Assembly (NCBI GenBank): GCA_049720225.1
Contig: JBNASD010000003.1
Location: forward strand, 143 to 64,142
Reading direction: 5' to 3'
Origin: Microgenomates group bacterium
GTDB lineage: Bacteria > Patescibacteriota > Microgenomatia > PFEM01 > JBNASD01
Length of the DNA: 64,000 bases
The position numbers and the translations under genes are program-made. The notes under the pieces were generated by a model. That model was not told the DNA's origin. It made no database searches and saw nothing but the letters and a program-made list of their open reading frames with translations. This document shows positions 1 through 64,000 of this stretch, one piece after another (position 1 is the first letter of the stretch; each line of letters opens with the position of its first letter).

Positions 1-93
1 TGTAACAATACCTCTTTATACAAAGTTAATCCCTTAGCTTCAGGCTGTGAAGAGACTCAATGTCCAGAGATTCCAATTCAAACTGTGCGCTAA
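1..93 (+). CDS. 3' end (partial) of secreted protein; carries the conserved Cys-containing FN3-like C-terminal module (CNNTSLYKVNPLA.GC.E.QC)
   Basis: In-frame translation CNNTSLYKVNPLASGCEETQCPEIPIQTVR*, near-identical to the C-termini of ORFs 2732..3358 and 3424..5778; stop TAA at 91-93. Confidence 0.6.
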   Translation, partial: CNNTSLYKVNPLASGCEETQCPEIPIQTVR

Positions 94-97
94 AACT

Positions 98-2647
98 TTA
101 AGGCGCCAATTCTTCCCATAAAGAAGCTCGCCTCCATAAAGAAGAATTAAGATTTAAAAAAAGCTTTGGTTGATAAACAAATTTCTCTGCTGGCGTAGTT
201 TTGTTTCTTTGGGTTCCTAAATCACGGGTTAAACGGAAGTATTTAGCGATTACTCCTCCGTTGACGATTAATTGTTGGGAGCTAGGTGTTCCTTCATTAA
301 AATCATTAGCGGAATACTCATTCTCTACTGAAGAATAAAATCCCTCGTTAGTAATAAAAAATCCTGATAAAGAGGAAATATCTTTTGAAATTCCTATTCC
401 TTCGGAGGCTACTATCACCAAACTTCCGCCATTATTGATATCAACAGTAATTGGTTGATTAATTAAAAGTTTCCCTTCAACAAGAATAACTATCTTTCGT
501 GTTCCAATATTCAAAGACTCTCCTAATTTTAAATTTCCCCTAAAACCAAAAATATCTTTATCGGAAGAAAGATTTTCTTGAAAAATTTCTTCTAGTTCTT
601 CAAAAGAAGAAACTTCGGTAATCTTTTTAAAATAATCAAAATCAAACCAATTAACAAAGGTAGTATTGGCTAACCAACCTAAAGAAGAAACACTTCCCAA
701 ACCAAAAATCACTTCTTCTCCTCCGTAAGAAACTATCCCCGGATAACCTCCCAACCCCTCTAAGGAAAAGAAGTTTCCTGAGGGCATAAAGGAAATAATT
801 TCATTTTGGGTATGAACTGCTCCTTCTTGGGTTTGAAACCAAGTTTTTTGACAGCTTGGATCTTCTACACATTGAGTATTAAAATCGCATTGACCCTGGG
901 TGGGATCGCCGTTATAGTAACAGTATTGAACTTGACAAATTTCGTTGGGGACACAATCGCAATCACCACAGGAAAGATTTTGCCAATTACCACAAACACA
1001 TGCAGGGGTAACACTTGGAGAAACAGAAGGAGGAGCTGGCACATTATTAATTTGATCACTACAATTTAGAGGATCACAACCTGCTTTTATTGGTCTTACT
1101 TCATAAATTACCTTACTTCCTGGCGGAAAGCCTTCGCCATTATTGTCAGCAGTATACGAAGTAACATTTCTTCCTACCGTAGCTAAATATCGGGGAAAAC
1201 ATTCACCAGAAGAATCTGTTTGACATAAATAAATTTCATATCTATCTTCATAATTAACGTCACTCCATCTAATTGCTTTATTGTAATTTCCGTCACGTCG
1301 GGGAACATCGTCATCGGTTACCAACGAAGGACACAAAGGACATATATCTTGTTTGCAAATATAAATTTTCCTTGTTTTATTAGTTTTATCTTTTAATAAA
1401 TCCCGCCAGTAAATCCAACCTCCTCCGGCTTTATTATCAACCTTACAGTATAATCGGTAAGAATTACCATCAATCACCGAAGGAAAAGAAGAAAAATAAA
1501 CAGTTAACCAATTTTGCCCTAAAGAAAATGGACCATCATTGGGTAAACTTTCTCCTAAATTTAATGTACCGGTTTGGTCGGTAATTTTACAGGTTAAAAC
1601 TTTATTTCCTTTAGCAACGTCTCGATCTAATTCTCCCAAAATTTCTACCCTGTCAATGTAACCAGTTTTATTGGCGATAAAATTTGCGTATTGATTTTCG
1701 TTATAAGAATCAATTAAGGCAGTACCGGTATTATGATCAAGTTGTTGCAAAGATAAAGGGCAAATATAGGCGGGAGTGGGAGTAGGAGTTGCTATCCCTC
1801 CACCGCCCTGTGATCCTCCACAAACGGTATCGGAAAATTTATAAAAAATTGTAAATCCACCGAATTCTACAGAAGTAATTACAAGACTAGATCCAATAGG
1901 CGGTGGTTTTTGAGAATTTATAGTTTTTAGTGCTCTAAAAGTACCGTTGGTTGTTGGATATAACGTAATAGGATTATAATAACATCTGCCTTCATTTAAA
2001 GAAAATGGAGCACAATAATTATTCAAACAAAAAAGATAATTATCGCAACTTCCTCCACCATTAATTATCCCTCTAATTTCTGGGCCGGAGGGATATTGAT
2101 AAAACCATCCATATCGAGCGTTTGTATAAACAAGATTACACCCCGAAGAGTTTAAGCATCCTGAGTTTAAATAGTTAGGGTAATCTTCGTCGCTTTTTTT
2201 GTATTCTGGTCTTTTTTCTTCACAATAATGAATTTTACCATCCCCTACATATCGATACATCACATTTGCCCAACACTCTCCACACCCAATAGGAGCAGTA
2301 AATTTAGCAAAAAAACGAATTCCTCCATTCCAAATTTCTCTCTTCGAAGAAGAAGCAGGAATCCAGCTTGAATTGCCTAATTTAAAAAGAGGTTGCTCCC
2401 GAAGGTATTCCTCTTTAATCCAAAATTCTATAGTAGTATCAGCTTTTTCAATTAAGAAATTAAAATGTTGCAAAACAGAACCACGTTCTCCCGAAATAGC
2501 ATAATATAAAGAACTATAAGTATGCATATTTCCTACTTTTACTCCATCAACATAACATTCTATATAAGCAAACGTTTTCGAAGGAAAAAAAAGAAGAACT
2601 AAAAATAAAAATAACAGAGAAAAAGAAAAGAAAATTAATTTCTTCAC
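98..2647 (-). CDS. large secreted Cys-rich protein with PT-rich linker and FN3-like domain; hypothetical surface protein
   Basis: N-terminal signal peptide MKKLIFFSFSLLFLFLVLLFFPSKTFA; many paired Cys; TPTPTP linker; FN3-like segment W..V...RYEIYL...SYT; 849 aa ORF. Confidence 0.6.
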   Translation of the reverse strand: MKKLIFFSFSLLFLFLVLLFFPSKTFAYIECYVDGVKVGNMHTYSSLYYAISGERGSVLQHFNFLIEKADTTIEFWIKEEYLREQPLFKLGNSSWIPASSSKREIWNGGIRFFAKFTAPIGCGECWANVMYRYVGDGKIHYCEEKRPEYKKSDEDYPNYLNSGCLNSSGCNLVYTNARYGWFYQYPSGPEIRGIINGGGSCDNYLFCLNNYCAPFSLNEGRCYYNPITLYPTTNGTFRALKTINSQKPPPIGSSLVITSVEFGGFTIFYKFSDTVCGGSQGGGGIATPTPTPAYICPLSLQQLDHNTGTALIDSYNENQYANFIANKTGYIDRVEILGELDRDVAKGNKVLTCKITDQTGTLNLGESLPNDGPFSLGQNWLTVYFSSFPSVIDGNSYRLYCKVDNKAGGGWIYWRDLLKDKTNKTRKIYICKQDICPLCPSLVTDDDVPRRDGNYNKAIRWSDVNYEDRYEIYLCQTDSSGECFPRYLATVGRNVTSYTADNNGEGFPPGSKVIYEVRPIKAGCDPLNCSDQINNVPAPPSVSPSVTPACVCGNWQNLSCGDCDCVPNEICQVQYCYYNGDPTQGQCDFNTQCVEDPSCQKTWFQTQEGAVHTQNEIISFMPSGNFFSLEGLGGYPGIVSYGGEEVIFGLGSVSSLGWLANTTFVNWFDFDYFKKITEVSSFEELEEIFQENLSSDKDIFGFRGNLKLGESLNIGTRKIVILVEGKLLINQPITVDINNGGSLVIVASEGIGISKDISSLSGFFITNEGFYSSVENEYSANDFNEGTPSSQQLIVNGGVIAKYFRLTRDLGTQRNKTTPAEKFVYQPKLFLNLNSSLWRRASLWEELAP

Positions 2648-2731
2648 TTTAACTTAAGATTAAATTAATTTAAGGGTATTGTCAAGAGAAAAAGTTGCAA
2701 GAATTTTTTTCTTTATGTTATTCTTAAAAAA

Positions 2732-3358
2732 ATGAAGAAAAAAATTTTTTTAATAATCTTGCCCCAACTATTCCTCTTAATTTTCTTTCCTTCTTTAATA
2801 TTTGCTGATGAATGTCCTTCGCGGTCAATAGGAGACATTAATTGTGATAGAGAAACAAATCAACAAGATTTGGAGTATCTTTTAAACCTCTGGAATTATT
2901 TAGGAGAAATCCCAGGAGTTTCTTTAGGAGATATTAATAATGATAATAAGGTAGAAGAAAAAGATCTCCATATTCTGCTTTTTAATTGGTTAAGAACTTT
3001 TGCGCCAACCTCTACCCCAACCCTTACTCCTACTCCATCAGCTTCTCCTACTCTTACCCCTCCTCCTACGACTAATTGTCCCTCTGTCTGCCCAGAAATT
3101 ATTTTCTATAGTTCAGGAATTGAAGGTGATCAACAAACCTGCTATGTAAAATTAGTTTGGAATCCCTCTCCTTCTGCCACCGTTTATCGAGTTTATCGAA
3201 ATGCGGTTTATAAAGAAACAACTAATAATCACTATACCTGGCACTTTGTTCCTTGTAACAATAATTCATTATATAAAGTCCAGCCCACTGCTCCTAATTG
3301 CCAAGAAATTTCCTGTTCGCCAGTAGCGGTAAGAACCCCTCCTCTTCCCAATCAATAA
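2732..3358 (+). CDS. secreted protein: dockerin-like Ca-binding repeat pair + Pro/Thr linker + conserved FN3-like Cys C-terminal module
   Basis: Signal peptide; two 12-residue loops DINCDRETNQQD and DINNDNKVEEKD, each followed by a hydrophobic helix, matching the D-x-N-x-D-x-x-x-N/E-x-x-D dockerin/EF-hand pattern; PTSTPTLTPTPSASPTLTPPPTT linker; C-terminus paralogous to 1..93 and 3424..5778. Confidence 0.6.
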   Translation: MKKKIFLIILPQLFLLIFFPSLIFADECPSRSIGDINCDRETNQQDLEYLLNLWNYLGEIPGVSLGDINNDNKVEEKDLHILLFNWLRTFAPTSTPTLTPTPSASPTLTPPPTTNCPSVCPEIIFYSSGIEGDQQTCYVKLVWNPSPSATVYRVYRNAVYKETTNNHYTWHFVPCNNNSLYKVQPTAPNCQEISCSPVAVRTPPLPNQ

Positions 3359-3423
3359 AATATCAGCATTTTTAAAGTAATTATTGACAGGGTTGGAAAT
3401 TTACCATTAAAATAGTTTATAAA

Positions 3424-5778
3424 ATGCTTAAAAGAAAAGATTTTTTTCTTTTTTTTCTTATTTCTTCTTTAGGATTAATTTTAATTATTTCCAATTTTTT
3501 TCTCCAAGAAAAACCATCATTTTTTTCCAAAGCTCAAGAATTTTCTTCGGCCACTATCACTTTTCAGCAAGGAGTCAATAATTATCAAGGAACAACCAGT
3601 AGTTATATTTTTTCTTGGTATCCTGATAAAAATTTCCAATCAGAAAATAAAAATTTAATCTACACTACCTCCGCTTTTACTTTAATAAGATTTGATCTCT
3701 CTTCTCTTCCTCAAAATGCTAAAATTGACAACGCTGCTTTAACTTTATGCGCCGTTAGTAAATATGGTTCCTCAACCTCCCCGTTAAGTATAAAAGTGTT
3801 CCCACTGATAAGATCTTGGAATCCTAAAACAGTTACTTGGTTTCAGGCAGACATTTACCAGGAATGGACAAAACCAGGGGCTCAAGATCCAATTCAAGAC
3901 CGAAAAAATAATTATGTTGCTAATTTGGGTATTAACAACGTAGGTTGCTATAACTTTCCTCTCACTTCTATAGTTCAAAGATGGGTCGCTTATCCTCAAA
4001 CTAATAAGGGGATTATTTTAGCCTCTTTAGAAGGGGCGGGAGTTGGTTATTTTTTTGCCGATGAAAGTTATCCTACTGTCTCCAGCCGACCAAAACTCAC
4101 TATTTCTTATACTCTTTCTCCAACCAATAATCTTCCTCCTTATGTCAGTTTTACTTCTCCTTCTTCTGAACAATTTATCACCGATCCTTTCGCTTTAGAG
4201 GTAATCACTCAAGACGACAAAGGAATTTCCCGAGTGGAATATTATTTAGATGGCAATAAAATTACTTCTTTAACTAATCCTCCTTATATTTTTTCTCTTG
4301 TTCCTGGACATTATTCTTTGGGGACTCATCTTCTTACGGCAAAAGTTTTTGATGATATTGGACAACAAGATGAGGATAATCGTTTAGTTAATTTTTATCA
4401 AAAAGATGATGGAGTAATTACCTTAGCCCAAATTTCTGATAACCATCTTGAAAGTAGTTCTTTATATCCTCAAAGATTAACTCAGGTTCTTCAAGAAATA
4501 AAAGACGTGATCAAACCAGCCTTAATTATTGATACCGGTGATTTAGTTACCACTCCCTCTACCGCTAATTATCAGCTTTATAGTAACATTATAAATAATT
4601 TAAATTTGAAAATCCCCCTCAAAATTATTCCCGGCAATCATGATCTTACTGACGGCGGAGCCAGTTTAAAAAATGCCCTTAGCGCCGCAAAAGAAAAATT
4701 CTTTTTAGACATCGAAAATTATCGTCTTTTAGGAATTGGCTGTTACAAAATTGCTCAATATCAAAATTGGGCGGAAAATCTTTTAAAAGAAAATAAAAAG
4801 GAAATAATTTTTTCTCATTATCCCGTCGTCCTTCCTCCTGATAAAGCTTCCAATTCTTTATATCAGATGTCTCCCTCAGAAAAAACCGCTTTAATTTATT
4901 TATTTAGAAATTTTTCTCCTCTTTTTTATTTCTCCGGTCATGTCCATGAAAGATTTCTTTTAGAAGAACCAGAAACTTTAGTTCCTAACTTAAGTGTGTT
5001 AGCCACTACTCAAAAATCTGGTTACGAAATTATTACTTTAGATAATGGCATAATTTCTAGTAATGTTACCTATATTAATGAAAGTCCCCGCTGGCCAGTA
5101 GTTGTTATTACCTCTCCTCAATCATTTTATGGGTTAAATAACCAAAAAATTATCTCGGGAATAGTGAAAATAAGAGCCAAAATATTTGATCCTAATCCCA
5201 TAAATACTGTTGAGTACAAAATAGATTCTGAAAATTGGATAAGAATGGAAAAGAAAGGATTTTCAGTTTACGAAAAAGAATGGGATACCGCTGGTTATCC
5301 AGGCGTTCATACTCTTTATGTCAAAGCTATTAATTCATTGGGAAACCAAAAAATAACTCAAATCAAGGTTAATGTTTCCTCCTCTGTTCCTTCACCTACA
5401 CCTCCTTCCCCTCTACCTACAGTTACCCCCTCACCTTCTTTACCTACCAATACCCCTACACTCCTTCCTACCAACACTCCTACTCCTACTCCCACACCTT
5501 CTTCTTCCTCTTGTCCTTCTTCTTGTCCCCAAATTACTTCTTATTCTTCAGGGAAAGAAACTGATGGTACTTGTTGGGTAGAGCTTTCTTGGAAACCTGT
5601 TCCTAATGCCACTTCCTACAAAATTGTTAGAAATAGTTCTACTTACAAAACTACCACCCAAACTACTTATCGTTGGCGTTGGTTACCTTGCAACAATACC
5701 TCTTTATACAAAGTTAATCCCTTAGCTTTAGGATGCCAAGAAATTCAATGTCAAGAAGTGGCGATTAAGACTCCATAA
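3424..5778 (+). CDS. secreted calcineurin-like metallophosphoesterase with Ig-like domains, PT linker and conserved FN3-like C-terminal module
   Basis: Signal/TM N-terminus; MPP motifs ISDNHLE (DxH), DTGDLV (GDxxD), IPGNHDL (GNHD/E), SGHVHER (GHxH); two bacterial Ig-like segments; PSPTPPSPLPTVTPSPSLPTNTPT linker; C-terminus ...CWVELSWKPVPNATSYKIVRN...LPCNNTSLYKVNPLALGCQEIQCQ. Confidence 0.65.
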   Translation: MLKRKDFFLFFLISSLGLILIISNFFLQEKPSFFSKAQEFSSATITFQQGVNNYQGTTSSYIFSWYPDKNFQSENKNLIYTTSAFTLIRFDLSSLPQNAKIDNAALTLCAVSKYGSSTSPLSIKVFPLIRSWNPKTVTWFQADIYQEWTKPGAQDPIQDRKNNYVANLGINNVGCYNFPLTSIVQRWVAYPQTNKGIILASLEGAGVGYFFADESYPTVSSRPKLTISYTLSPTNNLPPYVSFTSPSSEQFITDPFALEVITQDDKGISRVEYYLDGNKITSLTNPPYIFSLVPGHYSLGTHLLTAKVFDDIGQQDEDNRLVNFYQKDDGVITLAQISDNHLESSSLYPQRLTQVLQEIKDVIKPALIIDTGDLVTTPSTANYQLYSNIINNLNLKIPLKIIPGNHDLTDGGASLKNALSAAKEKFFLDIENYRLLGIGCYKIAQYQNWAENLLKENKKEIIFSHYPVVLPPDKASNSLYQMSPSEKTALIYLFRNFSPLFYFSGHVHERFLLEEPETLVPNLSVLATTQKSGYEIITLDNGIISSNVTYINESPRWPVVVITSPQSFYGLNNQKIISGIVKIRAKIFDPNPINTVEYKIDSENWIRMEKKGFSVYEKEWDTAGYPGVHTLYVKAINSLGNQKITQIKVNVSSSVPSPTPPSPLPTVTPSPSLPTNTPTLLPTNTPTPTPTPSSSSCPSSCPQITSYSSGKETDGTCWVELSWKPVPNATSYKIVRNSSTYKTTTQTTYRWRWLPCNNTSLYKVNPLALGCQEIQCQEVAIKTP

Positions 5779-5782
5779 AAAA

Positions 5783-6307
5783 ATGCAATTATTAAAAATT
5801 TTAATTTTTACTTTCTTGTTTTTTTTCCTATTTGAAAGAAAAGCATTATCAGTCAACATTAATATTGATCCAAAAATTATTAAAAATGAACATTTCCATC
5901 AACTTTTAGGAAATTATATCAATCTTACCACCGGAAGTTTTTTTCAAGATTTCAACAATCAGGAATTTATTAATAGTGCTAAACAAATTATTCCCCAAGC
6001 GGGTGAGCCTCCGGTAATGCGCCTTTATTGGGACCTTACTAATAGCCAAATAATCCAAATTATTAATTTTTGTAAAGAAGTAAATTGTGATCCTATGTTT
6101 GCTTTTTCCGATAATCTTAATCTTAATGACCCACAAATAAGAGAACAAATAAAAGTGAAAATAAGATTTATTAAAAATTCATGCGAAACAATTTTTGAAG
6201 ATAATAACCATTGTCTTCATTGGGATATAGGAAATGAACCTTCAAAAGAATGCTATAAAATCCAACAAGTAGCTTCTTTATTATCCAAAATTATTTCCTT
6301 TAATTAA
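5783..6307 (+). CDS. glycoside hydrolase family 5-like, N-terminal fragment (signal peptide + catalytic-acid region); appears frameshifted into the next ORF
   Basis: Signal peptide; HWDIGNEPS matches the GH5 signature around the catalytic Glu (I-G-N-E-P); frame ends at 6305-6307 while frame 0 is open from 6273 onward. Confidence 0.5.
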   Translation: MQLLKILIFTFLFFFLFERKALSVNINIDPKIIKNEHFHQLLGNYINLTTGSFFQDFNNQEFINSAKQIIPQAGEPPVMRLYWDLTNSQIIQIINFCKEVNCDPMFAFSDNLNLNDPQIREQIKVKIRFIKNSCETIFEDNNHCLHWDIGNEPSKECYKIQQVASLLSKIISFN

Positions 6308-7409
6308 AGAAGAAATTCCTAACGCTATTATTCATGCTTTAGAACTTTACCATTACCCTTTAACAGTTAATCAACAAACTTCTCCTTGTAAGGAGAAATG
6401 TCCTAATTATGATATCGGACAATGTATCATAAAACTCCTTAATGAAATTAATCCTAATGCAAAAATTGATGTAGTGGCTACTCATTGGTATCCTTACATT
6501 TCTTCTCAAATAAGTTCAATTACAGGAACAAGTATTCTTACTTGGGAAGGGATTGATCCCTCTAATAAAAGACAGAAAATGCTTTATCCCTATGAACTAA
6601 CTAACTCCAGTACTGGCATTGTAAGTTATACTAAAAACTATTCTAACACCGAAAATGCGGTAGTAGGAATCGGTGAATTTAGTACCGTTGGTTTAACAAA
6701 CAATATTCCTTCGCTTCAGAAAAATAATGTCACATGGGGAGCAGCTTTTTGGACAATGGATGTAATAGGAATTATGGCCGAGGCGGGAATCAAATATGCT
6801 CAGAAACATATCTTAAATGGCAAAATAATCCCCGGTGTTCTTTCTACTTATACTTTTCCTACAATTGGCTTCCAAGGAGAAAGATTACCTCTCTCTTACG
6901 CTTATGAACTTTACGCTAAATATTTTGGTAATAAAATAGTTCACTCTTATTCAGATCAACCACAATTATTAAATGTTCACGCTTCCCTGGATGATTGGAA
7001 AAGATTAAAAGTCCTCCTTATTAATAAAACAGGAAACAATCAAAATGTAATTTTAAACATAAACAATTTTCTTCATAAAAATTTAGTCATTTTTCATTCC
7101 TTAACTATTCCCAATAGAGATAATTTTGAAAGGCTCTCTTTAGATGAAAGAGGAATAGCAAAAATCACCACTTATGATAGAACTATCGAAAGAAATCTTA
7201 GTTTTTCTATAACTCCTTTCACCGCCACTATAATTACCTTTTTCCCGGATTGTGCAGATTATAATAAAGGTAATCTTAATTGCGATGAAAAAATAGACTC
7301 AATCGATATTAATATCGCAATTAATTCATGGCTAGAAAAGTTTTATAACTTAAATCAGGATTCAATCAATGATGAAGAAGATTTAACTATTATTCTCAAA
7401 AATTTTTGA
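6273..7409 (+). CDS. GH5-like hydrolase C-terminal portion with C-terminal dockerin-like repeat pair (continuation of 5783..6307 after a frameshift)
   Basis: Frame-0 ORF open from 6273 (after TAG 6270-6272); track ORF starts at GTG 6474; C-terminal NLNCDEKIDSID...INSW and NLNQDSINDEED...LKNF dockerin-like loops. Confidence 0.5.
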   Translation, partial: LLYYPKLFPLIKEEIPNAIIHALELYHYPLTVNQQTSPCKEKCPNYDIGQCIIKLLNEINPNAKIDVVATHWYPYISSQISSITGTSILTWEGIDPSNKRQKMLYPYELTNSSTGIVSYTKNYSNTENAVVGIGEFSTVGLTNNIPSLQKNNVTWGAAFWTMDVIGIMAEAGIKYAQKHILNGKIIPGVLSTYTFPTIGFQGERLPLSYAYELYAKYFGNKIVHSYSDQPQLLNVHASLDDWKRLKVLLINKTGNNQNVILNINNFLHKNLVIFHSLTIPNRDNFERLSLDERGIAKITTYDRTIERNLSFSITPFTATIITFFPDCADYNKGNLNCDEKIDSIDINIAINSWLEKFYNLNQDSINDEEDLTIILKNF

Positions 7410-7424
7410 TAAAAAAAATAAAAA

Positions 7425-8159
7425 TCAACGGTCTAAAAAAACTAACCAAACAAACTTTAATAAATTTATTTGCCTTCTCCACCTCCACGGCTGTATCAAA
7501 AGCCTAAATAACCACTCAAACCCTATCTTTCTAATAAAAAGTGGTGCACGAGGAACAAAACCAGTTAAAAAGTCTAATGCCCCCCCTACCCCCATTGCCA
7601 ACAAAATGTCGTTTTTTGGCAAATTTTTCTTAATCCACTCCTCTTGTTTTCCCATTCCTTGACAGGCAAAAACAATATCCCATTTTTGTTTTTGCCAATT
7701 GGGAGTTTCCTCTAAAGAAAAAATTTTTGCTCCTTTAAATTTTTCCTGCAAAATTTTAATCTGTCGCCTTCTTTCCTCTCCTGAATCATCATGATTTCTT
7801 GCTCCCACCACTCCTATTTGCCATCGATAAGTTTGCCCTAACCTTAATAAATCTTCCACCAAATCCGCACCGGCTATCCGCTCCGGTAATGAATAAGAAG
7901 TTTTTCCTCGCCATTTTAAATACCGAGAAGCCCAAACCAAGCCTATTCCATCCGCCACCGCCATATCCGCTAAGTTAAGAATTTCTTTAAATCTTTTATT
8001 TTCTTGGGCATAAACCACAAACTCGGGATTAACGGTTACTAAAAAAGTTTTTTTCCCTCTTTTAATTCCTTCTTCAAGGTAATTTAGCACTTCATTATAT
8101 CGATTGCTATTTAAATTAATTCCTAAGATTTTTACTATTTTTCTATCCTTTTTATTCAT
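7425..8159 (-). CDS. WecB/TagA/CpsF-family glycosyltransferase (GT26; N-acetylmannosaminyl-transferase-like)
   Basis: Family-typical sequence KILGINLNSNRYNEVLNYLEEGIKRGKKTFLVTVNPEFVVYA...ADGIGLVWASRYL and ~244 aa length. Confidence 0.75.
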   Translation of the reverse strand: MNKKDRKIVKILGINLNSNRYNEVLNYLEEGIKRGKKTFLVTVNPEFVVYAQENKRFKEILNLADMAVADGIGLVWASRYLKWRGKTSYSLPERIAGADLVEDLLRLGQTYRWQIGVVGARNHDDSGEERRRQIKILQEKFKGAKIFSLEETPNWQKQKWDIVFACQGMGKQEEWIKKNLPKNDILLAMGVGGALDFLTGFVPRAPLFIRKIGFEWLFRLLIQPWRWRRQINLLKFVWLVFLDR

Positions 8160-8550
8160 ATTTTTTTGAAAAATTTTAATATTTTAAACAGTTTAAACTC
8201 GAAAAAATTGACTTAAAAACGATTTACGCTCAAAAAGTTGGTCTTTTTTTTCTATTTTTTAATCTTATAATATTTTATTATAGGTTTTAATTTTGTAAAA
8301 GTTTTAAATTAAAAACGGTCTAAAAAGGGCTTTAAAATATAGGGTTTATTTTCAATACCCATGTTTTTCAAATTTAAAATATTTTGAGTAAAAAAAATAA
8401 TCAAAAAAAGGCCCTTTAAGTATTAAAAAAATTATTAAAGAACAAAAAATTTAATTTAAATTTTTTTATAAAAATATAGGATTAAAAATTTTCTAATTTT
8501 CTTTTTAATTTTTTATTTTTTAACTTAATTTTTTTAAAAAAATATAGGAT

Positions 8551-9600
8551 TTATTTATTTTTAATCACCTGACGATAAAAATCCAAATTTTCTAAAATAA
8601 TACCAATCCCTTTAATGACACAATAAAGTGGTTCTTCGGCAACATGAACGGGTACGCCAATTTCTTCGGTAATCAACTTATCAAACCCTCGAAGCAAACT
8701 TGTTCCTCCAGCAAAAAAAATTCCTTTATCAATAATATCGGCTGATAACTCGGGAGGGGTTTCTTCTAAAACATCTTTAATTACCCCAATAATTTGGTTT
8801 AAGACTGGCCGAATTGCTTCGGTAATTTCAGTCGAAGTAATTTCAATCAACTTAGGCAAACCACTAATTGAATCTCTTCCTTTAACCTCCATTACCTCTT
8901 CCTTTACTACCGGTAAGGCGGAACCAATTTTTAACTTGATTTCCTCCGCGGTTTGCTCGCCAATAATTAAAGAATGTTTTTTTCTTAACCAGCTGGCAAT
9001 TGCCTCATCAATTCGGTTGCCGGCAATTCGTACCGAACGACTGACAACCACTCCTCCTAAAGAAATTACCGCTGCCTCTGTTGCTCCCCCACCGCTATCA
9101 ACAATCATACTTCCTGAGGGAACATCAATAGTAATTCCTGCTCCCAATGCCGCCGCCAAGGGTTCGTCTACTAGCCACGCGGTCCGTGCTCCTGCCGATA
9201 AGGTGGCATCTAAAACTGCTCTTCTTTCAACCTGTGTACTTCCTGCCGGGGCACAAATCATCACCTCAGGACGTAAAAAAAAGCTTTTCCCAATCGCTTT
9301 TTCCAAAAAATAGCTCAAAATTGCCTCCGTAATTTTATAATCAGCAATCACCCCATCGCGCATTGGTCGCGAAGCGATAATTGTTTCTGGTGTTCGGCCA
9401 ATCATCTGTTTTGCTTCCTCTCCCACTGCCAATACCTCTCCTGTTTCTGTGGAGACCGCTACCACTGTTGGCTCGTTTAAAACTATTCCTTTTCCCTCTA
9501 CCCAAACTAACGAGTTAGCGGTCCCTAAATCAATGCCAATTTTTGGTCCCAATGAAGAAAAAAATTGCTTAAAATTTTTGAGGTTGATATTTTTTAACAT
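8551..9600 (-). CDS. mreB: rod-shape determining actin-like protein MreB
   Basis: IGIDLGTANSLVWVEGKGIVLNEPTVVAV, DSGGGATEAAVISLGGVV, FAGGTSLLRGFDKLITEE: actin/MreB ATPase motifs over full length. Confidence 0.9.
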   Translation of the reverse strand: MLKNINLKNFKQFFSSLGPKIGIDLGTANSLVWVEGKGIVLNEPTVVAVSTETGEVLAVGEEAKQMIGRTPETIIASRPMRDGVIADYKITEAILSYFLEKAIGKSFFLRPEVMICAPAGSTQVERRAVLDATLSAGARTAWLVDEPLAAALGAGITIDVPSGSMIVDSGGGATEAAVISLGGVVVSRSVRIAGNRIDEAIASWLRKKHSLIIGEQTAEEIKLKIGSALPVVKEEVMEVKGRDSISGLPKLIEITSTEITEAIRPVLNQIIGVIKDVLEETPPELSADIIDKGIFFAGGTSLLRGFDKLITEEIGVPVHVAEEPLYCVIKGIGIILENLDFYRQVIKNK

Positions 9601-9709
9601 ATTTTGATCGATTTATTTTAAACTTCTTTTCTTCTTTGATAATAACACTTTTTAGAAAATACAATCAACCGTTGCTCAATAAGTATTATTATGATATGAT
9701 AATCTTAAA

Positions 9710-10927
9710 ATGAAAGAAAAAAAGTTTCGCCTTTTTTTATTTTTGATCGCTTTTATTTTTATTATTAGTGGCGCTTTTTTGGCAAGTTTAATTGCCCGTG
9801 GATACCGCCCTGATTTTTCTAAAGGAGGAATTTTACCAACCGGGATTTTGGTGACTACTTCTACTCCCGATGGCGCTCAAGTTTATATTGACGGAAAATT
9901 AAAAACCGCCACCAATAATACGATTAATCTTTCTCCTGGAAAATACGAAGTAGAAATTCGCAAAGACGGTTTTTATCCTTGGAAAAAGACTTTAGAAATT
10001 AGAAAAGAGTTGGTCACTAAAACTGATGCCCTTCTTTTCCCTACTTTTCCTGATTTAAAAGCCTTGACCTTTACCGGCGCCCAAAATCCGCTTTTATCTC
10101 CTGATGGCACTAAAGTAGTTTATAGTGTCAGTACTTCCTCCGCTGTTCTTAGCAAGCAAGGACTTTGGGTGCTAGATTTAATCGACCGTCCTTTAGGTTT
10201 AAATCGAGAACCAAGACAAATTGCTGTTAGCAGTGGAAAATATGACTTTGCTAAATCACAATATCGCTGGTCTCCTGATTCAAAACAAATCTTGGTTAGT
10301 TTTGAATTTCCTCAAGGAAAAAAACTTCCTCCTAAAAAAGAAAACTTTCTTTTAGATTCGGAAAGATTAACTCCCCCTTCAGAGCTTCAAGATATTACCC
10401 CTACTTTAAATCTTCTTCTTGCCAGCTGGCAAATTGAGGAAAAAACAAAAAAGGACTCTCAATTAGCCAAATTACCACCAAAACTTAAAGAAATTATTAC
10501 CGATAAAACCAAAGAGATTATTTTTTCTCCTGATGAAAAAAAGATTTTGTATACCGCCACCGCTTCTGCTTCTTTACCTGAGGGAATTATCCCTCCTCCG
10601 CCAGCTCCCAGTACCCAAAAGGAGGAAAGAGAAATTAAGCCCGGAAGAATTTATGTTTATGATTTAAAAGAAGATAAAAATTTCTTTATTACCGAAGAAA
10701 CCTCACAAAAAACAGTTTCTTGGTTTCCCACATCAAAACATATCTTTATAGTTCAAAATGATAAAATAATAGTCAAGGAGTATGATGGAACTAACGAGAC
10801 GGTAATTTATAGTGGCTATTTTATTGATAGCTTTGCTTTTCCTTTTCCCTCAGGAAATAAAATTCTTCTTCTTACCAACATCAGTAAAGATACCCCTCCT
10901 AATCTTTATGCTTTAATTTTAAGATAA
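9710..10927 (+). CDS. membrane-anchored PEGA-domain protein with beta-propeller-like C-terminal region
   Basis: N-terminal TM; PEGA consensus TSTPDGAQVYIDGKLKTATNNTINLSPGKYEVEIRKDGFYPW. Confidence 0.55.
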   Translation: MKEKKFRLFLFLIAFIFIISGAFLASLIARGYRPDFSKGGILPTGILVTTSTPDGAQVYIDGKLKTATNNTINLSPGKYEVEIRKDGFYPWKKTLEIRKELVTKTDALLFPTFPDLKALTFTGAQNPLLSPDGTKVVYSVSTSSAVLSKQGLWVLDLIDRPLGLNREPRQIAVSSGKYDFAKSQYRWSPDSKQILVSFEFPQGKKLPPKKENFLLDSERLTPPSELQDITPTLNLLLASWQIEEKTKKDSQLAKLPPKLKEIITDKTKEIIFSPDEKKILYTATASASLPEGIIPPPPAPSTQKEEREIKPGRIYVYDLKEDKNFFITEETSQKTVSWFPTSKHIFIVQNDKIIVKEYDGTNETVIYSGYFIDSFAFPFPSGNKILLLTNISKDTPPNLYALILR

Positions 10928-10944
10928 ATTACTTTTCGAAGCGC

Positions 10945-11112
10945 TTATTTTACTGGTTCACCGCATTTTATACAACCAACAAATCCATCACCACTTGCAT
11001 CTTGGGGTTCTTCTTCCTTAGGATTTACTGGCTCTCGCGATCCAGAAACCCAACCGATTTCATGATCACATTTGCCGGCAGAAATTTCTGGTCGCCTTTC
11101 TGAAGAAGCCAT
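10945..11112 (-). CDS. small (55 aa) zinc-ribbon-like protein, absent from the ORF track (<60 aa)
   Basis: RBS GGAGGTGAGAAA then ATG; MASSERRPEISAGKCDHEIGWVSGSREPVNPKEEEPQDASGDGFVGCIKCGEPVK*; C-x-H ... C-x-x-C pattern; fills the gap before the tRNAs. Confidence 0.4.
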   Translation of the reverse strand: MASSERRPEISAGKCDHEIGWVSGSREPVNPKEEEPQDASGDGFVGCIKCGEPVK

Positions 11113-11207
11113 TTTCTCACCTCCTTTCTGGAGGGAGAAACCCTTCTTAGTTTAAAACCAAAAATTTTTTTCTGTCAAGAGGAAATATGGTAAAATAATT
11201 TATTCCC

Positions 11208-11282
11208 GTCCCCATAGCTTAACGGATAAAGCAAGGGTTTCCTAAACCCTTGATGGAGGTTCAATTCCTCCTGGGGACACCA
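11208..11282 (+). tRNA. tRNA-Arg (anticodon CCT), CCA encoded
   Basis: Hand-folded cloverleaf: acceptor GTCCCCA/TGGGGAC, D-stem GCTT/AAGC, anticodon stem AGGGT/ACCCT with loop TTCCTAA, T-arm GGAGG-TTCAATT-CCTCC, discriminator A + CCA. Confidence 0.75.
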
Positions 11283-11354
11283 CGGAGCGTAGTTCACCGG
11301 TAGAACGCTCGGTTCGGGACCGAGAGGCACTGGGTTCAACTCCCAGCGCTCCGA
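11283..11354 (+). tRNA. tRNA-Pro (anticodon CGG), directly abutting tRNA-Arg
   Basis: Acceptor CGGAGCG/CGCTCCG, D-arm GTTC-ACCGGTA-GAAC, anticodon stem CTCGG/CCGAG with loop TTCGGGA, T-arm CTGGG-TTCAACT-CCCAG, discriminator A. Confidence 0.7.
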
Positions 11355-11367
11355 CTAAAATTAATTT

Positions 11368-12417
11368 TTAAATTACTTTCCTTAATCTATAAAAATTTGT
11401 TTTTGTAAATAAGGGTAGATTATTTTCTTTTAATTTTTCCTCTGGTTTTAATCTTTCCTTTGGTATTAAATTTTGGAGGCTTCCTTTTCTTTTTGTTTTT
11501 ATAATTATTTCTTCCCTTATTAGATCAATAATCATAAAAACAAAATCTTTCTTTTTTTCATCATAACCAATTAAAAAAATATTATCTCCTTCTAAATCGC
11601 CAATATCAGGAACTCTTCTTCTAAGGCTTTCAATTAAATTTTTAACCGATTCTATTAAAGATTTTAAAAAAGCGCTATAATTACCGGCAAAGTATTTATT
11701 AGATAGTTCTAATAAAAAACCTTCGTAGGGAAATTCCTTTTTCTCTTTTTCTTTCTGGGTTGGTTTTTTTCCTTCCCTTGTTAAAAACTCAAATATTTCT
11801 GAAATAGTTGGTTTGTTGATTCTCTCCATAAATTGAAATTCTTGAATCTCGTCATCTTTCGGATTTCTTCTTACAATAAATCCATAAAATTCTGGCGTTA
11901 GAATACCATCCTCATTTAATCTTTTAAACAACCCCAAACAATCAATAAGGGACATTTTTTGGATTACTTTTTTTCCGCTTCTTCCTATTATTTGATCAGC
12001 AGTAACAAAATCCTCTTCTTTAGTGATTTTCTCCGCCATTTCTCTTAACCAAAACATGCTCCTCCTTGTCACTTTTATCGCTACTTCCCCAAGAGAAGTA
12101 TTAAATTGAAACAATTCAGAAAACCCTCCTTCTCCTATTTTTTTCATTTGATTTAATCTTTGTGGATTTCTCACTAATTCTTCTGCTGATTCTTTTAATT
12201 CTCTCCCCCTCTGAGTAAAAAAGCGATATTCATCATTTAAAGGATCAAAAATTAAAATACTTCCATCTTCATAAGAATAAACGTTTTCTCCCAATGAAGT
12301 TTCTTCTTGATGTGTTAAGGGAGAACCAAAAATATTTTCTTTACCTTTATTTTTATCTAAAAATTCGATAAGCGGGGGAATTTGGCTTTTTGTTTCTTCC
12401 TTTACTTCTTCTTTCAT
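11368..12417 (-). CDS. protein-kinase-like domain protein (ePK/RIO-like fold), hypothetical
   Basis: Gly-rich loop with VAIK lysine IGEGGFSELFQFNTSLGEVAIKV; catalytic-loop-like DIGDLEGDNIFLIG (D-x-x-x-x-N). Confidence 0.45.
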   Translation of the reverse strand: MKEEVKEETKSQIPPLIEFLDKNKGKENIFGSPLTHQEETSLGENVYSYEDGSILIFDPLNDEYRFFTQRGRELKESAEELVRNPQRLNQMKKIGEGGFSELFQFNTSLGEVAIKVTRRSMFWLREMAEKITKEEDFVTADQIIGRSGKKVIQKMSLIDCLGLFKRLNEDGILTPEFYGFIVRRNPKDDEIQEFQFMERINKPTISEIFEFLTREGKKPTQKEKEKKEFPYEGFLLELSNKYFAGNYSAFLKSLIESVKNLIESLRRRVPDIGDLEGDNIFLIGYDEKKKDFVFMIIDLIREEIIIKTKRKGSLQNLIPKERLKPEEKLKENNLPLFTKTNFYRLRKVI

Positions 12418-12457
12418 CTTTGAAATTATTTTTTATAAAAAAATTTTACCCCAATTT

Positions 12458-13864
12458 TTACTGGGCTTCCAAAAACGCTTTATAACCTTCAAAAGCACAA
12501 TAGATATCCCCCTTATGGGCGACTTCAAAAGGAGCGTGCATATTTAAAAGGGCTACCCCGGCATCAATTACCTCAATGTTATGCCGAGCAAAAAACATTC
12601 CCACTGTTCCTCCACCCCGCAAATCAACTTTACCAATTCCCGCCGCTGGTTGCCAAATTACTCCTGCCTGATTTAAAACCTTTCTTATCCAAGCGGTATA
12701 TTCGGCGGAAGCCTCGGAAACATAAGCTTTTCCTTTGCCACCAGTATGTTTTTCTACCACCAAACCCGCTCCTAAACGAGGTGCGGTTATCGGATCAGAA
12801 ACCTCTTTAAAATTAGGATCTAAAGCGGCGGTAACATCAGCAGAAATCGCTTTAGAAACTGCCAACATATCTCGTAAATCATTTTCGGTAGCTTTAGGAT
12901 TTTCTGCGGTCAACAATGAAGCTAAAAAGTCTTTTATAAAAGAAGAAGTCGCACCAGTTACTCCTTCGCTACCAATTTCCTCTCGGTCTAAAAGAATTAA
13001 AACGGTAGTATAAGAGGGATTATCAACCGCCAAAAACGCCTGCCAAGCGGTATAAGCACAAACCCGGTCGTCTTGACCATAGCCAACAACCAAACTTTTA
13101 TCCCACCCTCCGTCACGAGCTTCTCCTGCCGGTACAATTTCTAAATCCGCCGAAAATATATCTTCCTCTATCAAACCATAACAGTCATTTAAAATTTTAA
13201 GGATTTTTTGCTTCACTAAATCTTTTTCCTCTTTTTTACCCTTTTCTTTCTCCTCCCATGCGCCAACCAGCAAATTTAAGTTTTCTCCTTCAATTGCTTC
13301 CGCTAGTTTTTTCTCTAACTGTTTTTCTGCTAAATGAGGAAGAAGGTCAGTTAAAATAAACACGGGGTCTTGAGGTTTATCCCCCACCGCGATTTCTATC
13401 TTTTGGCCATTTTCTTTTGCTACCGTGCCATAAATTGCCAAAGGTAAAGCGGGCCATTGGTATGGCTTGATTCCTCCGTAATAATGAGTTTTAAAAAAAG
13501 CCAATTTTTCTTCTTCATACAAAGGAAGGGCTTTTAAATCCAACCTTGGAGAATCAATATGGGCAGTTAAAATCCTCACTCCTTCTTTTAAGCACTTTTT
13601 CCCTTTAATTGCTAAGATAATTGATTTATCTCTATTTATCAAAAAAATCTTTTTTCCAAATTTTTGGGGGCGAAAACTAATTTCTTGAAAACCAACTTTT
13701 TTAGCTTTTTCGGCTATCCAACGGACTACCAAACGTTCTGTTTTAGCGGCGGTTAAAAACTTTTTATACCCCTCGGCAAATTCAAAAGCCTGACGAATTT
13801 TTTTAGAACTCCAAGAAGAAAAACAATAATGACGGTGATAAACCATAGAATAAAATTTTATCAA
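12458..13864 (-). CDS. M18-family (aspartyl/DAP-type) aminopeptidase
   Basis: LTAHIDSPRLDLK (HxDSP motif), DREEIGSEGVTGA, NMHAPFEVAHKGDI; length 468 aa. Confidence 0.7.
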   Translation of the reverse strand: MIKFYSMVYHRHYCFSSWSSKKIRQAFEFAEGYKKFLTAAKTERLVVRWIAEKAKKVGFQEISFRPQKFGKKIFLINRDKSIILAIKGKKCLKEGVRILTAHIDSPRLDLKALPLYEEEKLAFFKTHYYGGIKPYQWPALPLAIYGTVAKENGQKIEIAVGDKPQDPVFILTDLLPHLAEKQLEKKLAEAIEGENLNLLVGAWEEKEKGKKEEKDLVKQKILKILNDCYGLIEEDIFSADLEIVPAGEARDGGWDKSLVVGYGQDDRVCAYTAWQAFLAVDNPSYTTVLILLDREEIGSEGVTGATSSFIKDFLASLLTAENPKATENDLRDMLAVSKAISADVTAALDPNFKEVSDPITAPRLGAGLVVEKHTGGKGKAYVSEASAEYTAWIRKVLNQAGVIWQPAAGIGKVDLRGGGTVGMFFARHNIEVIDAGVALLNMHAPFEVAHKGDIYCAFEGYKAFLEAQ

Positions 13865-13884
13865 AAGTCAATCAAAATTTACAA

Positions 13885-14481
13885 CTATTCCCCCACCATT
13901 AATAACTCTTCTACTCTTTTGTAGGAATGAATTTCTTTTTCTTTAAACCAAAGCTCTCGCTCAATTTTTGCTTCCTCTACCGTGCCGGAAGCATGAATCA
14001 AATTATGGACTGACCGGCGTTTTAGGTTGGAAAGTAAAGGAGAATCAAAACTATAATCACCTCTAATTGTTCCCGGGGGTGCTTGTTGAGGATAAGTAGG
14101 ACCAACAATTTTGCGTACTACCTCCACCGCTCCCGGTGCTTCTAAAAGCATAGCCACAACTGGCCCTTCGGTTAAATAATCAACATTCCAACGTTGAACC
14201 ATTTCTCCAATTTCCCGATTGCTCATTTTAAAAATTTCTTCGCCCGGATCAAATCCTTGCTGTTTATAAAACTCTTTTACTTTCTTTCCTACATTCTCAT
14301 ACCATTCATCATTGACTCCATAGTGTTTAAAAGCCATATCCTTATCAATCCAAACCATCTTTAAAGCCACAATTTTCAATCCTGCTTTTTCAAAACGAGA
14401 GATAATTTCTCCCACTAATCCCCTTTTCACTCCATCGGGTTTTACTAAAACTACGGTTTGTTCTAAAGGAATTTCGGCCAT
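13885..14481 (-). CDS. ndk: nucleoside diphosphate kinase (with internal insertion)
   Basis: EQTVVLVKPDGVKRGLVGEIISRFEKAGLKIVALKMV; active-site His context NLIHASGTVEEAKIERELWF. Confidence 0.85.
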   Translation of the reverse strand: MAEIPLEQTVVLVKPDGVKRGLVGEIISRFEKAGLKIVALKMVWIDKDMAFKHYGVNDEWYENVGKKVKEFYKQQGFDPGEEIFKMSNREIGEMVQRWNVDYLTEGPVVAMLLEAPGAVEVVRKIVGPTYPQQAPPGTIRGDYSFDSPLLSNLKRRSVHNLIHASGTVEEAKIERELWFKEKEIHSYKRVEELLMVGE

Positions 14482-14556
14482 TGATTAATTTTAAAACAAA
14501 GAATTCTTAAAAACAATACCCTTTTTTGTCTTCTTGATTTAAATCATTAAAACAAA

Positions 14557-14778
14557 TTATCCTCCACCACTTGCCCAAGGCTTATTGCAAAAATCCTGAT
14601 TTCTTCTTAAAGGACAACAATCGGAACCGAAAGGATAAAGGCAAGATTCTCTTCTTGTATCGCTAACCGCACAAATTCCTTGCGAAGGAATTTCTTTTTT
14701 TGGAACTGATAAAGGATTACCAAACTGAATTGTCTCGGGGGTAATCCTAAAAGGGCAATAATTTTCCGGCCAATTCAT
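14557..14778 (-). CDS. small Cys-rich hypothetical protein (7 Cys in 73 aa)
   Basis: ORF only; no recognisable family. Confidence 0.3.
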   Translation of the reverse strand: MNWPENYCPFRITPETIQFGNPLSVPKKEIPSQGICAVSDTRRESCLYPFGSDCCPLRRNQDFCNKPWASGGG

Positions 14779-14888
14779 TTACATTTAAGTATATCATTTT
14801 TTTTAAAAAATTTTTAATCGACACAAAAGTTAATCTTTATTAATTTGAAATATTAATTTTTCAACAAATTATGATATAATATAACAAA

Positions 14889-15848
14889 ATGTATAATCCA
14901 TCTCCGGAAACAAAAGCAATAATACCCACTTCTAACTCATCTGAAGAAGGAAGAATAAAATTAATCAGAGATATCTCAAATATATTAACGCCCGAAAATT
15001 TTTTAACGTTATGGGGTGCTTTAAGTGAATTATTTCCCGATTCTCTTAATCCTTCGGATAAAAAATCAAAAAAACCTATGATGAGGATGAACTTTCCTCA
15101 GAAAGTAATTGAATTATATCTTGTTGGTATTGACAATATAATAACCACAACAAACTCCAAAAAAGATCCAGAAACATGGATTAAAAAAGTAGTAAGAATA
15201 ACCTGTCTGCCTGATCCTCAACAACCAATTCCTCATTTTGAAATGCCTCCCGTACCAATAATAAGCCCAATAATAGACGAAGAAGATTCTTGGAAAAAAA
15301 TAATAGAAGCTTTATTAATTTCTTATATTGAAACCCTTCAGGAATTACAAATGCCATTAGAAATAGAAGTGGACCAAGTAAGTATTAATGGTTTAAAGTC
15401 TTCAGCAACTTTAGCAGTTCCCTGGCCAACACTGAAAAATGTAATAAATTCTTCACCACATTCACCTAATTCAAAACGGTGTTTTTTTCCCTATTCCATC
15501 AATTCTCCAAATACAGAATTACTTTTTCCGTGCACTATAAGCGAAAAAAATGAAAACCAACAATCTTCTCCTCAAAACTTAGGTGAATTTACTCAATTTG
15601 TAGAAATGTTATTAAGAAAAAGATTTACAGCTGACCTTAATAGGGTTTTTAATGAAATAAAAAAGATTGTTGGAGAATATTTAAGAATCGCCAATTTACC
15701 AAAAGATCAATTACCTCAATTTACTTCAGAATTATATTTAACTTATTTAAGATGGATATATCAATTGATGAGGGTTTATTTAGATGAAGTAATTTCTCCT
15801 CTTAATGATTTTTTAAAAAAAGAAAATCCTGTTAAAATTTTATGGTAA
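14889..15848 (+). CDS. hypothetical protein
   Basis: 319 aa ORF in intergenic gap, no recognisable motifs. Confidence 0.4.
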   Translation: MYNPSPETKAIIPTSNSSEEGRIKLIRDISNILTPENFLTLWGALSELFPDSLNPSDKKSKKPMMRMNFPQKVIELYLVGIDNIITTTNSKKDPETWIKKVVRITCLPDPQQPIPHFEMPPVPIISPIIDEEDSWKKIIEALLISYIETLQELQMPLEIEVDQVSINGLKSSATLAVPWPTLKNVINSSPHSPNSKRCFFPYSINSPNTELLFPCTISEKNENQQSSPQNLGEFTQFVEMLLRKRFTADLNRVFNEIKKIVGEYLRIANLPKDQLPQFTSELYLTYLRWIYQLMRVYLDEVISPLNDFLKKENPVKILW

Positions 15849-17090
15849 AATCACCGTTAAATTTATTTTTTCCCTTTTAAATAACTGACGGGTGGTTTTT
15901 AAAACTTCCTCCTTCCCTACTTTATCAATCTCTTCTAGCGCTTGGGCAAGAGTCCGAATTTTTCCCTCCAAAATTAATTGACCAGCATAGCGGTCTGCCA
16001 TCGCCTGAGAATCTTCCAACCTTAAAATTAAATGCCCTTTAAGCATTTCTTTTGCCTTGGTCAATTCCTTATCTTCCACTTTTTTGGTCGCTAATTTTTC
16101 CATTTCTTCTTTCACTAATTTAATAGCTTGGTTAACCTTATCAAGACAAACACCTGCCCGACAAACTAAATAACCGGAATCAGTATTTGGTTCATATTCA
16201 GTAGTAATATAATAAGCTAGCCCTCGCTTTTCCCGAATTTCCAAAAATAACCGCGAACTCATTCCTCCGCCTAAAATTGCCGACAAAACCGCGGTTGACC
16301 AACGAAACTGGTCTTTTAAAGAAGGTGCCGGTACTCCTAAACAAAAATGGGCTTGCTCAGTTTTTTTGCGAATAATTTTTTGCTTTGCTTTTTTTTGATT
16401 AAGAAAGGCGTAATTGATATTTTTTGATATTTTTTTACCTACTTTTGGAAGCTGACCAAAATAATCCTCAATTAACTTAATTAATTTATTTGTCTTTTTT
16501 AACTCTTCTTTTTGGCCAGCAATTACTAAAACCATATTTTGAGCAAAATAAAGCTGACGCAAATAAGTTAAAAAGTCATCTCTTTTAAGAGCAACTACCG
16601 TTTCTTTTTCTCCAGCAATATCCCAACCCATGGAATTATCACCATAAAAAAGCCGTTCAAACTCCACCGCTACCTTAGTCATTGGCACATCTTCCCGCAT
16701 ATTAATTTCTTCAATAATTACCCCTTTCTCCCGCTCAATTTCTTCCTCTTTAAATAAAGAATTGGTAAGCATATCAGAAAGAATATCCAAAGCCAGTGGT
16801 AAATATTTTGCCGGTAATTTCACCCAATAGCCAGTAAATTCTTTATCGGTATAAGCATTAAAAATCCCCCCTACTCCCTCAATTTCACTGGCAATCTCTT
16901 TGGTAGTTGGCCGTTTTTTTGTGCCTTTAAAAGCCATATGCTCCAAAAAATGGGAAATGCCATTAATTTGCCGAGTTTCATAACGACTTCCCGCCCCCAC
17001 GCCAACCATCACTGTTACCGATTCCACCGAAGACATCGGGACTAAAACTACCCGCAAACCATTTTTAAGAGTAAATAAAGAATAATCCAT
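15840..17090 (-). CDS. M16-family zinc peptidase (insulinase-like)
   Basis: Inverted zinc motif HFLEHMAFKGT (HxxEH) near N-terminus; 416 aa. Confidence 0.85.
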   Translation of the reverse strand: MDYSLFTLKNGLRVVLVPMSSVESVTVMVGVGAGSRYETRQINGISHFLEHMAFKGTKKRPTTKEIASEIEGVGGIFNAYTDKEFTGYWVKLPAKYLPLALDILSDMLTNSLFKEEEIEREKGVIIEEINMREDVPMTKVAVEFERLFYGDNSMGWDIAGEKETVVALKRDDFLTYLRQLYFAQNMVLVIAGQKEELKKTNKLIKLIEDYFGQLPKVGKKISKNINYAFLNQKKAKQKIIRKKTEQAHFCLGVPAPSLKDQFRWSTAVLSAILGGGMSSRLFLEIREKRGLAYYITTEYEPNTDSGYLVCRAGVCLDKVNQAIKLVKEEMEKLATKKVEDKELTKAKEMLKGHLILRLEDSQAMADRYAGQLILEGKIRTLAQALEEIDKVGKEEVLKTTRQLFKREKINLTVILP

Positions 17091-17092
17091 CT

Positions 17093-17545
17093 TAAATCCT
17101 AAATTCTAATATCTAAATTCTAAACAAATTCAAAATCCAAAATAATTAAAAACTACTTTGTTTTTTCTAAAATTGAACCAAAAATTTTCATTAGTTGTGT
17201 TGTCTCTTCAATTAATTCAATTTTCTCTTTTTTTGTTCTAAAATCTGAATTGAGTAATTTTAACCAAAGTCGAGTTTCTTTTGCTTCCTTCCAATATCAT
17301 TAAAAAATCTTTTTTGCTCAAAGCCTCGTTAGCCTCAATATAATTAGCAGTAACCGAACCAGAAGAATTAATCAATTGTCTTCCATCTTCAACATTGTTC
17401 GCAGTTTTAGGTAATCTTGCTACAAATTCCCGACATTTTTTGGCGAAAATAAAAGTTCTTTCTTCTAAATCATATTTTTGAATTTTGGTCATTTGAATTT
17501 AAATATTACTTAGAAATTAGGATTTAGGATTTTGGGTTTTTACAT
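17093..17545 (-). mobile_element. small inverted-repeat-flanked cassette carrying a four-helix-bundle (23S rRNA IVS-type) protein gene
   Basis: Left arm 17093-17147 (AAATCCTAAATTCTAATATCTAAATTCTAAA...AAAATCCAAAAT) is the imperfect reverse complement of right arm 17508-17539 (TTAGAAATTAGGATTTAGGATTTTGGGTTTTT); lies in the argS-M16 intergenic gap; a 24-nt identical stretch recurs at 27576-27599. Confidence 0.45.
17153..17492 (-). pseudogene. four-helix bundle protein (TIGR02436 / 23S rRNA intervening-sequence protein family) with +1 frameshift
   Basis: Frame A MTKIQKYDLEERTFIFAKK...SVTANYIEANEALSKKDFLMIL then ends; the family-typical C-terminus KEAKETRLWLKLLNSDFRTKKEKIELIEETTQLMKIFGSILEKTK* is in the +1 frame; one extra G in ATATTGGAAGGAAGC explains it. 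Confidence 0.6.
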
Positions 17546-19525
17546 TCTCTTCGGGCATTCTATTCCCAACAATTCTAACCCATTTTTAATAATCTGCCCT
17601 ACCGCTGAAGTTAAAAGCAAACGAAAATGGCGAATATTTTCTTTCTGTTTTTCTTTTAATTTCTCGGAAACTTCATTTACTTCAGGTTCTAAAATTGGCC
17701 ATTTATTATAAAAGAAATTAAATTTCCCTGCCAAATCATATAAATAATTACAAATTAGATTAGGAGCAAAATTTTGCCCGGCTTCCAAAATTACTTCCGG
17801 AAACTTATAAATTTCTCGCAACAAAGCAATTTCTTCAGAATTTAATTTTAGAGATTTAAAATTTGAGCTTTGCGCTTTGAGCTTTGCGCTTTGAGCTTTG
17901 CGAAGCACACTTTGCGTCCGCGCGTAAGTATATTGTAAATAAGGACCGGAGTTCCCCTCCAAGGACAACGATTCATCAATATCAAAATAAATAGTGGTTT
18001 CTCGGGCAAACTTTAAAAGACTATATTTCAATGCTCCTCCTGCTACTTTTTCCGCCAAATTATCAAGTTGGTTTTTGGATAATTTTCCTCGTAATTCCTG
18101 ATTTGAGGCTTTAATAATCTCCAAAGCTTTGTTTTTTAATTCTTCCAGAATTTCATCGGCCATTACTACATCTCCTTTTCGGGTGGCCATTTTCCCTCCG
18201 CCTTTAAAATTAATTAAGGCATAACCTAAATGAAACAATTTTTCTTTTTTGGCGATTCCCAGTTGTTCGCAAATCGTAAATAATTGTTTAAAATATAAAC
18301 TTTGTTCTTCGCCAATACACCAAATATATAAATCTGAGGGAAATTTTTGGCACTTAAGTTTTGTTAATGCTAAATCTTGAGTGATATACAAAGCGGTTCC
18401 GTCAGATTTTTCTACCACCGTATCGGGTAAGTTATATTTTGATAGATTAGTTACCACCGCTCCTTCACTAAGGCGAAAAACCCCTTTTTTTAATCCCAGT
18501 TTGACAATTTCTTTTCCCAATTTATAGTGATCTGATTCATACCAAACCCAATCATGAATACTCCCTACTCGTTTATAAGTTTGGGCATAGCCATCAGCTG
18601 ACCAAGAAAGAATTTTTTGCCACAAAATTAATAGCGTTCCTTTTTTTGCTTTTCGGGGCGAAGAATATTTTTCTGCTTCTTCTTCCCAAGTCTTCAACAT
18701 CTCTCCTATTTCTTTTTTTACTCTCTCTGATAATTCATAAGCGCGGGAACCTAAAACATACCAACGTAAATTAGCGTGGTCGGGTTTAAGTTGTAAATCT
18801 TTATAAGTTAACCATTTTTTGGGATTTCTTAACCATTCTTCAAGTAGCTCCTGCCATTTCTTTTTAGCAATCACTTTTTTTATCTGCTGAGTGGTAATTT
18901 CCCGGAAATTTTTAAGGTGGGTTTTAGTTAAACCTGAGTTTTTGGAAGCAAAAACCAAATAACCCCAAAGCGCTTTACAAATATGAACTCCCCGATCGTT
19001 AACGACGCAGTCTTTAGTCACCTTTGCCCCCAAACTTTCCAAAATTCTAGACACCGTCATTCCTAAAAAATTATTCCGCAGATGCCCTAACATAATCGTT
19101 GTTTGGGGATTAGGACTGGTGTGTTCCAATAAAATTTTTTTACCCGCTAAAACAGAGGTTTGTCCAAATTTTTCTTTTTTTCTTAGCGCTTCAATAGCCT
19201 GATTGATAAGATAATCATTTTGGAGCCATATATTTATAAAACCTGGAGAAGCAACCTCTATTTTTCCTATAAAATCAGGAACGCCTTTTTCTCGAAAGGC
19301 ATTAACAATTGCATTGGCGAAATCTAAAGGATTAGAATATTTTTTTCCCAAAGAAGAAAAAAGTCTTAAAGCAACACCAGTGGCATAATCTCCATGGTCT
19401 TTTTCCAGAGGATGCTCTAAGGTAATAAAAGAGATATCTAATTTTTCTCCGGTAATTTTTTTAACCGCTTCCCCTAAAAGACAACGAATTTGATAATTTA
19501 AAGTTTCTTTATCTTCAAATTTCAT
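17540..19525 (-). CDS. argS: arginine--tRNA ligase
   Basis: Class I HIGH-type motif TIMLGHLRNNFLG, ArgS anticodon-binding C-terminus; 661 aa. Confidence 0.85.
   Translation of the reverse strand: MKFEDKETLNYQIRCLLGEAVKKITGEKLDISFITLEHPLEKDHGDYATGVALRLFSSLGKKYSNPLDFANAIVNAFREKGVPDFIGKIEVASPGFINIWLQNDYLINQAIEALRKKEKFGQTSVLAGKKILLEHTSPNPQTTIMLGHLRNNFLGMTVSRILESLGAKVTKDCVVNDRGVHICKALWGYLVFASKNSGLTKTHLKNFREITTQQIKKVIAKKKWQELLEEWLRNPKKWLTYKDLQLKPDHANLRWYVLGSRAYELSERVKKEIGEMLKTWEEEAEKYSSPRKAKKGTLLILWQKILSWSADGYAQTYKRVGSIHDWVWYESDHYKLGKEIVKLGLKKGVFRLSEGAVVTNLSKYNLPDTVVEKSDGTALYITQDLALTKLKCQKFPSDLYIWCIGEEQSLYFKQLFTICEQLGIAKKEKLFHLGYALINFKGGGKMATRKGDVVMADEILEELKNKALEIIKASNQELRGKLSKNQLDNLAEKVAGGALKYSLLKFARETTIYFDIDESLSLEGNSGPYLQYTYARTQSVLRKAQSAKLKAQSSNFKSLKLNSEEIALLREIYKFPEVILEAGQNFAPNLICNYLYDLAGKFNFFYNKWPILEPEVNEVSEKLKEKQKENIRHFRLLLTSAVGQIIKNGLELLGIECPKRM
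17864..17901. repeat. 14-nt tandem repeat (GAGCTTTGCGCTTT x ~2.7) inside argS
   Basis: Directly visible; in frame as a 42-nt block, encodes AKLKAQSAKLKAQS. Confidence 0.6.
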
Positions 19526-19765
19526 TGATTTATTTTATCATTTTTTTAAAATTTTGTTAAAATGAATTTATGGATGAACCAAAGGAACAATCAATTCCTC
19601 CTTTAACTCCAACAGAATTAAAAGGAACTCCCGCTCGTCGACCAACAGCAGATGAATTTCGTCAACAAGCAGGAGTTTAGTAGATAAATCAAAAGAAAAA
19701 AGATAGATTGCCCTTTCTAAAAATTCTAAAAAATTGGAATCGTTATTAAATTAAAATTAATAAAA

Positions 19766-21934
19766 TTAAATAATTCTTAAACTCCCCTTCTGAATATCAA
19801 CCTTTATCTTTTTCCCCGCTTTAATCTTCCCCTCCAAAATCCGTAAAGCAATTTCATCAACAATTTTCTCCTCCAAAACTCGCCTTAAAGGACGAGCACC
19901 AAAAACGGGGTCAAATCCTATTTTTACCAGATAATCCTTGGCTGAAGGAGAAACTTCTAAGGTCAATTTTTGTTCTCCTAATCGTTGATTTATTTTTTCT
20001 AACTCCTTTTCCAAAATTTGACGAATCATTTCTTGATCCAATGGCCGGTAAACTACAATTGCATCCAATCGATTAAGAAACTCCGGCCGGAAAAACCGAT
20101 GAACTAATTCCATTATCTTCCTTTCTTCCTCTTCATTGACACTTTTTGCCACCTGTCCAGTTTTGTCAATTCTTCCTTTTTTAATCTCTTCCTGAAAAAT
20201 TTCGCTTCCTAGATTGGAGGTTAAAATAATAATTGTATTGCGAAAATCAACTGTCCTTCCTCGCCCATCGGTTAACCGCCCATCATCTAAAATCTGTAAA
20301 AATAAATTAAAAACTTGAGGATGAGCTTTTTCTGCTTCGTCAAACAAAATCACGCTGTAAGGTTTACGCCGAACTGCTTCGGTTAACTGCCCCCCTTCTT
20401 CAAAACCAACATAACCAGGAGGAGCACCGATTAAACGGGAAACAGTGTGTGCTTCCTGATATTCTGATAAATCAATTCTAATTAAAGCTTTTTCGTCATT
20501 AAACAATGCCCAAGCTAACGCTTTGGCGGTTTCCGTTTTTCCCACTCCCGTTGGTCCTAAAAATAAAAACGAACCAATTGGCCGACGCGCCTCCGCCAAC
20601 CCTGAACGAGCTCGCCTGACTGCCCGGGCAATTTGTCTTAATGCTTCGTCTTGACCAATAACCCGCTGTTTCAACTCTTCTTCCAACTTAAGCAATCTTT
20701 CTGCTTCAGAAGTTAGTAATCTTGATACAGGAATCCCCGTCCAGCGAGAAACAATTTTGGCAATATCTTCTTCATCGACTGCCTCTTTTAATAAGCGCTC
20801 CTCAGGAGGAATTGCTAACCATTGTCTTTCTAATTCGGCAACCTCTTTCTCAATTTGGGGAATTTTGCCATATTTAAGCTCAGCTGCTTTGTTTAAATCA
20901 ACTTCTCGCTCTGCTTTTTCTAACTCTCCTTTCAATTTATCCAACTCCACCCTCTTTTCCTGAAGGCGAGAAATAATTCCTTTTTGCTCCTCCCAAGCTT
21001 TTTGGAGTTTAGCAAACTTATCTTTCAACTGCTTAATTTCTTCTTCCAATTTCTTTTTTCTTCCTTCCAGTCCCTTTTCTTTTTTTAAGGCGGCTAATTC
21101 TATTTCTAATTGGGTAATTTTTCGCTTTATCTCATCGAGGCTATAAGGCATTGAATCAATTTCGATTCTGGCTGAGGCGGCTGCCTCGTCAACCAAATCA
21201 ATAGCTTTATCAGGCAAAAATCGGTCGGTAATATAACGCACCGAAAGATTGACGGCAGCAATTAAAGCATCATCGGTAATTTTTACTCCATGATGAACTT
21301 CGTATTTTTCTTTAATCCCCCGCAAAATAGCCAAAGCATCTTCAGGTGTCGGTTCGTCAACATAAACTGGCTGAAATCGCCGTTCCAACGCCGCGTCTTT
21401 TTCAATATATTGACGATACTCCCGAACAGTAGTGGCGCCAATGGCATGTAAAGTTCCTCTGGCTAAAGCCGGTTTTAAAATATTACTGGCATCAACCGCT
21501 CCTTCTGCTCCACCAGCTCCAACGATGGTATGTAATTCATCAATAAATAAAATATAACGACCTTCGGATTCTTCAATTGCTTTAATTAATTTTTTTAACC
21601 GCTCTTCAAATTCTCCCCGAAAAGCAGTTCCTGCTAAAAGCGAAGCAATGTCTAAGGCTAAAATTTCTTTATTAGCTAAAGTTTGGGGGACATCACCACT
21701 CACGATTCGCTGCGCTAAACCTTCAACAATAGCAGTTTTCCCTACTCCCGGATCGCCTAATAAAACGGGGTTGTTTTTGGTTCTTCGAGATAAAATTTGC
21801 ATTACCCGGCGAATTTCATAATCACGACCAATTATCGGGTCTAATTTTCCTGCCCGGGCTTTTTCAGTTAAATTTATAGTATATTTCTCTAAAGGATTTC
21901 CCTGGTCTTGAGGTGGTTCGTAGTGAAGTTCCAT
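19766..21934 (-). CDS. clpB: ClpB-type AAA+ disaggregase chaperone lacking the N-terminal Clp_N domain
   Basis: Two Walker A motifs ([15 protein letters not shown]; [15 protein letters not shown]), coiled-coil M-domain ([18 protein letters not shown]...[10 protein letters not shown]), sensor-2 GARPLRR; starts at the linker before NBD1. Confidence 0.8.
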
Positions 21935-21971
21935 ATAAATATTTTAATTAATTTCTTTCTAAAAAACAATT

Positions 21972-22009
21972 TCCCTAGGTGTCAATATAAATCCACCCCT
22001 TAGGTGGGA
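21972..22009. repeat. palindromic repeat element, full copy 1 (TCCCTAGGTGTCAATATAAA + TCCACCCCTTAGGTGGGA hairpin)
   Basis: 6-bp stem TCCACC/GGTGGA with CCTTA loop; 5' extension shared with copies at 34539 and 38503. Confidence 0.7.
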
Positions 22010-22068
22010 AAGGTTGGAAGAGGGCGAAAAAAATTTATTAAATACAACAATTATCGTTAAGGATATTT

Positions 22069-22896
22069 TTAATATAAAGCTTCGTTTAGTCTTTCTCCTA
22101 TTCTTCTTAACAAACCAAATCGCCAACCAAAGGGAACTTCTACTCTTAAAAACTTTATTGAAGATCCTGATTCTTTGGTAGCTTTAGTTAATTCCCATAA
22201 AATTCCCTTTCTTTGAAAAAATAACTTTAAGTCCTTAGAAGTAGGAGGATGAATATCTACTACTTCAATCCAGGGCAAAAAATCCCTCCATTGCCTTTCC
22301 CATTGAGAAAAATTTTGAGTAGGCCTTCCTCTTAAACTAATACTTGGTGAAGTTGGTAATGAAAGAAGATGAGCGGGATCAAAAACTAAACCTAATCCCT
22401 GCTGCTCTTGAAGCCAATCTTTAAATTGAAAATAGGAAAGTGAGATGCCAGGATTAATCTCTAAAATCGTCCTTCCTGGAAATCTTTCAATCATCTCTAC
22501 TTCATGGGTAATAAATTTTGCGGTTGAAAAAATTTCCATTAAATAATCAACCATTTTCCTACTGGTATCTTTTCCGGGAAACAAAGAGTCTTGAAGAATC
22601 GAACGGCTTTTATCTCCTAAAACTCTTTTGAAATAACCAAAAATTCCTTCTGCCACCGCCATTGGTAAAAAATCGTAAGGAGTTGGATTCCAAGCGTCTT
22701 CAATATGAACAATTGTTAATGGTAGTAAAGGAATTTCCTTTTTTTGAGAAATTCCTCTAAAAGGAAGAAGGCAAGCATAAGAATATCCTGCCTCTACTAC
22801 TTTTTGACACAAAAAAGCAAAAGTCTTTTCAGTAAGCGTAAGAGGCAAACCTCCTGCCAAATTACACTCCAAGTCTAAAGATTTTCTTTCCTTCAT
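22069..22896 (-). CDS. hypothetical protein
   Basis: 275 aa ORF, no confident family assignment. Confidence 0.45.
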   Translation of the reverse strand: MKERKSLDLECNLAGGLPLTLTEKTFAFLCQKVVEAGYSYACLLPFRGISQKKEIPLLPLTIVHIEDAWNPTPYDFLPMAVAEGIFGYFKRVLGDKSRSILQDSLFPGKDTSRKMVDYLMEIFSTAKFITHEVEMIERFPGRTILEINPGISLSYFQFKDWLQEQQGLGLVFDPAHLLSLPTSPSISLRGRPTQNFSQWERQWRDFLPWIEVVDIHPPTSKDLKLFFQRKGILWELTKATKESGSSIKFLRVEVPFGWRFGLLRRIGERLNEALY

Positions 22897-22934
22897 TGAG
22901 GAAATTATACTATAAGATATAGGAATAATCCAAA

Positions 22935-22952
22935 TCCACCCCTTAGGTGGGA
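22935..22952. repeat. palindromic hairpin repeat, copy 2 (TCCACCCCTTAGGTGGGA)
   Basis: Identical 18-mer to copy 1 core; in the divergent intergenic region. Confidence 0.65.
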
Positions 22953-22982
22953 AGTAAAAAATAAAAATGATAAAATGAAAAG

Positions 22983-23957
22983 GTGGGGCAAAAAATTTCC
23001 AAAAAGGAAAAATCTCCCAATGAAATTGCCAAACAATTTCATTGGGATTTTAACTGGCTAAATTTAAATCAATCAGAAAAAGAAATTGATAATTTTTTAG
23101 CAAACCAATCGAAATTTTTTCCTTCCAATCCTCAAAAAATTTTAGAAATTTTTCAAGACGGAATTTCATTAACTAATAAAGCCTGGCAAACTCTTTTTCC
23201 TCAATCCCCTCCTTTATATTATCACAATCAAGATCACGCCGTTATAACCGGGATTATTACTTTTAAATTATTTTTGGGAGCAATTGTTTACCATCAACTA
23301 AAAATTTCTCGAGCTGAAAACCTTATTCAGCTTATTTATCTTGTCTCCCTTTTTCATGAAATTAATGATTGGTGGAATCTTCCTTCTCTTCGTCAAGAAA
23401 AAGGTTATTCGCAAAGATTTAATGAAGTTAAAAACTTAATTCTTCATTACTTTAAAGAAAATCAACTTTCTTCTTTTGATTTTAACCGTCTTTTATTATT
23501 AAACAACTTTAATAAATCACCTTTAGAAGGTATCTTTGAAGCGAAAAATTTAAATCCAAAGGATAAAGAAAATTTTCTGCCCCTTAATAATGTTCCTTCC
23601 TTAATTGATTCTCTCTCCTCTTCTTATCAAAATCTTCTTTGGCAAATTTTTAGTAACTGTCTGAATGCGGCTGATTTTTTTCAAGTCCTTAATCCGGCTC
23701 ATAAAAAAGAGGTAAATATTTTAGTGGGAAATAAAATCTATCCCAATAAAAGACAAGGAGCGGTTGTTCTTGCCGTTGAATGCCAAAAAATAAGACCAAA
23801 GGCGTTAAAAAAATTGGGATGGGCTAATAAAGAAGGAAAAATTGACTGGAATAAAGTAAAAACTACCAAAGAATTTCTAATTTTTGCCAAAGAAAGAATT
23901 AAACCCGCTTTGCCATACTTAGAATTTTTTAAAAGGTTTTCCTCTTCGGAAAAATAA
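22983..23957 (+). CDS. hypothetical protein
   Basis: 324 aa ORF; no recognisable motifs. Confidence 0.45.
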   Translation: MGQKISKKEKSPNEIAKQFHWDFNWLNLNQSEKEIDNFLANQSKFFPSNPQKILEIFQDGISLTNKAWQTLFPQSPPLYYHNQDHAVITGIITFKLFLGAIVYHQLKISRAENLIQLIYLVSLFHEINDWWNLPSLRQEKGYSQRFNEVKNLILHYFKENQLSSFDFNRLLLLNNFNKSPLEGIFEAKNLNPKDKENFLPLNNVPSLIDSLSSSYQNLLWQIFSNCLNAADFFQVLNPAHKKEVNILVGNKIYPNKRQGAVVLAVECQKIRPKALKKLGWANKEGKIDWNKVKTTKEFLIFAKERIKPALPYLEFFKRFSSSEK

Positions 23958-24028
23958 TTGACAAAATTAGATAAGTGGTAAAAAATGTTAAAAAAATATT
24001 TAGACGATACTCTTATTAGTTTAATAAA

Positions 24029-25303
24029 ATGAAAAAACTCTTTTTGCTTTTGGTAATAATTCTTGGCTCGGCTATTGCTTTTTCTGCCGGTTGGTTTAGT
24101 CGTGGGTTAATAATTAAAAGAAATCCTTCTCCTTCTAATCCCCATTTAGCCTTTTTGGAAGAAGTTAAGGAAACTATTAAACAAAACTACTGGGAAAGAA
24201 TTCCCGAGGAACAATTAGGGGAACTTTTTTTATCCGCTGGAGAAAAAGTCAGTGGCCAACCCCAATTAAGAAAAAAAACTGACCCCCAAACTCTCTGGCA
24301 AAGCCTTGAAAAAATTTTGGAAAAAATTCCGGAAGAAAAAAAGATTGATTTTGTTACTCAAGTCGCAGACTTAGTTTTAACCAATCTCCAACCTGTTGAT
24401 CGTTCTCGCCTTTACACCCAAAAAGAAGAAAAATCATTAGCAGAAGCAGTTTACAATGTCACTAATGAAGATTTTTATCAAACTTTAGAAGTACCCAAAC
24501 AAGCTAATGAAGAAGAAATTACCAAAGCTTACCAAGAAAAAAAGACTCAACTAGAAAAAGAAGCTTCTTTTTCTCCTACCGCTTCCGCTCAGTTAAAAAA
24601 ACTTCAAAAGGCTTACCAAACTTTAAGTGAAAAAGAAAACCGTCAATTTTATGACCAAGCAGGAATTGAACCAACAATTGAATACGCTTTATTACATCCT
24701 GATGTTTTACACTTACATTTAAAAAAGATCTCCCCTACTTCTCTGGAGGAACTCCAACGAGTTACCCAAAAATTTGATAAAGACGGTGGGCCAACAAGTT
24801 TAATTTTGGATTTACGTGATAATGTGGGCGGATCGCTGGATATTTTACCTTATTTACTTGGTCCTTTTATTGGCCCGGATAGCGAAGCTTTTCGTCTTTA
24901 TCAGCAAGGAGAAAAACACCCTTTTCGCACCCAAACTGGTTGGTTACCTTCTTTGGTTCGTTATAAAAAGGTAGTCATTTTAATCAATCAAAATACTCAA
25001 TCCTCAGCGGAAGCAATGGCGGGAGCGTTAAAAAAATATAATGTCGGTGTTTTGGTAGGAACACCAACTAAGGGCTGGGGTACGATAGAAAGAGTCTTTC
25101 CTCTTACCAACCAAATCTCTCAAAATATAAAATACTCTATCTTTTTAGTACACAGCCTTGTTTTAGCGGATGATGGTCAACCCATTGAAGGGAGAGGAAT
25201 TCAACCTACGATTGATATTAACAATCCCAACTGGAAAAAAGAATTAGAAAATTACTTTAATTATCCTTCTTTAATTGAAGCGGTTTCTCAATTAGTAAAA
25301 TAA
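24029..25303 (+). CDS. membrane-anchored S41-family (C-terminal processing/tail-specific) peptidase
   Basis: N-terminal TM; LILDLRDNVGGSLD and VVILINQNTQSSAEAMAGALKKYNVGVLVGTPTKGWGT match S41 catalytic-region consensus. Confidence 0.7.
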   Translation: MKKLFLLLVIILGSAIAFSAGWFSRGLIIKRNPSPSNPHLAFLEEVKETIKQNYWERIPEEQLGELFLSAGEKVSGQPQLRKKTDPQTLWQSLEKILEKIPEEKKIDFVTQVADLVLTNLQPVDRSRLYTQKEEKSLAEAVYNVTNEDFYQTLEVPKQANEEEITKAYQEKKTQLEKEASFSPTASAQLKKLQKAYQTLSEKENRQFYDQAGIEPTIEYALLHPDVLHLHLKKISPTSLEELQRVTQKFDKDGGPTSLILDLRDNVGGSLDILPYLLGPFIGPDSEAFRLYQQGEKHPFRTQTGWLPSLVRYKKVVILINQNTQSSAEAMAGALKKYNVGVLVGTPTKGWGTIERVFPLTNQISQNIKYSIFLVHSLVLADDGQPIEGRGIQPTIDINNPNWKKELENYFNYPSLIEAVSQLVK

Positions 25304-25307
25304 ACCT

Positions 25308-26243
25308 TTAATTAACCAGATACCATTTTTTTCCATCACTTACTATCTCAATTTCTCCCTCTAAATCAGTGCGGTAAACTTCTATTCCTAATGATTTTAA
25401 TCTTTCTAAAACTTCAGCAGTGGGATGTCCCCACCGATTATTGGCTCCCACGGAAATTATTGCTATTTTAGGATTGATGGTTTTTAAAAACTCTTCAGAA
25501 CTGGAATATTTGCTTCCGTGATGAGGTATTTTTAAAACTTCAATTTCCCTAGGATTAAATTGATAGAAAGAAATAATTTTCTTCTCCTCTTTTATTCCAA
25601 TATCACCAGTTAATAAAGCTTGAAAATCACCAAACTCTAAAAGACTAACAATGGAAGTTTCGTTGAGATTACCTTTAAATGAAACAAAGGTAGTTCCCAA
25701 CACCGAAGAATTCGAAACCAAATTTTCCTTAGCAGACCAATCTTTAGTTTGCCAAATAATTTCTTCTCCTAATCTCTCTTCGGGAAATAAAATTTCTAAA
25801 TTAATTTCGCCAATTTTTATTCTTTCTCCTTGATGGGGGCTATAAACGGGAATTGCCCTTTTGACTACTTCTTCCCGAAATTTTTGAAAAACTCCACTTT
25901 CTGCTATTAAAGAATTACTAATAATCTGTAATATTTTATATCTTTCTATAACAGAAACTAAACCGGTTAGATGATCAAATTCCGGATGAGTTAAAATCAC
26001 TAACTCAATTTGGCGATCCCAAAAGGGCAAATGTTTGCTTAAGCAGATTAAAACTTTTTCGTTAGGTCCACCGTCTACTAAAATTTGGTTTTTCCCTTTG
26101 GTAATTAAAATTGCGTCTCCCTGTCCTACATCGCAAAAAACTAAATGAAGTTTATTATCGGGAAATTGAAAAACCGCTCCCCAAATTAAACCTGTTAATA
26201 AAAATAGAAAAATGAAAATAATCCTAAAAAAATTACGACTCAT
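25308..26243 (-). CDS. comEC: ComEC/Rec2-type metallo-beta-lactamase domain protein (C-terminal ComEC module encoded as a separate gene)
   Basis: LHLVFCDVGQGDAILITKG...LVDGGP and HPEFDHLTG MBL motifs; likely ATG start at 26243 (MSRNFFRIIFIFLFLL, own TM/signal); track start at 26282 is a TTG. Confidence 0.7.
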   Translation of the reverse strand: MSRNFFRIIFIFLFLLTGLIWGAVFQFPDNKLHLVFCDVGQGDAILITKGKNQILVDGGPNEKVLICLSKHLPFWDRQIELVILTHPEFDHLTGLVSVIERYKILQIISNSLIAESGVFQKFREEVVKRAIPVYSPHQGERIKIGEINLEILFPEERLGEEIIWQTKDWSAKENLVSNSSVLGTTFVSFKGNLNETSIVSLLEFGDFQALLTGDIGIKEEKKIISFYQFNPREIEVLKIPHHGSKYSSSEEFLKTINPKIAIISVGANNRWGHPTAEVLERLKSLGIEVYRTDLEGEIEIVSDGKKWYLVN

Positions 26244-26305
26244 ATTAATTGACAATTTTGGACAGGTGTCTGAAAATGTCAAAAATTTAAATTTAAATTT
26301 TAACT

Positions 26306-27550
26306 TTATTTTTTTCTTTTTTTAGAAAAATACCAAAAAATTCCCAAAATCAAATAATACCCTATCTCTAACCACAAAGGAAAATTTTCTGTTTTAATTA
26401 CTCCCCATGGAATTCTGGCAAAAAAATCAATAATTTTAATCATTAAAGTCAACGGTACCCAAGCAAACCAACTAGCAATTTGGGCAAAAGAGTGACAAAA
26501 TAAACCAAAAAATAAGATAATAAGACCTAAAATCATTAATAAGGGGATAAAGGGTAACACCAAAAGATTAACTAACGGGGAAAACAAACTAATTTGACCA
26601 AAATTGGCCAACAAAACCGGTAATACTCCCATTTGAGCCCCTAACGTTGTTTTTAAATTTTCCCCTGCCGCTGGTATATTAAAAATTTTTCCTTTTAAAC
26701 AAGGACCAATCAATAAAATTCCCCCCGTCGCTAAAAAAGATAATTGAAATCCCCTATCAAAATATATCAAAGGATTAATTAGTAGCATAACTCCCGCTGA
26801 AAAAATCAATGCCCTTAAAGCGTCTTTTTCTCTTCCTAAAAATTGTGCCAAATAAGTTAAGCTTCCCATAATAGCCGCCCGTACAATTGGTGGCTCTCCA
26901 CCCGCCATTAAGGTATAAATCAATATTCCTAAAAAAGAAATCACTAATGCATATTGCCGACGGATAAATTTAGTTAAAAAAACAATTAAGAGCCCAGCAA
27001 TCACGGTGATATTATATCCCGAGGCAACCACGAGATGAATCGTACCTGTTTTCCGCAAATTTTGCGTAAATTTTGCCGGCATTTGTTTTTTGGCTCCTAA
27101 AACAATGCCGGAAATTAAGCTTGCTTGAGGCTCAGGTAACACGGAAGAAAAAGTCTTTTCTAATCGCTGGCGAAAAAATAAAATTCCCTTAACTAATTTT
27201 CTTTGATTAATTAAACTCTCCTCTTCAGAAACAACATGGATGGTTGGATAATTAAATACAAACGACTTTTGAAATTTATTTATCAGCATTACGGTTGGTT
27301 TGCCAATAATTTCTAATTTTTGACCATAAAAATACTCAGGAAAAGGCTCGGTAACCACCAAAAATTGACCTAACCTAATGATCTGTTTTGATGCACTAAG
27401 ATAAGGTTGTTGGGAAACACGGGCGGTAACTTTTAAAGAAACACCTGGAGGAAGATTTTTAATTAAAGATAAAGAGGTTTGCCATAAACGAAAAAGGTAA
27501 AAAGAAAGAAAAACAATTAAAAAAACAAACCATCGCATATAATAAACCAA
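26306..27550 (-). CDS. comEC: ComEC/Rec2 competence channel, N-terminal membrane (DUF4131 + competence) part
   Basis: Polytopic; TGTIHLVVASGYNITVIAGLLIVFL matches the ComEC 'competence domain' core. Confidence 0.75.
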   Translation of the reverse strand: MVYYMRWFVFLIVFLSFYLFRLWQTSLSLIKNLPPGVSLKVTARVSQQPYLSASKQIIRLGQFLVVTEPFPEYFYGQKLEIIGKPTVMLINKFQKSFVFNYPTIHVVSEEESLINQRKLVKGILFFRQRLEKTFSSVLPEPQASLISGIVLGAKKQMPAKFTQNLRKTGTIHLVVASGYNITVIAGLLIVFLTKFIRRQYALVISFLGILIYTLMAGGEPPIVRAAIMGSLTYLAQFLGREKDALRALIFSAGVMLLINPLIYFDRGFQLSFLATGGILLIGPCLKGKIFNIPAAGENLKTTLGAQMGVLPVLLANFGQISLFSPLVNLLVLPFIPLLMILGLIILFFGLFCHSFAQIASWFAWVPLTLMIKIIDFFARIPWGVIKTENFPLWLEIGYYLILGIFWYFSKKRKK

Positions 27551-27575
27551 AATTTAAAAGAAATTAATTAAAGTT

Positions 27576-27640
27576 TTGAATTTTGGTCATTTGAATTTTG
27601 AAATTGTTTAGGATTTAGAATTTTGAATTTAGAATTTTTT
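27576..27640. repeat. solo remnant of the four-helix-bundle cassette (24-nt identity to 17477-17500 plus GGATTTAGAATTTTGAATTTAGAATTTTTT arm)
   Basis: TTTGAATTTTGGTCATTTGAATTT identical to the start-codon region of the 17153..17492 gene (minus strand encodes MTKIQ then stops); AT-repeat arm resembles the cassette inverted repeat. Confidence 0.5.
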
Positions 27641-28265
27641 AATATGTTGTAATTTGGTCTTTAATTTTTTCAAAGACACTTTGAGGAATTTTTGCTTTCG
27701 TTACTAACTCTTCAATATTCTGATAAGGACGATTAGCAATAATTGCCTTTGCCCGCGAAGGTCCTATTCCCCATAAAGACTCAAGTTGGAACTGAGAGGC
27801 GGTATTGATATTAATCTTTCCGCTAACTTGGGAAGAAACTCCTGCTACTCCCCCACTTTCCTGACTAATACTTATTCCCGGCCCACCAAATTTTCTCACT
27901 TCATCCTGGGTTGGAATATATATTTTTATACCATCTGTTAGTTTTTGTGCTAAATTGATATTTTTACTTACCCAATCGCGGTCGGCCGAGGCGGATAACC
28001 CACCTGCGCGAATAAGCAAATCATTAATTCGTGAATTTGTTGGCAATTCATAAACCCCTGGCTTCTCAACTGCTCCTTGTAAATCAACAAAAATAGTATT
28101 TTTAGATGAATTTTCTTCAGAAGAAATAATTTCTATCTTTGGTGTTTCTTGAGTTTGGATTTTTAAAAAAAGAAAACCTAAACCTAAAAAAATTACTCCC
28201 CAAAAAAGAATTATTAAAGGAATCTTAAACTTTATCAACTTCTCTTCCTCAATTTCCCAATTCAT
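27639..28265 (-). CDS. comEA: competence protein ComEA (SLBB + tandem helix-hairpin-helix DNA-binding domain)
   Basis: N-terminal TM; SLBB-like VDLQGAVEKPGVYELPTNSRINDLLIRAGG; HhH INTASQFQLESLWGIGPSRAKAIIANRP. Confidence 0.85.
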   Translation of the reverse strand: MNWEIEEEKLIKFKIPLIILFWGVIFLGLGFLFLKIQTQETPKIEIISSEENSSKNTIFVDLQGAVEKPGVYELPTNSRINDLLIRAGGLSASADRDWVSKNINLAQKLTDGIKIYIPTQDEVRKFGGPGISISQESGGVAGVSSQVSGKININTASQFQLESLWGIGPSRAKAIIANRPYQNIEELVTKAKIPQSVFEKIKDQITTY

Positions 28266-28323
28266 TAAAGTTATTTTAGCACAAATTTATGTTTGGAAAG
28301 AAAAAAAGAAGGGGGGAATAAAC

Positions 28324-28524
28324 TCACCAACATCCCGAGATGAACTCTATCAACAGCTTCAAACAGCAAAAGAAAATAAATGAAAGGGGAACTGAAATTA
28401 GCATCAGCACGACGAAAAACTGTGCGTGAGACCAGTAATCCCCTCCCATCTTTTCGATCAGTCTTTGTGTGCATAAATATGCACACAACACTGCCCCAAG
28501 AGAAATCAGAGTTGTCAACTCCAT
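28324..28524 (-). CDS. possible small two-TM membrane protein (alternative: non-coding GC-rich element)
   Basis: AGGAGG 8 nt upstream of ATG; MELTTLISLGAVLCAYLCTQRLIEKMGGDYWSHAQFFVVLMLISVPLSFIFFCCL; region is noticeably GC-richer than surroundings and contains a perfect 9-bp palindrome. Confidence 0.3.
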   Translation of the reverse strand: MELTTLISLGAVLCAYLCTQRLIEKMGGDYWSHAQFFVVLMLISVPLSFIFFCCLKLLIEFISGCW

Positions 28525-28615
28525 CTCCTCTTCCTCCTTTCTTCCCCCCTTCTTTTTTCTCAAAGAGCTAAAAGGATTCTAAGAGACGCAAAAAAATCTC
28601 TCAAATCCCGTTGTA

Positions 28616-29392
28616 TTATACTGGCATACAAACTACAACCGCATCATCGGTTTTAATTAAAGCCAAAGGTGGTCCAGAAGCTCCATCTGTAAAAATAAAA
28701 ACATAACTGCCTTTAGAAACCTTTCTAATAGCTAATTTCGGTGATTTAAACAATTCTCCCGGAGACGGTAATTGATCTTCCGGTAAAAATGTAGAATAAT
28801 TAGAAAGACTAGATAAAACAACGGTCTGTTGAATTCCGTCTTGTGGTTGATCTACCATTCCCTCAGTAGAAGTCACTTTATCCCATGAACCATCTTCTTT
28901 TATTATTACTACCGATGTGTTTCCTACATATAAAATATAAACATTATCGTCAACCATCGTCACAAACGTAAAAGTAGCCTCAGTTATTGAACCTAATTTT
29001 TTTAATCCTAAACCTTCTACATTCTGTTCTTTTTCCCAAACAGTCTTAAAAGCTAATTTTATTGCTTGATCGGGTAGAAATTTTTCTAAAAAGTAGAAAT
29101 AATAATTGAGAAATTCATTGGCAAAAACTTTAGTATTTAAAATATTTCCTTCTCTTTCTCTTCTAGAAGCAGTATCCATTACAATAACCGCTCCCCTTTC
29201 ATCAACCAAAAAATAATCCTCACCCACCCAATTGTAATCATCCTTATCGGGAGTACTATTATAAGTATAACACCCAACTTTTATTTCTCTTTTTTTGCCA
29301 ACTTTATAACTAATTACTCTATCGAAACCTAAACTCTTAAATTCAGGAGGAATTTGACTATTTCGACGAAAAGGTTCTCTTAATAATTCCAT
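28616..29392 (-). CDS. hypothetical protein
   Basis: 258 aa ORF; no confident motif. Confidence 0.45.
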   Translation of the reverse strand: MELLREPFRRNSQIPPEFKSLGFDRVISYKVGKKREIKVGCYTYNSTPDKDDYNWVGEDYFLVDERGAVIVMDTASRREREGNILNTKVFANEFLNYYFYFLEKFLPDQAIKLAFKTVWEKEQNVEGLGLKKLGSITEATFTFVTMVDDNVYILYVGNTSVVIIKEDGSWDKVTSTEGMVDQPQDGIQQTVVLSSLSNYSTFLPEDQLPSPGELFKSPKLAIRKVSKGSYVFIFTDGASGPPLALIKTDDAVVVCMPV

Positions 29393-29413
29393 TATTGTTT
29401 TAGTTTATTAAAA

Positions 29414-31960
29414 TTAGCTAACCACAAAATTAATCAATTTCCCGGGAATAAAAATTACTTTACGAATTTCCTTACCTACAAAGTATTTTACCACGCCCGG
29501 TTCATTTTTGGCTAATTTTTCTACTTCACTTTGAATTTTTGCTTTTTCGCTTTCAATTTTAATCTGTCCGCGAACTTTTCCGTTAACTTGAATAACCACC
29601 ACCACCTCTTTTTCTACTATCAAATAAGGATCATATTTTGGCCAAGGTTGTTGATGAATTGAAAATTCATTTCTTAAAATCTCTACCCAAATTTCCTCAG
29701 TTAAATAAGGGGCAAAGGGTGATAAAAGTTTTAAAAACTCACCTGCTTCTTTTTTACTCAATACCATTTTTGGTTTTTGCCAAAGATTTAAAAATTCCAT
29801 TAAGGCAGAAATAGCGGTATTATGAGCTAAACGATTGATATCTTCGGTTACCTTTTTAATTGTTTGGTGAAAGGGAGTCACTAACTCTTCACTTGTTTTA
29901 TCAGCAATTTTTTCTGTCTGCTGATAAATTCGCCAAATGCGGTTTAAAAATCGCCACACTCCCTCCAATCCTTGATAGCTCCACGGCATAGTCGCATCAT
30001 AAGGACCCATAAAACATAAATAAGTCCGTAAAGTATCGGCACCAAATTTTTCCACCACTTCATCAGGATTAACAACATTTCCCCGCGATTTACTCATTTT
30101 TTCTCCATCCTCCCCTAAAATTACTCCATGCTGACGGCGAGCTTGGTAAGGTTCTGGATAAGGAACAACACCAATATCGTATAAAAATTTATGCCAAAAA
30201 CGAGAATATAAAAGGTGTAAGGTGGTGTGCTCCCCTCCTCCTAAATAAATATCTACCGGTAACCAATATTTTAATTTTTCAAAATCAGCCGGCACTTGAT
30301 TATTTTTTGGGTCGCAATAACGCCAATAATACCAAGAAGAACCTGCCCAGTTAGGCATAGTATCGGTTTCCCGCCGCGCTGGTCCACCACAATGAGGACA
30401 GGTAGTATTTACCCAATTTTTAATATTGGCTAAAGGTGACTCCCCTGTTTCCGTTGGCTGATATTTTTCTACCGGAGGCAATTCTAGTGGTAATTCATCT
30501 TCCGGAAGAGGAAACCAACCAGCCATATTTTCAATTTTAAATTTTAAATTTAAAATTTTAAATTTTTTTCCTTCTGGAGTATCCCACCAGCTAATCCCCT
30601 TTTGGGCACATTTTTCGCAATAAACCATCGGGATTGGCTCACCCCAATAATGCTGACGGGAAAAAATCCAATCACGCAAATGATAATTAACCGCCCGTCT
30701 TCCCCACTTTTTCTCTTCTAAATAATCAATAATTTTTTTAATTGCTTCCCGCGCTGGCAATCCGTTCAAAAAATCAGAATTAAAAACCACTCCATTATCA
30801 ATTTCCTCAAAAGCCCCTCGGCTAAAATCCCACTCTCCTTTTTGCGGTTTAATCACCGGAATAATTTCCAAACCATATTTTTTGGCAAAATCAAAATCCC
30901 GTTGGTCATGAGCCGGTACCCCCACTACCATTCCTGTTCCGGCGGTTAGCACGACAAAATCCGCTACCCAAATTGGCAATTTTTTTCCTGTCAGTCGATT
31001 AATTGCATACCAACCGGTAAACACTCCTGTTTTTCCTTTCTCTAGGGCAGTCCGCTCTAATTCTGATTTCTTTTTAGATATTTTGATATATTCTTCTATC
31101 TGAGAACGATTTTCGGGGGTAATTAATTTTTCTAAAAAGGGATGTTCTGGAGCAATAACGATAAAAGTGGCCCCAAAATTAGTATCTGGCCGGGTAGTAT
31201 AACAAGAAACCATCAATTTTTCAGGATGGGGATTGCCTTTTTCGTCTACCACCGGATAATCAATAATAATTCCCTCACTCCGACCAATCCAATTAATTTG
31301 CGATTCTTTAACATAATCGGGGTAATCAACCAATTTTAAATCTTCAATTAATCGATCCGCATAGGCGGTAATTCGTAACAACCATTGAGATTGCATTCGC
31401 CGTTCTGCGTCGGTTCCGCACCGCTCACATTTTCCGGCGACAATTTCTTCATTGGCCAAAATAATTTTACAGCGGGGACACCAACCCACCGGCATTTGCG
31501 CTTTATAAGCCAAACCATGCTTAAAAAATTGAATAAATATCCATTGAGTCCAGCGATAATAATTAGGGTCGGTGGTATTAATTTCTCGCTCCCAGTTATA
31601 AGCAAAACCTAAACGCTTCATTTGGGATCGAAAACGATCGGTATTTTGTTTAGTAGCTACCGTTGGGTGAATTCCAGTTTTAATCGCGTAATTTTCGGTT
31701 GGTAACCCAAAAGCATCCCAACCCATCGGATACAAAACATTTTTTCCCTCCATTCTTTTTTGACGAGCCAAAACATCCATTATCGTCATTGTGAAAGCAT
31801 GACCAATATGAAGACCGCTTCCGGAAGGATAGGGAAACTCTACCAACGCGTAAAATTTTTTATCACGGGGAGCTTTTTCCTCAACTTCCCAAAAAAGTTT
31901 TTTTTCTTCCCAAATTTTTTGCCATTTTGGTTCAATTTCTGAAGGGTGATATGGCTTCAT
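29414..31960 (-). CDS. leuS: leucine--tRNA ligase (with lineage-specific insertions)
   Basis: HIGH motif YPSGSGLHIGHAF, KMSKS motif EKMSKSRGN, editing-domain and C4 zinc knuckle (CPRC...CERC); 848 aa. Confidence 0.9.
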   Translation of the reverse strand: MKPYHPSEIEPKWQKIWEEKKLFWEVEEKAPRDKKFYALVEFPYPSGSGLHIGHAFTMTIMDVLARQKRMEGKNVLYPMGWDAFGLPTENYAIKTGIHPTVATKQNTDRFRSQMKRLGFAYNWEREINTTDPNYYRWTQWIFIQFFKHGLAYKAQMPVGWCPRCKIILANEEIVAGKCERCGTDAERRMQSQWLLRITAYADRLIEDLKLVDYPDYVKESQINWIGRSEGIIIDYPVVDEKGNPHPEKLMVSCYTTRPDTNFGATFIVIAPEHPFLEKLITPENRSQIEEYIKISKKKSELERTALEKGKTGVFTGWYAINRLTGKKLPIWVADFVVLTAGTGMVVGVPAHDQRDFDFAKKYGLEIIPVIKPQKGEWDFSRGAFEEIDNGVVFNSDFLNGLPAREAIKKIIDYLEEKKWGRRAVNYHLRDWIFSRQHYWGEPIPMVYCEKCAQKGISWWDTPEGKKFKILNLKFKIENMAGWFPLPEDELPLELPPVEKYQPTETGESPLANIKNWVNTTCPHCGGPARRETDTMPNWAGSSWYYWRYCDPKNNQVPADFEKLKYWLPVDIYLGGGEHTTLHLLYSRFWHKFLYDIGVVPYPEPYQARRQHGVILGEDGEKMSKSRGNVVNPDEVVEKFGADTLRTYLCFMGPYDATMPWSYQGLEGVWRFLNRIWRIYQQTEKIADKTSEELVTPFHQTIKKVTEDINRLAHNTAISALMEFLNLWQKPKMVLSKKEAGEFLKLLSPFAPYLTEEIWVEILRNEFSIHQQPWPKYDPYLIVEKEVVVVIQVNGKVRGQIKIESEKAKIQSEVEKLAKNEPGVVKYFVGKEIRKVIFIPGKLINFVVS

Positions 31961-32024
31961 TTTCTCAAATTATAGCAAATTTATTTAATTTGACAAATTC
32001 TATTAATTAGACTAATTTTTAATT

Positions 32025-32771
32025 ATGGGAAAGTTTCTTCTCCACTCTCTTTTTTTATTCGTGGCGGTGTTTTTAGCTTTCTTTTGGACTAGCTCTCCTA
32101 CTTTATCTTTATACACTCTTCAACTTATTGGTCTTTTTGTTTTTCTTTTTTTTCTTAATCAATTTCTTCGTCGACAACCAAAAACCAAAACCAAAATTAA
32201 CCAACGAGCCTTATTAGCAGTAGACGGAATAATCCTTACCTTAGTAATAATGCTTTTGGTCTATTCTACCGGTGGTTTAACTTCTCCCCTGTTTTTTTTA
32301 GTTTATTTTTTAATGTTTGGCTTAGCCTTGCTTTTTGAACCATTAATTACTCTTTCTTTGGCGGGAGTAATGGTTTTGCTTTTTTTACTCACCCCCACCA
32401 AACAAGAACCCCTAAACGAATTTCTTCAACTTTTTTCTCTCCTTTTAATTACTCCATTGGCTTTATTTTTTGGCAATCAATATCTCAAACTTTTAGAAAG
32501 TGAGGAAAAAATAAAAATTTTAAAAGAAGAAAATCAAATTACCGAGGAGCAAATCGCCAAAACCGAAACCAATACTCTTTTGTGGACCACTTTGAATTTC
32601 AAAGAAGCCCTTACAGTAATTTTAGATGAGATAAGCAATTTGTTAGCGGATGTAAGTCATCTTACTGTTCGCCAAAAAGAATCGTTAGAAAAAATCCGCC
32701 GAAAGGCATTAGAACTTTTAAAAAGCGGAGAAAAGCTTAAAGAAGAGGTCGACAAAACTACCGACGAATGA
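32025..32771 (+). CDS. polytopic membrane protein with C-terminal coiled-coil; hypothetical
   Basis: About 6 hydrophobic helices then charged heptad-like tail. Confidence 0.45.
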   Translation: MGKFLLHSLFLFVAVFLAFFWTSSPTLSLYTLQLIGLFVFLFFLNQFLRRQPKTKTKINQRALLAVDGIILTLVIMLLVYSTGGLTSPLFFLVYFLMFGLALLFEPLITLSLAGVMVLLFLLTPTKQEPLNEFLQLFSLLLITPLALFFGNQYLKLLESEEKIKILKEENQITEEQIAKTETNTLLWTTLNFKEALTVILDEISNLLADVSHLTVRQKESLEKIRRKALELLKSGEKLKEEVDKTTDE

Positions 32772-33508
32772 AATATAAAAAATACCATATAAAATATTTT
32801 TCCTTCTTCATTTTTGCTATTTGCTATTTACTATTTACTATTCCCATCGGGGCCCAATCAAAAATTCGCTCAGATAATTACGAAATTACCTGGCCTAATG
32901 TTAATATGGGTGGAGGAACTCCAGGGTCAACTAACTATCAATTAGGGGTAACCACCGGTCAGACGGCTCCCGGTCTTTATTCTTCCACCGGTTATAAAGT
33001 CCGCGCGGGGTTCCAATATATTCATTCAATTATTCCCTTTTCTTTTTCTATCTCCGATATTTCTGTTGATTTTGGCACTCTCTCTCCCCAAACGCCAATT
33101 ACCCAACAAGCGACTTTAAAAGTTTCTGTAGGAGGTGCAGGTGGTTATGTAGTTAAAGTTTCTGAAAACCATCCTCTCACCTCCACGGCCGGCTCTACTA
33201 TTCCCGATACAAATTGTGACAATGGTAATTGTAGCGAAAGTCAAGCCCAAGTTTGGGCGCAAAATACTACTTATGGTTTTGGTTTTAATATGAGCGGAAC
33301 GGATATTCCTTCTGATTTTATTAATTCTTCGTATTTTCGCCAATTTGCTGACCGCTCTTTAGGAGAATCTCCTCAAACGATTATGAGCGGACCAAATGTT
33401 GGTCGAAATAAACAGGCAACTATTACTTATAAAGTCAATATTTCCCCGCTTCAATCGGCAGGAGTTTATCAAAATATTTTAACTTTTTTAGCGATACCGA
33501 CATACTAA
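32768..33508 (+). CDS. secreted surface protein, type 'A' of duplicated two-gene module (putative WxL-like/Csc partner)
   Basis: Signal peptide; paralogous to 34652..36088 (shared NCDNGNCSE/TCDNGSCTE block and C-terminal ...TIMS..GP...Y.....P.. tail); start overlaps previous stop. Confidence 0.5.
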   Translation: MKYKKYHIKYFSFFIFAICYLLFTIPIGAQSKIRSDNYEITWPNVNMGGGTPGSTNYQLGVTTGQTAPGLYSSTGYKVRAGFQYIHSIIPFSFSISDISVDFGTLSPQTPITQQATLKVSVGGAGGYVVKVSENHPLTSTAGSTIPDTNCDNGNCSESQAQVWAQNTTYGFGFNMSGTDIPSDFINSSYFRQFADRSLGESPQTIMSGPNVGRNKQATITYKVNISPLQSAGVYQNILTFLAIPTY

Positions 33509-34570
33509 ATGAAATTTAAAATTTTAAATAGCAAATTTAAGATTTACATTTTAAATTTAAAATTTTTACTAATAACTGGTTGCTTTTTGTTTCTAATTAT
33601 TATTCCGGCAAAAGCACAGGAACTTTCTTTGGGAATTTGGCCGCCCCTACTTGAGGTAATGATTCAACCGGGAAAAGGAATTACTCAGGTTTATAAAGTA
33701 ATTAACCAAAGCGAAACTGATTTGGTATTAACCAGCAAAATCGTTCCTTTTACCCCAGAAGACGAATTAGGAACGCCGAAATTAAATTTAGAAAAGCAAG
33801 TGGATTATTTAGATTGGTTTTCATTTCAAAATGCGGATTTAAAACTGGGAGAAAAATTTTTATTGCCAAAAGGAAAAGAACAACAATTAGTTTTAAAAAT
33901 TAAAATTCCTCCTCACGCCCCAGAAGGAGACTATTACCTTACTTTACTTTTAGAAACTGTCCAAATTCCGGGAATGTATCTTCCTTCTCAAAGTGGCGGC
34001 CAAATTGAGGCAAAAATTGGGGGAAATATTCTTTTGACCGTTTCCCAAACCGGTAAACCGAAAATCCAAGCAAAAATTGAAGAGTTCAAACTTAAAAATT
34101 TTCAATTTTCTGTTTTCGGCTTAAGATTTATCGATTCTTTCAATCAACCACAATTTTTAATCCGAGTTCGCAATACCGGTCAAGCCTTTTTTAAACCCCA
34201 AGGAACAATTACGGTTAATGGTTGGTTTGGTCAAAAATGGGAATTAACTTTACTTCCGGAAAATGTTTTAGTAAATTCCACTCGCCAAATTAACTGCCAA
34301 GGATTGCCTTTAAAATTAGAAGAAACAACAAAGAATGAACCTCAAAGTTATTCCCCTACCCCTTGTCAACTTTCAAATAATTTTCTTTTAGGAAAATATA
34401 CCGCTAAGTTAGAATTTAATCTTGAAGGAGAAAAAGAAAAATATCAGGCTCTTTTAATTTTTTGGGCCATCCCAATAAAACTGATTATTGGCATTGGTAT
34501 TGTTTTCTTTTTTTTGATAATATTTTTTCAAAGGGTTTTCCCTAGGTGTCAATATAAATCCACTCCTTAG
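33509..34570 (+). CDS. DUF916/DUF3324-like cell-surface protein with C-terminal TM anchor (CscA-like), type 'B'
   Basis: MKFKILNSKFKI leader + signal; LSLGIWPPLLEVMIQPGKGITQVYKVINQSETDLVLTSKIVPFTPEDELGTP resembles the DUF916 N-domain pattern; C-terminal TM IKLIIGIGIVFFFLIIFF; paralog of 36088..37107. Confidence 0.5.
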   Translation: MKFKILNSKFKIYILNLKFLLITGCFLFLIIIPAKAQELSLGIWPPLLEVMIQPGKGITQVYKVINQSETDLVLTSKIVPFTPEDELGTPKLNLEKQVDYLDWFSFQNADLKLGEKFLLPKGKEQQLVLKIKIPPHAPEGDYYLTLLLETVQIPGMYLPSQSGGQIEAKIGGNILLTVSQTGKPKIQAKIEEFKLKNFQFSVFGLRFIDSFNQPQFLIRVRNTGQAFFKPQGTITVNGWFGQKWELTLLPENVLVNSTRQINCQGLPLKLEETTKNEPQSYSPTPCQLSNNFLLGKYTAKLEFNLEGEKEKYQALLIFWAIPIKLIIGIGIVFFFLIIFFQRVFPRCQYKSTP

Positions 34571-34576
34571 GTGGGA
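34539..34576. repeat. palindromic repeat element, full copy 3 (variant core TCCACTCCTTAGGTGGGA)
   Basis: Overlaps the stop codon of 33509..34570; repeat translated as FPRCQYKSTP*. Confidence 0.65.
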
Positions 34577-34651
34577 AAAATTACCATCTTGACAAATTAA
34601 AAAAAACGTTTCAAGATAATAAATTAAGAAAATGTCATTTTAAATTTAAGA

Positions 34652-36088
34652 ATGAAGAAAAGAATTTTAATTACTTTTATTATTCTTCTTATTCTTGGAG
34701 TATTAAGTTTATTGTTTAAACCCCAAAAGCCCCAAGCTGCTTCTTTAACCAACGTCTCCGCTACCCTCTCTAATTCTCGGTTGTCTTTTTATGGAGTTTT
34801 AAATGGAGCGGTTTCGGCGGGAGCAACAGCGATTAAAATTAAAACCTCAGGAAACTATGCTGATAAAAACACCAACCATCTTTTTCCCAATGATACGGTT
34901 TCGGTAGGACCAAATGGAGGAAAAACAGTGGCTTCGATTATTGATGATGATGATTTTGTTCTCACTTCAGGATTAACGGTAGGGGCTAGCGATGGAGATC
35001 CTGTTTACGCTACTCAATCATCGCAAATGACTGTTTCTTTTACTTTAAACAGTAATATTCCTGCTAATGGTTATGTTTTACTCATTATTCCTGATCCCCC
35101 TAGCAATGGTAATGATGGAGCTCCCGATACCGCTTCTTCTACCACCGATAATGGTTTTGATTTGAATGGAATAACAGCAGCTAATATTTCTACCAGTGGT
35201 GGTACGGGTTGTACTTGGTCAACAGAAACAGTTACCCCCGGAACAGGTAATGGCCATCGCTATAAAGTAAAAACCACCAGTGAATGCACTGGAGGAACAA
35301 TTACTATTACTGTTGGTGATGGCACTGTTAATTTAGTTAATCCTGCACCAGTTTATTCTGGTCATACCCAAGGAACCGCTGATGTTTACACTGTTTCTGT
35401 TTATACCTATGCTGGTGATCCTGATGGTGGTGGGGCTTTAATTGATAGCGGTTATGCCAGGGTAGCTCCAGTTGAAGCAGTTTTAGTCTCAGCCACTGTT
35501 GAGGAAACTTTAACCTTTATTGTTAGTGGTGTCTCTGTCGGTACGACTGCTTGTGGTCAAGTAATGGACGTTACCACTTATCCTTATGCGGTTCCCTGGG
35601 GAACTTTATCTCAAGCGAATACTTTTAAAGAGGCGGCGCAAAAACTAGAAGTTTCCACTAATGCCAATAATGGTTATACCGTAGTTATCGAAGAAAACGA
35701 CCAAATGGGCTTAAACGGCAAAACTTGTACCGGGGCGAACGCCGGAGAAGCTGATGATTGTATTAAAGATACCACTTGTGATAACGGTAGTTGCACTGAA
35801 GCAACTTCGGCAGAATGGAACACGGCTACTAATAACGGTTTGGGTTATTCTTTAGCTAATATTTCGGGAACCGATGCTGTTTTTACTTATAATGAATCTG
35901 GACGAACTTTTTCAGCAAAACAAATCGCCGATCGCGAAGCCAATGAAACGCGCCGAACAATTATGAGCAATAGTGGACCGGTTAATTCCAAACAAATTTA
36001 TGTCTGTTATCGAATTTCTATTTCCGGAACTCAACCAGCAGGTTATTATTACAATAAGGTTAAATATACCGCCACACCTGTATTCTAA
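34652..36088 (+). CDS. secreted surface protein, type 'A' paralog (larger, Gly/Thr-rich beta-rich)
   Basis: Signal peptide; paralogous blocks with 32768..33508. Confidence 0.5.
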   Translation: MKKRILITFIILLILGVLSLLFKPQKPQAASLTNVSATLSNSRLSFYGVLNGAVSAGATAIKIKTSGNYADKNTNHLFPNDTVSVGPNGGKTVASIIDDDDFVLTSGLTVGASDGDPVYATQSSQMTVSFTLNSNIPANGYVLLIIPDPPSNGNDGAPDTASSTTDNGFDLNGITAANISTSGGTGCTWSTETVTPGTGNGHRYKVKTTSECTGGTITITVGDGTVNLVNPAPVYSGHTQGTADVYTVSVYTYAGDPDGGGALIDSGYARVAPVEAVLVSATVEETLTFIVSGVSVGTTACGQVMDVTTYPYAVPWGTLSQANTFKEAAQKLEVSTNANNGYTVVIEENDQMGLNGKTCTGANAGEADDCIKDTTCDNGSCTEATSAEWNTATNNGLGYSLANISGTDAVFTYNESGRTFSAKQIADREANETRRTIMSNSGPVNSKQIYVCYRISISGTQPAGYYYNKVKYTATPVF

Positions 36089-37107
36089 TGAAAGATAAAA
36101 TATTAAATAGCAAATATAAAAAATACTTTTCTTTATTAATATTTTCTATTTTCTATTTGCTATTTGCTATCCGAGCCGCAAACGCCCAAAATACTACCCA
36201 CTTAATTGTCGCTCCTTCCCGCCAAGAAATTCTGGTTGAACCAGGAGAAACTACTGCAATAAATATTAAATTTCTTAATCAGACGGATGCTCCCATTCCC
36301 GGAACAGTGGGAGCAGTTGATTTTATTGTCGAAGATAAAGAAGGAACACCTACTTTTATTGAAGGAACACCAGTAATTACCGGTTTAACTCAGATTTCTT
36401 CTCGTTTTTCCGCCGCTTCTTGGTTTGAACTTCCTTATGACCGCGCCACTATTCCCGCCAACGGCAAGGTTTTAATTCAAGCAAAAATTCGTGTGCCGGT
36501 AGATGCTCGCCCAGGTGGAAGATATGTCGCTATTTATTTCGAACCGAGTACTACCCCCTCTCCCCCCTCCGGATTGGCAAAAGAAGGAACAACGCCAGTA
36601 GCCTCCCGAATTGTTGGTTTAGTTTATCTGCGTGTCGCCGGACCAATTAAAGAAGACGCTTACGTTGTCCGTTTTGGTGGACCCAATTTCTCCCAATATG
36701 GACCAATTACCATTCTTACGGAAATTCTTAACCGCGGCGATTACCACATCACTCCTAAGGGAGTAATTAAAATTTACAATATGTTTAATCAAGAAATAGA
36801 TCGGCAAAAACTGGAAGAAAAAAATATCTTTCCCGATGCTTCAAGAGTCTATGAAAATAAGGTTGGCCAAAAATGGATGTTTGGTAAGTATAAAGCAGAA
36901 TTAAGTGCTTCTTATGGAGAAACAGGAAAAGCTTTAACCGCTACCACTTATTTCTGGGTAATTCCTTACAAAGAAATTATTGCTGGCGTTTTAGCAATTG
37001 CAATTATAATTCTTCTGGCAATTATCCTTTACCGCCGATTAATAAAACGCCAGTTGGAACTTCAGGAAAGGGTAAAGGAATTGGAAAAGAAGCTTAAGGA
37101 AAAGTAA
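36088..37107 (+). CDS. DUF916/DUF3324-like cell-surface protein with C-terminal TM anchor (CscA-like), type 'B' paralog
   Basis: MKDKILNSKYKKY leader + signal; THLIVAPSRQEILVEPGETTAINIKFLNQTDAPIPGTVGAVDFIVEDKEGTP; C-terminal TM IIAGVLAIAIIILLAIIL + coiled-coil tail. Confidence 0.5.
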   Translation: MKDKILNSKYKKYFSLLIFSIFYLLFAIRAANAQNTTHLIVAPSRQEILVEPGETTAINIKFLNQTDAPIPGTVGAVDFIVEDKEGTPTFIEGTPVITGLTQISSRFSAASWFELPYDRATIPANGKVLIQAKIRVPVDARPGGRYVAIYFEPSTTPSPPSGLAKEGTTPVASRIVGLVYLRVAGPIKEDAYVVRFGGPNFSQYGPITILTEILNRGDYHITPKGVIKIYNMFNQEIDRQKLEEKNIFPDASRVYENKVGQKWMFGKYKAELSASYGETGKALTATTYFWVIPYKEIIAGVLAIAIIILLAIILYRRLIKRQLELQERVKELEKKLKEK

Positions 37108-37110
37108 TTC

Positions 37111-37151
37111 CTCAATTTTCAATTTTCAATTTACAATTTTTAATTTTCAAC
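37111..37151. repeat. heptanucleotide tandem repeat (CAATTTT-like x5) in intergenic leader
   Basis: CTCAATTTTCAATTTTCAATTTACAATTTTTAATTTTCAAC. Confidence 0.5.
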
Positions 37152-37167
37152 TTAAAATAAATTTATA

Positions 37168-38040
37168 ATGATAATTATTTTAATCTTAATTTTTTGGTGG
37201 TCGTTTTCCTCTCCTACCTTTGCTTTTTCCCCACAAAACTGGGAAATTACCGTTTCCGCTACCATTGGAGAACCCAAATTAACCGTTTATGGTTATACTT
37301 CACCCCAAGCATTAGTTGAACTAAAAGGAAACCGAATTTCTGAATTAACCATCGCCGACGCTACTGGTTATTTTCAATTTAATAAAGTTTTCTTACCTCC
37401 TCCTAAACCTCACTATCCCGAAATTTGTTTAACGGTAGTCGATCGCCAAAGTCGAGTTTCTTCCTTTCCTACTTGTCTTCCCCTTCTTCCCCCAAAATTA
37501 GCAGAAATTCGCGTTGGTCCAGTCTTGCTTCCTCCGACTTTAACTTTAGAAAAAGGAGAATTTTTACCTGGTGAACAAGTAAAAGCAGTGGGGGCAACCT
37601 TTCCCAATTCTTTAGTCACCATCTTTTTAGCCAATAGTCAAAATCAAAATTTTTCTATTTCCGAAAAAATTATTCCTTCTGCTTATGCTTTCTTTTTACC
37701 AAAATACGAAATTAAAAGTGACGAAAATGGCAACTTTGAATTTAATTTGCCCGCCGACAAACCAAACTATTGGCAAGCATTTGCCACTGCCGAATTTCAA
37801 GGTTTTGCCTCGCCTAAAAGTAATTCTTTAAGCTTTAAAATTTTAGGTTGGCAAGAGTGGTTTTGGTTAAAAATAAAAATTTTTTTCTTAACTATTTTAA
37901 ATTTTTTAAGGCCTTATTGGTGGTGGGTAATTATTATTGGAGAAATCATTCTTCTTTTTCTTCTTTTCCGTCAAAAAAAGAAATCTTCTTGGCTAATGAC
38001 TTCCCCACCCCGTCAGATAATTAAAAAAGAAAAAAATTAA
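37168..38040 (+). CDS. secreted Ig-like surface protein with C-terminal TM anchor
   Basis: Signal peptide; C-terminal WWWVIIIGEIILLFLLF followed by a basic tail. Confidence 0.45.
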   Translation: MIIILILIFWWSFSSPTFAFSPQNWEITVSATIGEPKLTVYGYTSPQALVELKGNRISELTIADATGYFQFNKVFLPPPKPHYPEICLTVVDRQSRVSSFPTCLPLLPPKLAEIRVGPVLLPPTLTLEKGEFLPGEQVKAVGATFPNSLVTIFLANSQNQNFSISEKIIPSAYAFFLPKYEIKSDENGNFEFNLPADKPNYWQAFATAEFQGFASPKSNSLSFKILGWQEWFWLKIKIFFLTILNFLRPYWWWVIIIGEIILLFLLFRQKKKSSWLMTSPPRQIIKKEKN

Positions 38041-38462
38041 CGAAAAATTACTTTTACCCGTTGAGGTAAAATTTTTCCTCTTACCTGTCCTTCAATTAAA
38101 TACTCTCCTGGTTGCTGGGCAGAAACATCAAATATAGCCCTTCCTAATTCATCGGTTGTCCCCTGAATAGGAACAATAACTAAAGACTGTTCGTTGTTTC
38201 CCAAAAAAACGGGTTGATTGGCTAATCCACGACCAGTATTATCTAAAATAAAAACGGTGACCCGAATTTTTTCCTCCCCTCCTGCTTGAGCCTGCAACGG
38301 CGAGGCAAAAAGATAAGAATTTTCTAAAGAAATTACTCCTTCACTTCTGGGAGTGTAAGCTCGGCCAAAAAAGGTTGTTCGTTGAGAAATTACCAAAACT
38401 AATCCTCCTAAAGAAAAAATTAGAATAATTATAATTAAAAAAAGTAAAAGAAATTTTTTCAT
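38037..38462 (-). CDS. small membrane-anchored/secreted hypothetical protein
   Basis: N-terminal TM; 141 aa. Confidence 0.4.
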   Translation of the reverse strand: MKKFLLLFLIIIILIFSLGGLVLVISQRTTFFGRAYTPRSEGVISLENSYLFASPLQAQAGGEEKIRVTVFILDNTGRGLANQPVFLGNNEQSLVIVPIQGTTDELGRAIFDVSAQQPGEYLIEGQVRGKILPQRVKVIFR

Positions 38463-38502
38463 TAAAACAATTATAATTGTTTTTCTTTTATTTTCTCAAC
38501 TC

Positions 38503-38540
38503 TCCCTAGGTGTCCTATCTAGTCCACCCCTTAGGTGGGA
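38503..38540. repeat. palindromic repeat element, full copy 4 (TCCCTAGGTGTCCTATCTAG + TCCACCCCTTAGGTGGGA)
   Basis: Same extension+hairpin architecture; lies between two minus-strand genes. Confidence 0.65.
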
Positions 38541-38549
38541 TAGAGAAAA

Positions 38550-39593
38550 TTAAACAAACTCACTTATTTTTTGATTAAACCGCTCGGCGCTTTTTTGACC
38601 AAAAAACTGGCGGATAATTAAAGAAAGTAACGCCATTCCTGCGCCAGCGTAAATTACAAAGTACAAAATCCAACTCGTCCAAAAGGATTTAAAAACAAAA
38701 ATAGGTCCCTCCTCTTGCCATACATACCGTAAAAATTTTCTCCCTCCCCATAAATTAACTAAAAAACAAAATGCCATCCCCCACCATAAGGGATGATAAA
38801 AAATTCCCCCCATTCCCAACGGTAAACTCAAAACTGCCGCCGCACCAGTAATCGTTTCCCGAAGGGTCATTGCTACCGGAGCAAATTTCCTTCTTTGGGA
38901 AAAAAGCAAACTCCAATAAAAACTACGACGAAAGTACTTTTTGGCTACCGGTCCAAACCCTTCAAACTCATGTTTTACTCTGATTTGGTCATCAAAAATA
39001 ATGGCATAACGAGAAGCAATCCGGTAGGTAAACTCAATATCTTCAATATCCGCTCGCCGGTAACGCTCGTCAAATCCTCCTAAACGCAAAAAAACATCTC
39101 TTTTGATTGCCGCAATTCGGGTAGAAAAAAGATAAAAATAGCCCCGTTGGTCTCGTTCATTAATCCAATAACTCCAATCACGAAGGGCTTTATAATTAGG
39201 AAAAAAGTCTTTGCTTTTTCGCGGACGTACCCAAACTCCAGTTAAAGCAGTTAAATCTTTATCTTTTAAAAACCGTTCGGCAACTCGCTTAATCGTATCC
39301 GGATAACAAATTACATCCGCATCCAAAAACAAAACTATTTTTCCCTTTGCTTTTTTAACTCCTTCATTTCGAGCTTTTGCCGGTCCGGAATTTCTTTTTA
39401 AACGAACAACTTTCACTTTTGGTTGATAAAGTTCTGCCACTCGCGCGGTTTCATCAGGCGAACAATCATCAACGACAATTACTTCAAAATCAGAAAAACC
39501 ACGAGTGGCAAAAATTGAATCCAAAAGTCGCGGTAAAACTCCCGCCGCTTTGTAAGCAGGAATGACAATCGATAAAAATGGTCTTTTTTTCAT
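38550..39593 (-). CDS. family 2 glycosyltransferase with C-terminal membrane domain
   Basis: LSIVIPAYKAAGVLPRLLDSI...EVIVVDDCSPDET...LFLDADV (GT2 DxD region); C-terminal TMs. Confidence 0.75.
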   Translation of the reverse strand: MKKRPFLSIVIPAYKAAGVLPRLLDSIFATRGFSDFEVIVVDDCSPDETARVAELYQPKVKVVRLKRNSGPAKARNEGVKKAKGKIVLFLDADVICYPDTIKRVAERFLKDKDLTALTGVWVRPRKSKDFFPNYKALRDWSYWINERDQRGYFYLFSTRIAAIKRDVFLRLGGFDERYRRADIEDIEFTYRIASRYAIIFDDQIRVKHEFEGFGPVAKKYFRRSFYWSLLFSQRRKFAPVAMTLRETITGAAAVLSLPLGMGGIFYHPLWWGMAFCFLVNLWGGRKFLRYVWQEEGPIFVFKSFWTSWILYFVIYAGAGMALLSLIIRQFFGQKSAERFNQKISEFV

Positions 39594-40477
39594 TTTTGGG
39601 CAGTAATCACTAAACTCGTTAAGGGAATAGGAATTTTTATTTTTCCCGCCGGACTGATTGCTTTTCCAAAAAATTTAGCTAATTTAATTAAATTTCTTTC
39701 ACGAAAATAAAACTTAAAATTTTCCAAAAGATAATTTAAAGGATACAATCGTGTTGGATCTTTTATTTTTTTAATTTTAGTAAATCCTCCTTTTTTCAGC
39801 AAAAAAAACAAACTTTTTTGCTTAAAGAACCAAAGATGCTCCGGATGACGAAAGGCAAACCAATTTTTTCTCATTAGTTTTGCTTGCCAACCTCCAGCAT
39901 CGGGAGTAGAAAAAAGAAAAAGACCTCGTGGTTTAAGAATTCGGTAAACCTCTTTAACAAAATCAATTGGGGAGGCAACATGTTCAATTGTCTGAAAACA
40001 GGTAACTAAATCAAAAAACGCTGGGGGAAATTTTACTTTTAAAAAATCACGTTTAAAAATTGTTTTTACCCCTAAATTTTTTCTTGCTTCACTTACGGGT
40101 GTTAGCGAAAGATCTACCCCCCAAATTTCCCATCCATATTTTTTAGCTACTTCCAAAAAAAATCCAAAACTACATCCAATATCTAAAACTCTTCCTGGTT
40201 TGGAGAAAAAATTTTTAATCTGACAAAAAACCTTTTCAAAATAATCCAAAAATGACTCTTTCTCTGCCAAATAAGAAGAATAGCCTAAAGCGGATTCTCC
40301 GCGAAATGATTGATTTTCCCAATACTCTGCTTGATAAAACTTTTGAAGTTCAGCTGCAGTCGGTAACGGCCAAATAAATTGACTTTGACAAAAATCACAT
40401 TTAAAAAATTTTCTTTCCCCTTTTTGAAAATTAAAATAAGCAAAATGATGACACAAAGGACAATTAACTTTATTCAT
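39590..40477 (-). CDS. class I SAM-dependent methyltransferase with N-terminal Cys4 zinc ribbon
   Basis: CPLCHH...CDFCQ; motif I VLDIGCSFGFF. Confidence 0.65.
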   Translation of the reverse strand: MNKVNCPLCHHFAYFNFQKGERKFFKCDFCQSQFIWPLPTAAELQKFYQAEYWENQSFRGESALGYSSYLAEKESFLDYFEKVFCQIKNFFSKPGRVLDIGCSFGFFLEVAKKYGWEIWGVDLSLTPVSEARKNLGVKTIFKRDFLKVKFPPAFFDLVTCFQTIEHVASPIDFVKEVYRILKPRGLFLFSTPDAGGWQAKLMRKNWFAFRHPEHLWFFKQKSLFFLLKKGGFTKIKKIKDPTRLYPLNYLLENFKFYFRERNLIKLAKFFGKAISPAGKIKIPIPLTSLVITAQK

Positions 40478-42089
40478 TTTCTACCTGAAAAAGGGTAACA
40501 TATTCGCTGGTAAAAACTGGTTTTAAAAAAGAAAAAGGTTTAAAATCGCCAAATTCTTTTTCTTGCGGACCCCAAAAAACAAAGGCAATCTTGTTTTTCT
40601 TTAAAAAATCTTTCGCTTCTTTCTCCCCCATCTGGCCAGAAAAAAATAATCTCACCACCAAATTTTTCCTTTCAAAATCAACGGTTTCTGTAAAATGACC
40701 TAAATAAACAAAATTTCCCGCATAAGCGGGAATATAATTGCCAGCGGTAATACCGGATAATACCACCTCTTCATCTGAAGTATTTTTTTCCAACCATTTA
40801 ATTGCCTCCCACCAGTCTTTTAAAGGATACATCACCTGCGAGGGATAAGGAACTAAAGGTAAAAAGGCAGCCAAACGTTGATTGATAAATTGAAACTGCC
40901 CCTTCAAGGAAGCATATATTCCGGGTAACGAAAGACTAAGAATAATTAAAGTGAGGGGAATAATTTTTTTCGTTTTTCCTAAAAGAAAAACCGTTAGGCC
41001 AGCAAAAGGCAAATGTAAGGCAGTTTGAATCCAATAAAGTTCGGAGTGAAGGCCAGTAAGACGAAAAATAATCATTCCTCCTAACGCGGTTAACCACCAC
41101 CAAATTAGGGGGTAAAACTTCTTTAATTTTTGAAAAAAAACAAAAAAACTTCCCAAAATTCCCAAAAATAAAGTTAATCCGTGAGCAAAAATTACTTCGT
41201 AAAAAGAATAAAGCCAAGGGTGAGCCCGATCATAATCAACCACGCTTTTCCAAGGATAAAAATGAGTAATCCATTGAATATAAATTAAAGGTAAACTAGT
41301 TAATAAATAAAAAAACAAAAAGGGAAAAATTAAAGAAAATTTTCTTTGAGAAATAAATTTTTCTAAAAAAATAAAGCCAAAAATTCCCCATAAAATCAGT
41401 AAACTGGGTGGATGAACAAAACCAGCTAAAAATCCTATTCCGGTAGCTAAAAAAAACCATTTTTTCTGATTTTTTTCTTCTTCCCAATATTTTAAAAACG
41501 CTAATAACCCAATTACCGTTCCCAAATGACCCAAAAGATAATGAGGAACATAAGTAATTCTTTTAATTTGATCCATTTCTTGCCACCAATCAAGCCAAAG
41601 CATAGGATGCCATTTTCCTTCCCAAAAGCCAAAGCGAGGAAGGCTTCCGGAAAATAAAGCTAAAAGAAAAAAAGCTATCCGCGAAGAAAAAGAAGAAAAA
41701 AACCAACTTCCCAACCAGTAAATTGCCAATAATAAAATTGCCCCTAAAAGAAGGCGCAAAAAATGATAAGTTAAGGCCGGTGAAAAACCAAAAATCCCTC
41801 CAACTTTTCCTGATAAAAGATAAAATTCTTGAAGTAAGCTTCCTTGGTGGGGCTCGGTAGAATATTTATTGATTACCGTCCAACGCCCTTCTGCCCCCTG
41901 ACGCATTTTGGCTAAATAAACATTGTAGTCATAAGTATGATTATGCTCTCCTCCTAAAAAAATCCGCCGAGAATCCGCTAATTTCCCACTGGCAAAAAAT
42001 TCATAAATTGTTGGCGAAAAAGAAATAGTTAAGGCTAAAAAAGAAATCAACAAAACTAATAATGTTTCGTTTTTAATAATTTTTACCAT
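40470..42089 (-). CDS. polytopic membrane protein, GT-C-like; paralog A of a 4-member family with conserved C-terminal soluble domain
   Basis: >10 TMs; C-terminal ...AGN.....G.........FLKKNKI.FVFWGP.E aligns with 48897, 50504, 53817. Confidence 0.5.
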   Translation of the reverse strand: MVKIIKNETLLVLLISFLALTISFSPTIYEFFASGKLADSRRIFLGGEHNHTYDYNVYLAKMRQGAEGRWTVINKYSTEPHQGSLLQEFYLLSGKVGGIFGFSPALTYHFLRLLLGAILLLAIYWLGSWFFSSFSSRIAFFLLALFSGSLPRFGFWEGKWHPMLWLDWWQEMDQIKRITYVPHYLLGHLGTVIGLLAFLKYWEEEKNQKKWFFLATGIGFLAGFVHPPSLLILWGIFGFIFLEKFISQRKFSLIFPFLFFYLLTSLPLIYIQWITHFYPWKSVVDYDRAHPWLYSFYEVIFAHGLTLFLGILGSFFVFFQKLKKFYPLIWWWLTALGGMIIFRLTGLHSELYWIQTALHLPFAGLTVFLLGKTKKIIPLTLIILSLSLPGIYASLKGQFQFINQRLAAFLPLVPYPSQVMYPLKDWWEAIKWLEKNTSDEEVVLSGITAGNYIPAYAGNFVYLGHFTETVDFERKNLVVRLFFSGQMGEKEAKDFLKKNKIAFVFWGPQEKEFGDFKPFSFLKPVFTSEYVTLFQVENE

Positions 42090-43038
42090 TAAAAATTTCT
42101 TTAATTTCTCCTAATCCATAAAACCAATGGGTAACAAAAAAGATTAAAAATATTTTACCCCATAAATTTAATTTTTTCTGCCGATAAGCAAGCCAAAAAC
42201 TATAAAAACCAAAAAAGAATAAATAAAACCAAAAAGATAAAGGAGCGGTTAAAACAAGGATTACTGGTAAATAAAAAATAGGTTTTTTTGCCTCCGGATG
42301 CTTTTTTAAAAACATCATCCTCCCCTTTCCATAAACAACCATTCTCTTTGCCCAATCTTTTAAGTTACTCCGCATTTTATGAATTACCCCGCTTTTAGCC
42401 AGGTAAAAAAATCGTCTGCCGGTTTTTAAAAGGCGGTAGGTCAAATCTTCATCTTCGATAATACTTCCTAAACTCTCATCAAACCACCCTACTTCTTCAA
42501 TCGCTTTTTTTTCATACAAAACATTCACACAAGGCAAATGGGTAACTTCGCGATCTTCCTCATATCGTCTCCCCTGAACTGAACCCCGACTTCCTAAAAA
42601 AGTATTTAAAACAATTCCTAAGGCTTGATAAAAAGAAGTGGTTTTTGGAGGATAATTTGGCCCTCCTACCGCTACCAAATTAGGAATTTTTCGTTTGTAT
42701 TTTTGATAACCTAAAACTAGACTTTTTAACCAATTTTTTGGGGCGATACAATCGGCATCAATAAAAGCCAAAAAAGCGGTTCTACAATTTTTAACCGCCA
42801 CATTCCGACTAATAGCAATTCCCCGCCGGGGGTTAATAATCAAACGAACTCTTTTTGTTTTTCTCTGAAATTTTTTAATAAGAGGAATTGTTTGATCAGT
42901 AGAATTATTATCAATCACCAAAATTTCTGTTTTAAAAGCAGGATAGGATTGTTGTAAAAGAGATGATAAACAATCAACAATATTTTTTTCTTCATTAAAA
43001 CAAACAACCGCGACGGTAACTTTAGGTAAAATTTTCAT
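42073..43038 (-). CDS. family 2 glycosyltransferase with C-terminal TM helices
   Basis: VAVVCFNEEKNIVDCLSSLLQQSYPAFKTEILVIDNNSTDQT, FIDADC. Confidence 0.75.
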   Translation of the reverse strand: MKILPKVTVAVVCFNEEKNIVDCLSSLLQQSYPAFKTEILVIDNNSTDQTIPLIKKFQRKTKRVRLIINPRRGIAISRNVAVKNCRTAFLAFIDADCIAPKNWLKSLVLGYQKYKRKIPNLVAVGGPNYPPKTTSFYQALGIVLNTFLGSRGSVQGRRYEEDREVTHLPCVNVLYEKKAIEEVGWFDESLGSIIEDEDLTYRLLKTGRRFFYLAKSGVIHKMRSNLKDWAKRMVVYGKGRMMFLKKHPEAKKPIFYLPVILVLTAPLSFWFYLFFFGFYSFWLAYRQKKLNLWGKIFLIFFVTHWFYGLGEIKEIFNGKNY

Positions 43039-44468
43039 TTTAGATTTTGGAAAAAATTAATTGCTCCCAAAAGGCTCCTTTTTCCTTCCGCTGGATTCGT
43101 TACTAATTGAATCAATTTTTTAATTAAATATTTTGGCCGAAAATAAAAACGAAAATAAGCTTGCCGACAAAACTTTTCTACTTCTTTTGCGGAAAAGGTA
43201 GGCAAATTGACGGTTGCTTGATATTCTCCTTTTTTTCCTAACCACCGCCGGAAATTTTTTTCTCTTAAATAACCCATTTTCTCTGCCCAATAGTAAGCTT
43301 TTGTTCCCGGATAAACAAAAAGCGGATAAAATTGAGCAGAATCAGGACTAAGTTTACAAGCAAATTGAAAGGTTTGTTCGGCGGTTTTTAAAGTTTCTCC
43401 CGGCCCTCCAATAATAAAACAACCATGAACAAGTAAGCCTGCTTTTTTGGCATTTTGGGCAAAATTTAGCGATTGCTCAAGAGTAATTTTTTTGTTCATT
43501 TTATTTAAAATCTCTTGATTACCTGACTCATAGCCAACAATCAAAAGACGACAACCGGCTTTTTTCATTAATTTCATTGTTTCTAAATCTAAATGAACAC
43601 GGGTATTGGTTGACCAAGGAAGTTTATTGCCTTTCTTAATAAGAAGTTGACAGATCCTACGAACACGAGGAATGTTAGCAGTAAAGGTATCGTCTTCTAT
43701 CACCACTTCTTTAACTTGGGGTAAATTTTTGGCAATCCAAAAAAATTCCTCTACCACCTTTTCCGGAGAACGAAACCGATATTTCAATCCATGTAAAGTT
43801 TGCGGCCAAAGACAATAAAAACATCCATAAGGACATCCCCGACCGGTAATAATCATTACCATTGGATAACGGGCGGCTGCAAAAAAATAATCGCGCGGAT
43901 CTAAAAATTGTTTATAGATTTGGGAAACAAAAGGAAAATCATCTAAATTAGTTAAAAGCGGTCGAGGAGAATTGACTATAATTTTTTTTCCTTGGCGATA
44001 AACCAAACCGGCTACTTTTTTTAACGGCTTCCCCTTTTCTAATACCTCCGCTAACTCAACCACTGTTTGATCATATTCCCCTACCGCCACTCCATCGACC
44101 AAAGAAGCAGAAGTTAAGGTTTCTTTTGGTAAAGCAGAAACATGAGGACCAACTAGTAAAACAAAACAATCTAAGTTTTTCTTTACTTTTTCGGCAAAAC
44201 GTAAGTCGTTATTGATGCTCGGCGTGCTGGTTTCTATTACTACTAACTGGGGAGAGAACCTTTTTAACTTTTTTATTGCCTGGGAAAAATTCATTTTTTT
44301 AGCGACAAAATCAAAAAGCCAAACTTCATTCCCCCATTTCTGGGCCCAACCGCAAGCTAATGCCAACCAATAAGGATAATATAAAGTTTTCCCTACCGGG
44401 ACTCCCGGGCTGCGTTGACCGCGGGAAAATCCCGGTAAAAATGGTGGATTAACAAAAGCAATTTTCAT
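43035..44468 (-). CDS. B12-binding-domain radical SAM enzyme (class B radical SAM)
   Basis: N-terminal cobalamin-binding-like domain; CxxxCxxC cluster GRGCPYGCFYCLWP. Confidence 0.7.
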   Translation of the reverse strand: MKIAFVNPPFLPGFSRGQRSPGVPVGKTLYYPYWLALACGWAQKWGNEVWLFDFVAKKMNFSQAIKKLKRFSPQLVVIETSTPSINNDLRFAEKVKKNLDCFVLLVGPHVSALPKETLTSASLVDGVAVGEYDQTVVELAEVLEKGKPLKKVAGLVYRQGKKIIVNSPRPLLTNLDDFPFVSQIYKQFLDPRDYFFAAARYPMVMIITGRGCPYGCFYCLWPQTLHGLKYRFRSPEKVVEEFFWIAKNLPQVKEVVIEDDTFTANIPRVRRICQLLIKKGNKLPWSTNTRVHLDLETMKLMKKAGCRLLIVGYESGNQEILNKMNKKITLEQSLNFAQNAKKAGLLVHGCFIIGGPGETLKTAEQTFQFACKLSPDSAQFYPLFVYPGTKAYYWAEKMGYLREKNFRRWLGKKGEYQATVNLPTFSAKEVEKFCRQAYFRFYFRPKYLIKKLIQLVTNPAEGKRSLLGAINFFQNLK

Positions 44469-45100
44469 TTCTTTTTTGCTTTAATTAAAATATCTCCTCG
44501 AAAAAAGAAATTTAAAATTAAATTAAAAAAATCAGGAAACCGCCCAATTGATCCTAAACTAGCCACTTTTAAAATAGTAAACTCTTGACTAACAAAATCT
44601 TTAAACTCCTTTTTACTAAATTCAAAAATATGAGTAGGATCACCTCCATAAATAATTTTAAACAACCGCCACGATAAAGAAAGACGATTGTTGGTCCCAA
44701 TAATAAAAATTCCTTCTGGTTTAAGTATCCTTTTAATCTCTTTTAATGCCTTTTGGGGGTTTTTTAAATGCTCAAAAACATTGATAGAAAAAACTTTATC
44801 AAAAAAATTATCTTTAAATGGTAAATTGGTAATATCTGCTTGGAAAAATTTTAATTTAGGGAATAATTTTTTTGCCTTTTTAATTGCAAAAGAAGAAATA
44901 TCAACCCCCATTCCTTCTACTAAAGGAGGACAAACAAAATTTAAAAGATAACCTGTTCCACAACCTGCGTCTAAAATCTTTTCTCCTTTTTTTACTGCCA
45001 ATTCTTTTTTAAGCCAATTAAAAGAAGGAATTTTTTCTAAATTCTTTTCTAAATAATGATCAGTATGCTGGCGATAATAATCCAAATCAAACTTCTTCAT
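44465..45100 (-). CDS. class I SAM-dependent methyltransferase
   Basis: Motif I ILDAGCGTGYL; 211 aa. Confidence 0.7.
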   Translation of the reverse strand: MKKFDLDYYRQHTDHYLEKNLEKIPSFNWLKKELAVKKGEKILDAGCGTGYLLNFVCPPLVEGMGVDISSFAIKKAKKLFPKLKFFQADITNLPFKDNFFDKVFSINVFEHLKNPQKALKEIKRILKPEGIFIIGTNNRLSLSWRLFKIIYGGDPTHIFEFSKKEFKDFVSQEFTILKVASLGSIGRFPDFFNLILNFFFRGDILIKAKKK

Positions 45101-46169
45101 AATTTTTTAATAATTTTTCCGCTTTTTTAAAAGATAAAGGTAGTTTTTGATTAAAAATTAGCGAAAGATATTTCTTAAGAAATTTTTTATTCTCTGAAGC
45201 TAGACATTGCGAGTGGTATTTCTGAAAAATCTTAAATTTTAATCCCCGCTCGCGAATTTTTTTGAGGGATTCTTTTTTAACATTTCCCAAAGAAAAATGT
45301 AAAAAAGGACAAGGCAAAACTTCTCCATCAGGAGTAATGTATAGCACTTCCTTTACCGCCGGACAACCAAAACAAAACCAATTGCTTTCCATATCGCGAC
45401 GAATCCAAGCTGATTTTTTCCGCCAACGATTAATTTCTTGCTTATCTTTAGGAGTAAGAAGAATTTTTTGATTCTCCTGCCAACGACCAACAGGACAGGC
45501 AAAAATTGGATTGAGAGCAATTTTTTCTTTTGTTGCCCAGGCAAAAAGTTTTTGCAAATCATCATTAAAAATATTTTGATGAGAAACGGTGGTATTCACC
45601 GAAACCTTAAAACCAAATTTTTGCGCCATTTTTAAAGCTTTCATTGCTTTGATAAAGGTACCCTTTTTTCCCCGAAAGCGATCGTGAACTTTAGGATCAA
45701 AACTATCTAAACTAAAATTAAGTTTATCTACTCCTAATTTTTTTAATTTTTTTAAAAGATTAGAAGTAATAAGTGTCCCATTGGTAGTAATGGAAATATA
45801 ATTTTTTTTTGGCTGAAAAGCTTTAATGATTTCAAAAATTCTTTTATCTAGAAAAACCTCCCCACCTTGAAAAGAAAAATGAATCGCCCCTAATTCCATT
45901 GCTTCTTTCGCTAATCGTTGATACTCTTTTAAAGTGAGTTTCTTTTTTTGAAAACGAGCAAATTTTGCCGCAAAACAATGCTGGCAGGCTAAGTTACATT
46001 GATAATCAGTGACAATATCCAAATAATGAAGGGGCGGAAGAAAAGATTTTAAAAAAGCAAAAAGGTAACCTTTAAGGGTACGAAAAAACAAGAATGGTTT
46101 ACGAAAAAAGACCCCGGTATAGTCTAAAAAGGAAGCCATTTTTTTTCCCGAAATCAATTTTTTCTCCAT
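45087..46169 (-). CDS. radical SAM enzyme with SPASM/twitch-like C-terminal Cys cluster
   Basis: CNLACQHCF (CxxxCxxC); C-terminal CPVGRW...CFGCPAVKEVLYITPDGEVLPCPF. Confidence 0.65.
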   Translation of the reverse strand: MEKKLISGKKMASFLDYTGVFFRKPFLFFRTLKGYLFAFLKSFLPPLHYLDIVTDYQCNLACQHCFAAKFARFQKKKLTLKEYQRLAKEAMELGAIHFSFQGGEVFLDKRIFEIIKAFQPKKNYISITTNGTLITSNLLKKLKKLGVDKLNFSLDSFDPKVHDRFRGKKGTFIKAMKALKMAQKFGFKVSVNTTVSHQNIFNDDLQKLFAWATKEKIALNPIFACPVGRWQENQKILLTPKDKQEINRWRKKSAWIRRDMESNWFCFGCPAVKEVLYITPDGEVLPCPFLHFSLGNVKKESLKKIRERGLKFKIFQKYHSQCLASENKKFLKKYLSLIFNQKLPLSFKKAEKLLKNYEEV

Positions 46170-46172
46170 TTC

Positions 46173-47351
46173 TTATTTCCGCCCACCCCTTAGGTGGGAT
46201 AGATCAAGATGACGATCAACCCCCAAAATTGAAAGGAAAAAAGAAGAAAAAATTATCTGAATTCCCAAAACAATTAACATCATGGAAAATATTGTCGGCC
46301 GAATTGCCCAAAGCTCACCAAATCCTTGTTTTGCCCAATTAAAAAAAGTAATCCCCCCCACTAATAAACCAATTAACAAAATTAATACTCCTAACAGTAA
46401 TCCTTTTTCTAAACGAAAGTAGCGAAAAACAATTGGCGTCAAAAGACTATCTTTAGCTAATCCTTCTGTCCAAGAAAAAACTTTAGCGAAAATTCCAAGC
46501 ATAATTACTTGATAACCAACCAAAACTAACATTGAAGCAAAAATCATTGTATGAAAATCAAACCCTCTTCCAAAAAGAAAAACCGGTCCACGCAAAAGCG
46601 ATAATACTCCTAATCCCCCTACTACCATTAGTATCATTCCCGGAAAAAGAAAAAGCCAGGTGGGGGCAAATAAAAGCATAAAACGGATATGTCGCCAGGC
46701 ATCACGAAACCGAGAAAGTTTTGAAGGCGTTTGCCGAGGATAATAAACAATCGGCACTTCTTTTATTTTTAATTTTTCTTGACTAGCGCGAATAAGCATT
46801 TCTGAAGCAAACTCCATCCCTAAACAAAAGAGGCGCATTTTTTTAAAAGCTTTTTTGGTTAAAGCCCGCATTCCTGTTTGCGAATCAGAAACTTTAAGAC
46901 CATAAAATAAACGTAAAAACAAATTTAAAGTGGGAGTACCAAAAAACCGATTTAGAAAAGGCATTGCTCCTTTTTTAATTTTTCCTTTTAACCTTGACCC
47001 TAATACTAAATCATAGCCATGAGTAAGAGGGGCAATTAATTTCGGAATTTCCCGAAAATCATAAGTCCCATCACTGTCGGCAAAAACTAAAATTTCTCCC
47101 TTGGCGGATTTTAATCCGGTTAAAAGAGCCTGACCATAACCCTTTTTAGTTTCCAAAATTACTTTTGCTCCTGCTTTTTCTGCTTTTTGGGGAGAACTAT
47201 CTTCTGAACCATTATCAACTACAATTACTTCTCCTTTTACTTTAGCCTTTTTTAAACCTAAAAAAGCTTTTTTAACACACCCCCCTACCGTTTTTTCTTC
47301 ATTCAGACACGGCATAATCACCGAAACAAAAAAATTTGTCATTTTTTTCAT
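46173..47351 (-). CDS. GT2 polyprenol-phosphate sugar synthase-like glycosyltransferase with C-terminal GtrA-like membrane domain
   Basis: VSVIMPCLNEEKTV...VIVVDNGSEDSS...ADSDGTYD; 4 C-terminal TMs. Confidence 0.7.
   Translation of the reverse strand: MKKMTNFFVSVIMPCLNEEKTVGGCVKKAFLGLKKAKVKGEVIVVDNGSEDSSPQKAEKAGAKVILETKKGYGQALLTGLKSAKGEILVFADSDGTYDFREIPKLIAPLTHGYDLVLGSRLKGKIKKGAMPFLNRFFGTPTLNLFLRLFYGLKVSDSQTGMRALTKKAFKKMRLFCLGMEFASEMLIRASQEKLKIKEVPIVYYPRQTPSKLSRFRDAWRHIRFMLLFAPTWLFLFPGMILMVVGGLGVLSLLRGPVFLFGRGFDFHTMIFASMLVLVGYQVIMLGIFAKVFSWTEGLAKDSLLTPIVFRYFRLEKGLLLGVLILLIGLLVGGITFFNWAKQGFGELWAIRPTIFSMMLIVLGIQIIFSSFFLSILGVDRHLDLSHLRGGRK
46182..46199. repeat. palindromic hairpin repeat, copy 5 (CCCACCCCTTAGGTGGGA)
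   Basis: Lies inside the last codons of 46173..47351 (HLRGGRK*). Confidence 0.6.
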
Positions 47352-47410
47352 TTTAACAAAAGTGTTAAAATAAATCTATTCAAAATTTTGCTTGGATTTA
47401 AAAAATTTTA

Positions 47411-48916
47411 ATGATTAAGAATATTAATTTTGCTCTTCTTAATTTAACGGGTGATCTTTACGCTCGCGGTTCTCGACAACTAGTAGGCTTTTTAAATCAA
47501 CATGGAATAAAAAGCGAAATTTTTTTCCTCCCTGGAGAAAAAAATTTAATTGGCTTAGGACTTAAAGGGACTAAAAGACTAACCAATGAAGACTTAAATG
47601 TTCTTTTGCGGTTTTTAAAAAAATACCAGGTAATTGGTTTCTCTTCGATGGCCGACTATTTTATTAAAACCAAAGATCTAGGCCAAAAACTTAAAAAAAC
47701 TTTTCCGCAAAAAATTTTTCTTTTAGGAGGTATTTTGGGTATTACTCAAAAAGATGAATTAATTAAAGAAAACTGGATAGATGGAATTTGTTTTCAAGAA
47801 GGAGAATTAGCAATGTTAGAGTTCTTGGAAAGATTGGTAAAAAATTATTATTATTGGAAAACACCTGGCTTTTATTTTAAAAAAGAAGGAAAAATTTTTA
47901 AAAATAAAGGAAAAAAATTAATTAATAATATAGATCAAATCCCTCCCGTTGATTATTCAAAAGGCCTAATTGTTTTAAATGGTCAATGTCGAAAAATTTC
48001 CCCTCAAGATATCAAAGACTTCTTTGGCACTACTCTTTGGACAGCAACCAGCCGAGGATGTTATTTTAGGTGTTCTTACTGTATTAACTCCTTTCTTTCG
48101 CCAGAAGAAAAAAAAGTAAGATTTCATTCTCCTGAATATGTAATTAAAGAAATAAAGCTTAATTTAAGGAAATTTAATTTTTTAAATTGTGTTTATTTTA
48201 ATGATGAATCAATGAGTTTTCGGAAAAAAGAAGAATTAGAAAATTTTTTAAAAATTTATAATCAACAAATTGGCTTACCTTGGGGCGCTTATTTTGATCC
48301 CTTCACTTTGAATCCTAACCAAATTGATTTTTTAGTCAAAAATGGTCTGAAAAAATTTAAAATTGGCTTACAATCGGGAAGCAAAAGAATTAATTTTTAT
48401 TTTTTTAATCGAAAAACGGATTATAAAAAATTTAGAAAAATTCTTGAAAAAATAAAAAAATACCGAGGTAAAATCTCTTTACCAATCATCGATATCATTA
48501 CCGACATCCCCTGGGCTAATAAAAAAGACTTAATTAAAGAAATAAGTTTTTTAAATTCTCTTCCTCGTCCTTTCACTATTGAAGCTTTCTCTTTAAGTCT
48601 TTATCCCGGATGTACAATTTATAATCAAGCAATAAAGGAAAAAATAATTTCTCCCTCCCCGCTTACCATCCAGAATCATGTAGCAGGATCCAAAAAAATC
48701 TATGGAGGAGTAATTCTTCCCTTAGCCTCTTTTTTAAACATTCCCCCTCAAATATTAAAATTAGTTAATTTAAATTGGCAGTTGCCTATCTTAGCCAAAT
48801 TATTAAACTACGCAGTAAAAATAAGAAAGCTTTTTTACCAAATTAAAGCTAAAGATCCTACTTTATTACCTTATAAAATCGGTCGATATTTAAAAAATGA
48901 AAAAAAGAAATATTAA
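47411..48916 (+). CDS. B12-binding-domain radical SAM enzyme (class B), second copy
   Basis: N-terminal B12-like domain; CxxxCxxC TATSRGCYFRCSYCINSF. Confidence 0.65.
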   Translation: MIKNINFALLNLTGDLYARGSRQLVGFLNQHGIKSEIFFLPGEKNLIGLGLKGTKRLTNEDLNVLLRFLKKYQVIGFSSMADYFIKTKDLGQKLKKTFPQKIFLLGGILGITQKDELIKENWIDGICFQEGELAMLEFLERLVKNYYYWKTPGFYFKKEGKIFKNKGKKLINNIDQIPPVDYSKGLIVLNGQCRKISPQDIKDFFGTTLWTATSRGCYFRCSYCINSFLSPEEKKVRFHSPEYVIKEIKLNLRKFNFLNCVYFNDESMSFRKKEELENFLKIYNQQIGLPWGAYFDPFTLNPNQIDFLVKNGLKKFKIGLQSGSKRINFYFFNRKTDYKKFRKILEKIKKYRGKISLPIIDIITDIPWANKKDLIKEISFLNSLPRPFTIEAFSLSLYPGCTIYNQAIKEKIISPSPLTIQNHVAGSKKIYGGVILPLASFLNIPPQILKLVNLNWQLPILAKLLNYAVKIRKLFYQIKAKDPTLLPYKIGRYLKNEKKKY

Positions 48917-50483
48917 CTGTTTATTAATCAAAGAAATAATTATTATTTTAATTTTTTTAATTTTAATTTTAGGCTCCTGGGGACCGCTGCTGGTCCATTT
49001 TCTTTTCCCCCCCTCCGGAAAAATTTTTTTAGGAAGCGTTGGTTTTCCTCATGATTTCTTTGGCAATTTAATTTCTTATCAGCAAGGAAGATTAGGCCAT
49101 TGGCTTCACTACTCCAAAATTTCTAGTACCCTCTCTTCTCCCCCTACCCTCGTAAGATGGGAATATAACCTTTTAGGCCAATTAAGTCGCCTTTTACCTT
49201 TTGAGGAAATTATCTCTTTTCATCTTTTTCGCTTTCTTTTTTCCTTAAGTTTAATTTTTTTTACTCTTGTTTTTGTTTTTTCTCTTTTTCCTTCCTTTTA
49301 TCTACCGGCGTTAATTTTAGCCTTTTTTTCCGCCGGTTGGGAAACAAAATTAATTAGCCTCTGGACCCCGTTAGGAGTTTTTCAACGATGGGCCTATTAC
49401 CCTCATTATTTATGGTCATTTGTCTTTTTCTTAGCTGGTTTTTGGTTTTTAGTAAAAGCATTGGAAACAAAAAAAATCTCATTTTTAATTTTTGCCAGTA
49501 TTTTTAATTTTTTTGCTAGCAATCATCCCCCGGTAATTTTATCTTTTTATCTTACTTTACCTTTTTATCTTTTGATTTTTATTTATCAAAAAAAACCAAC
49601 TACAAAAGATTTTCTAAAAGAATGTTTATTTCTTTTTATTTTTTCTGTTTCCGCTTTGCCCTTTTTGGTTTATCTTTATCAGGTAAGAAATCTTCATCCC
49701 TGGGATTTACTTTCTAAATTTGATTTAGCTTATGATTTTAAAAATTATCTTTCTTTTGGGGATATTTTAAAAGGATTAGGACCAGCAAGTATTTTTGCCT
49801 TCCTTGGCTCTTGGTTGGCAATTAAAGAAAAAAAACGAATTTGGTGGTTTTTGGCACCCCAAAGTTTTGGATATCTTTTAGGTTTTTTTCTTGTTTCTTC
49901 TTTTATTGGCTACAACAGTATTCGTTTTCTCCAAACGCCATTTTTTATTTGGTTAGCTTTTTTAACTACTCTTTTTTGGCAAAAAATTTTTCCGAAAAAA
50001 AATTTCTTAAGTGTTTTATTATTTTTCTTTATTTTTCTTTTTCCCGGTATTCCGGGATTAAAATTTAGTTTCCAAACCAACATTAATAATTTCTCCTCCA
50101 CCCATCCTTATATTTTTACTTCTCCTTTTAAAAAAGAAGCGCTTAAATGGCTAAAAGAAAATACTCAAGAGAAAGAAATTATTCTTTCTTCTCCTATCAA
50201 TGGAATGTTAATTGCTGCTTTTGCTGGAAATTATCCTTATATCACTGTTTATCTTCCCCAAGAGAAAGAATTTTCTTTTATTTGGGAAAATTATTATAAT
50301 TTTTTTAAACAAAATTGGTCTACTAACCAAGCAGAAGAATTTCTTAAAAAAGAAAATATAAGATATATTTTTTGGGGAGAGGAAGAAAAAAGTTTAAGTG
50401 GAAAAAACAGTTTAGATTATCCCTTTTTAGAAAAAGTCTTTGAAAACTCTTTAGTTTCCATATTTCGTTTTAATCCCACCTAA
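48897..50483 (+). CDS. polytopic membrane protein, GT-C-like, paralog B
   Basis: Multi-TM; conserved C-terminal domain ...AAFAGNYPYI...FLKKENIRYIFWGEEEKS. Confidence 0.5.
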   Translation: MKKRNINCLLIKEIIIILIFLILILGSWGPLLVHFLFPPSGKIFLGSVGFPHDFFGNLISYQQGRLGHWLHYSKISSTLSSPPTLVRWEYNLLGQLSRLLPFEEIISFHLFRFLFSLSLIFFTLVFVFSLFPSFYLPALILAFFSAGWETKLISLWTPLGVFQRWAYYPHYLWSFVFFLAGFWFLVKALETKKISFLIFASIFNFFASNHPPVILSFYLTLPFYLLIFIYQKKPTTKDFLKECLFLFIFSVSALPFLVYLYQVRNLHPWDLLSKFDLAYDFKNYLSFGDILKGLGPASIFAFLGSWLAIKEKKRIWWFLAPQSFGYLLGFFLVSSFIGYNSIRFLQTPFFIWLAFLTTLFWQKIFPKKNFLSVLLFFFIFLFPGIPGLKFSFQTNINNFSSTHPYIFTSPFKKEALKWLKENTQEKEIILSSPINGMLIAAFAGNYPYITVYLPQEKEFSFIWENYYNFFKQNWSTNQAEEFLKKENIRYIFWGEEEKSLSGKNSLDYPFLEKVFENSLVSIFRFNPT

Positions 50484-50491
50484 GGGGTGGG
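50474..50491. repeat. palindromic hairpin repeat, copy 6 (reverse orientation TCCCACCTAAGGGGTGGG)
   Basis: Overlaps stop codon of 48897..50483. Confidence 0.6.
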
Positions 50492-50503
50492 CAGAGGAAG
50501 AAA

Positions 50504-52171
50504 ATGAAAAAACTAATTGTGGTTTATCTAATAAGTTTTTTGATTGCTTTTTTAAATATTTTTCAAGTTGTTTGGTACGAAGCAAAAACCCCTTATAATA
50601 CCCAATATTTAGCCCCTGATGGTCATTATCCAATTGATTATTTCGCTTATCTTATCTCTATTGCTCAGGGTTTTCGAGGAAAATGGCAATTAGTTAATCT
50701 TTTAACCAGCGAAAACACTCCCTCCTACTGGGTAATAAGTTGGCCGTATTTGCTAATAGGTCATTTTTCAAGAATTTTTGGTCTTCTTCCTCAATTTGGC
50801 TATTGGATCGCCGTTTTTGGATTAACTTTTTTAATAATTTTCATCACCTATTTCCTTATTAAAATTACTTTGGCTAAAAATAAATTTTTAGTTTTTCCGG
50901 TTTTTTTAATTTATATTTTTGCCGGGCCTTTTTGGCAAATTAATAACCTTAATCCTTTAAAAATAGATTTTTTTCCTTTAACCTGGTATTATAAAACGCT
51001 TATTTTTAGTCGTCTTTCCGCCATTCCTCATCATCTTTTTGCTAATCTTCTAATTCTTCTTTTTTTTCTTTTCTCTTATTATTTTTTTGAAAATTTTTTA
51101 AAGAAAATTCATTCTCGAAAAAATTTTTTTTATTTCTTAGCGATTACCTTCGTTTTGGTTTTAATTTTTTCTCTCACTCCGATTAAAATTACTTATCTTT
51201 TTTTTACTTTTATTTTAACCTTTATTTATTGTTTCTTTCTTCATTATCGTCACAAAATTTCCTTTCGATTATTCTTTTTTAAAATTCTTTTTTATCTCAT
51301 CCCTCTTGGTTTATTACTTCTCTTTTTTGGTTTATATTTTCAAAAAAATTCCCAAGGAGCTTTTTTACCGGAATTAAAAACATTTGAAAAAGAAGAAATG
51401 GAATTTCCTTCTCTTAAAAATTTTCTTTTAGGTTCAGGACCGCTTTTAATTTTGGGGATAATCGCTTTTTGGTTATTAATTTTTACTGGTTTTAATCAAA
51501 TTTCTCCCTTTCTTTTTCTCGGTTTAACCGCCACTTTTTTATCTTATCTTCTTTTTTATACCCCATTTTCTGCTTTTTTTAATAATCATAATTCACGATT
51601 GCTCTTTGGAGAAAGTTATCTTTTTTTCTCTATTACCCTAGGATTAAGTCTGGAAAAAATTGCCCTTAAACTAAAATTAAACCCCAAAAAATTAATTATT
51701 TTTTTTCTTTTATTTTTTACTCTTTTTTCTCTTCCTGCGTGGTATGCTTATCTTCCTACTAGGTTAGAAACGGATCCTTTTTTTGAAAAAAACTATCGTT
51801 ATCTTCCTTTAGAAATAATTGAAGGTCTCACTTACTTAAATACCAAAAGTAATTCCCAAACAATAATTTTAACTCCTCCTAATTTCTTAGGATTAATTTT
51901 GCCGGTTTTTGTCGAAGGAAGAGTCTTTTGTGGATCGCCCAGCGGTACCCATCAATATTATCCGAAGGCTTTGATGGCGGCTAATTTTTATGGAGAAAAA
52001 ACCTCAATTGAAGAAAAAATAAAATTTCTTAAAGAAAACAAAATTAAATACGTAATTTACGTTTCTCCTGATTTAGACCCTAACCTTCCCGATTATATTT
52101 CTAAAAATTTCTCAAAATTAAATTTAAAACTAATCTTTTCTAATTCAAAAATAAAAATCTTTGAATTTTAG
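50504..52171 (+). CDS. polytopic membrane protein, GT-C-like, paralog C
   Basis: Multi-TM; conserved C-terminal domain ...FLKENKIKYVIYVSPD. Confidence 0.5.
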   Translation: MKKLIVVYLISFLIAFLNIFQVVWYEAKTPYNTQYLAPDGHYPIDYFAYLISIAQGFRGKWQLVNLLTSENTPSYWVISWPYLLIGHFSRIFGLLPQFGYWIAVFGLTFLIIFITYFLIKITLAKNKFLVFPVFLIYIFAGPFWQINNLNPLKIDFFPLTWYYKTLIFSRLSAIPHHLFANLLILLFFLFSYYFFENFLKKIHSRKNFFYFLAITFVLVLIFSLTPIKITYLFFTFILTFIYCFFLHYRHKISFRLFFFKILFYLIPLGLLLLFFGLYFQKNSQGAFLPELKTFEKEEMEFPSLKNFLLGSGPLLILGIIAFWLLIFTGFNQISPFLFLGLTATFLSYLLFYTPFSAFFNNHNSRLLFGESYLFFSITLGLSLEKIALKLKLNPKKLIIFFLLFFTLFSLPAWYAYLPTRLETDPFFEKNYRYLPLEIIEGLTYLNTKSNSQTIILTPPNFLGLILPVFVEGRVFCGSPSGTHQYYPKALMAANFYGEKTSIEEKIKFLKENKIKYVIYVSPDLDPNLPDYISKNFSKLNLKLIFSNSKIKIFEF

Positions 52172-52178
52172 CCCTTTT

Positions 52179-52195
52179 TCCCACCTAAGGGGTGG
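52179..52195. repeat. palindromic hairpin repeat, copy 7 (TCCCACCTAAGGGGTGG) between convergent genes
   Basis: Overlaps stop (CTA) of 52185..53786. Confidence 0.6.
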
Positions 52196-53786
52196 CTAAA
52201 ATATGAACTGTTAAGCCCAAGGTAGGAAATTCTTTTTCGGCAATCTTTTTTTCTCGATTGCTAATTAAAAATTCTTTTGCCTGCAAGGCAGTTCCTAAAT
52301 TGGCTTTCCGAAAGTCAACAGTATCTAACATTCCTCCTTCTTTAATTTCTAAAACGATAAAATAAGAAGAGTATTTATCTTCCCTTATTCCCCACCCTGC
52401 CTTTTGACCAACCGCAAAGTAAAAATTAAAAAGAAGGGGACTAAATTCATTGGTAAAATTCAAAGGAATTACTGGTTTTCTCAAATCAACTTGAGAAAAA
52501 ATAAATTTAAAAACATCTTCTTGTTTTTCCTGCTTTTGATAGTCGGGATATTGGTGGGGCCAATTATCACGGGTAAAATCAAACCGCCAACTCCGATATT
52601 GATCTTGCTCGTAAAAAACCGCGGTATCACTTTCATGAGAAACAGTAGGTCGTAAAATTTTTGGTAAAAAAATTAAATCTTTTAAAATTACCCCTCCAAA
52701 GATTAAAAACCCAGAAAAAAATATCCCTCCTAAAAAAGTTTGCCGAAGAATTATTTTTTTAAAAAAGCTAAAAATTAAAAATAAAATTTTTTCTAATCCA
52801 AAACTGGCAACCACCAAAAATCCAGGAACACTGGTAAAAATAAATCTTCCCTGATTATTGCCCATATGTCTTTCCGCTAAAATAAAATTAATTAAAAAAA
52901 GAAACCCCAAAATTCGCAAACGAAAGTCTCTTGGCCACCATTTAAAGGAATAAACAAATCCCAAAAAAGCCAATAAGAAAACTAAAGGGGAAAAAAAGTA
53001 CTCAAAAGCTAAAACAAGAGGGTAATATAAAAGATGGCCAATTACTGTTGTCTCGTAAAGATGAATGGTAAACCGGTTTTGTAAAATTAACCAAAATTCT
53101 TGCCACCGACCAGACGGAGAAAGCCAAATAGCTAAAACTAAAAATACGGGTAAAAACAAAATTAAATTTTCTTTTAATCGGCGCCAGAAAAAAAATTCTA
53201 ATCCCAAAACCATCAAAACTAATACTCCATAATTATATTTAGTGAGGGTTAAAATTAAACTTACCAATCCGCTTAAAAAAAACCAAAATAATTTTTTTTC
53301 TTCCCGTCCTTTAATATAAAACCAAAAAGCTAGTAAAGTTAAAACCGTCCCTAATCCTTCTTTCATTGCCGTAGAATAGTAATATAAAATTAGCGGCGAA
53401 GTAAAAAGAAAAAATAAAACTAAAAAGGAAGCTAAAGATTTTTTGCCACTTATTTTTAAACTTATTTGATAAATCAATAAAGCAGTAGGAAAAATTAATA
53501 AAAAACTCACCAAGCGAGCAGTAAAAAAATTATAAGGCAAAAAAATTGTAGTCAAACCTAAAAACCAAGACTGAAAGAAAGGATAATAAAACTGTGATTG
53601 GGTAATTTTTAAAAATTCTTGCCAATTGCCAGCCCGCAGGGCTTCATGAACCCGATATCCCTCCCAAATATAACCCGCCTCATCCCACATTACTATTCCC
53701 GGCAAAAAATGAAAAAAAGAAAAAAAGGCAAAAAGAATTAAAACAAGAAGAAAGAAAAATTTTATCTCCCTAAATTTAATCCTCAT
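52185..53786 (-). CDS. ArnT/PMT-like GT-C family glycosyltransferase (GT39/GT83-type)
   Basis: First periplasmic loop VMWDEAGYIWEGY (conserved DE motif of PMT/ArnT), >10 TMs, 533 aa. Confidence 0.6.
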   Translation of the reverse strand: MRIKFREIKFFFLLVLILFAFFSFFHFLPGIVMWDEAGYIWEGYRVHEALRAGNWQEFLKITQSQFYYPFFQSWFLGLTTIFLPYNFFTARLVSFLLIFPTALLIYQISLKISGKKSLASFLVLFFLFTSPLILYYYSTAMKEGLGTVLTLLAFWFYIKGREEKKLFWFFLSGLVSLILTLTKYNYGVLVLMVLGLEFFFWRRLKENLILFLPVFLVLAIWLSPSGRWQEFWLILQNRFTIHLYETTVIGHLLYYPLVLAFEYFFSPLVFLLAFLGFVYSFKWWPRDFRLRILGFLFLINFILAERHMGNNQGRFIFTSVPGFLVVASFGLEKILFLIFSFFKKIILRQTFLGGIFFSGFLIFGGVILKDLIFLPKILRPTVSHESDTAVFYEQDQYRSWRFDFTRDNWPHQYPDYQKQEKQEDVFKFIFSQVDLRKPVIPLNFTNEFSPLLFNFYFAVGQKAGWGIREDKYSSYFIVLEIKEGGMLDTVDFRKANLGTALQAKEFLISNREKKIAEKEFPTLGLTVHILATP

Positions 53787-53816
53787 TTTCTAGTTTTAGT
53801 TCATTATATAATAAAA

Positions 53817-55406
53817 ATGATGAGAAAAATTCTGAAAATTAATTTTTTTTATTTCACGGAAAAAAAGGAATTAATCGGAGTAATTTTTCTTTCTTTTTTT
53901 GCGTTATTTTTAAGTCTTATTTCTACCTTTACTGATATTTTTTTCCATGCTCCCCCCAACACCGTCTACTCTTTTGCTCATAATTATATGCCTGATTATT
54001 ATCAATATCTTTCTTGGATGAAAGATGGCGCGGATGGTAAATTTTTTATCACTTCTCGTTATTCGGCAGTTGATTTCGTACCTAAACCAGTTTATCTTTT
54101 TTATCCTCTTTTAGGTTTTCTCTCGCAAAAAATGGGTTTACCTTTAGTCTTTGGCTATACCTTAGGGCGAATTTTTTGGGCGGGAGTTCGTCTTTTGGCA
54201 ATTTATTTTTTAATTACTCAGATAATCAAAAAACCCTACTTGCGTTTATTGACTTTTTTTCTTTGTTTGTTTCTTCCCCCTTTTTACCAAATTTTTTCCG
54301 GAAAATTAACATTTCAAAATATCTCCAATTTAGACCCCCTTGCCCGTAATCTTTTTATCCCCCACGACAGCGCTACTTTAGCTCTAATTTTGTTTTCCGC
54401 TATTTTTTTTAATTTTTATCTTCGGCAAAAAAAAATTCTTTTTCTTTTTTCATCCGCACTTCTTTTAAGCATTGCCTCAGTTTTTAATCCGGCAATTACC
54501 AGTTTATTTTTGCTTTTTCTTGCCGGTGGTGGTTTTTTATATTTGGTTAAAAACAAAAAATTTTTTCCTTTATTATTGGGAGGAATAATTTTGGCTATTT
54601 TTAGCCTGCCAATTCTTTTTTACTATCAACATCTTTTTGCCACTACTCTCCCTTTTTCGTGGATGTTTCATCGCCAAAAAACAGTAGTGGTTTTGGATTT
54701 TAAGAATCACTTTTTGGCTCTTTTACCGTTTTTATTAGTTGGTTTTTGGGGATTTTTAAAAAGCTTTTCTCAAAAAGATTTTTTAACTAACTTTCTTTTA
54801 AGTTGGGTAATTATCTCTTTTATTTTAGCTCCTCTTTTAGGAAGAATTCTTCCTTTATCGCAAGAACGCCTTTTTGAAATATCTCATTTTTTACCGTTGG
54901 CAATTTTTGGCGGAAAAACTTTAGAAAGCTTAAGGGGAATTAAATTTAAAATTGCCTTAACTTTGCTTTTTTTATTTATTCTCCCCTATTTCGTTTTTGA
55001 TTTGAAATGGCATATCAAGCAGTTTGCCTCTCCTTATTTTAATATTTATATTCCTATTACTACCCTTCAAGCATTTGGGTGGCTTGATCAAAATACTCCC
55101 CCTCTCTCGGTAGTCGCCGCTGGTTATTACACTGCCAATATGATTCCTGCTTTTTCTCACAATCGCGTGTTTTTTGGTCATGATTTTACTACTTACTTGG
55201 CGGAAGAAAAACTTCAAGAATTAAATCTTTTATTTTCTCCTTCTACACCAGAAGAAGAAATTAAGGAGATTCTCCAAAAAAATAAAGTTGATTATTGGTT
55301 TTTTAGTCCAGAGACGCCAACTATTCCTTCTCAATTGATAGAAAAATTAGGTTTTAAATTGATTTTTTTCAATCAAGGGAATCAAATTTACCAAGTGAAA
55401 TTTTAA
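53817..55406 (+). CDS. polytopic membrane protein, GT-C-like, paralog D
   Basis: Multi-TM; conserved C-terminal domain ...AAGYYTANMIPAFSHNRVFFGHD...ILQKNKVDYWFFSPE. Confidence 0.5.
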   Translation: MMRKILKINFFYFTEKKELIGVIFLSFFALFLSLISTFTDIFFHAPPNTVYSFAHNYMPDYYQYLSWMKDGADGKFFITSRYSAVDFVPKPVYLFYPLLGFLSQKMGLPLVFGYTLGRIFWAGVRLLAIYFLITQIIKKPYLRLLTFFLCLFLPPFYQIFSGKLTFQNISNLDPLARNLFIPHDSATLALILFSAIFFNFYLRQKKILFLFSSALLLSIASVFNPAITSLFLLFLAGGGFLYLVKNKKFFPLLLGGIILAIFSLPILFYYQHLFATTLPFSWMFHRQKTVVVLDFKNHFLALLPFLLVGFWGFLKSFSQKDFLTNFLLSWVIISFILAPLLGRILPLSQERLFEISHFLPLAIFGGKTLESLRGIKFKIALTLLFLFILPYFVFDLKWHIKQFASPYFNIYIPITTLQAFGWLDQNTPPLSVVAAGYYTANMIPAFSHNRVFFGHDFTTYLAEEKLQELNLLFSPSTPEEEIKEILQKNKVDYWFFSPETPTIPSQLIEKLGFKLIFFNQGNQIYQVKF

Positions 55407-55452
55407 AATTGATTATTGACAATTGAAATAAAAATTGCTAATTTAAAAAAGT

Positions 55453-56142
55453 ATGGAGGAAAAACCTGATTTGAAAAAAATCGCCGCGGGAATGATTTTG
55501 GGATTGGTAATTTTAGGAGGTGCCTTATATTTTGCCTGGAAATACTCCCAAAAACAAGGAATTAAACTTACTTTACCTTCGGGAGGAACTTATACTGGCG
55601 AAAAAAGTGGTTTTCAAGATGCTAATCCCCCCACCGCCCCTCTTCGTTTTACCGCCCCAGCAGATGTGGAATGGGTTACTTATCAAGGAAAAGTCTATCC
55701 TTACACTTTTTCTTATCCTAAAACTTTATCTTTAGCCAATTTTCCCAACGATCCTTTAGACGCCGTTGGAATTGCTTGGGGTAATCTTAACCCTCAGTTT
55801 AATATTTTGTTAGATATTGAAAATATTGAACAATTAGACCCCCAAAACGTCGGTAATACCGAAGCTTTTGTTCACAACTGGTGGAAAAGATTTTCTGGTC
55901 TTAAAGGAGTTTTATCGGTAGACAGATTCACCAATGCTAATGGTTTAAAAGGTTATAAAGCAATTTACATTAACACCGCAGGACAAACTCCTAATGTTGA
56001 CATCTTTTTTGAAGTACCGCGTAATCCTAAATTAGTAATCCATTTAGCTAATGGGATTTTGGATCCTTTAATTTTTAACCGCATTGTTGATAGCGTCAAT
56101 TGGCTTTCTCCTACCCCCAGCCCCACTCCTCCTTCTCAATAA
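55453..56142 (+). CDS. membrane-anchored hypothetical protein with PT-rich C-terminal tail
   Basis: N-terminal TM; ...SPTPSPTPPSQ* tail. Confidence 0.45.
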   Translation: MEEKPDLKKIAAGMILGLVILGGALYFAWKYSQKQGIKLTLPSGGTYTGEKSGFQDANPPTAPLRFTAPADVEWVTYQGKVYPYTFSYPKTLSLANFPNDPLDAVGIAWGNLNPQFNILLDIENIEQLDPQNVGNTEAFVHNWWKRFSGLKGVLSVDRFTNANGLKGYKAIYINTAGQTPNVDIFFEVPRNPKLVIHLANGILDPLIFNRIVDSVNWLSPTPSPTPPSQ

Positions 56143-56173
56143 TTCTTTTAAAAAGATATAATAAAATTAATTT

Positions 56174-57937
56174 ATGACCAAAGTGTCGATAATTTTTTTT
56201 CTTGGCTTAATAATCCGGTTATTTTTAATTCCCGCCCCTGGTTTTGAAGCGGATATTGCTTTTTGGAAATCGTGGAGCTTAGCGGCGGAAGAAAAAGGAA
56301 TCAATTGGCTTACCCAAAATACCAATTATAACTATCCTTCCGGTTTTGCCTTAATATTATGGTTGGTAGGAAAAATTTATCGCCTTTTTGCCGACCCCCA
56401 GAATTACAATCAATACTGGAATGCCCATAATTTTTTATATTTATTTTTAATCAAACTTATTCCTATTTTTTCCGACATTTTCCTTGCTTTAGGAATTTTT
56501 TTGTTTTTTAGTCAACCAGAAAAAATTAACCTTCCACCAAAAATCAAAAAACTAGCTCCTTTTTTGGCCGGCGCTTATTTTTTTCACCCATTAGTTCTTT
56601 ATGACGGTGTCTGGTGGGGACAGGTTGATAGTTTAGGGGCGGTATTTTTAGTTTGGAGTTTAATTTTTCTTTTTTGGCAAAAACCAGTTTTAGGAGCAAT
56701 AACCTTAACCGCCGGTTTTCTTTTAAAAATGCAATTGATGATTTTTTTACCTCTTTTTTTTATTATTTTATGGATTTATTGGTCTTGGAAAACTATGATT
56801 AAAGGAATTATCGCTTCTTTTCTTACTTTTTTATTTCTTTCTTTTCCATTTTTATTAGCCAATAATTTAGGACGAACCTTTACCTTAATTACCCAAAACG
56901 CTGATTGGTTTCCCCTTCTTTCTTTGCGAGCAGATAATTTTTGGTGGCTTTATTCGTGGGGAAAAGGAATGACTACTAGCGATAAAATTCTTACCCTCGG
57001 CATTATCCAAGCAAAAACTTTAGGTTTAATTTTATTCTCTGCTGGTTATCTTTTAGCTTTATTCGCCCTCCTTCCTAAACCTACTCCCCAAAAAATTTTA
57101 ATTAGTTTTTCTTTAGCCGGTTTTTCTTTTTTTCTTTTCCCTACTCAAAGCCATGAACGTTATCTTTTTCCTACGTTAGTCCTTTTATTATTCCTTGTCC
57201 CTTTTTATTGGGAGGATAAAAAGAAAAATATCTTTATTACTCTTCTTACCACCCTTTCTTTGGCTTCCTTAATTAATCTCAACAGTGCAATGAAAAACAA
57301 TTATCCTCACAACAGTTGGCCGTTTTTGGACTTTACTGCCAAAGGAGAAGGAGATATTCTTGTCTCTTTCGTTAATCTGGGAGCTTTTTTTTGGCTTTTA
57401 AATTTCTGGCGAAAAGAAATTAGCAGAATAGGATTAATTAGCGCTTGTTTTTTGATATTGCTAGGAATTATTTGGGGAAACTTAAAGTTTTTTTTAGGAA
57501 AACCAATTTCTTTAAGTTCTCTTAAACCCATTGATTATTCTCAAGATTTTGGCTCTCCTCAATTTAATTTAGCAGTTCAATCAACTTTTGGACCAAAAAG
57601 TTGGTCATTTTTAAGCGTTAACTGGTTTTTTTATCGGAAAGGAATTGGCACCCACGCTAATTCGAAAATCTCTTGGGATTTAGGTGGTCGGTTTAGTAAA
57701 TTTTTTACTGGTTATGGTGTAGATAGTTTAGCCAACCAATCTGCCTCAGTGATTTTTGAAATTTGGGGAGATGACCAACTTCTTTTCCGTTCCTCAAAAA
57801 TCACCCGCGCTGACCTTCCTCAAGCCACTGAAGTTTCCGTTAAAGGGGTAAAGACTTTAACGTTAGTGGTTAATGATGCCGGTGATGGCATTTATAGTGA
57901 CCATGCCGATTGGCTAGAACCAAGGCTTTATAAATAA
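56174..57937 (+). CDS. polytopic membrane protein with C-terminal NPCBM-like (GH98-type) carbohydrate-binding domain
   Basis: ~12 TMs then GIGTHANSKISWDLGGRFSKFFTGYGVDS...VIFEIWGDDQLLFRSS...VKGVKTLTLVVNDAGDGIYSDHADWLEPRL (NPCBM consensus incl. DHADWA-like motif). Confidence 0.55.
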   Translation: MTKVSIIFFLGLIIRLFLIPAPGFEADIAFWKSWSLAAEEKGINWLTQNTNYNYPSGFALILWLVGKIYRLFADPQNYNQYWNAHNFLYLFLIKLIPIFSDIFLALGIFLFFSQPEKINLPPKIKKLAPFLAGAYFFHPLVLYDGVWWGQVDSLGAVFLVWSLIFLFWQKPVLGAITLTAGFLLKMQLMIFLPLFFIILWIYWSWKTMIKGIIASFLTFLFLSFPFLLANNLGRTFTLITQNADWFPLLSLRADNFWWLYSWGKGMTTSDKILTLGIIQAKTLGLILFSAGYLLALFALLPKPTPQKILISFSLAGFSFFLFPTQSHERYLFPTLVLLLFLVPFYWEDKKKNIFITLLTTLSLASLINLNSAMKNNYPHNSWPFLDFTAKGEGDILVSFVNLGAFFWLLNFWRKEISRIGLISACFLILLGIIWGNLKFFLGKPISLSSLKPIDYSQDFGSPQFNLAVQSTFGPKSWSFLSVNWFFYRKGIGTHANSKISWDLGGRFSKFFTGYGVDSLANQSASVIFEIWGDDQLLFRSSKITRADLPQATEVSVKGVKTLTLVVNDAGDGIYSDHADWLEPRLYK

Positions 57938-57958
57938 ATTACCAATTGCAAATTTTCA

Positions 57959-60223
57959 ATGAGAAATCAATTTAACAATTTTCAAATAAAAGGAAAAAAT
58001 ATAAAAAATTTCAAAAGCCTTAGAAAAAAAATCTGGATTTTCTTTTTGTTAGCGGCAATCATTTTTAATTTCCTCACTCTTTGGCCGGAGTTAACAACTC
58101 GTTTAGACCCCAATGATAATATTTTTCAATTTGGATTAGTTCAAAGAATGGCGCAAATTTGGGATTTAGTTTTTACCGGCAAAATTTCTCCTTTGTCTTT
58201 AATTGACCATTGGGTTCCAGCCTGGGTGCTTGGTTATCCTCTTCCCTATTACTACCAACATCTTCCTCATCTGATTATTGTGATTTTCTATAAACTTTTA
58301 TTACAAAAGGTAAACTTATATAACATTTTTAAAATAGTAAAATTTCTTCTTTGGGTTAGTTATCCCCTTGCTCTTTATCAATCCGGTCGCTGGTTTGGCT
58401 TTTCCAAAATTACCTCTGCTTTAATGGCTTTCTTTGGTTCGCAAATCATTACCGATGGTCTTTATGGAGCGGATATTGTTAGCTTTGCCTGGCGAGGATA
58501 TGGTTTAACCACCCAACTTTTTGCCTTAATTTTTACTCCCCTGGCTTTCGCTTACGGTTGGCGAATTTTAAATCAAAACAAAATCTCTTTTCGTCAAATA
58601 GCTTGGTTAACCCTGCTTTTATCCGCCAGTTTTGCCTCTCATTTAGCTTTTGGTTATTTTGTTTGTTTTTCTTTATTATTTGCCCCCTTAGCTTTTCTTC
58701 CTTGGGAAAGACTACCTTATTTTTTAACTAACTTTGCCGAAGAAAAACTTCGCTGGCAACAATTGTTAAAACCAGTTTTTAAAAAATATCAAATTTTATT
58801 TCTGACTTTTTTAACCACTTTTCTTCTTTTAAGCTACTGGTTTATTCCCCTCTTTCTCCATAATCAATACCACAATATTTCTTTTTGGGATTCACCTTTA
58901 AAATGGAACTCTTACGGAGCCAAGGAAGTTATCGTGATGTTTTTAAGCGGCCAGCTCTTTGATTTTGGCCGACCACCGATTTTAACCGCCTTGGTAATTG
59001 GCGGTTTATTTTTGGCTCTTTCTCGATTTAAACCCCGTCACCGATTTTTGGTTTTTCTTTTTGGCTTTTGGTTTGCCTTGTATTTTGGGAGAACCACTTG
59101 GGGAAAATTAATCGACCTTCTACCAATGATGAGGGAAATGCACCAACAGCGGTTAGTGAATAGCTTACATATAGTTTGTATCTTTTTGATAGGTTTATTT
59201 GGAGGGTTTCTCTGGCGAAAAATTAAAAATTTGGCAATTAAATTGAAAATAAAACCTACTTTTATTGTTTCTTCTATCCTTTTTATCATCTTAGGAATTC
59301 CTGTTTATAAGGCAAACTGGCAGTATTTAAAACTTAATTCTTCGTGGATTAAACAGGATAATCAAGCTTATGAGCAAATAAAAAATGACTATCAGGCGCT
59401 AATAAACTATCTTAAAAGTCTTCCCCCAGGAAGAATTTATATCTTTAAAAAAACCAAGGACGGTCAACCATTCAATATTGGCCAAACCGCTATCTTTTTG
59501 GCTTTAAGCCGGGAAACTTTTCCCACCGTTGGTTTTCTTCCAGAAACTTGGTCACTTAATAGCGATATTGAACTTTTATTTGACGAAAACAATCCCCAAC
59601 ATTATCGCCTTTTCAATGTCCGTTGGGTAGTTTTGCCCCACGATAATCCTTTACCTGATTTTATGAAAGAAAAAGCAGTTTTTGGTCCTTTTAAGGTAGC
59701 AGAAGTGGAAAGCGGCGGTTATTTTACCCTCGGTACCAGTCAATTAAAAGTTAAAACGAACAAAGAGAATATTTTTAACTTTCTTCATTTATGGTTTTGG
59801 TCTGACAAACCTACGCAAAATGAGTTTCCTACTTTAGAACTTAATGGAGAAGATCCTCAACCACCAGTTTTTAATTCCCTTCCTTATTCCCATTTTTCCC
59901 CACCTAAAAATTTGGGAATTATTGATGAAGAAAAAGTAGAAGATGAAAAATATCAAGCAAAATTTACCGTTGCCGACTCTTGTCAAAATTGCCTTTTGGT
60001 TTTCAAAATGACTTATCATCCCAACTGGCAAGTATTTCTGGATGGTCAAAAAGCAGAAAAAATAATGGTTTTTCCCAGTTTTATCGCCCTTAAAGTCTCC
60101 CCAGGTGCGCATCAGGTAGTTTTTTATTACCAACCTTATTGGCTAAAAATCCCCCTTTTAATTATTGGTTGGCTTGTCTTTTTCTTTTTTGTTTTTAAAA
60201 GAAAATTTTTATTAAGGGATTAA
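57959..60223 (+). CDS. large polytopic membrane protein (YfhO/GT-C-like), hypothetical
   Basis: 754 aa, ~14 TMs plus C-terminal soluble domain. Confidence 0.5.
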   Translation: MRNQFNNFQIKGKNIKNFKSLRKKIWIFFLLAAIIFNFLTLWPELTTRLDPNDNIFQFGLVQRMAQIWDLVFTGKISPLSLIDHWVPAWVLGYPLPYYYQHLPHLIIVIFYKLLLQKVNLYNIFKIVKFLLWVSYPLALYQSGRWFGFSKITSALMAFFGSQIITDGLYGADIVSFAWRGYGLTTQLFALIFTPLAFAYGWRILNQNKISFRQIAWLTLLLSASFASHLAFGYFVCFSLLFAPLAFLPWERLPYFLTNFAEEKLRWQQLLKPVFKKYQILFLTFLTTFLLLSYWFIPLFLHNQYHNISFWDSPLKWNSYGAKEVIVMFLSGQLFDFGRPPILTALVIGGLFLALSRFKPRHRFLVFLFGFWFALYFGRTTWGKLIDLLPMMREMHQQRLVNSLHIVCIFLIGLFGGFLWRKIKNLAIKLKIKPTFIVSSILFIILGIPVYKANWQYLKLNSSWIKQDNQAYEQIKNDYQALINYLKSLPPGRIYIFKKTKDGQPFNIGQTAIFLALSRETFPTVGFLPETWSLNSDIELLFDENNPQHYRLFNVRWVVLPHDNPLPDFMKEKAVFGPFKVAEVESGGYFTLGTSQLKVKTNKENIFNFLHLWFWSDKPTQNEFPTLELNGEDPQPPVFNSLPYSHFSPPKNLGIIDEEKVEDEKYQAKFTVADSCQNCLLVFKMTYHPNWQVFLDGQKAEKIMVFPSFIALKVSPGAHQVVFYYQPYWLKIPLLIIGWLVFFFFVFKRKFLLRD

Positions 60224-60804
60224 TAAAAAAAATTTTCTTTTTAAATTTATTAATTTAAACAATTAAATTCTTAAAATTTAATTTAAGACGGTAAATAAGA
60301 GATAAAAAAAGAAAATTTTCGACTAATCAATAAAATCAAAAATCTGCTAAAAAAATCTTATAAAGTTTTATTCTAGGACGTCAAAATTCCCTGTTTTTTT
60401 AAACATTTTTAAAACAAAAAAGTTTTTATAAATTATTTTTTAAAAATTGTGTGTTCTTTTTTAATAAAAATTTTATGATTTATTTTTAATTAACCCTTTA
60501 AATAAAAAACTTTCCCCTTTTTATTAACTTTCATTTAAAAATCTTTTAAAAAATGGCTTTTAAGTTATAGGATTAAAGTTTTACTTTTTAACTTAAATAT
60601 ATCTTAATATATCATTTGCCATTTTTACCTTAGTTTTTGATTGTTGATATATTTAGATATTTTATGTATATATTAAAATGGGTATTTTGCGGTAATTATT
60701 ATCAGTGAAAATAAAAGTGAAAATAAAAACTCCCCCTAAAAACGAACTTCCGAGGCATTTTTTTATACCTGTTCTAAATATATCAAATTTAACAATCTCA
60801 TCTC

Positions 60805-60833
60805 TTGACAAACCTAAAAAATCTTATTATAGT
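60805..60833 (+). promoter_or_regulatory. sigma70-type promoter (TTGACA-17-TATAGT) upstream of 60903
   Basis: TTGACA at 60805-60810, 17-nt spacer, TATAGT at 60828-60833, ~70 nt before ATG. Confidence 0.5.
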
Positions 60834-60902
60834 AGATTTAAATAAAATATAATCTTGATATAATCAGTATAATTTGAACCTAAATTTGAAATTGCGGAAA
60901 AA

Positions 60903-61382
60903 ATGAACCTGCCCGAAAAATTTAAGCTTTATTTAATAACGCAAAAGTCTTCGCCGGTAACGGTTAAAAATTATGTGGCAGATATTAAAAAATTCCTTGA
61001 CTGGTTAGCCAAAAAAACCGGTATTCTCTATCAAGTCGCTGGGGCTTCTATTTTCGGCCTTTTTACTAAAGAAACAATCCTCGAATATCAGCAGGACTTA
61101 ATGAGTGCTAAAATTCCCTCATCAACAATTAATCGCTATTTATCGGCTCTTCGTAAATTTGGTGATTTTGCTTTAAGCCAAGGATGGCTCCAAAGTAATC
61201 CTGCAGATGAAATTAATAACGTTAGTTTGGAAAAAATAAAAACTTTTACCGCTGAAAACGATCAGGAAAAACTTTTAGCAGAATTTCAAAAGGACTTAGA
61301 GAAAGAAAAAGTCAGTTCCCTGACGATTAAAAACTATTTAGTCGATATTCGTCATTTTTTAAGTTGGTTAAAGAGAAATTAA
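60903..61382 (+). CDS. tandem phage-integrase N-terminal SAM-like (core-binding) domain protein lacking a catalytic domain
   Basis: Two copies of the XerD-type N-terminal pattern: ...PVTVKNYVADIKKFLDWLAKK and ...SSLTIKNYLVDIRHFLSWLKRN; 159 aa. Confidence 0.55.
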   Translation: MNLPEKFKLYLITQKSSPVTVKNYVADIKKFLDWLAKKTGILYQVAGASIFGLFTKETILEYQQDLMSAKIPSSTINRYLSALRKFGDFALSQGWLQSNPADEINNVSLEKIKTFTAENDQEKLLAEFQKDLEKEKVSSLTIKNYLVDIRHFLSWLKRN

Positions 61383-61425
61383 AAAAATTTTTAAAACTAA
61401 ACTAACCTATCTAAAAATAAATAAT

Positions 61426-61472
61426 CCCCCCAATTTAGGGGGGCGTGATTAAGTTAATTTTATAACATAATG
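61426..61472 (+). promoter_or_regulatory. repeated intergenic unit copy 1: GC hairpin (CCCCCC-AATTTA-GGGGGG) + CGTGATTAAGTTAATTTTATAACATAATG spanning next start codon
   Basis: Directly visible; the 3' part recurs at 62040-62066. Confidence 0.5.
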
Positions 61473-62048
61473 AAACAACTCTTGTCAAGCCAACCAGAAC
61501 AAATTTTAAAACTTAAGGGGCCAACGGTGGTGATTGTTGATTGGGCTAATGTCCATGGATGGGAGGAAAAACTCCGTTGGGAAATTGATTTGAAAAAACT
61601 TTATCGATATCTTAAGAGTTATCCGCAAATTCAAGAATTTCGTTTCTATTTTGGTACCGACGCTCATCCGGCTTCAAAACAACAGTTAAAACAAGCTCAA
61701 GAAATCGGTTTTAAAGTAATTACTAAAACGGTGAAATATCTCCCAATAAAAGACAAAAATATTGTCATTTGGAAAAGAAAGTGCGATTTCGACTTGGAAA
61801 TTGGCTTGGATTGTTTTGAAATGTTGGAAAAATTTGCTGGATTTATCTTTTTTAGCGGTGATGGTGATTTTGCTGCTTTATATCGCCGATTGGTGAAAAG
61901 AAAAAAACAGGTAATTGTGGTGGCTACTAAGTGGTCTTTAGGAAAAGAAATTACGCAAATTAAAAGAGGAGTTTATATCTTGCGGGTAAATAAACTTAAA
62001 AGTTTTATAAAAAAATCCCCCCGATTGAAAAATCGGGGGTGCGATTAG
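61470..62048 (+). CDS. NYN-domain (LabA-like, PIN-related) protein
   Basis: VVIVDWANVH..., FYFGTDA, FFSGDGDFAALYRRL...VIVVA match NYN/LabA consensus. Confidence 0.6.
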   Translation: MKQLLSSQPEQILKLKGPTVVIVDWANVHGWEEKLRWEIDLKKLYRYLKSYPQIQEFRFYFGTDAHPASKQQLKQAQEIGFKVITKTVKYLPIKDKNIVIWKRKCDFDLEIGLDCFEMLEKFAGFIFFSGDGDFAALYRRLVKRKKQVIVVATKWSLGKEITQIKRGVYILRVNKLKSFIKKSPRLKNRGCD

Positions 62049-62066
62049 TTATTTTATAACATAACC
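62016..62066 (+). promoter_or_regulatory. repeated intergenic unit copy 2: hairpin (CCCCCCGATT-GAAAA-AATCGGGGG) + TGCGATTAGTTATTTTATAACATAA
   Basis: Hairpin overlaps the last codons of 61470..62048; followed by TTGTCAAG and ATG of next gene. Confidence 0.5.
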
Positions 62067-62074
62067 AAAATTTT

Positions 62075-64000
62075 TTGTCAAGAAATGGAAATTACTAAAC
62101 AACAAATAACCAATTACCAACGCCGTTTACAGGAGTTGGGGCTTTCCCCCTCCTCAATTAAACGCCGAATGGCGGCGGTGCGCAAATTTTGTCAGTGGGC
62201 GGTAGAGAAAGGCTATCTAGCGAAAAATCCTTTTGCTCAACCAGTCACCGCGCCACGTTGGGTAAATAGATTTTTGGGTACCCAATTACCAAAAGGCGAA
62301 CCTAAAACTTGGCGGGAAAAAATTCTTGCTAAAATTCAACCCTTCCTCACTTCCCTTTTAACAAATATATCAAAAATTTACCAAGCATATACTTCTATAT
62401 CAATTACCCGCTACCTCCATTGGGCAATTTTGATTGTTTTGTGTACCGCCTTAGGATTTGGAATTTACGACCAGTTTATCCGTAAAGCGCCAGAAAAATT
62501 AGCTTATCCAAGCGTTCCTACTCCTCCCAAAAGATATTTAAGCTTTCAGGGGCGATTAACTGATTCTTCTAATAATCCCATCACTTCCGCTACAGAGATA
62601 ACTTTTAAGTTATGGAATCATGCTACTAATAATACCGAAGTCAGTTGCGATGGGGGCGGAGACGAAAACTGTTTATGGAGTTCAGGAACCTGCACCGTCA
62701 CTCCTGACCAGGATGGAATCTTTAATGTTATTTTGGGAACTACTTCTGGAGATGGTTATTCTTGTCCTTCGGCAACAGAAATTAGCGCCTCGGTTTTTAC
62801 CGAAAATGTTGAAGTTTGGCTGGGAGTAAAAGTTGATGGTGACGATGAAATGACGCCGCGGGTACAAATTGCCTCAGTGGCTTATGCTCTAAACGCCGCC
62901 ACTTTACAAGGTTTGCCCCCAGGCACTACCGCCTCCACTATCCCCTATATTAACTCTGAAGGAAAATTAGTAATTGCCGCTTCCTCTCCTACCATTGAAT
63001 CTACCTCCGGCACTTTTGCCATAAAAGGTCAAGCACTAACCATTACCACCGCCACCGGTTCTGATGGTAATATCACCTTAGCACCTGATGGATCGGGAGT
63101 GATAAACCTTATTCTTAACGCTCCAAAGGGAAATTTGCTAAATGCCTCGGCGGCAAATTTGGGAGCAAGCGGTCAAAAAGAAGAAAATACCCTTTATTAT
63201 GGTGTCGTGGCCAACGATAACACTAATTTTAATTTATTAAAACTAGAGTCCGGCTCTACCCCCACCCCAAAATTTACTATTGATGCTTTAGGTAATGCTT
63301 CCGCCGCTGGGAATTTACGAATTTTAGGAACAGGAAATAATTTTTTTGCTGGCAATGTGGGAATCGGTACTACCAATCCCGCTTACGGTTTAGATGTAGC
63401 TTTAGTTTCAAGTGGAATTTCCGGTAGATTCTCCGGAAGAGTCATTGGTGCGGATGCGGTAAATAGTAATGAGTTTGTAACGTTGGCGCAATTACAAGGA
63501 GGAAGTGGGAGTTTGTGGTTGGATGGTGGAGATTATCTTTATCCCAATTCTTCTTTTGCGACCAGTGTCATGGTACCTTCAGGAAATATTGGGATTGGAG
63601 TAACAGGAACTTCCGGATACAATCTTTATGTTTCCGGAACTGCTAATGTTTCTACTTCTTTAACTACACCTTTGATTATTGGTTCTTCTTCTTTAGCTTT
63701 AAGACCAGCTTCTAATTCTACTACCGCTATTCAATTACAAAATGCTTCAGGAACACCAATATTAAATATAGATACGACAAATCAAAGAATTGGAATTGGA
63801 ACTACTGCTCCTTCCTATTCCTTAGATGTTTCCGGAACCTTAAGAACCACGGATATCTCTTGGCTAGGAAGTGGGTTAACTGGACAGGGACTATATATCA
63901 ATTCCTCTGGTAACGTTGGCATCGGGACGACGGGACCACAACAAAAATTAGATGTTCGTGGAAGAATTTTTGTAGGAGATGCTTATGAGGACAGCGGTGC
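62075..64000 (+). CDS. large (>641 aa, runs off window) protein: N-terminal integrase-type SAM-like core-binding domain + TM helix + extracellular fibre-like region with repeated (N)[VI]GIGTTxPxxxLDVxG motifs
   Basis: Open frame from ATG 62075 to window end (hand-translated, no stops); N-terminal QITNYQRRLQELGLSPSSIKRRMAAVRKFCQWAVEKGYLAKNPFA; TM ISITRYLHWAILIVLCTALGFGIY; repeats NVGIGTTNPAYGLDV / RIGIGTTAPSYSLDVSG / NVGIGTTGPQQKLDVRG. Confidence 0.6.

Follow-up and report, generated by a model that had tools for sequence, protein, structure and literature searches.

A 22-kb Microgenomates locus for the probable assembly of unusual lipid-linked sugars and their transfer to the cell surface

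Gene content and layout

The window analyzed here is a 64,000-nt stretch from a metagenome-assembled genome of the Microgenomates group (candidate phyla radiation, CPR), in which the locus occupies positions 38550-60223. An ORF check found the 16 ORFs of the locus to be real at their coordinates (16/16), and Pfam upheld the domain calls of the initial annotation, with corrections for some. An ORF of 229 aa with a membrane anchor (55453-56142) was absent from that annotation. The features are as follows:

38550-39593, minus: GT2_c, GT2 glycosyltransferase that closes the operon (Pfam Glycos_transf_2, 123 bits)
39590-40477, minus: class I SAM methyltransferase with N-terminal CxxC...CxxC zinc ribbon (Pfam Methyltransf_23, 96 bits)
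40470-42089, minus: Mem1, GT-C-fold membrane glycosyltransferase, oligosaccharyltransferase (AglB)-like, without WWDYG
42073-43038, minus: GT2_b, GT2 glycosyltransferase, conserved partner of J (Pfam GT2 families; 4-nt overlap with J)
43035-44468, minus: J, B12-binding-domain radical SAM protein of an HpnJ-sister family, core of the cassette (Pfam Radical_SAM and B12-binding; NCBIfam HpnJ)
44465-45100, minus: MT_s, class I SAM-dependent methyltransferase (Pfam Methyltransf_11/31/25)
45087-46169, minus: radical SAM protein with partial SPASM (twitch-like) C-terminal domain (Pfam Radical_SAM 100 bits, SPASM 37 bits)
46173-47351, minus: GT2_a, polyprenyl-phosphate sugar synthase-like GT2 that opens the operon, with a C-terminal tail of 4 TM helices (Pfam Glycos_transf_2, 91.8 bits)
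47352-47410, no strand: divergent AT-rich intergenic region of 59 bp between GT2_a and the second radical SAM gene (from ORF coordinates)
47411-48916, plus: second radical SAM protein, weak B12-binding-like N-terminal domain (Pfam Radical_SAM 53.6 bits)
48897-50483, plus: Mem2, GT-C paralogue of Mem1 (27% identity over 517 residues, E 4e-28)
50504-52171, plus: Mem3, GT-C paralogue (full-length match to Mem4 at E 2e-8; match to Mem1 at E 1e-5)
52185-53786, minus: PMT_2/ArnT-like GT-C protein (Pfam PMT_2 31.1 bits, cutoff 26.1)
53817-55406, plus: Mem4, GT-C paralogue (526 residues aligned with Mem1 at 26% identity, E 1e-19)
55453-56142, plus: 229-aa protein with N-terminal membrane anchor (one TM helix, residues 7-25), function unassigned
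56174-57937, plus: ALG6/GT87-like GT-C membrane domain with C-terminal NPCBM/CBM51 lectin domain (Pfam NPCBM, 115 bits)
57959-60223, plus: YfhO-like large polytopic membrane protein, putative GT-C (Pfam YfhO 37 bits, cutoff 28.5)

Eight genes form the minus-strand operon (47351 to 38550), and the gene overlaps described for it are confirmed; they measure 4, 8, 17, 4, 4 and 14 nt, with one 3-nt gap. Most of the remaining genes lie in the plus-strand series described earlier, but this series is broken by the PMT_2 gene, which is encoded on the minus strand. The divergent layout at 47352-47410 recurs in a related CPR locus (L002), where Mem2 and a B12-radical SAM gene are on one strand and GT2_a is on the other. 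The 55453-56142 product had no Pfam or NCBIfam match, and no homologue was found among 84 related loci. Seven signal-peptide proteins directly adjoin the operon and a TagA/WecG gene was found; these are possible acceptors. A search of the window for nucleotide-sugar genes gave none.

The solved protein closest to GT2_a is the Pyrococcus Dol-P-Man synthase (5mlz, E 6e-16), with ArnC also among its best PDB matches; in NCBIfam it matched AglJ (164 bits), Dol-P-hexose transferase (102), PpgS (65) and ArnC (46). Four TM helices are predicted at residues 235-376; this tail had been called GtrA-like, which Pfam does not support, and orthologues carry PF26629 (GT2_TM_C). A C-terminal TM segment is also predicted for GT2_b, which weakly matched MftF (124 bits) and SunS-type enzymes. 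The zinc ribbon of the 39590 methyltransferase is confirmed (C6xxC9...C27xxC30).

The CxxxCxxC motif is present in all three radical SAM proteins of the window (3/3), in the 45087 protein as C58xxxC62xxC65. The SPASM domain reported for this protein is there but partial: only three C-terminal cysteines (C269, C287, C322) are conserved in 19 orthologues. Its best PDB matches were SkfB, BlsE and MoaA. The 47411 protein had been described as a second B12-radical SAM enzyme; the radical SAM domain stands, but the B12-binding match (25.3 bits) is under the cutoff of 32.1. This protein is 24% identical to J and weakly matched HpnJ, Sden_1168 and the ladderane B12-radical SAM family in NCBIfam.

GT-C membrane proteins

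Each of the seven polytopic proteins considered GT-C-like gained some support; the Mem1 family and the NPCBM fusion have the strongest case, the YfhO-like protein the weakest. The proteins encoded at 40470, 48897, 50504 and 53817 are indeed paralogues, aligning with one another over the full length at 23-27% identity (E 1e-5 to 4e-28). Their common C-terminal soluble domain appears in the Mem1 model as an alpha/beta fold spanning roughly residues 410-539, a region that the alignments between paralogues also cover. The GT-C fold is evident in the structural models of the Mem1 family and the NPCBM protein. The four Mem paralogues resemble oligosaccharyltransferases, but the WWDYG motif that defines AglB, STT3 and PglB is replaced by xxT-AGNY in 61 of the 61 members examined, and sequence similarity to these enzymes is otherwise undetectable. 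The family was found only in Patescibacteria. Mem2 orthologues score 272-406 bits in the CPR loci L001, L002 and L005, with a weaker relative (95 bits) in L009, and Mem3 retains the equivalents of D54 and H183.

In the PMT_2 protein the WDEAGY first-loop motif was located at residue 34, and PMT_2 genes also flank the cassette in L001-L003. The reported NPCBM fusion is real, with this domain at the C-terminus of the 56174 protein. Its homologues, annotated as 'Gpi18-like mannosyltransferase', contain PF03155 or PF09594. In Foldseek searches with the AF2 model (pLDDT 91.2), the membrane domain matched ALG6 (6snh, E 3e-8), EmbA/B and PIG-U, and the C-terminus matched CBM51 (2vmg, TM-score 0.82). 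EmbA, EmbB and EmbC have the same architecture, in which a GT-C membrane domain carries a carbohydrate-binding module at its C-terminal end; the 56174 protein differs in being about half their size, in a membrane domain closest to ALG6/GT57 and GT87, and in its CBM51/NPCBM lectin. The YfhO-like assignment of 57959 is above the cutoff, but only the last ~80 residues (654-735) match, at the end of the model; about eight TM helices are predicted.

The J family and its conserved neighbourhood

J aligns over its full length with HpnJ, its best NCBIfam match (392 bits, cutoff 577.6), and scores at most 157 bits with any other family; its B12-binding domain scores 32.8 bits (Pfam cutoff 32.1). A housekeeping role of the radical SAM proteins in RNA methylation can be set aside: the best match of J is HpnJ, and no rRNA or tRNA family came close among the NCBIfam matches. 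More than 5400 relatives of J were found. The J family is monophyletic (83/83) and sister to HpnJ; identity is 42-99% within the family and 30-40% between the family and HpnJ, and no member reaches the curated HpnJ cutoff. Seventeen signature residues are common to J and HpnJ and missing in paralogues, and 15 are specific to J, including C350 and C434. These two cysteines are near-invariant in J and absent from HpnJ, which hints at a different mechanism. J thus stands for a widespread family, so far unstudied, whose sister is HpnJ, the ring-contraction enzyme of hopanoid synthesis. The family ranges over more than 15 phyla and is found in Bacteroidaceae, Lachnospiraceae, Treponema, CPR and DPANN, lineages not known to be hopanoid producers.

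Gene order is conserved in relatives. The CPR loci L001, L002, L005 and L009 keep GT2_a, a methyltransferase, J, GT2_b and Mem1/Mem2-type GT-Cs; in L001 (283 bits) and L009 (217 bits) the gene immediately upstream of J is an MT_s orthologue, and a GT2_c orthologue is likewise terminal in L001 (196 bits). The pairing of J with a GT2 persists in more than 15 phyla. J adjoins a GT2 gene nearly always, as hpnJ adjoins hpnI: a GT2 is located at most 6 kb from J in 78 of the 83 loci, and in 60 of the 83 a GT2 is the immediate neighbour and shares the strand of J. A GT2_b orthologue of at least 200 bits is directly downstream in 24 loci, and a GT2_b-like gene is directly upstream in 12 Chloroflexi loci. 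Orthologues of the 45087 radical SAM protein occur near J in about 16 loci of other phyla (178-316 bits).

Recurrent neighbours of J include SPASM-type radical SAM proteins, methyltransferases, heptose-nucleotide genes (SIS, GHMP kinase, NTP-transferase/HAD), GacJ-like DUF2304, Wzx flippases and GT-C enzymes. Further carbohydrate neighbours across phyla are DegT, epimerases/dehydratases, GT1, Bac_transf, carbamoyltransferase, PMT_2 and DUF6077. A GT2_a-like gene is beside DUF2304 in 14 loci that hold distant relatives of the cassette. Taken together, the heptose-nucleotide genes, DegT, epimerases, DUF2304, flippases and GT-Cs strongly support a carbohydrate context for the cassette. The minus-strand operon of the window is its CPR version. 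The GT-C paralogues around the cassette are conserved in close CPR relatives; in most phyla the cassette occurs without Mem-type GT-Cs, and outside CPR it pairs with Wzx flippases or other GT-C families.

Proposed pathway and alternatives

Our preferred reading (probability about 0.6) is a three-stage pathway. GT2_a, which is of the DPMS/ArnC/GacI type and brings a 4-TM tail of its own, would load a sugar onto polyprenyl monophosphate on the cytoplasmic side of the membrane, and GT2_b and GT2_c may add or extend further sugars. J would then modify the sugar installed by its GT2 partner, helped by the SPASM/twitch radical SAM protein, the second radical SAM protein and the two class I methyltransferases, which may add O- or N-methyl groups. 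After flipping, the seven GT-Cs (four OST-like paralogues, one PMT_2/ArnT-like, one ALG6-like with CBM51 and one YfhO-like) would move the lipid-linked sugar or sugars to extracytoplasmic acceptors, possibly surface proteins or a wall glycopolymer.

The first stage is suggested by the relatives of GT2_a. GacI-GacJ-GacK-GacL, GtrA/B/C, CsbB-GtcA-YfhO, PpgS-Rv3632-Rv3779 and ArnC-ArnT likewise combine a DPMS/ArnC-type GT2 with GT-C transfer; GacI is an Und-P-GlcNAc synthase activated by its DUF2304 partner GacJ, and transfer of the sugar is then the task of GacL, a GT-C enzyme (bioRxiv 10.1101/180810). A GT2 together with GacJ-like DUF2304 also occurs in relatives of the cassette. The window differs from these systems in having seven GT-Cs instead of one, in holding no recognizable flippase (GtrA, Wzx or MurJ type) and no separate DUF2304 protein, and in inserting three radical SAM and two methyltransferase genes between synthase and transferases.

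For J, HpnJ-type rearrangement or C-methylation could apply. We favor a non-methylating carbon-skeleton rearrangement, such as the pyranose-to-carbocycle ring contraction of HpnJ, Cds and PtmC or a related reaction, with radical C-methylation a close second. The HpnI/HpnJ/HpnK system for bacteriohopanetetrol cyclitol ether synthesis also has a B12-domain radical SAM enzyme beside a GT2, and its logic may be common, a glycosyltransferase installing a hexose that the radical SAM enzyme then rearranges. Against this, J falls under the HpnJ equivalog cutoff, the window contains no hopanoid genes and no HpnK-like deacetylase, and GT2_b is not orthologous to HpnI. The cyclopentitol-forming radical SAM enzymes Cds (calditol synthase) and PtmC (pactamycin), compared here by their described chemistry, are proposed to act as HpnJ does, on an already attached hexose (PMC13459092, PMC9092360). 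In vitro reconstitution of HpnJ has never been achieved (PMC9092360).

A less probable reading is that the pathway is the same and J is a cobalamin-dependent radical C-methyltransferase of the MoeK5, GenK or Fom3 type, giving a C-methyl or branched sugar with no ring rearrangement. Most characterized B12-binding radical SAM enzymes are methylases, PhpK, HpnR, GenK-like and KedN5 methylases are among the secondary NCBIfam matches of J, and CysS and TokK are among its PDB matches. The best PDB match, however, is AprD4, a non-methylating radical SAM enzyme acting on a sugar; HpnJ leads by a wide margin and shares the 17 signature positions, and other B12-radical SAM paralogues, possible methylases, are often present in the same loci. 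HpnJ itself co-clusters with the C-methylases Fom3 and MoeK5 in sequence-similarity networks (PMC9204698), therefore likeness to HpnJ leaves the chemistry of J unfixed.

It is unlikely that J and GT2_b modify a membrane lipid head group directly, producing a hydrolysis-resistant cyclitol-type glycolipid, with the GT-Cs as an independent envelope glycosylation set. The TM segment of GT2_b and the mobility of a cassette that mostly lacks Mem-type GT-Cs are consistent with it, but the cassette commonly occurs with glycan-assembly genes (nucleotide-heptose genes, Wzx flippases, priming phosphoglycosyl transferases, GT1). The window has no lipid-synthesis genes, and to our knowledge CPR bacteria are generally without lipid synthesis. 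HpnJ, the closest characterized enzyme, and the analogous Cds do act on lipid-linked hexoses, HpnI/HpnJ on bacteriohopanetetrol and Cds on GDGT (PMC13459092, PMC9092360); at the curated threshold, under which J falls, the HpnJ domain is found only in genomes with SHC and HpnH (10.1101/2025.07.29.667474).

Least probable is a chance neighbourhood of a mobile radical SAM/GT2 cassette for a small secreted or soluble glycoside (secondary metabolite or RiPP-like) and a lineage-typical CPR GT-C array: SPASM radical SAM proteins typically mature peptides (here the top PDB match is SkfB), GT2_b weakly matches MftF and SunS-type enzymes, a truncated integrase lies at 60903-61382, and the cassette is patchily distributed and plasmid-borne in Lawsonia, but no obvious precursor-peptide gene was noticed, short of a systematic small-ORF search, the SPASM cysteine pattern is reduced, the first operon gene is of the polyprenyl-P-sugar synthase type, Mem1 is translationally coupled between GT2_b and the methyltransferase by the 8- and 17-nt overlaps, an interleaving conserved in L001 and L002, and the chromosomal position, beside LeuRS and ComEC, is that of L001.

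The sugar- or lipid-modification reading of the initial annotation thus holds in part: the recurrent neighbours support the carbohydrate context, but the chemistry could be either C-methylation or HpnJ-type rearrangement, the link between radical SAM enzymes and GT-Cs comes from adjacency in CPR only, and details of tail, strand and SPASM domain were off. The coupling of cassette and GT-Cs is our inference, because the GT-C paralogues are CPR-specific and other export routes occur elsewhere. The gene combination had not been recognized as a characterized pathway, and literature searches found no characterized example. Under the preferred three-stage reading, the probable role of the cluster is to make sugars of unusual chemistry on a lipid carrier for attachment at the cell surface.

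Layout of the locus and its surroundings

The locus at 38550-60223 comprises 16 ORFs, given here by position, strand and type.

38550-39593 (-), family 2 glycosyltransferase GT2_c
39590 (-), class I methyltransferase
40470 (-), GT-C-like membrane protein Mem1
42073-43038 (-), family 2 glycosyltransferase GT2_b
43035-44468 (-), radical SAM protein with B12-binding domain, here called J
44465 (-), class I methyltransferase
45087-46169 (-), SPASM-type radical SAM protein
46173-47351 (-), family 2 glycosyltransferase GT2_a
47411-48916 (+), second radical SAM protein
48897 (+), GT-C-like membrane protein Mem2
50504 (+), GT-C-like membrane protein Mem3
52185-53786 (-), PMT_2 protein
53817 (+), GT-C-like membrane protein Mem4
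55453-56142 (+), membrane-anchored protein
56174-57937 (+), membrane protein with NPCBM domain
57959-60223 (+), YfhO-like protein

The ORF set proposed in the initial annotation was found exactly as described; the gene at 55453-56142 (229 aa) had been missed. The claimed minus-strand operon from 47351 to 38550 consists of eight genes coupled by overlaps of 4-17 nt or a 3-nt spacing. Pfam agreed with the three GT2 enzymes, the two class I methyltransferases, the PMT_2 protein and the membrane protein with a C-terminal NPCBM domain, and the WDEAGY motif and the CxxC...CxxC zinc ribbon were present in the locus proteins. The PMT_2 gene had been counted in the plus-strand series and is actually on the minus strand. 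All three radical SAM proteins carry the CxxxCxxC motif. Both of those described as B12-type matched Radical_SAM, but the B12 domain of the protein at 47411-48916 was sub-threshold (PF02310, 25.3 vs. 32.1 bits). The YfhO-like protein has its Pfam match (PF09586, 37 bits, cutoff 28.5), but only at residues 654-735, against the C-terminal end of the model (last 85 of 835 positions). Promoter and terminator scans did not rise above shuffled expectation, and no operon boundaries were obtained from them.

Genes for LeuRS and ComEC are found upstream, as in a related CPR contig (L001). Between LeuRS and the operon, seven consecutive ORFs (32025-38462) all encode an N-terminal signal or anchor sequence; three of them also carry a TM segment at the C-terminus, and a Big_1 domain and a faint pilin-Ig match occur in one each. 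No such ORFs occupy the equivalent position in L001. These seven proteins are candidate glycosylation acceptors. A TagA/WecG/CpsF-family glycosyltransferase (7425-8159, minus strand, 118.7 bits) implies that a lipid-linked wall glycopolymer is made, and this polymer could also be an acceptor for GT-C decoration. Downstream of the locus (60224-62048), an AT-rich gap of 679 bp (G+C about 0.285) precedes a truncated integrase of 159 aa, which has the N-terminal SAM-like domain only, and then an NYN-domain gene; this region may be the remnant of a mobile-element boundary.

The G+C content of the window is about 0.33. Rfam detected two tRNAs and nothing else; tRNA-Arg(CCT) and tRNA-Pro(CGG) (11208-11355) have no spacer according to ARAGORN and a 3-nt gap by Rfam coordinates. 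Elsewhere in the window, an unusual fusion of an S41 (C-terminal processing) peptidase with a DnaJ domain (24029-25303) and a PEGA-domain protein (9710-10927) were found. A large protein (3424-5778) combines Big_7 Ig and calcineurin-like phosphoesterase domains with a disaggregatase-related repeat that scored below the gathering score (31.5 vs. 33.9 bits).

The J family and its gene neighborhoods

The alignment of J to the NCBIfam HpnJ model (392.4 bits) covers the full length, and the next families were far lower (BchE, 157 bits). The initial annotation had allowed that the radical SAM enzymes might prove to be housekeeping rRNA/tRNA methylases; J is closest to HpnJ, and the MiaB, RimO and MnmL models gave at most 44 bits. 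The motif C212xxxC216xxC219 and an N-terminal B12-binding Rossmann domain (PF02310, 32.8 bits vs. cutoff 32.1) mark J as a putative cobalamin-dependent (class B) radical SAM enzyme.

The score of J is below the curated cutoff of the HpnJ equivalog (TIGR03471, 577.6 bits), as are the scores of ten family members from ten phyla (369-442 bits). Identity of the window protein to the annotated HpnJ proteins of Mycetohabitans, Paraburkholderia, Burkholderia and Caballeronia is only 34-37%, a range that includes a full-length match in Methylobacterium. In a neighbor-joining tree the 83 sampled J proteins are monophyletic and the three HpnJ proteins form their own clade, the two clades being sisters; identity is 42-99% within J and 30-40% between J and HpnJ. 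Among the positions that at least 95% of J proteins conserve, 17 are common to all three HpnJ sequences and occur in fewer than 25% of other B12-radical SAM paralogs. Another 15 positions are J-specific, including Cys350 (Thr in HpnJ) and Cys434, which are near-invariant across the 83 members and absent from authentic HpnJ. These cysteines may be catalytic thiols or hydrogen-atom donors, which would suggest chemistry unlike that of HpnJ. A recent survey reported that the HpnJ TIGRFAM domain is restricted to genomes that also encode SHC and HpnH (10.1101/2025.07.29.667474). Based on the sub-cutoff scores, the separate clade and this restriction, J belongs to a distinct, unnamed sister family of HpnJ, the members of which are labeled by PGAP just as 'radical SAM protein'. 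Neither SHC nor HpnH was detected among the ORFs scanned in the window (64 kb of the genome), and no HpnK or YdjC-like match was found in the locus. Authentic hpnIJK and hpnJI operons exist in other genomes that were compared.

More than 5400 relatives of J were detected at E ≤ 1e-20. A scan of one genome per species gave 80 loci with homologs of 45-57% identity in Patescibacteria, Dependentiae, Chloroflexi/Dehalococcoidia, Aenigmatarchaeota, Gastranaerophilales, Scalindua/Brocadiaceae, Magnetococcales, several delta-proteobacterial lineages, Omnitrophota, Acidobacteriota, Chlamydiota, Bacteroidaceae/Prevotellaceae, Lachnospiraceae, Oscillospiraceae and Treponema. The 83 sampled members span more than 15 phyla.

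ORFs were called in 84 related loci, searched with the window proteins and clustered all against all. Clusters 2, 4, 14 and 16 were excluded as shadow ORFs, since the example members map to the opposite strand of the conserved J gene. In 78 of the 83 loci a GT2 gene is found no more than 6 kb from J, and in 60 the two are immediate neighbors on the same strand. Immediately 3' of J, 24 loci have an ortholog of GT2_b (at least 200 bits), and the start and stop codons of the pair usually overlap or abut. In 12 loci of the Chloroflexi type the GT2_b-like gene is 5' of J, not 3'. Other recurrent neighbors are listed below.

Table. Gene families near J and number of loci
SPASM-type radical SAM family: 28 (orthologs of 178-316 bits in about 16 of them)
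207-aa methyltransferase: 22
NTP-transferase/HAD fusion: 21
GHMP kinase: 19
Epimerases/dehydratases: 18
GT1: 17
DUF2304: 14
SIS isomerase: 13
DUF218: 13
DegT: 11
Priming Bac_transf: 9
Carbamoyltransferase: 5

Three of the listed families together constitute a nucleotide-heptose pathway: the NTP-transferase/HAD fusion, GHMP kinase and SIS isomerase. A large polytopic membrane protein is encoded within 8 kb of J in 60% of loci. Ten of these were sampled and included PMT_2 GT-Cs, Wzx-type flippases (adjoining J in loci L011, L018 and L044), a DUF6077 protein and a fusion to an F5/8-type-C (galactose-binding-like) lectin domain. The last, beside J in an unrelated bacterium (L045, 12014-14311), parallels the GT-C-NPCBM fusion of the window.

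The composite arrangement is kept in close CPR relatives. In L001 the order is PMT_2, methyltransferase, Mem2, GT2_a, B12-radical SAMs with methyltransferases, J, GT2_b, Mem1 copies, GT2_c and LeuRS; in L002, a second such relative, GT2_a is transcribed divergently from Mem2 and a B12-radical SAM, as in the window. Thus neither of the outcomes that the initial annotation had set against its own interpretation, housekeeping radical SAM enzymes and an unconserved gene order, was observed.

The SPASM-type protein matched the Pfam SPASM domain at 37 bits. A complete SPASM domain is not borne out: in place of the 7-Cys motif for two auxiliary clusters, only Cys 269, 287 and 322 are conserved at the C-terminus among 19 orthologs. 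This pattern fits a single auxiliary cluster, as in twitch-type enzymes, better than two. In L002 a 742-aa protein (7038-9266) fuses a SPASM radical SAM to a GT1/GT4 glycosyltransferase domain, physically linking this type of radical SAM to sugar transfer.

A J homolog with 45% identity was found on plasmid 1 of Lawsonia intracellularis (L085, NC_008012), a cultivable pig pathogen, in which the plasmid makes J experimentally accessible. About two-thirds of this 27-kb plasmid is a glycan cluster around J, with GT2s, GalE, two DUF2304 proteins, the heptose-nucleotide genes SIS, HAD-IIIA and GHMP kinase, five methyltransferases, a second radical SAM, DUF6077 and DUF2142. Clostridiaceae bacterium strain 1XD21-29 (L084), a cultured isolate and not a MAG, has GT2, J, GHMP kinase and epimerases, and is a potential genetic system. 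In the anammox (Scalindua/Brocadiaceae) loci L035, L038, L047, L051 and L080, five to eight radical SAM genes of the SPASM and B12 types form a cluster with DUF218, and this cluster lies upstream of J, GT2_b and a methyltransferase.

Glycosyltransferases and GT-C-like membrane proteins

GT2_a is closest to the Pyrococcus Dol-P-Man synthase (DPMS, 5mlz; E 6e-16, residues 7-259) and ArnC (E 4e-12, residues 9-290); it also matched the AglJ, Dol-P-hexose synthase and PpgS models, and it has four C-terminal TM helices. This homology and the membrane anchor point to a putative polyprenyl-phosphate sugar synthase of the DPMS/ArnC/GtrB/GacI type. The tail had been called GtrA-like, a reading that was rejected; no GtrA match was obtained even at E ≤ 10, nor was similarity to a DUF2304 protein. 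It has been shown experimentally that GacI and its DUF2304 partner GacJ make Und-P-GlcNAc for transfer by the GT-C enzyme GacL, and PpgS and Rv3632 act likewise to GacI and GacJ (10.1101/180810); this precedent supports a polyprenyl-phosphate-sugar logic for GT2_a. GT2_b is not an ortholog of HpnI (TIGR03472, 20.8 bits), and real HpnI was matched over 57 N-terminal residues only.

Seven membrane proteins had been described as GT-C-like. All have some support, with the Mem1 family and the NPCBM protein the best supported of the seven and the YfhO-like protein the least. Mem1-4 are full-length paralogs; the family was found only in Patescibacteria, and profile-against-sequence comparison (hhalign) gave no relationship to the PMT_2, NPCBM or YfhO-like proteins. 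Mem1 was placed in no family by sequence, and PDB sequence searches gave nothing. Since sequence searches were uninformative, its GT-C status was set by structure prediction. The AF2 model, built on 61 homologs (pLDDT 94.8, pTM 0.92), retrieved GT-C enzymes only in Foldseek: AglB (E 7e-10), then DPY19, STT3, PglB, AftA and ArnT. Mem1 is thus predicted to combine a GT-C membrane domain with an AglB-type C-terminal globular domain. The sole PDB match of the family profile was the AglB domain (E 0.13), where the family motif VVLSxxT-AGNYIPAY falls on AVLS-WWDYG-NWI. The fold is related to that of the STT3/AglB/PglB oligosaccharyltransferases, but WWDYG is absent: none of the 61 members has WWDxG, and the aligned segment reads xxT-AGNYIPAY. 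All four paralogs in the window retain D54 (first external loop), R177 and H183.

In the model of the NPCBM protein (pLDDT 91.2), the C-terminus matched CBM51 (TM-score 0.82) and the membrane domain matched ALG6 (E 3e-8, 506 aligned columns), EmbA/B and PIG-U; homologs have Alg6_Alg8 or GT87 Pfam matches. The PMT_2 protein scored 31.1 bits (gathering score 26.1) and has WDEAGY at residue 34, just past TM1. The Pfam score and this acidic first-loop motif suggest a PMT_2/ArnT-like GT-C (GT39/GT83). The window shares the GT-C fold transferase with Gtr/Gac three-component systems. For the dedicated flippase of such systems (GtrA/GtcA or the Wzx-like GacK), no GtrA, Polysacc_synt, MurJ or MatE match was obtained in any scanned ORF.

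Proposed pathway and its significance

The best-supported model, to which we assign a probability of about 0.6, is loading of a sugar onto a lipid carrier, tailoring by radical SAM enzymes and methyltransferases, and surface transfer by GT-C enzymes. GT2_a would make a polyprenyl-phosphate sugar, and GT2_b and GT2_c would add further sugars. J, the twitch-type enzyme, the second radical SAM and the two class I methyltransferases would tailor the sugar in the cytoplasm. The product would then be flipped across the membrane and moved by the GT-C enzymes to surface proteins or a wall polymer.

For the reaction of J, we tentatively favor a rearrangement of the HpnJ type, because J is a sister family of HpnJ and shares signature residues with it, because J is consistently beside a GT2 gene as hpnJ is beside hpnI, and because AprD4, the nearest solved relative, is a non-methylating sugar radical SAM enzyme. 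C-methylation is somewhat less probable. HpnJ itself co-clusters with the C-methylases Fom3 and MoeK5 (PMC9204698) and has never been reconstituted in vitro (PMC9092360), and J has conserved cysteines of its own; the same observations would fit a third chemistry, which is less likely still. The HpnJ-type rearrangement can be taken further, to the rather doubtful proposal that the whole family contracts the ring of a GT2-installed hexose or heptose, or rearranges its carbon skeleton in a related way, making carbocyclic sugars a common surface-glycan modification. The proposed substrate would be a hexose or heptose already on the lipid carrier or nascent glycan.

Lipid-carrier glycosylation with GT-C transfer is a known kind of system. 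What is new is a radical-SAM tailoring core around an unnamed, very widespread HpnJ-sister family, the tie of this family to heptose and other glycan pathways in many phyla, and a CPR-restricted OST-like GT-C family without WWDYG. Reviews up to 2026 contain no B12-radical SAM enzyme with a glycan role (PMC12931638; PMC13459092), and targeted searches of the literature on CPR, anammox, GDP-heptose and HpnJ found no description of the cassette. The family has a genomic signature (J with GT2, often with a twitch-type radical SAM, a methyltransferase and heptose-nucleotide genes) and experimentally accessible carriers in Lawsonia plasmid 1 and the Clostridiaceae isolate. HpnJ-type chemistry has never been reconstituted in vitro, so the J family offers new, possibly easier substrates for such work.

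The Patescibacteria-restricted OST-fold family without WWDYG is relevant to envelope building in reduced-genome bacteria. If ring contraction or a related rearrangement holds for the family, the surface glycans of more than 15 phyla of bacteria and archaea would widely contain carbocyclic units (cyclitol or carba-sugar) that have so far gone unrecognized, with carriers including CPR, DPANN, gut Bacteroidaceae and Lachnospiraceae, anammox bacteria and Lawsonia; in CPR they would be delivered by a private OST-like GT-C family that has lost the sequon-binding WWDYG. Carbocyclic surface sugars that resist glycosidases and acid, or C-branched ones, would represent a new class of glycan modification, with implications for host-epibiont recognition in CPR, for the evasion of phages and immunity, and for biomarker chemistry.

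Follow-up and report, generated by a model that had tools for sequence, protein, structure and literature searches.

The type I TA loci txpA/RatA, bsrG/SR4 and par of pAD1 possess 3′-overlapping cis-antisense RNAs. A gene split by an invader is known from Aeromonas phage Aeh1, whose nrdA is interrupted by mobE, a free-standing homing endonuclease gene (PMC3045599; review, PMC2988022). The intervening sequences (IVS) of 23S rRNA carry S23p/four-helix-bundle ORFs and are excised by RNase III (PMC4990558), and the LabA-type NYN proteins (COG1432, PF01936) have been associated with the processing of tRNA and rRNA (PMC5499597). The locus described here invites comparison with all of these. It occupies positions 60700-64000 of the 64,000-nt stretch of Microgenomates DNA that was analysed as a whole (the window) and is a single giant surface-protein gene cut in two, with a NYN gene at the cut. 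A preliminary description had seen in it an array of integrase core-binding (CB) domain proteins without a catalytic domain, together with a NYN protein; the fusion search, the alignment and the AF2 model show instead one ancestral gene cut inside its second CB domain. We regard it as likely that the reading holds in its entirety, namely that a CB-CB-TM-ectodomain gene was split in the middle of CB2, that a NYN gene was inserted there, and that the repeated unit found at the locus is a 3′ module of the NYN gene with an antisense RNA. The features are collected in Table 1.

Table 1. Features of the split gene, its insert and the two repeated units (CM, covariance model)
Feature	Position (nt)	Strand	Details and evidence
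Sigma-70-type promoter of the P1-NYN-P3 string (predicted)	60805..60833	+	TTGACA, 17 nt, TATAGT; 11/12 consensus
P1, N-terminal piece, 159 aa	60903-61382	+	CB1 aa 5-94 complete; CB2 helices 1-2 only, aa ~117-155
Unit A, solo NYN-type 3′ module	61416..61488	-	CM 61.2 bits, E = 3e-11; terminator scan; alignment
Unit A, predicted promoter	-35, 61488-61483; TGT + TATAAA, 61467-61459	-	TTGACA; 18-nt spacer
Unit A, 3′ part	hairpin 61443-61426; tail 61425-61416	-	~13-nt leader; 7 pairs; T-rich tail ATTATTTATT
Unit A, predicted RNA	~61452 to 61416	-	
NYN/LabA-like (COG1432-type) PIN-fold nuclease gene, 192 aa	61470..62048	+	insert at P1/P3 junction; stop codon 62046-62048
Unit B, 3′ module of the resident NYN	62007..62081	-	CM 78.5 bits, E = 7e-15; terminator scan
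Unit B, predicted promoter	-35, 62081-62076; TGT + TATAAA, 62061-62053	-	TTGACA; 17-nt spacer
Unit B, 3′ part	hairpin 62039-62018; tail 62017-62008	-	~13-nt leader; 9 bp; tail GATTTTTTTA
Unit B, predicted RNA	~62046 to 62010	-	
P3, C-terminal piece	62085..64000, runs past window end	+	Pfam, NCBIfam, 90 homologues, AF2

The ORFs and their coordinates are as first described, and Pfam profile searches uphold the calls of CB/SAM-like and NYN domains. P1 matches Phage_int_SAM_1 in two stretches (E = 1.4e-17), and the CB profiles matched at the locus are PF02899, PF13495 and PF13102. Only the N-terminal part of the NCBIfam XerC/XerD profile is matched by P1 (58 bits versus a 335-bit cut-off); the XerC/XerD scores obtained at the locus, 58 and 29 bits, both fall below the cut-offs of ~330. 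P1 had been credited with two tandem SAM-like domains, one of which is indeed a complete CB, but the second consists of helices 1-2 only (H117-134 and H139-155 in the AF2 model). Similarly, the large gene was said to open with a clear SAM-like domain; CB sequence is present there, with matches to SAM_1 and SAM_5 at aa 2-51, but it covers positions 42-83 of the 83 in the Pfam profile and positions 43-98 of XerC, that is, the second half of a CB only. CB2 helices 3-4 of P3 (aa 2-43) are followed by linker helices, a TM helix (aa 108-133), a conserved beta-sandwich (aa 150-265, AF2 pLDDT >90) and finally a long low-complexity ectodomain; AF2 supports the TM helix and the beta-sandwich. A fold search of the ectodomain returned generic beta-sandwich matches only. 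The absence of a tyrosine-recombinase catalytic domain was also correctly noted: PF00589, with its R-K-H-R-H/W-Y site, has no Pfam match in P1 or in aa 1-638 of P3, and the complete homologues of 806-2141 aa likewise lack such a domain.

That P1 and P3 are parts of one gene is seen most directly with the fused P1+P3 query, which retrieved unsplit proteins at 96-100% coverage (P0005, P0010, P0014, P0022, P0024 and others). In the alignment, unsplit Patescibacteria homologues of the CB-CB-TM-ectodomain type are colinear across the P1/P3 junction, where their linker measures 0-12 residues. The AF2 model of the fusion folds as one domain with a mean pLDDT of 90.8; junction residues 159/160 fall in the loop between H139-155 and H164-176, and the best Foldseek matches of the model are all CB domains of tyrosine recombinases (2oxo, TM 0.73; 3nrw, TM 0.70). 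The same split site is present in 76 distinct related loci, and the fused gene in 22. On this reading the locus is one gene typical of the Microgenomates lineage (CPR/Patescibacteria) of ultrasmall bacteria, and its product is a giant surface protein anchored in the membrane by a single TM helix, with two CB domains in the cytoplasm and a large ectodomain. In this clade the CB2 loop between helices 2 and 3 is where the gene is split: CB1 and half of CB2 lie in P1, whereas P3 has the rest of CB2 together with the TM helix and the ectodomain. P1 and P3 probably come together to complete one four-helix domain, as in the model, which is that of a covalent fusion only. In the simplest relatives the P1 and P3 cistrons are coupled, the shortest junctions reading TAA-AA-ATG (L086/L087) and TAA-ATG (L049). 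Programmed frameshifting or bypass over the junction was rejected, as these minimal junctions contain no slippery site and look like stop-start coupling. The promoter assigned to the P1-NYN-P3 string was the top-scoring one of the region in the promoter scan, and TTGACA followed by TATAGT occurs at the equivalent site upstream of P1 in two relatives, L001 and L002 (spacing not counted). For one close relative of P3, in L003, the 400 nt upstream contain no P1.

The insert at the junction measures 702 nt and is filled almost entirely by the NYN ORF. Its product matches Pfam NYN (PF01936) with E = 1.9e-16 and 61.3 bits, the gathering cut-off being 24.2, and retains the acidic motifs VDWAN, CDFDLE and SGDGDF common to the homologues; a 100% identical protein, named NYN domain protein, is found in a Microgenomates MAG. 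Small cargo genes turn up repeatedly at the P1/P3 junction, which is thus an insertion hot spot. Of the 76 split loci, 46 have no cargo there, 21 have a four-helix-bundle "23S-IVS" gene, four or more have NYN, one has GxxExxY and four have other genes. The four-helix-bundle cargo, the commonest in relatives, is PF05635/TIGR02436 and is bracketed by 25-50-nt inverted repeats; long terminal inverted repeats around four-helix-bundle and GxxExxY cargo are present in L011, L054, L037, L109 and L004. A search for an IVS-like RNase III stem round the NYN insert found no bracketing inverted repeat of at least 16 nt in the window (61380-62090) or in L121. An intron, ribozyme or known RNA was rejected: the insert is almost all NYN ORF, and Rfam gives no match to it at gathering or permissive E-values. 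Two tRNAs are the sole matches in the window that reach the gathering score, and at E <= 10 there is no credible match in 60200-62400 or in 8 related loci. An integron cassette with attC was likewise rejected, there being no integrase catalytic domain at the locus and the hairpin being, by reading, a simple G/C stem of freely variable sequence. P1 is followed in most relatives by another structured element, which is larger ("class-A"); as to its functional strand, the energies and G.U counts conflict with its perfect minus-strand TATAAT. As the split lacks cargo in most relatives, it must have either preceded the invader or outlived it.

Occupancy of the junction by NYN is patchy and site-specific, and one may ask whether the NYN gene and its antisense module form a selfish addiction or homing cassette, in which a toxin or site-specific nuclease with an RNA antidote targets the P1/P3 junction, as IVS-type four-helix-bundle and GxxExxY cassettes would also do. 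The NYN genes found at this one junction are polyphyletic: the window NYN is 75% identical to an mreB-adjacent copy and at most 50% identical to NYN at the same junction elsewhere (32-35% for L005/L006), and its nearest relatives occupy unrelated gene contexts. Strains whose P1 DNA is 85-95% identical carry different junction content, with presence, absence and deletion variants, and in L095 NYN begins exactly at the former P3 ATG. Other cargo at the junction belongs to families that take their name from 23S-rRNA intervening sequences and has inverted repeats on its flanks; the IVS has been described as a selfish element (PMC4990558). Against these observations, NYN also sits in stable, tight spots beside housekeeping genes, in two genomes upstream of argS; LabA-type NYN proteins have no known DNA-cleavage activity; there is no target-site duplication beyond ATG(G); and the hot spot may be merely a tolerated gap in a compact genome. 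NYN is not, to our knowledge, among the DNA homing nucleases. Taken as an account of the locus, such a targeted cassette appears very doubtful.

The duplicated hairpin-containing unit reported for the two spacers exists and is conserved in relatives, but it is longer than the ~55 nt first given, at ~73-75 nt (61416-61488 and 62007-62081, by reading ~75-80% identical). It includes TTGTCAAG, and exact matches to the 13-mer TTTTATAACATAA occur only at these two places within the 64 kb. A covariance model likewise finds only units A and B in the window. In ~1.08 Mb of related loci it finds 13 copies, each of them at the 3′ end of a NYN gene or at a NYN remnant, and the unit sits at the 3′ end of 9/9 independent NYN genes examined, whose neighbours include PEGA/mreB, arginase/argS, ComEC/argS and a TPR gene. 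The repeated unit is a conserved 3′ module of NYN genes that travels with NYN into CB-free contexts. Unit B belongs to the resident NYN, and unit A is the solo remnant of an earlier NYN copy since lost; solo or remnant units are also present in L008/L117, L089 and L091, and one frame of unit A translates as K*SPQFRGA*, which resembles NYN C-terminal tails.

This distribution largely refutes the original interpretation of the units as plus-strand leaders, be they a CB-bound operator, an RNA element or degenerate recombination sites, in a regulatory, defence or DNA-handling module. In its favour are the start codon directly downstream of each unit (the P3 ATG falls 3 nt past unit B; the NYN ATG falls inside unit A), the fold match to recombinase CB domains, which bind DNA, and the match of a NYN model in PADLOC. 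Yet the unit trails NYN genes at loci with no CB protein nearby and is missing in front of P3 and P1 in the 46 cargo-free loci, the invariant positions are those of -35 and -10 boxes on the minus strand, separated by a spacer that varies, and the G.U asymmetry described below points to the minus strand as well. A plus-strand promoter or leader was rejected on the same absence from cargo-free junctions and for want of a -35 at usable distance. The complete homologues are devoid of a catalytic recombinase domain, and no partner defence genes are found. A defence system at the locus was dismissed, PADLOC having returned just a generic NYN model. We consider the leader interpretation extremely improbable.

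On the minus strand, by contrast with the leader interpretation, the unit reads as a candidate sigma-70 promoter, its -35 and -10 hexamers lying within the 16-18 nt expected of such a promoter. In the 12-unit alignment TTGACA is invariant (12/12) and TG-n-TA..A almost invariant, the -10 region reading TGnTAnAAA. The distance between the boxes is constant at 17 nt (18 in unit A), while the sequence between them varies. The -10 box TATAAA does not satisfy the scan tool's strict T6 requirement. The terminator scan recognized both window hairpins on the minus strand, each a GC hairpin with a U-run, and the U-run is confined to that strand. The G.U pairs of the hairpins also occur on the minus strand only; through them the minus-strand hairpin is 3.5-5.8 kcal/mol stabler than its plus-strand counterpart in L173, L177, L179 and L006, and the summed hairpin energies are -188 (minus) versus -171 (plus). 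The unit is, to judge from these sequence features, probably a convergent minus-strand promoter and terminator for a predicted antisense RNA of ~37-40 nt. An RNA of ~40 nt, barely more than a terminator hairpin, is unusual.

Could the units be only bidirectional or chance terminators in AT-rich DNA, kept for coding the NYN C-terminus, with no antisense RNA and no regulation? The unit B hairpin does overlap the last NYN codons, tails such as KKMSPNRRSGA recur, and AT-rich DNA is full of hexamers resembling promoter boxes (a local scan gave 7, with 5.8 expected). In at least 58 of 120 NYN homologues the C-terminal tail is encoded by the hairpin and GCGTGA(TTAA), and part of the hairpin conservation could be at the protein level because the hairpin also encodes the NYN C-terminus. 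However, two frames are used for the tail, which argues for a nucleotide-level constraint on the unit. The -35/-10 pair lies outside the ORF, yet keeps TTGACA in 12/12 units at the fixed 17-18-nt spacing; NYN-less solo units keep an intact promoter (L008/L117, L091 and window unit A); and the U-run is on the minus strand alone. These points make chance terminators an improbable explanation. The most likely function of the unit, as we infer it from sequence, is to produce a cis-antisense RNA controlling NYN. The promoter (TTGACA, 17 nt, TGnTATAAA) would fire convergently into the hairpin and U-run overlapping the NYN stop codon, and the RNA would pair with the 3′ end of the NYN mRNA and, via unit A, with the P1-NYN spacer. 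Such pairing would keep NYN expression low or bring about cleavage of the P1-NYN-P3 transcript at the duplex, in the manner of the 3′-overlapping antisense RNAs of type I TA loci.

The wider idea that Microgenomates NYN genes and their convergent units are self-contained RNase/antisense cassettes, selfish and homing repeatedly into the split-gene junction alongside IVS-type and GxxExxY cassettes, is a tentative one that we hold to be unlikely. If true, it would link three widespread families of small orphan genes through one type of mobility and define a new RNA-controlled nuclease module. Apart from this, the analysis corrects a common annotation error: hundreds of CPR proteins labelled "site-specific integrase" are giant surface proteins anchored in the membrane, whose CB domains are cytoplasmic and which have no recombinase activity. 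A mid-fold domain cut kept across a clade, with coupled cistrons and a fast-turnover junction, offers a natural case of genes in pieces in a cellular genome. The NYN gene with its convergent promoter and terminator makes a compact, recognizable module, absent from Rfam, that gives a handle on the function and control of LabA-type NYN proteins, and the presence of the 23S-rRNA-IVS protein family at the junction suggests that IVS-type elements can also live in mRNAs.

The literature search returned nothing specific on this protein family or on a NYN-antisense module; the papers found report no conserved 3′ antisense promoter-terminator module in the LabA-like NYN family, and Rfam has none. With the tyrosine recombinases XerC/XerD, lambda Int and Cre, P1 and P3 share the CB profile and the four/five-helix-bundle fold, but here a TM helix and a huge ectodomain are what the CB domains are joined to, P1, P3 aa 1-638 and the complete homologues have no catalytic domain, and one CB is split between two polypeptides. 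As in Aeh1 nrdA/mobE, a conserved gene has become two adjacent co-oriented cistrons with a small nuclease gene between them, and reassembly of the products is expected; unlike the phage case, the genome is a cellular CPR genome and the cargo varies (NYN, four-helix bundle, GxxExxY). The commonest junction cargo in relatives belongs to the same protein family as that of the 23S rRNA IVS and is likewise surrounded by inverted repeats, whereas the insertion lies between the halves of a protein gene, in mRNA, and the window NYN has no flanking inverted repeats. The predicted convergent promoter just past the stop codon, the short RNA over the mRNA 3′ end and the shared terminator hairpin recall type I TA loci, although the product here is a 192-aa soluble PIN-fold nuclease rather than a small (<60 aa) hydrophobic peptide, and the predicted RNA is ~40 nt long. 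Finally, the NYN protein has the domain and acidic motifs of the LabA type, and the argS neighbourhood in relatives fits the RNA-processing role proposed for that family.

Three co-oriented ORFs lie at the end of the window: P1, the NYN gene (a LabA-like PIN-fold nuclease gene) and P3. Pfam searches upheld the SAM-like and NYN assignments of the preliminary description: P1 matches Phage_int_SAM_1, SAM_4 and SAM_5, P3 matches SAM_1 and SAM_5 over its first ~50 residues, and the middle ORF reaches 61 bits with the NYN profile, whose cut-off is 24. However, the two tandem SAM-like domains ascribed to P1 are one complete core-binding (CB) domain (aa 5-94) and a stretch that repeats its first half only, and the domain said to open the large gene P3 covers profile positions 42-83 of 83 only, which is the latter half of a CB domain. 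Similarly, the NCBIfam XerC positions are 3-115 for P1 and 43-98 for P3, both far under the family cut-offs. The TM helix proposed for P3 reappears at aa 108-133 of its AF2 structure model, between the half domain and a beta-sandwich that is predicted well (aa 150-265), the rest being poorly predicted; a fold search returned generic beta-sandwich matches only, and NCBIfam gave a weak match to Bdellovibrio adhesive fibre proteins. A protein 100% identical to the window NYN is recorded in a Microgenomates-group MAG. NYN and P3 share a reading frame, with one TAG and 12 sense codons between them; this is probably chance, although read-through of the TAG would fuse the two.

Features of the window and of related loci (L numbers)
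Feature	Location	Strand	Remark
AT-rich region upstream of P1	60224-60902		680 nt, very AT-rich; several promoter-like sites; no ORF >=60 aa found
Predicted promoter upstream of P1	60805-60833
P1	60903-61382	+	ORF call, 159 aa
Unit A	61416-61488	-	repeat copy
NYN	61470-62048	+	ORF call, 192 aa
NYN/P3 shared frame	61470-62087		TAG at 62046-62048
Unit B	62007-62081	-	repeat copy
P3	62085 to window end	+	ORF call, >638 aa
Peptidase M16 gene	15840-17090
23S_rRNA_IVP-like gene	17159-17492	-	four-helix bundle, frameshifted
argS	17540-19525
R2 element	L121:3996-4078; L001:5888-5987		49 other loci
Inverted-repeat-bracketed cargo	L011:1699-2174; L054:2855-3737; L037:5418-5818; L109:4068-4497; L004:3746-4196		repeats of 17-50 nt
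Hydrophobic-peptide genes	L003:1-160; L085:2750-2980; L088:2150-2560; L090:620-940	-	28-35 aa
ATGA-overlap ORFs	L031, L038, L042, L044, L056, L068, L071, L074, L075, L084, L158	+	45-60 aa
Tandem repeats	L102:3960-4050; L124:4072-4150		~31-35 nt, 2-3 copies
P3 start on other TM protein	L089:820-2600

Sequence comparison shows that P1 and P3 are two pieces of one gene. A query of P1 joined to the P3 start recovered 90 Patescibacteria proteins, many of which span 96-100% of it in a single chain, in the order CB, CB, TM helix and a conserved AYP...R.LSFQGRLTDS ectodomain; these are colinear across the P1/P3 junction, where they carry a variable linker of 0-12 residues. The AF2 model of the P1-P3 fusion (mean pLDDT 90.8) places the fusion point, residue 159/160, in a loop between helices 139-155 of P1 and 164-176 of P3, and its top fold matches are recombinase CB domains. 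Complete homologues (806-2141 aa) contain no integrase catalytic domain.

The split is conserved. A P3 profile was used to fetch 80 loci from GTDB genomes, and a P1 profile to fetch 80 from metagenomes. The gene is cut at one and the same position in 76 distinct loci, where the P1-like ORFs stop at query residues 153-159, and is fused in 22. The shortest junctions, TAA-AA-ATG (L086, L087) and in-frame TAA-ATG (L049), point to stop-start coupling of two cistrons, and other P1-P3 spacers reach ~1 kb. Empty junctions number 46; the cargo elsewhere consists of four-helix-bundle genes (PF05635/TIGR02436; 21 loci), NYN (four, with further ones on truncated contigs), GxxExxY (PDDEXK_3; one) and other genes (four). 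Junction content varies even among loci whose P1 DNA is 85-95% identical: L087 has an empty junction, L089 an internally deleted NYN, L088 and L090 an NYN together with small peptide genes on the minus strand, and L091 a solo repeat unit. In L095 the NYN ATG sits exactly at the P3 ATG position of empty junctions. By this comparison the P1|P3 junction is a hot spot for insertion. In L089 the deleted NYN is followed by the first ~9 P3 codons (MEINKGKIL), after which the gene runs on into another TM protein, a pattern suggestive of recombination at the junction.

Several further elements occur at these junctions. Inverted repeats bracket the four-helix-bundle and GxxExxY genes in five loci. The window itself carries a 23S_rRNA_IVP-like gene between argS and a peptidase M16 gene, so that its genome, too, has the four-helix-bundle family that serves as junction cargo in relatives. 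Close relatives have minus-strand genes for hydrophobic peptides in the same junction; that of L085 comes with a TTGACA-17-TATATT promoter of its own and a Shine-Dalgarno sequence, and those of L003 and L090 were checked for the promoter only. In a more distant clade a short ORF shares an ATGA overlap with the P1 stop. Most such ORFs contain a W[CF]DPAxEGxPY motif (weaker in L056, L071 and L158), and the product may be a conserved micro-protein encoded between P1 and P3. In 51 loci, and nowhere else, the covariance model R2 finds a structured element of 85-110 nt following the P1 stop, which is absent from the window and has no Rfam match. The stem that closes it, GCGGG/CCCGC, shows compensatory changes in L007 and L155, and GGGGGGAG forms the apical loop; in 24 of 27 loci the tail, TTTAATTATAACAC, gives a perfect TGnTATAAT on the minus strand. 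Tandem repeats lie between this element and the P3 start in some relatives (L102 and L124).

The repeated hairpin unit noticed earlier between the genes is indeed present twice in the window (units A and B), but it is better read on the minus strand, where each copy has, in order, TTGACA, a 17/18-nt spacer, TGT-TATAAA, ~13 nt, a GC hairpin and a T-run. Both hairpins were called as minus-strand terminators, and the promoter scan missed the promoters for the sole reason that their second hexamer has a final A. Across 12 aligned units TTGACA is invariant and TG-n-TA..A nearly so, the spacing of the boxes is fixed while the spacer sequence varies, and hairpin pairing is kept despite sequence change. 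In four loci G.U pairs stabilise the minus-strand hairpin by 3.5-5.8 kcal/mol over its plus-strand counterpart. These signatures are those expected of a promoter and a terminator.

Rather than being a leader, as first proposed, the unit belongs exclusively to NYN as a 3' module, also beside unrelated genes. Covariance searches picked up both window copies and, across ~1.08 Mb of related DNA, 13 others, every one at an NYN 3' end or an NYN remnant. All NYN genes traced to unrelated contexts (between PEGA and mreB, at 75% identity; arginase and argS; ComEC-lactamase and argS; a large protein and TPR) terminate in this module, as does every split-junction NYN gene (L005, L006, L088 and L121). The last NYN codons and the stop come, in two frames, from the hairpin and the GCGTGATTAA after it, which is why the tails ...KKMSPNRRSGA and ...KKYPPTxGRGRD recur in at least 58 of 120 NYN homologues. 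One frame of unit A gives K*SPQFRGA*, and this unit is therefore a tail left behind by an NYN gene since lost, comparable to the solo units of L008/L117 and L091. The NYN cassette may be selfish: its patchy, polyphyletic occupancy speaks for this, the NYN-argS neighbourhood, stable in two genomes, against it.

The locus may work as follows. Because no convincing plus-strand terminator was found between P1, NYN and P3, the promoter upstream of P1 would yield a single transcript. Each unit would give an antisense RNA of ~37-40 nt, that of unit B pairing with the NYN 3' end and that of unit A with the P1-NYN spacer, and such pairing could lower NYN expression or lead to cleavage of the duplex. 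The predicted RNAs begin ~7 nt past TATAAA and end at the T-runs, at ~62046 and ~62010 for unit B and at ~61452 and ~61416 for unit A. The P1 and P3 proteins would come together again by way of the split CB domain, on the inner side of the membrane. The preliminary observation was real, but its proposed meaning gives way largely to a better-supported one, gene fission with cargo insertion plus a cis-antisense module, in which the antisense RNA is putative and the protein reassembly likewise.

No Rfam family matches the unit or the locus, and we found no literature description of the protein family or of an NYN-antisense module; LabA-type NYN proteins themselves lack an established function (PMC5499597). 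P1 and P3 have their CB domain in common with tyrosine recombinases, yet the defining catalytic domain was found neither in P1 nor in the part of P3 within the window. On paper, the predicted NYN module is like type I toxin-antitoxin systems with 3'-overlapping antisense RNAs, but it is no member of that family. The four-helix-bundle cargo and flanking inverted repeats of the relatives recall 23S rRNA intervening sequences (PMC4990558), although here the bracketed cargo lies inside an mRNA. A similar arrangement is seen in the phage genes-in-pieces case, in which nrdA is split by mobE (PMC3045599).

What the first reader, a model, noticed from the sequence alone, without database searches (positions are those of the whole stretch)
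62075..64000. Giant fibre-like membrane protein that begins with a cytoplasmic integrase-type DNA-binding domain
An N-terminal SAM-like core-binding domain (~110 aa) is followed by one TM helix and then by >450 aa of beta-rich sequence with periodic motifs NVGIGTTNPAYGLDV, NIGIGVTGTSGYNLYV, RIGIGTTAPSYSLDVSG and NVGIGTTGPQQKLDVRG. These are reminiscent of phage tail-fibre and beta-helical adhesin repeats. The predicted topology would place a DNA-binding-type domain inside and an adhesin-like fibre outside, an odd combination that could couple surface attachment to DNA-associated processes in an organism that also keeps comEA/comEC. The gene runs off the window and was missing from the ORF track.
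Basis: seen in the sequence. Interest (0 to 1): 0.55.

Follow-up and report, generated by a model that had tools for sequence, protein, structure and literature searches.

The report
Membrane-anchored surface fibre with split integrase-like tail
This is a real, very large surface-fibre gene of an uncultured Microgenomates (CPR) bacterium; its short cytoplasmic tail is only half of an integrase-type helical domain, and the missing half sits on a small separate protein encoded just upstream, an arrangement common in this group but apparently undescribed and routinely mislabelled "site-specific integrase".

Summary
The ORF is real. It starts at ATG 62085 and stays open for 638 codons to the window end. 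It has more than 60 close homologues and 422 related loci among GTDB species genomes, nearly all Microgenomates.

Layout of the visible part:
- aa 2-58: the second half only of an integrase SAM-like (core-binding-type) domain
- aa ~106-132: one transmembrane helix
- aa ~150-275: a beta domain homologous to the N-terminal domain of Bdellovibrio MAT fibres
- then a fibre with four VGIGTTxPxxxL loop motifs

The first half of the SAM-like domain, plus one complete SAM-like domain, lies on the upstream ORF 60903-61382. A NYN-nuclease gene (61470-62048), flanked by a duplicated leader, has been inserted between the two.

The split is conserved. 22 related loci share it, some with overlapping stop and start codons. 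All 120 listed small partners end 0-5 residues after the half-domain. Other relatives carry the same modules fused in one ORF.

No recombinase catalytic domain exists, so the "integrase" annotation is wrong.

Best reading: an N-in/C-out, probably trimeric, adhesin-like fibre whose cytoplasmic stub docks a small SAM-like protein. DNA binding and any link to competence are untested.

The parts
60805..60864 (+). Two promoter-like sites upstream of the small partner gene (TTGACA-17-TATAGT and TTTAAA-16-TATAAT)
   Evidence: Consensus scan, (11/12 and 10/12 matches). Consensus matches only; function not shown.
60903..61382 (+). ORF A: a 159-aa soluble protein made of one complete SAM-like domain plus the first half of a second one (A-B-A). 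It ends ...SSLTIKNYLVDIRHFLSWLKRN*. Proposed partner of the fibre protein.
   Evidence: Phage_int_SAM_1 E 1.4e-17; XerC/XerD N-terminal region only. Half-domain HMM scan. 143 homologues; the 120 listed are all 133-197 aa, all A-B-A, and all end 0-5 aa after the second half-A. 100% identical to NCBI MGB9911620.1 'site-specific integrase [Microgenomates group bacterium]'.
61412..61492 (+). Copy 1 of the leader unit (hairpin CCCCCC..GGGGGG at 61426-61443, GATTAAGT, ATTTTATAACATA, TTGTCAAG). It overlaps the NYN start codon.
   Evidence: Direct repeats D4 and D7, spacing 591-594 nt. Alignment with copy 2 and with the ORF B leaders of L004-L006. Hairpin listed.
61470..62048 (+). 192-aa NYN-domain (PIN-like nuclease fold) gene, a secondary insertion between the two halves of the split gene
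   Evidence: Pfam NYN E 1.9e-16. NYN genes sit at the same junction in L004 and L006 (31-35% identity) and are absent from the closest relatives L003, L001, L002. Flanked by the duplicated leader.
62003..62084 (+). Copy 2 of the leader unit, immediately upstream of the fibre gene (hairpin at 62018-62039)
   Evidence: The unit is conserved upstream of ORF B in L004, L005 and L006.
62085..64000 (+). ORF B: first 638 codons of the giant fibre gene, truncated by the window end
   Evidence: Translation without stops. Homologues E 1e-177 to 1e-40. 422 related loci in GTDB species genomes.
62088..62258 (+). aa 2-58: second half (helix pair B) of a SAM-like / core-binding-type domain, predicted cytoplasmic
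   Evidence: Pfam and NCBIfam partial matches. AF2 helices 5-17 and 22-41 with pLDDT above 90. Collinear with intact domains in fused relatives.
62400..62480 (+). aa 106-132: single transmembrane helix (signal-anchor)
   Evidence: Hydropathy. AF2 continuous helix 106-132. Conserved position in 51 homologues.
62532..62909 (+). aa 150-275: conserved beta-rich domain (RYLSFQGRLTD ... QIAxVxYALNAxTLQG), homologous to the N-terminal domain of MAT fibres
   Evidence: NF053851 Bdello_MAT_N in 24/24 members, best E 7e-10, below the curated cutoff. AF2 pLDDT about 90. No PDB neighbour with E below 1e-3.
62910..64000 (+). aa 276-638: conserved neck, then the start of the variable fibre, with loop motifs VGIGTTNPAYGL (63357), IGIGVTGTSGYNL (63588), IGIGTTAPSYSL (63789) and VGIGTTGPQQKL (63915)
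   Evidence: Regex positions. Motif consensus from PMC10769870. PHROG tail-fibre hits on the motifs. Low AF2 confidence as a monomer.

Best explanation
The window ends inside a giant gene for a surface fibre of a Microgenomates (CPR) bacterium; relatives run about 1,500-3,300 aa, and family members reach over 7,000 aa.

The protein is a single-pass N-in/C-out membrane protein. Outside the cell it has the build of the 'mosaic adhesive trimer' (MAT) and tail-fibre class: a conserved base domain next to the membrane, followed by a long, probably trimeric, beta-helical shaft with VGIGTTxPxxxL loops. Its most likely job is attachment to a partner cell or surface.

Inside the cell, the family carries one to several integrase-type SAM-like four-helix modules and no recombinase catalytic domain. 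In this lineage the last module is cut in two. Helices 1-2 end the small soluble protein ORF A (60903-61382). Helices 3-4 begin the fibre protein.

I infer that the two halves reassemble non-covalently, so ORF A is docked at the cytoplasmic base of the fibre. In the window a NYN-nuclease gene has been inserted secondarily into the junction, together with a duplicated copy of the fibre gene's leader.

Shown here: ORF integrity, domain content, the split and its conservation, and the insertion.
Inferred: topology, trimer state, adhesion, and trans-complementation.
Unknown: what the SAM-like modules bind.
For: - Open frame and start codon.
- Half-domain matches.
- Fused relatives with A-B or A-B-A-B before the transmembrane helix.
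- Split aba|B in 22 loci plus the window. Junction types include an overlapping ATG/stop preceded by AAAGGAG (L021, L043, L046), TAAATG (L081) and gaps of about 15-20 nt.
- All 120 listed small partners are A-B-A and end 0-5 aa after half-A, at 50-68% identity.
- Transmembrane helix and charge asymmetry.
- MAT_N homology in 24/24 members, and the description of MAT architecture and loop motif.
- Indicators of trimer formation in relatives: collagen repeats in P0041 and a Peptidase_S74 chaperone in L021.
- AF2 models. Foldseek neighbours of the ORF A + ORF B N-terminus model are almost all tyrosine-recombinase core-binding domains.
- Chromosomal context with cell-envelope glycosylation genes.
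- Family size: 534 cluster representatives at E<=1e-30 and 38,884 at E<=1e-3.
Against: - The C-terminus of this particular gene is not in the window and the source contig could not be fetched.
- The MAT_N match is below NCBIfam's curated cutoff (best member about 1e-9; the window protein scores 18.9-23.9 bits against 60).
- Unlike MATs, complete relatives have a conserved rather than variable C-terminal region (17 of 27).
- The fibre part folds with low confidence as a monomer.
- Topology rests on charge bias and homology, not experiment. Local K/R counts beside the helix differ only mildly (2.24 vs 1.76).
- Docking of ORF A onto the stub is inferred from collinearity only. The concatenated single-sequence model has pTM 0.39 and I could not inspect its contacts.
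Confidence: 0.68

Rival explanations
1. Signalling or DNA-coupling reading, close to the first reader's. The SAM-like modules are functional DNA-binding domains. The fibre then acts like a ToxR-type membrane-tethered regulator, or sequesters the small ORF A protein (a DNA-binding regulator) at the membrane and releases it on contact, coupling surface attachment to gene expression or DNA handling.
For: - The modules are homologous to the DNA-binding core-binding domains of XerC/XerD-type recombinases.
- The pre-transmembrane region is strongly basic: pI 10.5, 18 K+R against 5 D+E.
- A detachable partner made of 1.5 domains is conserved.
- comEC is present in the genome.
Against: - No DNA-binding test was possible.
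- In recombinases this domain binds DNA together with the catalytic domain, which is absent here.
- There is no genomic linkage to competence genes (35 kb apart).
- Many relatives have the modules fused and permanently tethered, which fits an anchor better than a releasable factor.
Confidence: 0.15
2. Broken gene: the fibre gene was disrupted by the NYN insertion, ORF A and ORF B are decaying fragments of a pseudogene, and the SAM-like stub is meaningless.
For: - A domain is interrupted by a stop codon and a 702-nt gap holding a foreign gene.
- The insert is flanked by direct repeats.
Against: - The same break, without any insert, occurs in the closest relatives (L003, L001, L002) and in distant Woesebacteria, where the ORFs overlap in a translationally coupled way.
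- All 120 listed small partners end at the same place and are 50-68% identical.
- ORF B is intact for 638 codons and 43-67% identical to homologues.
Confidence: 0.04
3. One protein after all: the intervening sequence is removed or bypassed (intron, intervening-sequence-like excision with ligation, frameshift or ribosomal hop), so that ORF A and ORF B are made as a single polypeptide.
For: - The halves are exactly collinear with fused relatives.
- Relatives carry a structured, covarying RNA-like element right after the ORF A stop.
- 23S rRNA intervening-sequence-protein genes occupy the same junction in some genomes.
Against: - No Rfam intron or ribozyme match in the junction.
- Gap lengths vary from -10 to over 1,000 nt with no constant frame relation.
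- Several junctions have a Shine-Dalgarno sequence plus ATG overlapping the stop, the signature of two coupled ORFs.
- The window junction lacks the structured element.
Confidence: 0.04
4. Phage gene: this is a tail-fibre gene of a prophage or phage fragment, and the integrase-like piece belongs to the phage integration module.
For: - PGAP calls the relatives 'site-specific integrase'.
- PHROG integrase and tail-fibre families give hits.
- One relative is named 'Virion structural protein'.
Against: - The PHROG tail-fibre hits cover only about 30-aa loop motifs.
- There is no catalytic integrase domain.
- A transmembrane anchor sits between the modules.
- The neighbours are housekeeping and envelope genes: ArgRS, LeuRS, ClpB, MreB, GT2, PMT_2, a YfhO-like protein.
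- The gene is found in complete CPR chromosomes and in 422 species-level genomes.
Confidence: 0.04

Closest known systems
Bdellovibrio bacteriovorus MAT (mosaic adhesive trimer) fibre proteins (Caulton et al. 2024, PMC10769870; NCBIfam NF053851 Bdello_MAT_N)
   Same: [quoted passage not shown]
- A long fibre carries V-G-G/N-pi-x-x-P-x-x-x-L loops.
- Some relatives carry an S74 chaperone.
- The base domain has no PDB structural neighbour, as the MAT paper also reports.
   Different: - MATs have a cleavable signal peptide and no cytoplasmic part. Here an uncleaved transmembrane anchor is preceded by 70-480 aa of SAM-like modules.
- MAT tips are variable. Here 17 of 27 complete relatives share a conserved C-terminal region ending FNWWI.
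- The host is a CPR bacterium, not a Gram-negative predator.
- Scores are below the family's curated cutoff.
N-terminal SAM-like / core-binding domains of tyrosine recombinases (XerC/XerD, lambda Int, Cre; Pfam PF02899, PF13495, PF13102)
   Same: - Sequence matches to the four-helix module.
- Foldseek neighbours of the model are core-binding domains, for example 3nrw with TM 0.69 and rmsd 1.6 Å.
   Different: - No catalytic domain in any family member examined.
- The modules are repeated one to several times, tethered to a membrane helix, and in this lineage one of them is divided between two polypeptides.
- DNA binding is untested.
ToxR/CadC/TcpP-type membrane-bound one-component regulators
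   Same: Cytoplasmic N-terminal nucleic-acid-binding-type domain, a single transmembrane helix, and an extracytoplasmic C-terminal part.
   Different: - Those use an OmpR-type winged helix and a small periplasmic sensor (established knowledge).
- Here the module is integrase-type and the outside part is a fibre of over 1,500 aa.
- There is no evidence of regulation.
Phage tail fibres and tailspikes with Peptidase_S74 intramolecular chaperones
   Same: Shared loop motifs and, in some relatives, the S74 domain or collagen repeats.
   Different: Cellular chromosomal gene, membrane-anchored, with no virion genes nearby.

Membership tests
Tyrosine recombinase / 'site-specific integrase' (the name PGAP gives ORF A and many relatives) | C-terminal catalytic domain (Pfam Phage_integrase PF00589) with the R-H-R-H/W...Y active site | tested here: not met
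   No PF00589 hit and no match beyond about position 130 of XerC/XerD models, in ORF A, ORF B, or the complete relatives L007, L017, L021, L071.
Tyrosine recombinase / 'site-specific integrase' | N-terminal SAM-like core-binding domain | tested here: met
   ORF A: PF02899 E 1.4e-17, full length. ORF B: second half only, E 4e-5. Structural neighbours are core-binding domains.
MAT (mosaic adhesive trimer) fibres | Conserved ~130-aa beta-rich N-terminal domain (NF053851) | tested here: inconclusive
   All 24 members of alignment A1 hit NF053851 (best E 7e-10; the window domain E 2.9e-5, 23.9 bits). All are below the curated 60-bit cutoff. Homology is likely; strict membership is not established.
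MAT (mosaic adhesive trimer) fibres | Cleavable signal peptide immediately before that domain (a secreted, surface-bound protein) | tested here: not met
   105 basic residues with a folded helical hairpin precede the hydrophobic segment. In the top 150 family representatives the domain starts at residue 26-486.
MAT (mosaic adhesive trimer) fibres | Trimeric beta-helix/prism shaft with V-G-G/N-pi-x-x-P-x-x-x-L capping loops | tested here: inconclusive
   Four motif copies in the visible part. Trimer state could not be modelled (monomer AF2 only, low pLDDT). Collagen and S74 in relatives point to trimers.
MAT (mosaic adhesive trimer) fibres | Variable C-terminal tip domain, with or without S74 protease-chaperone | not testable with these tools
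   The C-terminus lies beyond the window and the contig could not be fetched. In relatives the C-terminal ~200 aa are conserved in 17/27; S74 was seen in L021 only among four scanned.
Phage tail fibre (virion protein) | Encoded in a phage or prophage with virion genes | tested here: not met
   Neighbours are housekeeping and envelope genes. PHROG hits are restricted to ~30-aa motifs.
ToxR-like membrane-bound regulators | OmpR-type winged-helix DNA-binding domain at the cytoplasmic N-terminus | tested here: not met
   Pfam and NCBIfam find only integrase SAM-like matches.
Self-splicing intron / ribozyme in the ORF A-ORF B junction | Match to a group I/II intron or ribozyme covariance model | tested here: not met
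   Rfam gathering scan of the window found only two tRNAs. Permissive scans of the junctions found nothing near threshold.

The most novel reading that the evidence does not exclude
Docking by fold complementation is a signalling device. The small A-B-A protein would be a nucleic-acid-binding factor whose incomplete second domain is completed by the cytoplasmic stub of the surface fibre. Mechanical or conformational changes of the fibre on contact with a host cell would capture or release it, giving CPR episymbionts a direct outside-to-nucleoid signal path built from a split integrase core-binding domain. The conserved structured RNA and the recurrent NYN and intervening-sequence-protein gene insertions at the junction would then be regulators or parasites of this operon.
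Probability: 0.1. Interest if true: 0.85.

Novelty: new variant of a known kind. Interest (0 to 1): 0.6.

Why it matters
CPR bacteria such as Microgenomates are thought to live attached to other cells, yet the molecules that make the contact are largely unknown. This family is large: 422 loci in GTDB species genomes and 534 cluster representatives at E<=1e-30, with members up to about 7,400 aa. It is related to the fibres that Bdellovibrio uses to recognise prey, and it is a concrete candidate for the attachment apparatus.

It also shows an unusual piece of protein architecture. A recombinase DNA-binding-type module has been reused on the cytoplasmic side of a surface fibre, and it is stably divided between two genes.

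In practical terms, hundreds of database entries named "site-specific integrase" or "XerD" in these genomes are not recombinases. These genes also break assemblies, since nearly all hits are 'partial'. Both effects distort counts of mobile elements and surface proteins in CPR genomes.

Tried and rejected
1. Fetching the rest of the gene. Exact-product look-ups for the NYN protein and for ORF A/P0121 found nothing. An exact 53-mer scan of metagenome contigs gave 0 hits. The GTDB scan did not contain the source genome (best 68% identity). Only the protein accession MGB9911620.1 and the contig length of 80,320 bp were recovered.
2. Intron, ribozyme or recoding at the junction. No Rfam support. 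Junction geometry is inconsistent with one mechanism.
3. Solved-structure homologues of the base domain or fibre. No sequence hits. Foldseek against the PDB found only generic beta-sandwiches with E>1e-3. The afdb50 library was unavailable.
4. Naming the conserved C-terminal region of relatives. No Pfam or NCBIfam match. A homology search returned only 19 unnamed fragments.
5. RNAalifold on the junction element. Only the outer stem was recovered, because the inner part varies in length. I did not build a covariance model, because the element is absent from the window.
6. Literature. Four searches for SAM-like or integrase modules on CPR surface proteins found nothing relevant.
7. Pseudogene and prophage readings were rejected on conservation and gene context (see the rival explanations).
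Full report
**The observation.**
The frame starting at ATG 62085 is open for 638 codons to the window end. An in-frame TAG lies at 62046-48, and 62085 is the first start codon after it (seen in the sequence). The ORF list omits the gene only because it runs off the window.

The gene is conserved. More than 60 proteins from Patescibacteria/Microgenomates MAGs match at E 1e-177 to 1e-40, with 43-67% identity for the closest. The nearest one, P0001, begins with the same residues, MEITK.

**What the visible 638 residues contain.**
- Residues 2-58 match only the second half of integrase N-terminal SAM-like profiles: PF02899 positions 42-83 of 83, and XerC/XerD positions ~40-98. AF2 with a 58-sequence alignment folds them as a confident helical hairpin (helices 5-17 and 22-41, pLDDT above 90).
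- Residues 59-105 are a linker and a helix that continues into the only strongly hydrophobic segment, aa ~106-132.
- The hydrophobic segment keeps a fixed distance (18-32 aa) from the invariant LSFQGRL motif in 51 homologues.
- The sequence before the segment is basic (median +9.6 net charge per 100 aa; pI 10.5 in the window). The sequence after it is acidic (-3.0).
- Residues ~150-275 form a confident beta domain (pLDDT about 90).
- After a conserved neck, the first four VGIGTTxPxxxL-type motifs occur at aa 425, 502, 569 and 611.

**The missing half is upstream.**
ORF 60903-61382 (159 aa, here called ORF A) has one complete SAM-like domain (PF02899 E 1.4e-17). Its last ~36 residues (...LLAEFQKDLEKEKVSSLTIKNYLVDIRHFLSWLKRN*) are the first half of a second domain.

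I built HMMs for the two halves, A (helices 1-2) and B (helices 3-4), and scanned 76 related loci plus the window.
- 29 relatives have A-B before the transmembrane helix in one ORF, and 5 have A-B-A-B.
- 22 relatives plus the window have a small upstream ORF with A-B-A and a giant ORF that starts with B.
- In fused relatives the A and B halves are joined by a short linker, for example DWAGKKSIAKIGSNHIKTYR in L022. The window's two ORFs are therefore exactly collinear with one intact domain.

**The split is not damage.**
- In L021, L043 and L046 the giant ORF's ATG overlaps the small ORF's stop and is preceded by AAAGGAG. In L081 the junction is TAAATG. In L026 it is ATGGATCTTAA. Others have gaps of about 15-20 nt.
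- A search with ORF A found 143 small proteins. All 120 listed are 133-197 aa, all are A-B-A, and all end 0-5 residues after the second half-A. They are 50-68% identical to the query, which is better conserved than the fibre itself.
- On a rough tree of the base domain, split and fused forms are interleaved. The boundary has therefore been crossed more than once.

I infer that the two halves assemble in trans, docking ORF A on the cytoplasmic stub of the fibre. A single-sequence AF2 model of ORF A joined to the ORF B N-terminus repeats the helix pattern of domain 1 across the junction. Its Foldseek neighbours are almost exclusively recombinase core-binding domains. I could not inspect the contacts.

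**The NYN gene is a secondary insertion.**
- The 702-nt gap in the window holds a 192-aa NYN-domain gene (E 1.9e-16).
- It is flanked by two copies of an ~80-nt unit: hairpin, GATTAAGT, ATTTTATAACATA, TTGTCAAG. The same unit precedes the giant ORF in L004-L006.
- The closest relatives L003, L001 and L002 have no insert (gaps of 113-164 nt). L004 and L006 have NYN genes at the same place, 31-35% identical. L005 looks like a deletion remnant.
- In other lineages the same junction carries 23S-rRNA-intervening-sequence-protein genes (PF05635: L011, L041, L068; weaker in L009 and L051).
- No intron or ribozyme model matches.

**What the outside part is.**
- The base domain hits NCBIfam Bdello_MAT_N in all 24 members of alignment A1 (best E 7e-10). 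All scores are below the curated cutoff.
- MAT fibres of Bdellovibrio have a signal peptide, a conserved ~130-aa beta-rich N-terminal domain with no PDB homologue, an intertwined trimeric beta-helix/prism shaft with V-G-G/N-pi-x-x-P-x-x-x-L capping loops, and variable tips with or without an S74 chaperone (PMC10769870).
- The window protein fits the first three features. Its base domain likewise has no PDB neighbour.
- Relatives contain collagen repeats (P0041), Peptidase_S74 (L021; several hits) and inteins (P0012, P0031). Collagen and S74 argue for trimers.

The differences from MATs are clear.
- This family has an uncleaved anchor with a cytoplasmic module instead of a signal peptide.
- It has a conserved rather than variable C-terminal ~200 aa ending ...YVTPxSxTxNxVLYVKSKxxGEFxVGF...FNWWI in 17 of 27 complete relatives. 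That region has no name in Pfam or NCBIfam and only unnamed fragmentary homologues.

**Size and spread.**
- Complete relatives are mostly 1,482-3,272 aa.
- Profile search of 1.84 billion cluster representatives gives 534 at E<=1e-30 and 38,884 at E<=1e-3. Members reach 7,448 aa, and the base domain starts at residue 26-486.
- The GTDB scan found 422 related stretches. Those carrying a CPR name in the record title are Woese-, Roizman-, Shapiro-, Woyke- and Pacebacteria and Microgenomates. Many others carry evidently wrong names.
- Most database entries are 'partial', because the gene sits at contig ends.

**Context.**
The window is ordinary chromosome: ArgRS, LeuRS, ClpB, MreB, two tRNAs and comEC. 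Directly upstream of ORF A lies a block of envelope glycosylation-type genes: GT2, PMT_2, a YfhO-like protein, NPCBM and B12-radical-SAM enzymes.

In 9 of 15 relatives with enough downstream sequence, the giant gene is followed by a 600-680-aa multi-pass protein with TPR repeats and a weak Wzy_C (O-antigen-ligase family) match. This hints that the fibre is glycosylated or assembled by a dedicated partner. There are no phage genes nearby.

**Verdict.**
The finding is real and more interesting in detail than described. The gene encodes a membrane-anchored, MAT-like giant fibre whose cytoplasmic integrase-type module is split between two genes and interrupted here by a NYN cassette.

It is not a recombinase. 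DNA binding and any coupling to competence are unsupported, since comEC is 35 kb away.

I found no description of this architecture in the searchable literature. I class it as a new variant of a known kind (MAT and tail-fibre-type adhesins) with an undescribed anchoring and partner module.

Noticed in passing
L001:5888-5990, L002:5837-5945, L003:3734-3845, L004:3937-4020, L005:913-1010, L006:2058-2150, L009:9092-9180, L017:9680-9765: An ~85-110-nt structured element lies right after the stop of the small SAM-like ORF in the window's closest relatives. Its outer stem shows compensatory changes (GCGGGCC/GGCCCGC, GGTGGACC/GGTCCACC, GCAGGCC/GGCCTGC). An apical hairpin presents a Shine-Dalgarno-like G-rich loop (TTTGG-GGGGA-CCAAA or TCTC-GGGG-GAGA), followed by TTGATTATATAACA. 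In 1.1 Mb of held sequence it occurs only at this junction. It has no Rfam match and is absent from the window itself.
   Followed up: partly
window 61412-61492 and 62003-62084: An imperfect direct repeat of the fibre gene's leader (hairpin + GATTAAGT + ATTTTATAACATA + TTGTCAAG) brackets the NYN gene. The first copy overlaps the NYN start codon, as if the cassette arrived or was duplicated with the leader. The scan scores both hairpins as terminator-like on the minus strand only.
   Followed up: partly
L011:1735-2118, L041:1520-1894, L068:721-1428 (weaker: L009:9096-9746, L051:1195-1728): In other genomes the same ORF A/ORF B junction holds a gene of the 23S-rRNA-intervening-sequence-protein family (PF05635) instead of NYN. 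The junction looks like a recurrent landing site for small, possibly selfish genes.
   Followed up: partly
C-termini of the giant ORFs in L016, L017, L021, L022, L034, L037, L039, L040, L043, L048, L052, L053, L062, L063, L066, L071, L080: A conserved, unnamed C-terminal region of about 200 aa ends ...YVTPxSxTxNxVLYVKSKxxGEFxVGF...FNWWI. It has no Pfam or NCBIfam match and only unnamed fragmentary homologues. A conserved tip is the opposite of what MAT fibres show.
   Followed up: partly
L017:16865-18805, L021:16629-18602, L071:16708-18630, and six other loci: A 600-680-aa multi-pass membrane protein with C-terminal TPR repeats and a weak Wzy_C (O-antigen ligase family) match follows the giant gene in 9 of 15 loci. 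It may be a dedicated glycosylation or assembly partner.
   Followed up: partly
P0012, P0031 (also P0028, P0035, P0036, P0053 according to precomputed Pfam): Several family members carry inteins (Hint / Intein_splicing) inside the fibre. In P0031 the intein ends immediately before a GNLGIGTT loop motif.
   Followed up: no
window 43035-60223: A block of envelope-modification-type genes lies directly upstream of the fibre operon: three radical-SAM enzymes (two with a B12-binding domain, one with SPASM), GT2, a PMT_2 (GT-C) protein, an NPCBM-domain protein, a YfhO-like 754-aa membrane protein, and several 500-590-aa ORFs with no Pfam match.
   Followed up: partly
record titles of L003, L004, L005, L008, L014, L031 and many others; names: Contigs carrying this typical Microgenomates gene are deposited under names such as 'uncultured Gammaproteobacteria', 'Nevskiaceae', 'Bathyarchaeia', 'Melioribacter roseus', 'Methanoperedens' and 'Micrarchaeia'. 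These are likely binning or labelling errors in public MAGs.
   Followed up: no
window 60903-61382 and its homologues: NCBI and JGI name ORF A and the N-terminal fragments of the fibre 'site-specific integrase' or 'recombinase XerD/XerC', although no catalytic domain is present. This is a systematic misannotation.
   Followed up: yes
   Followed up: yes
L007, L036, L058, L060, L064 downstream of the giant ORF: Where the giant ORF lacks the FNWWI end, the next ORF is again fibre-like (501-1,487 aa). In some genomes the fibre may therefore be encoded in two consecutive ORFs, or be broken by assembly or frameshift errors.
   Followed up: no
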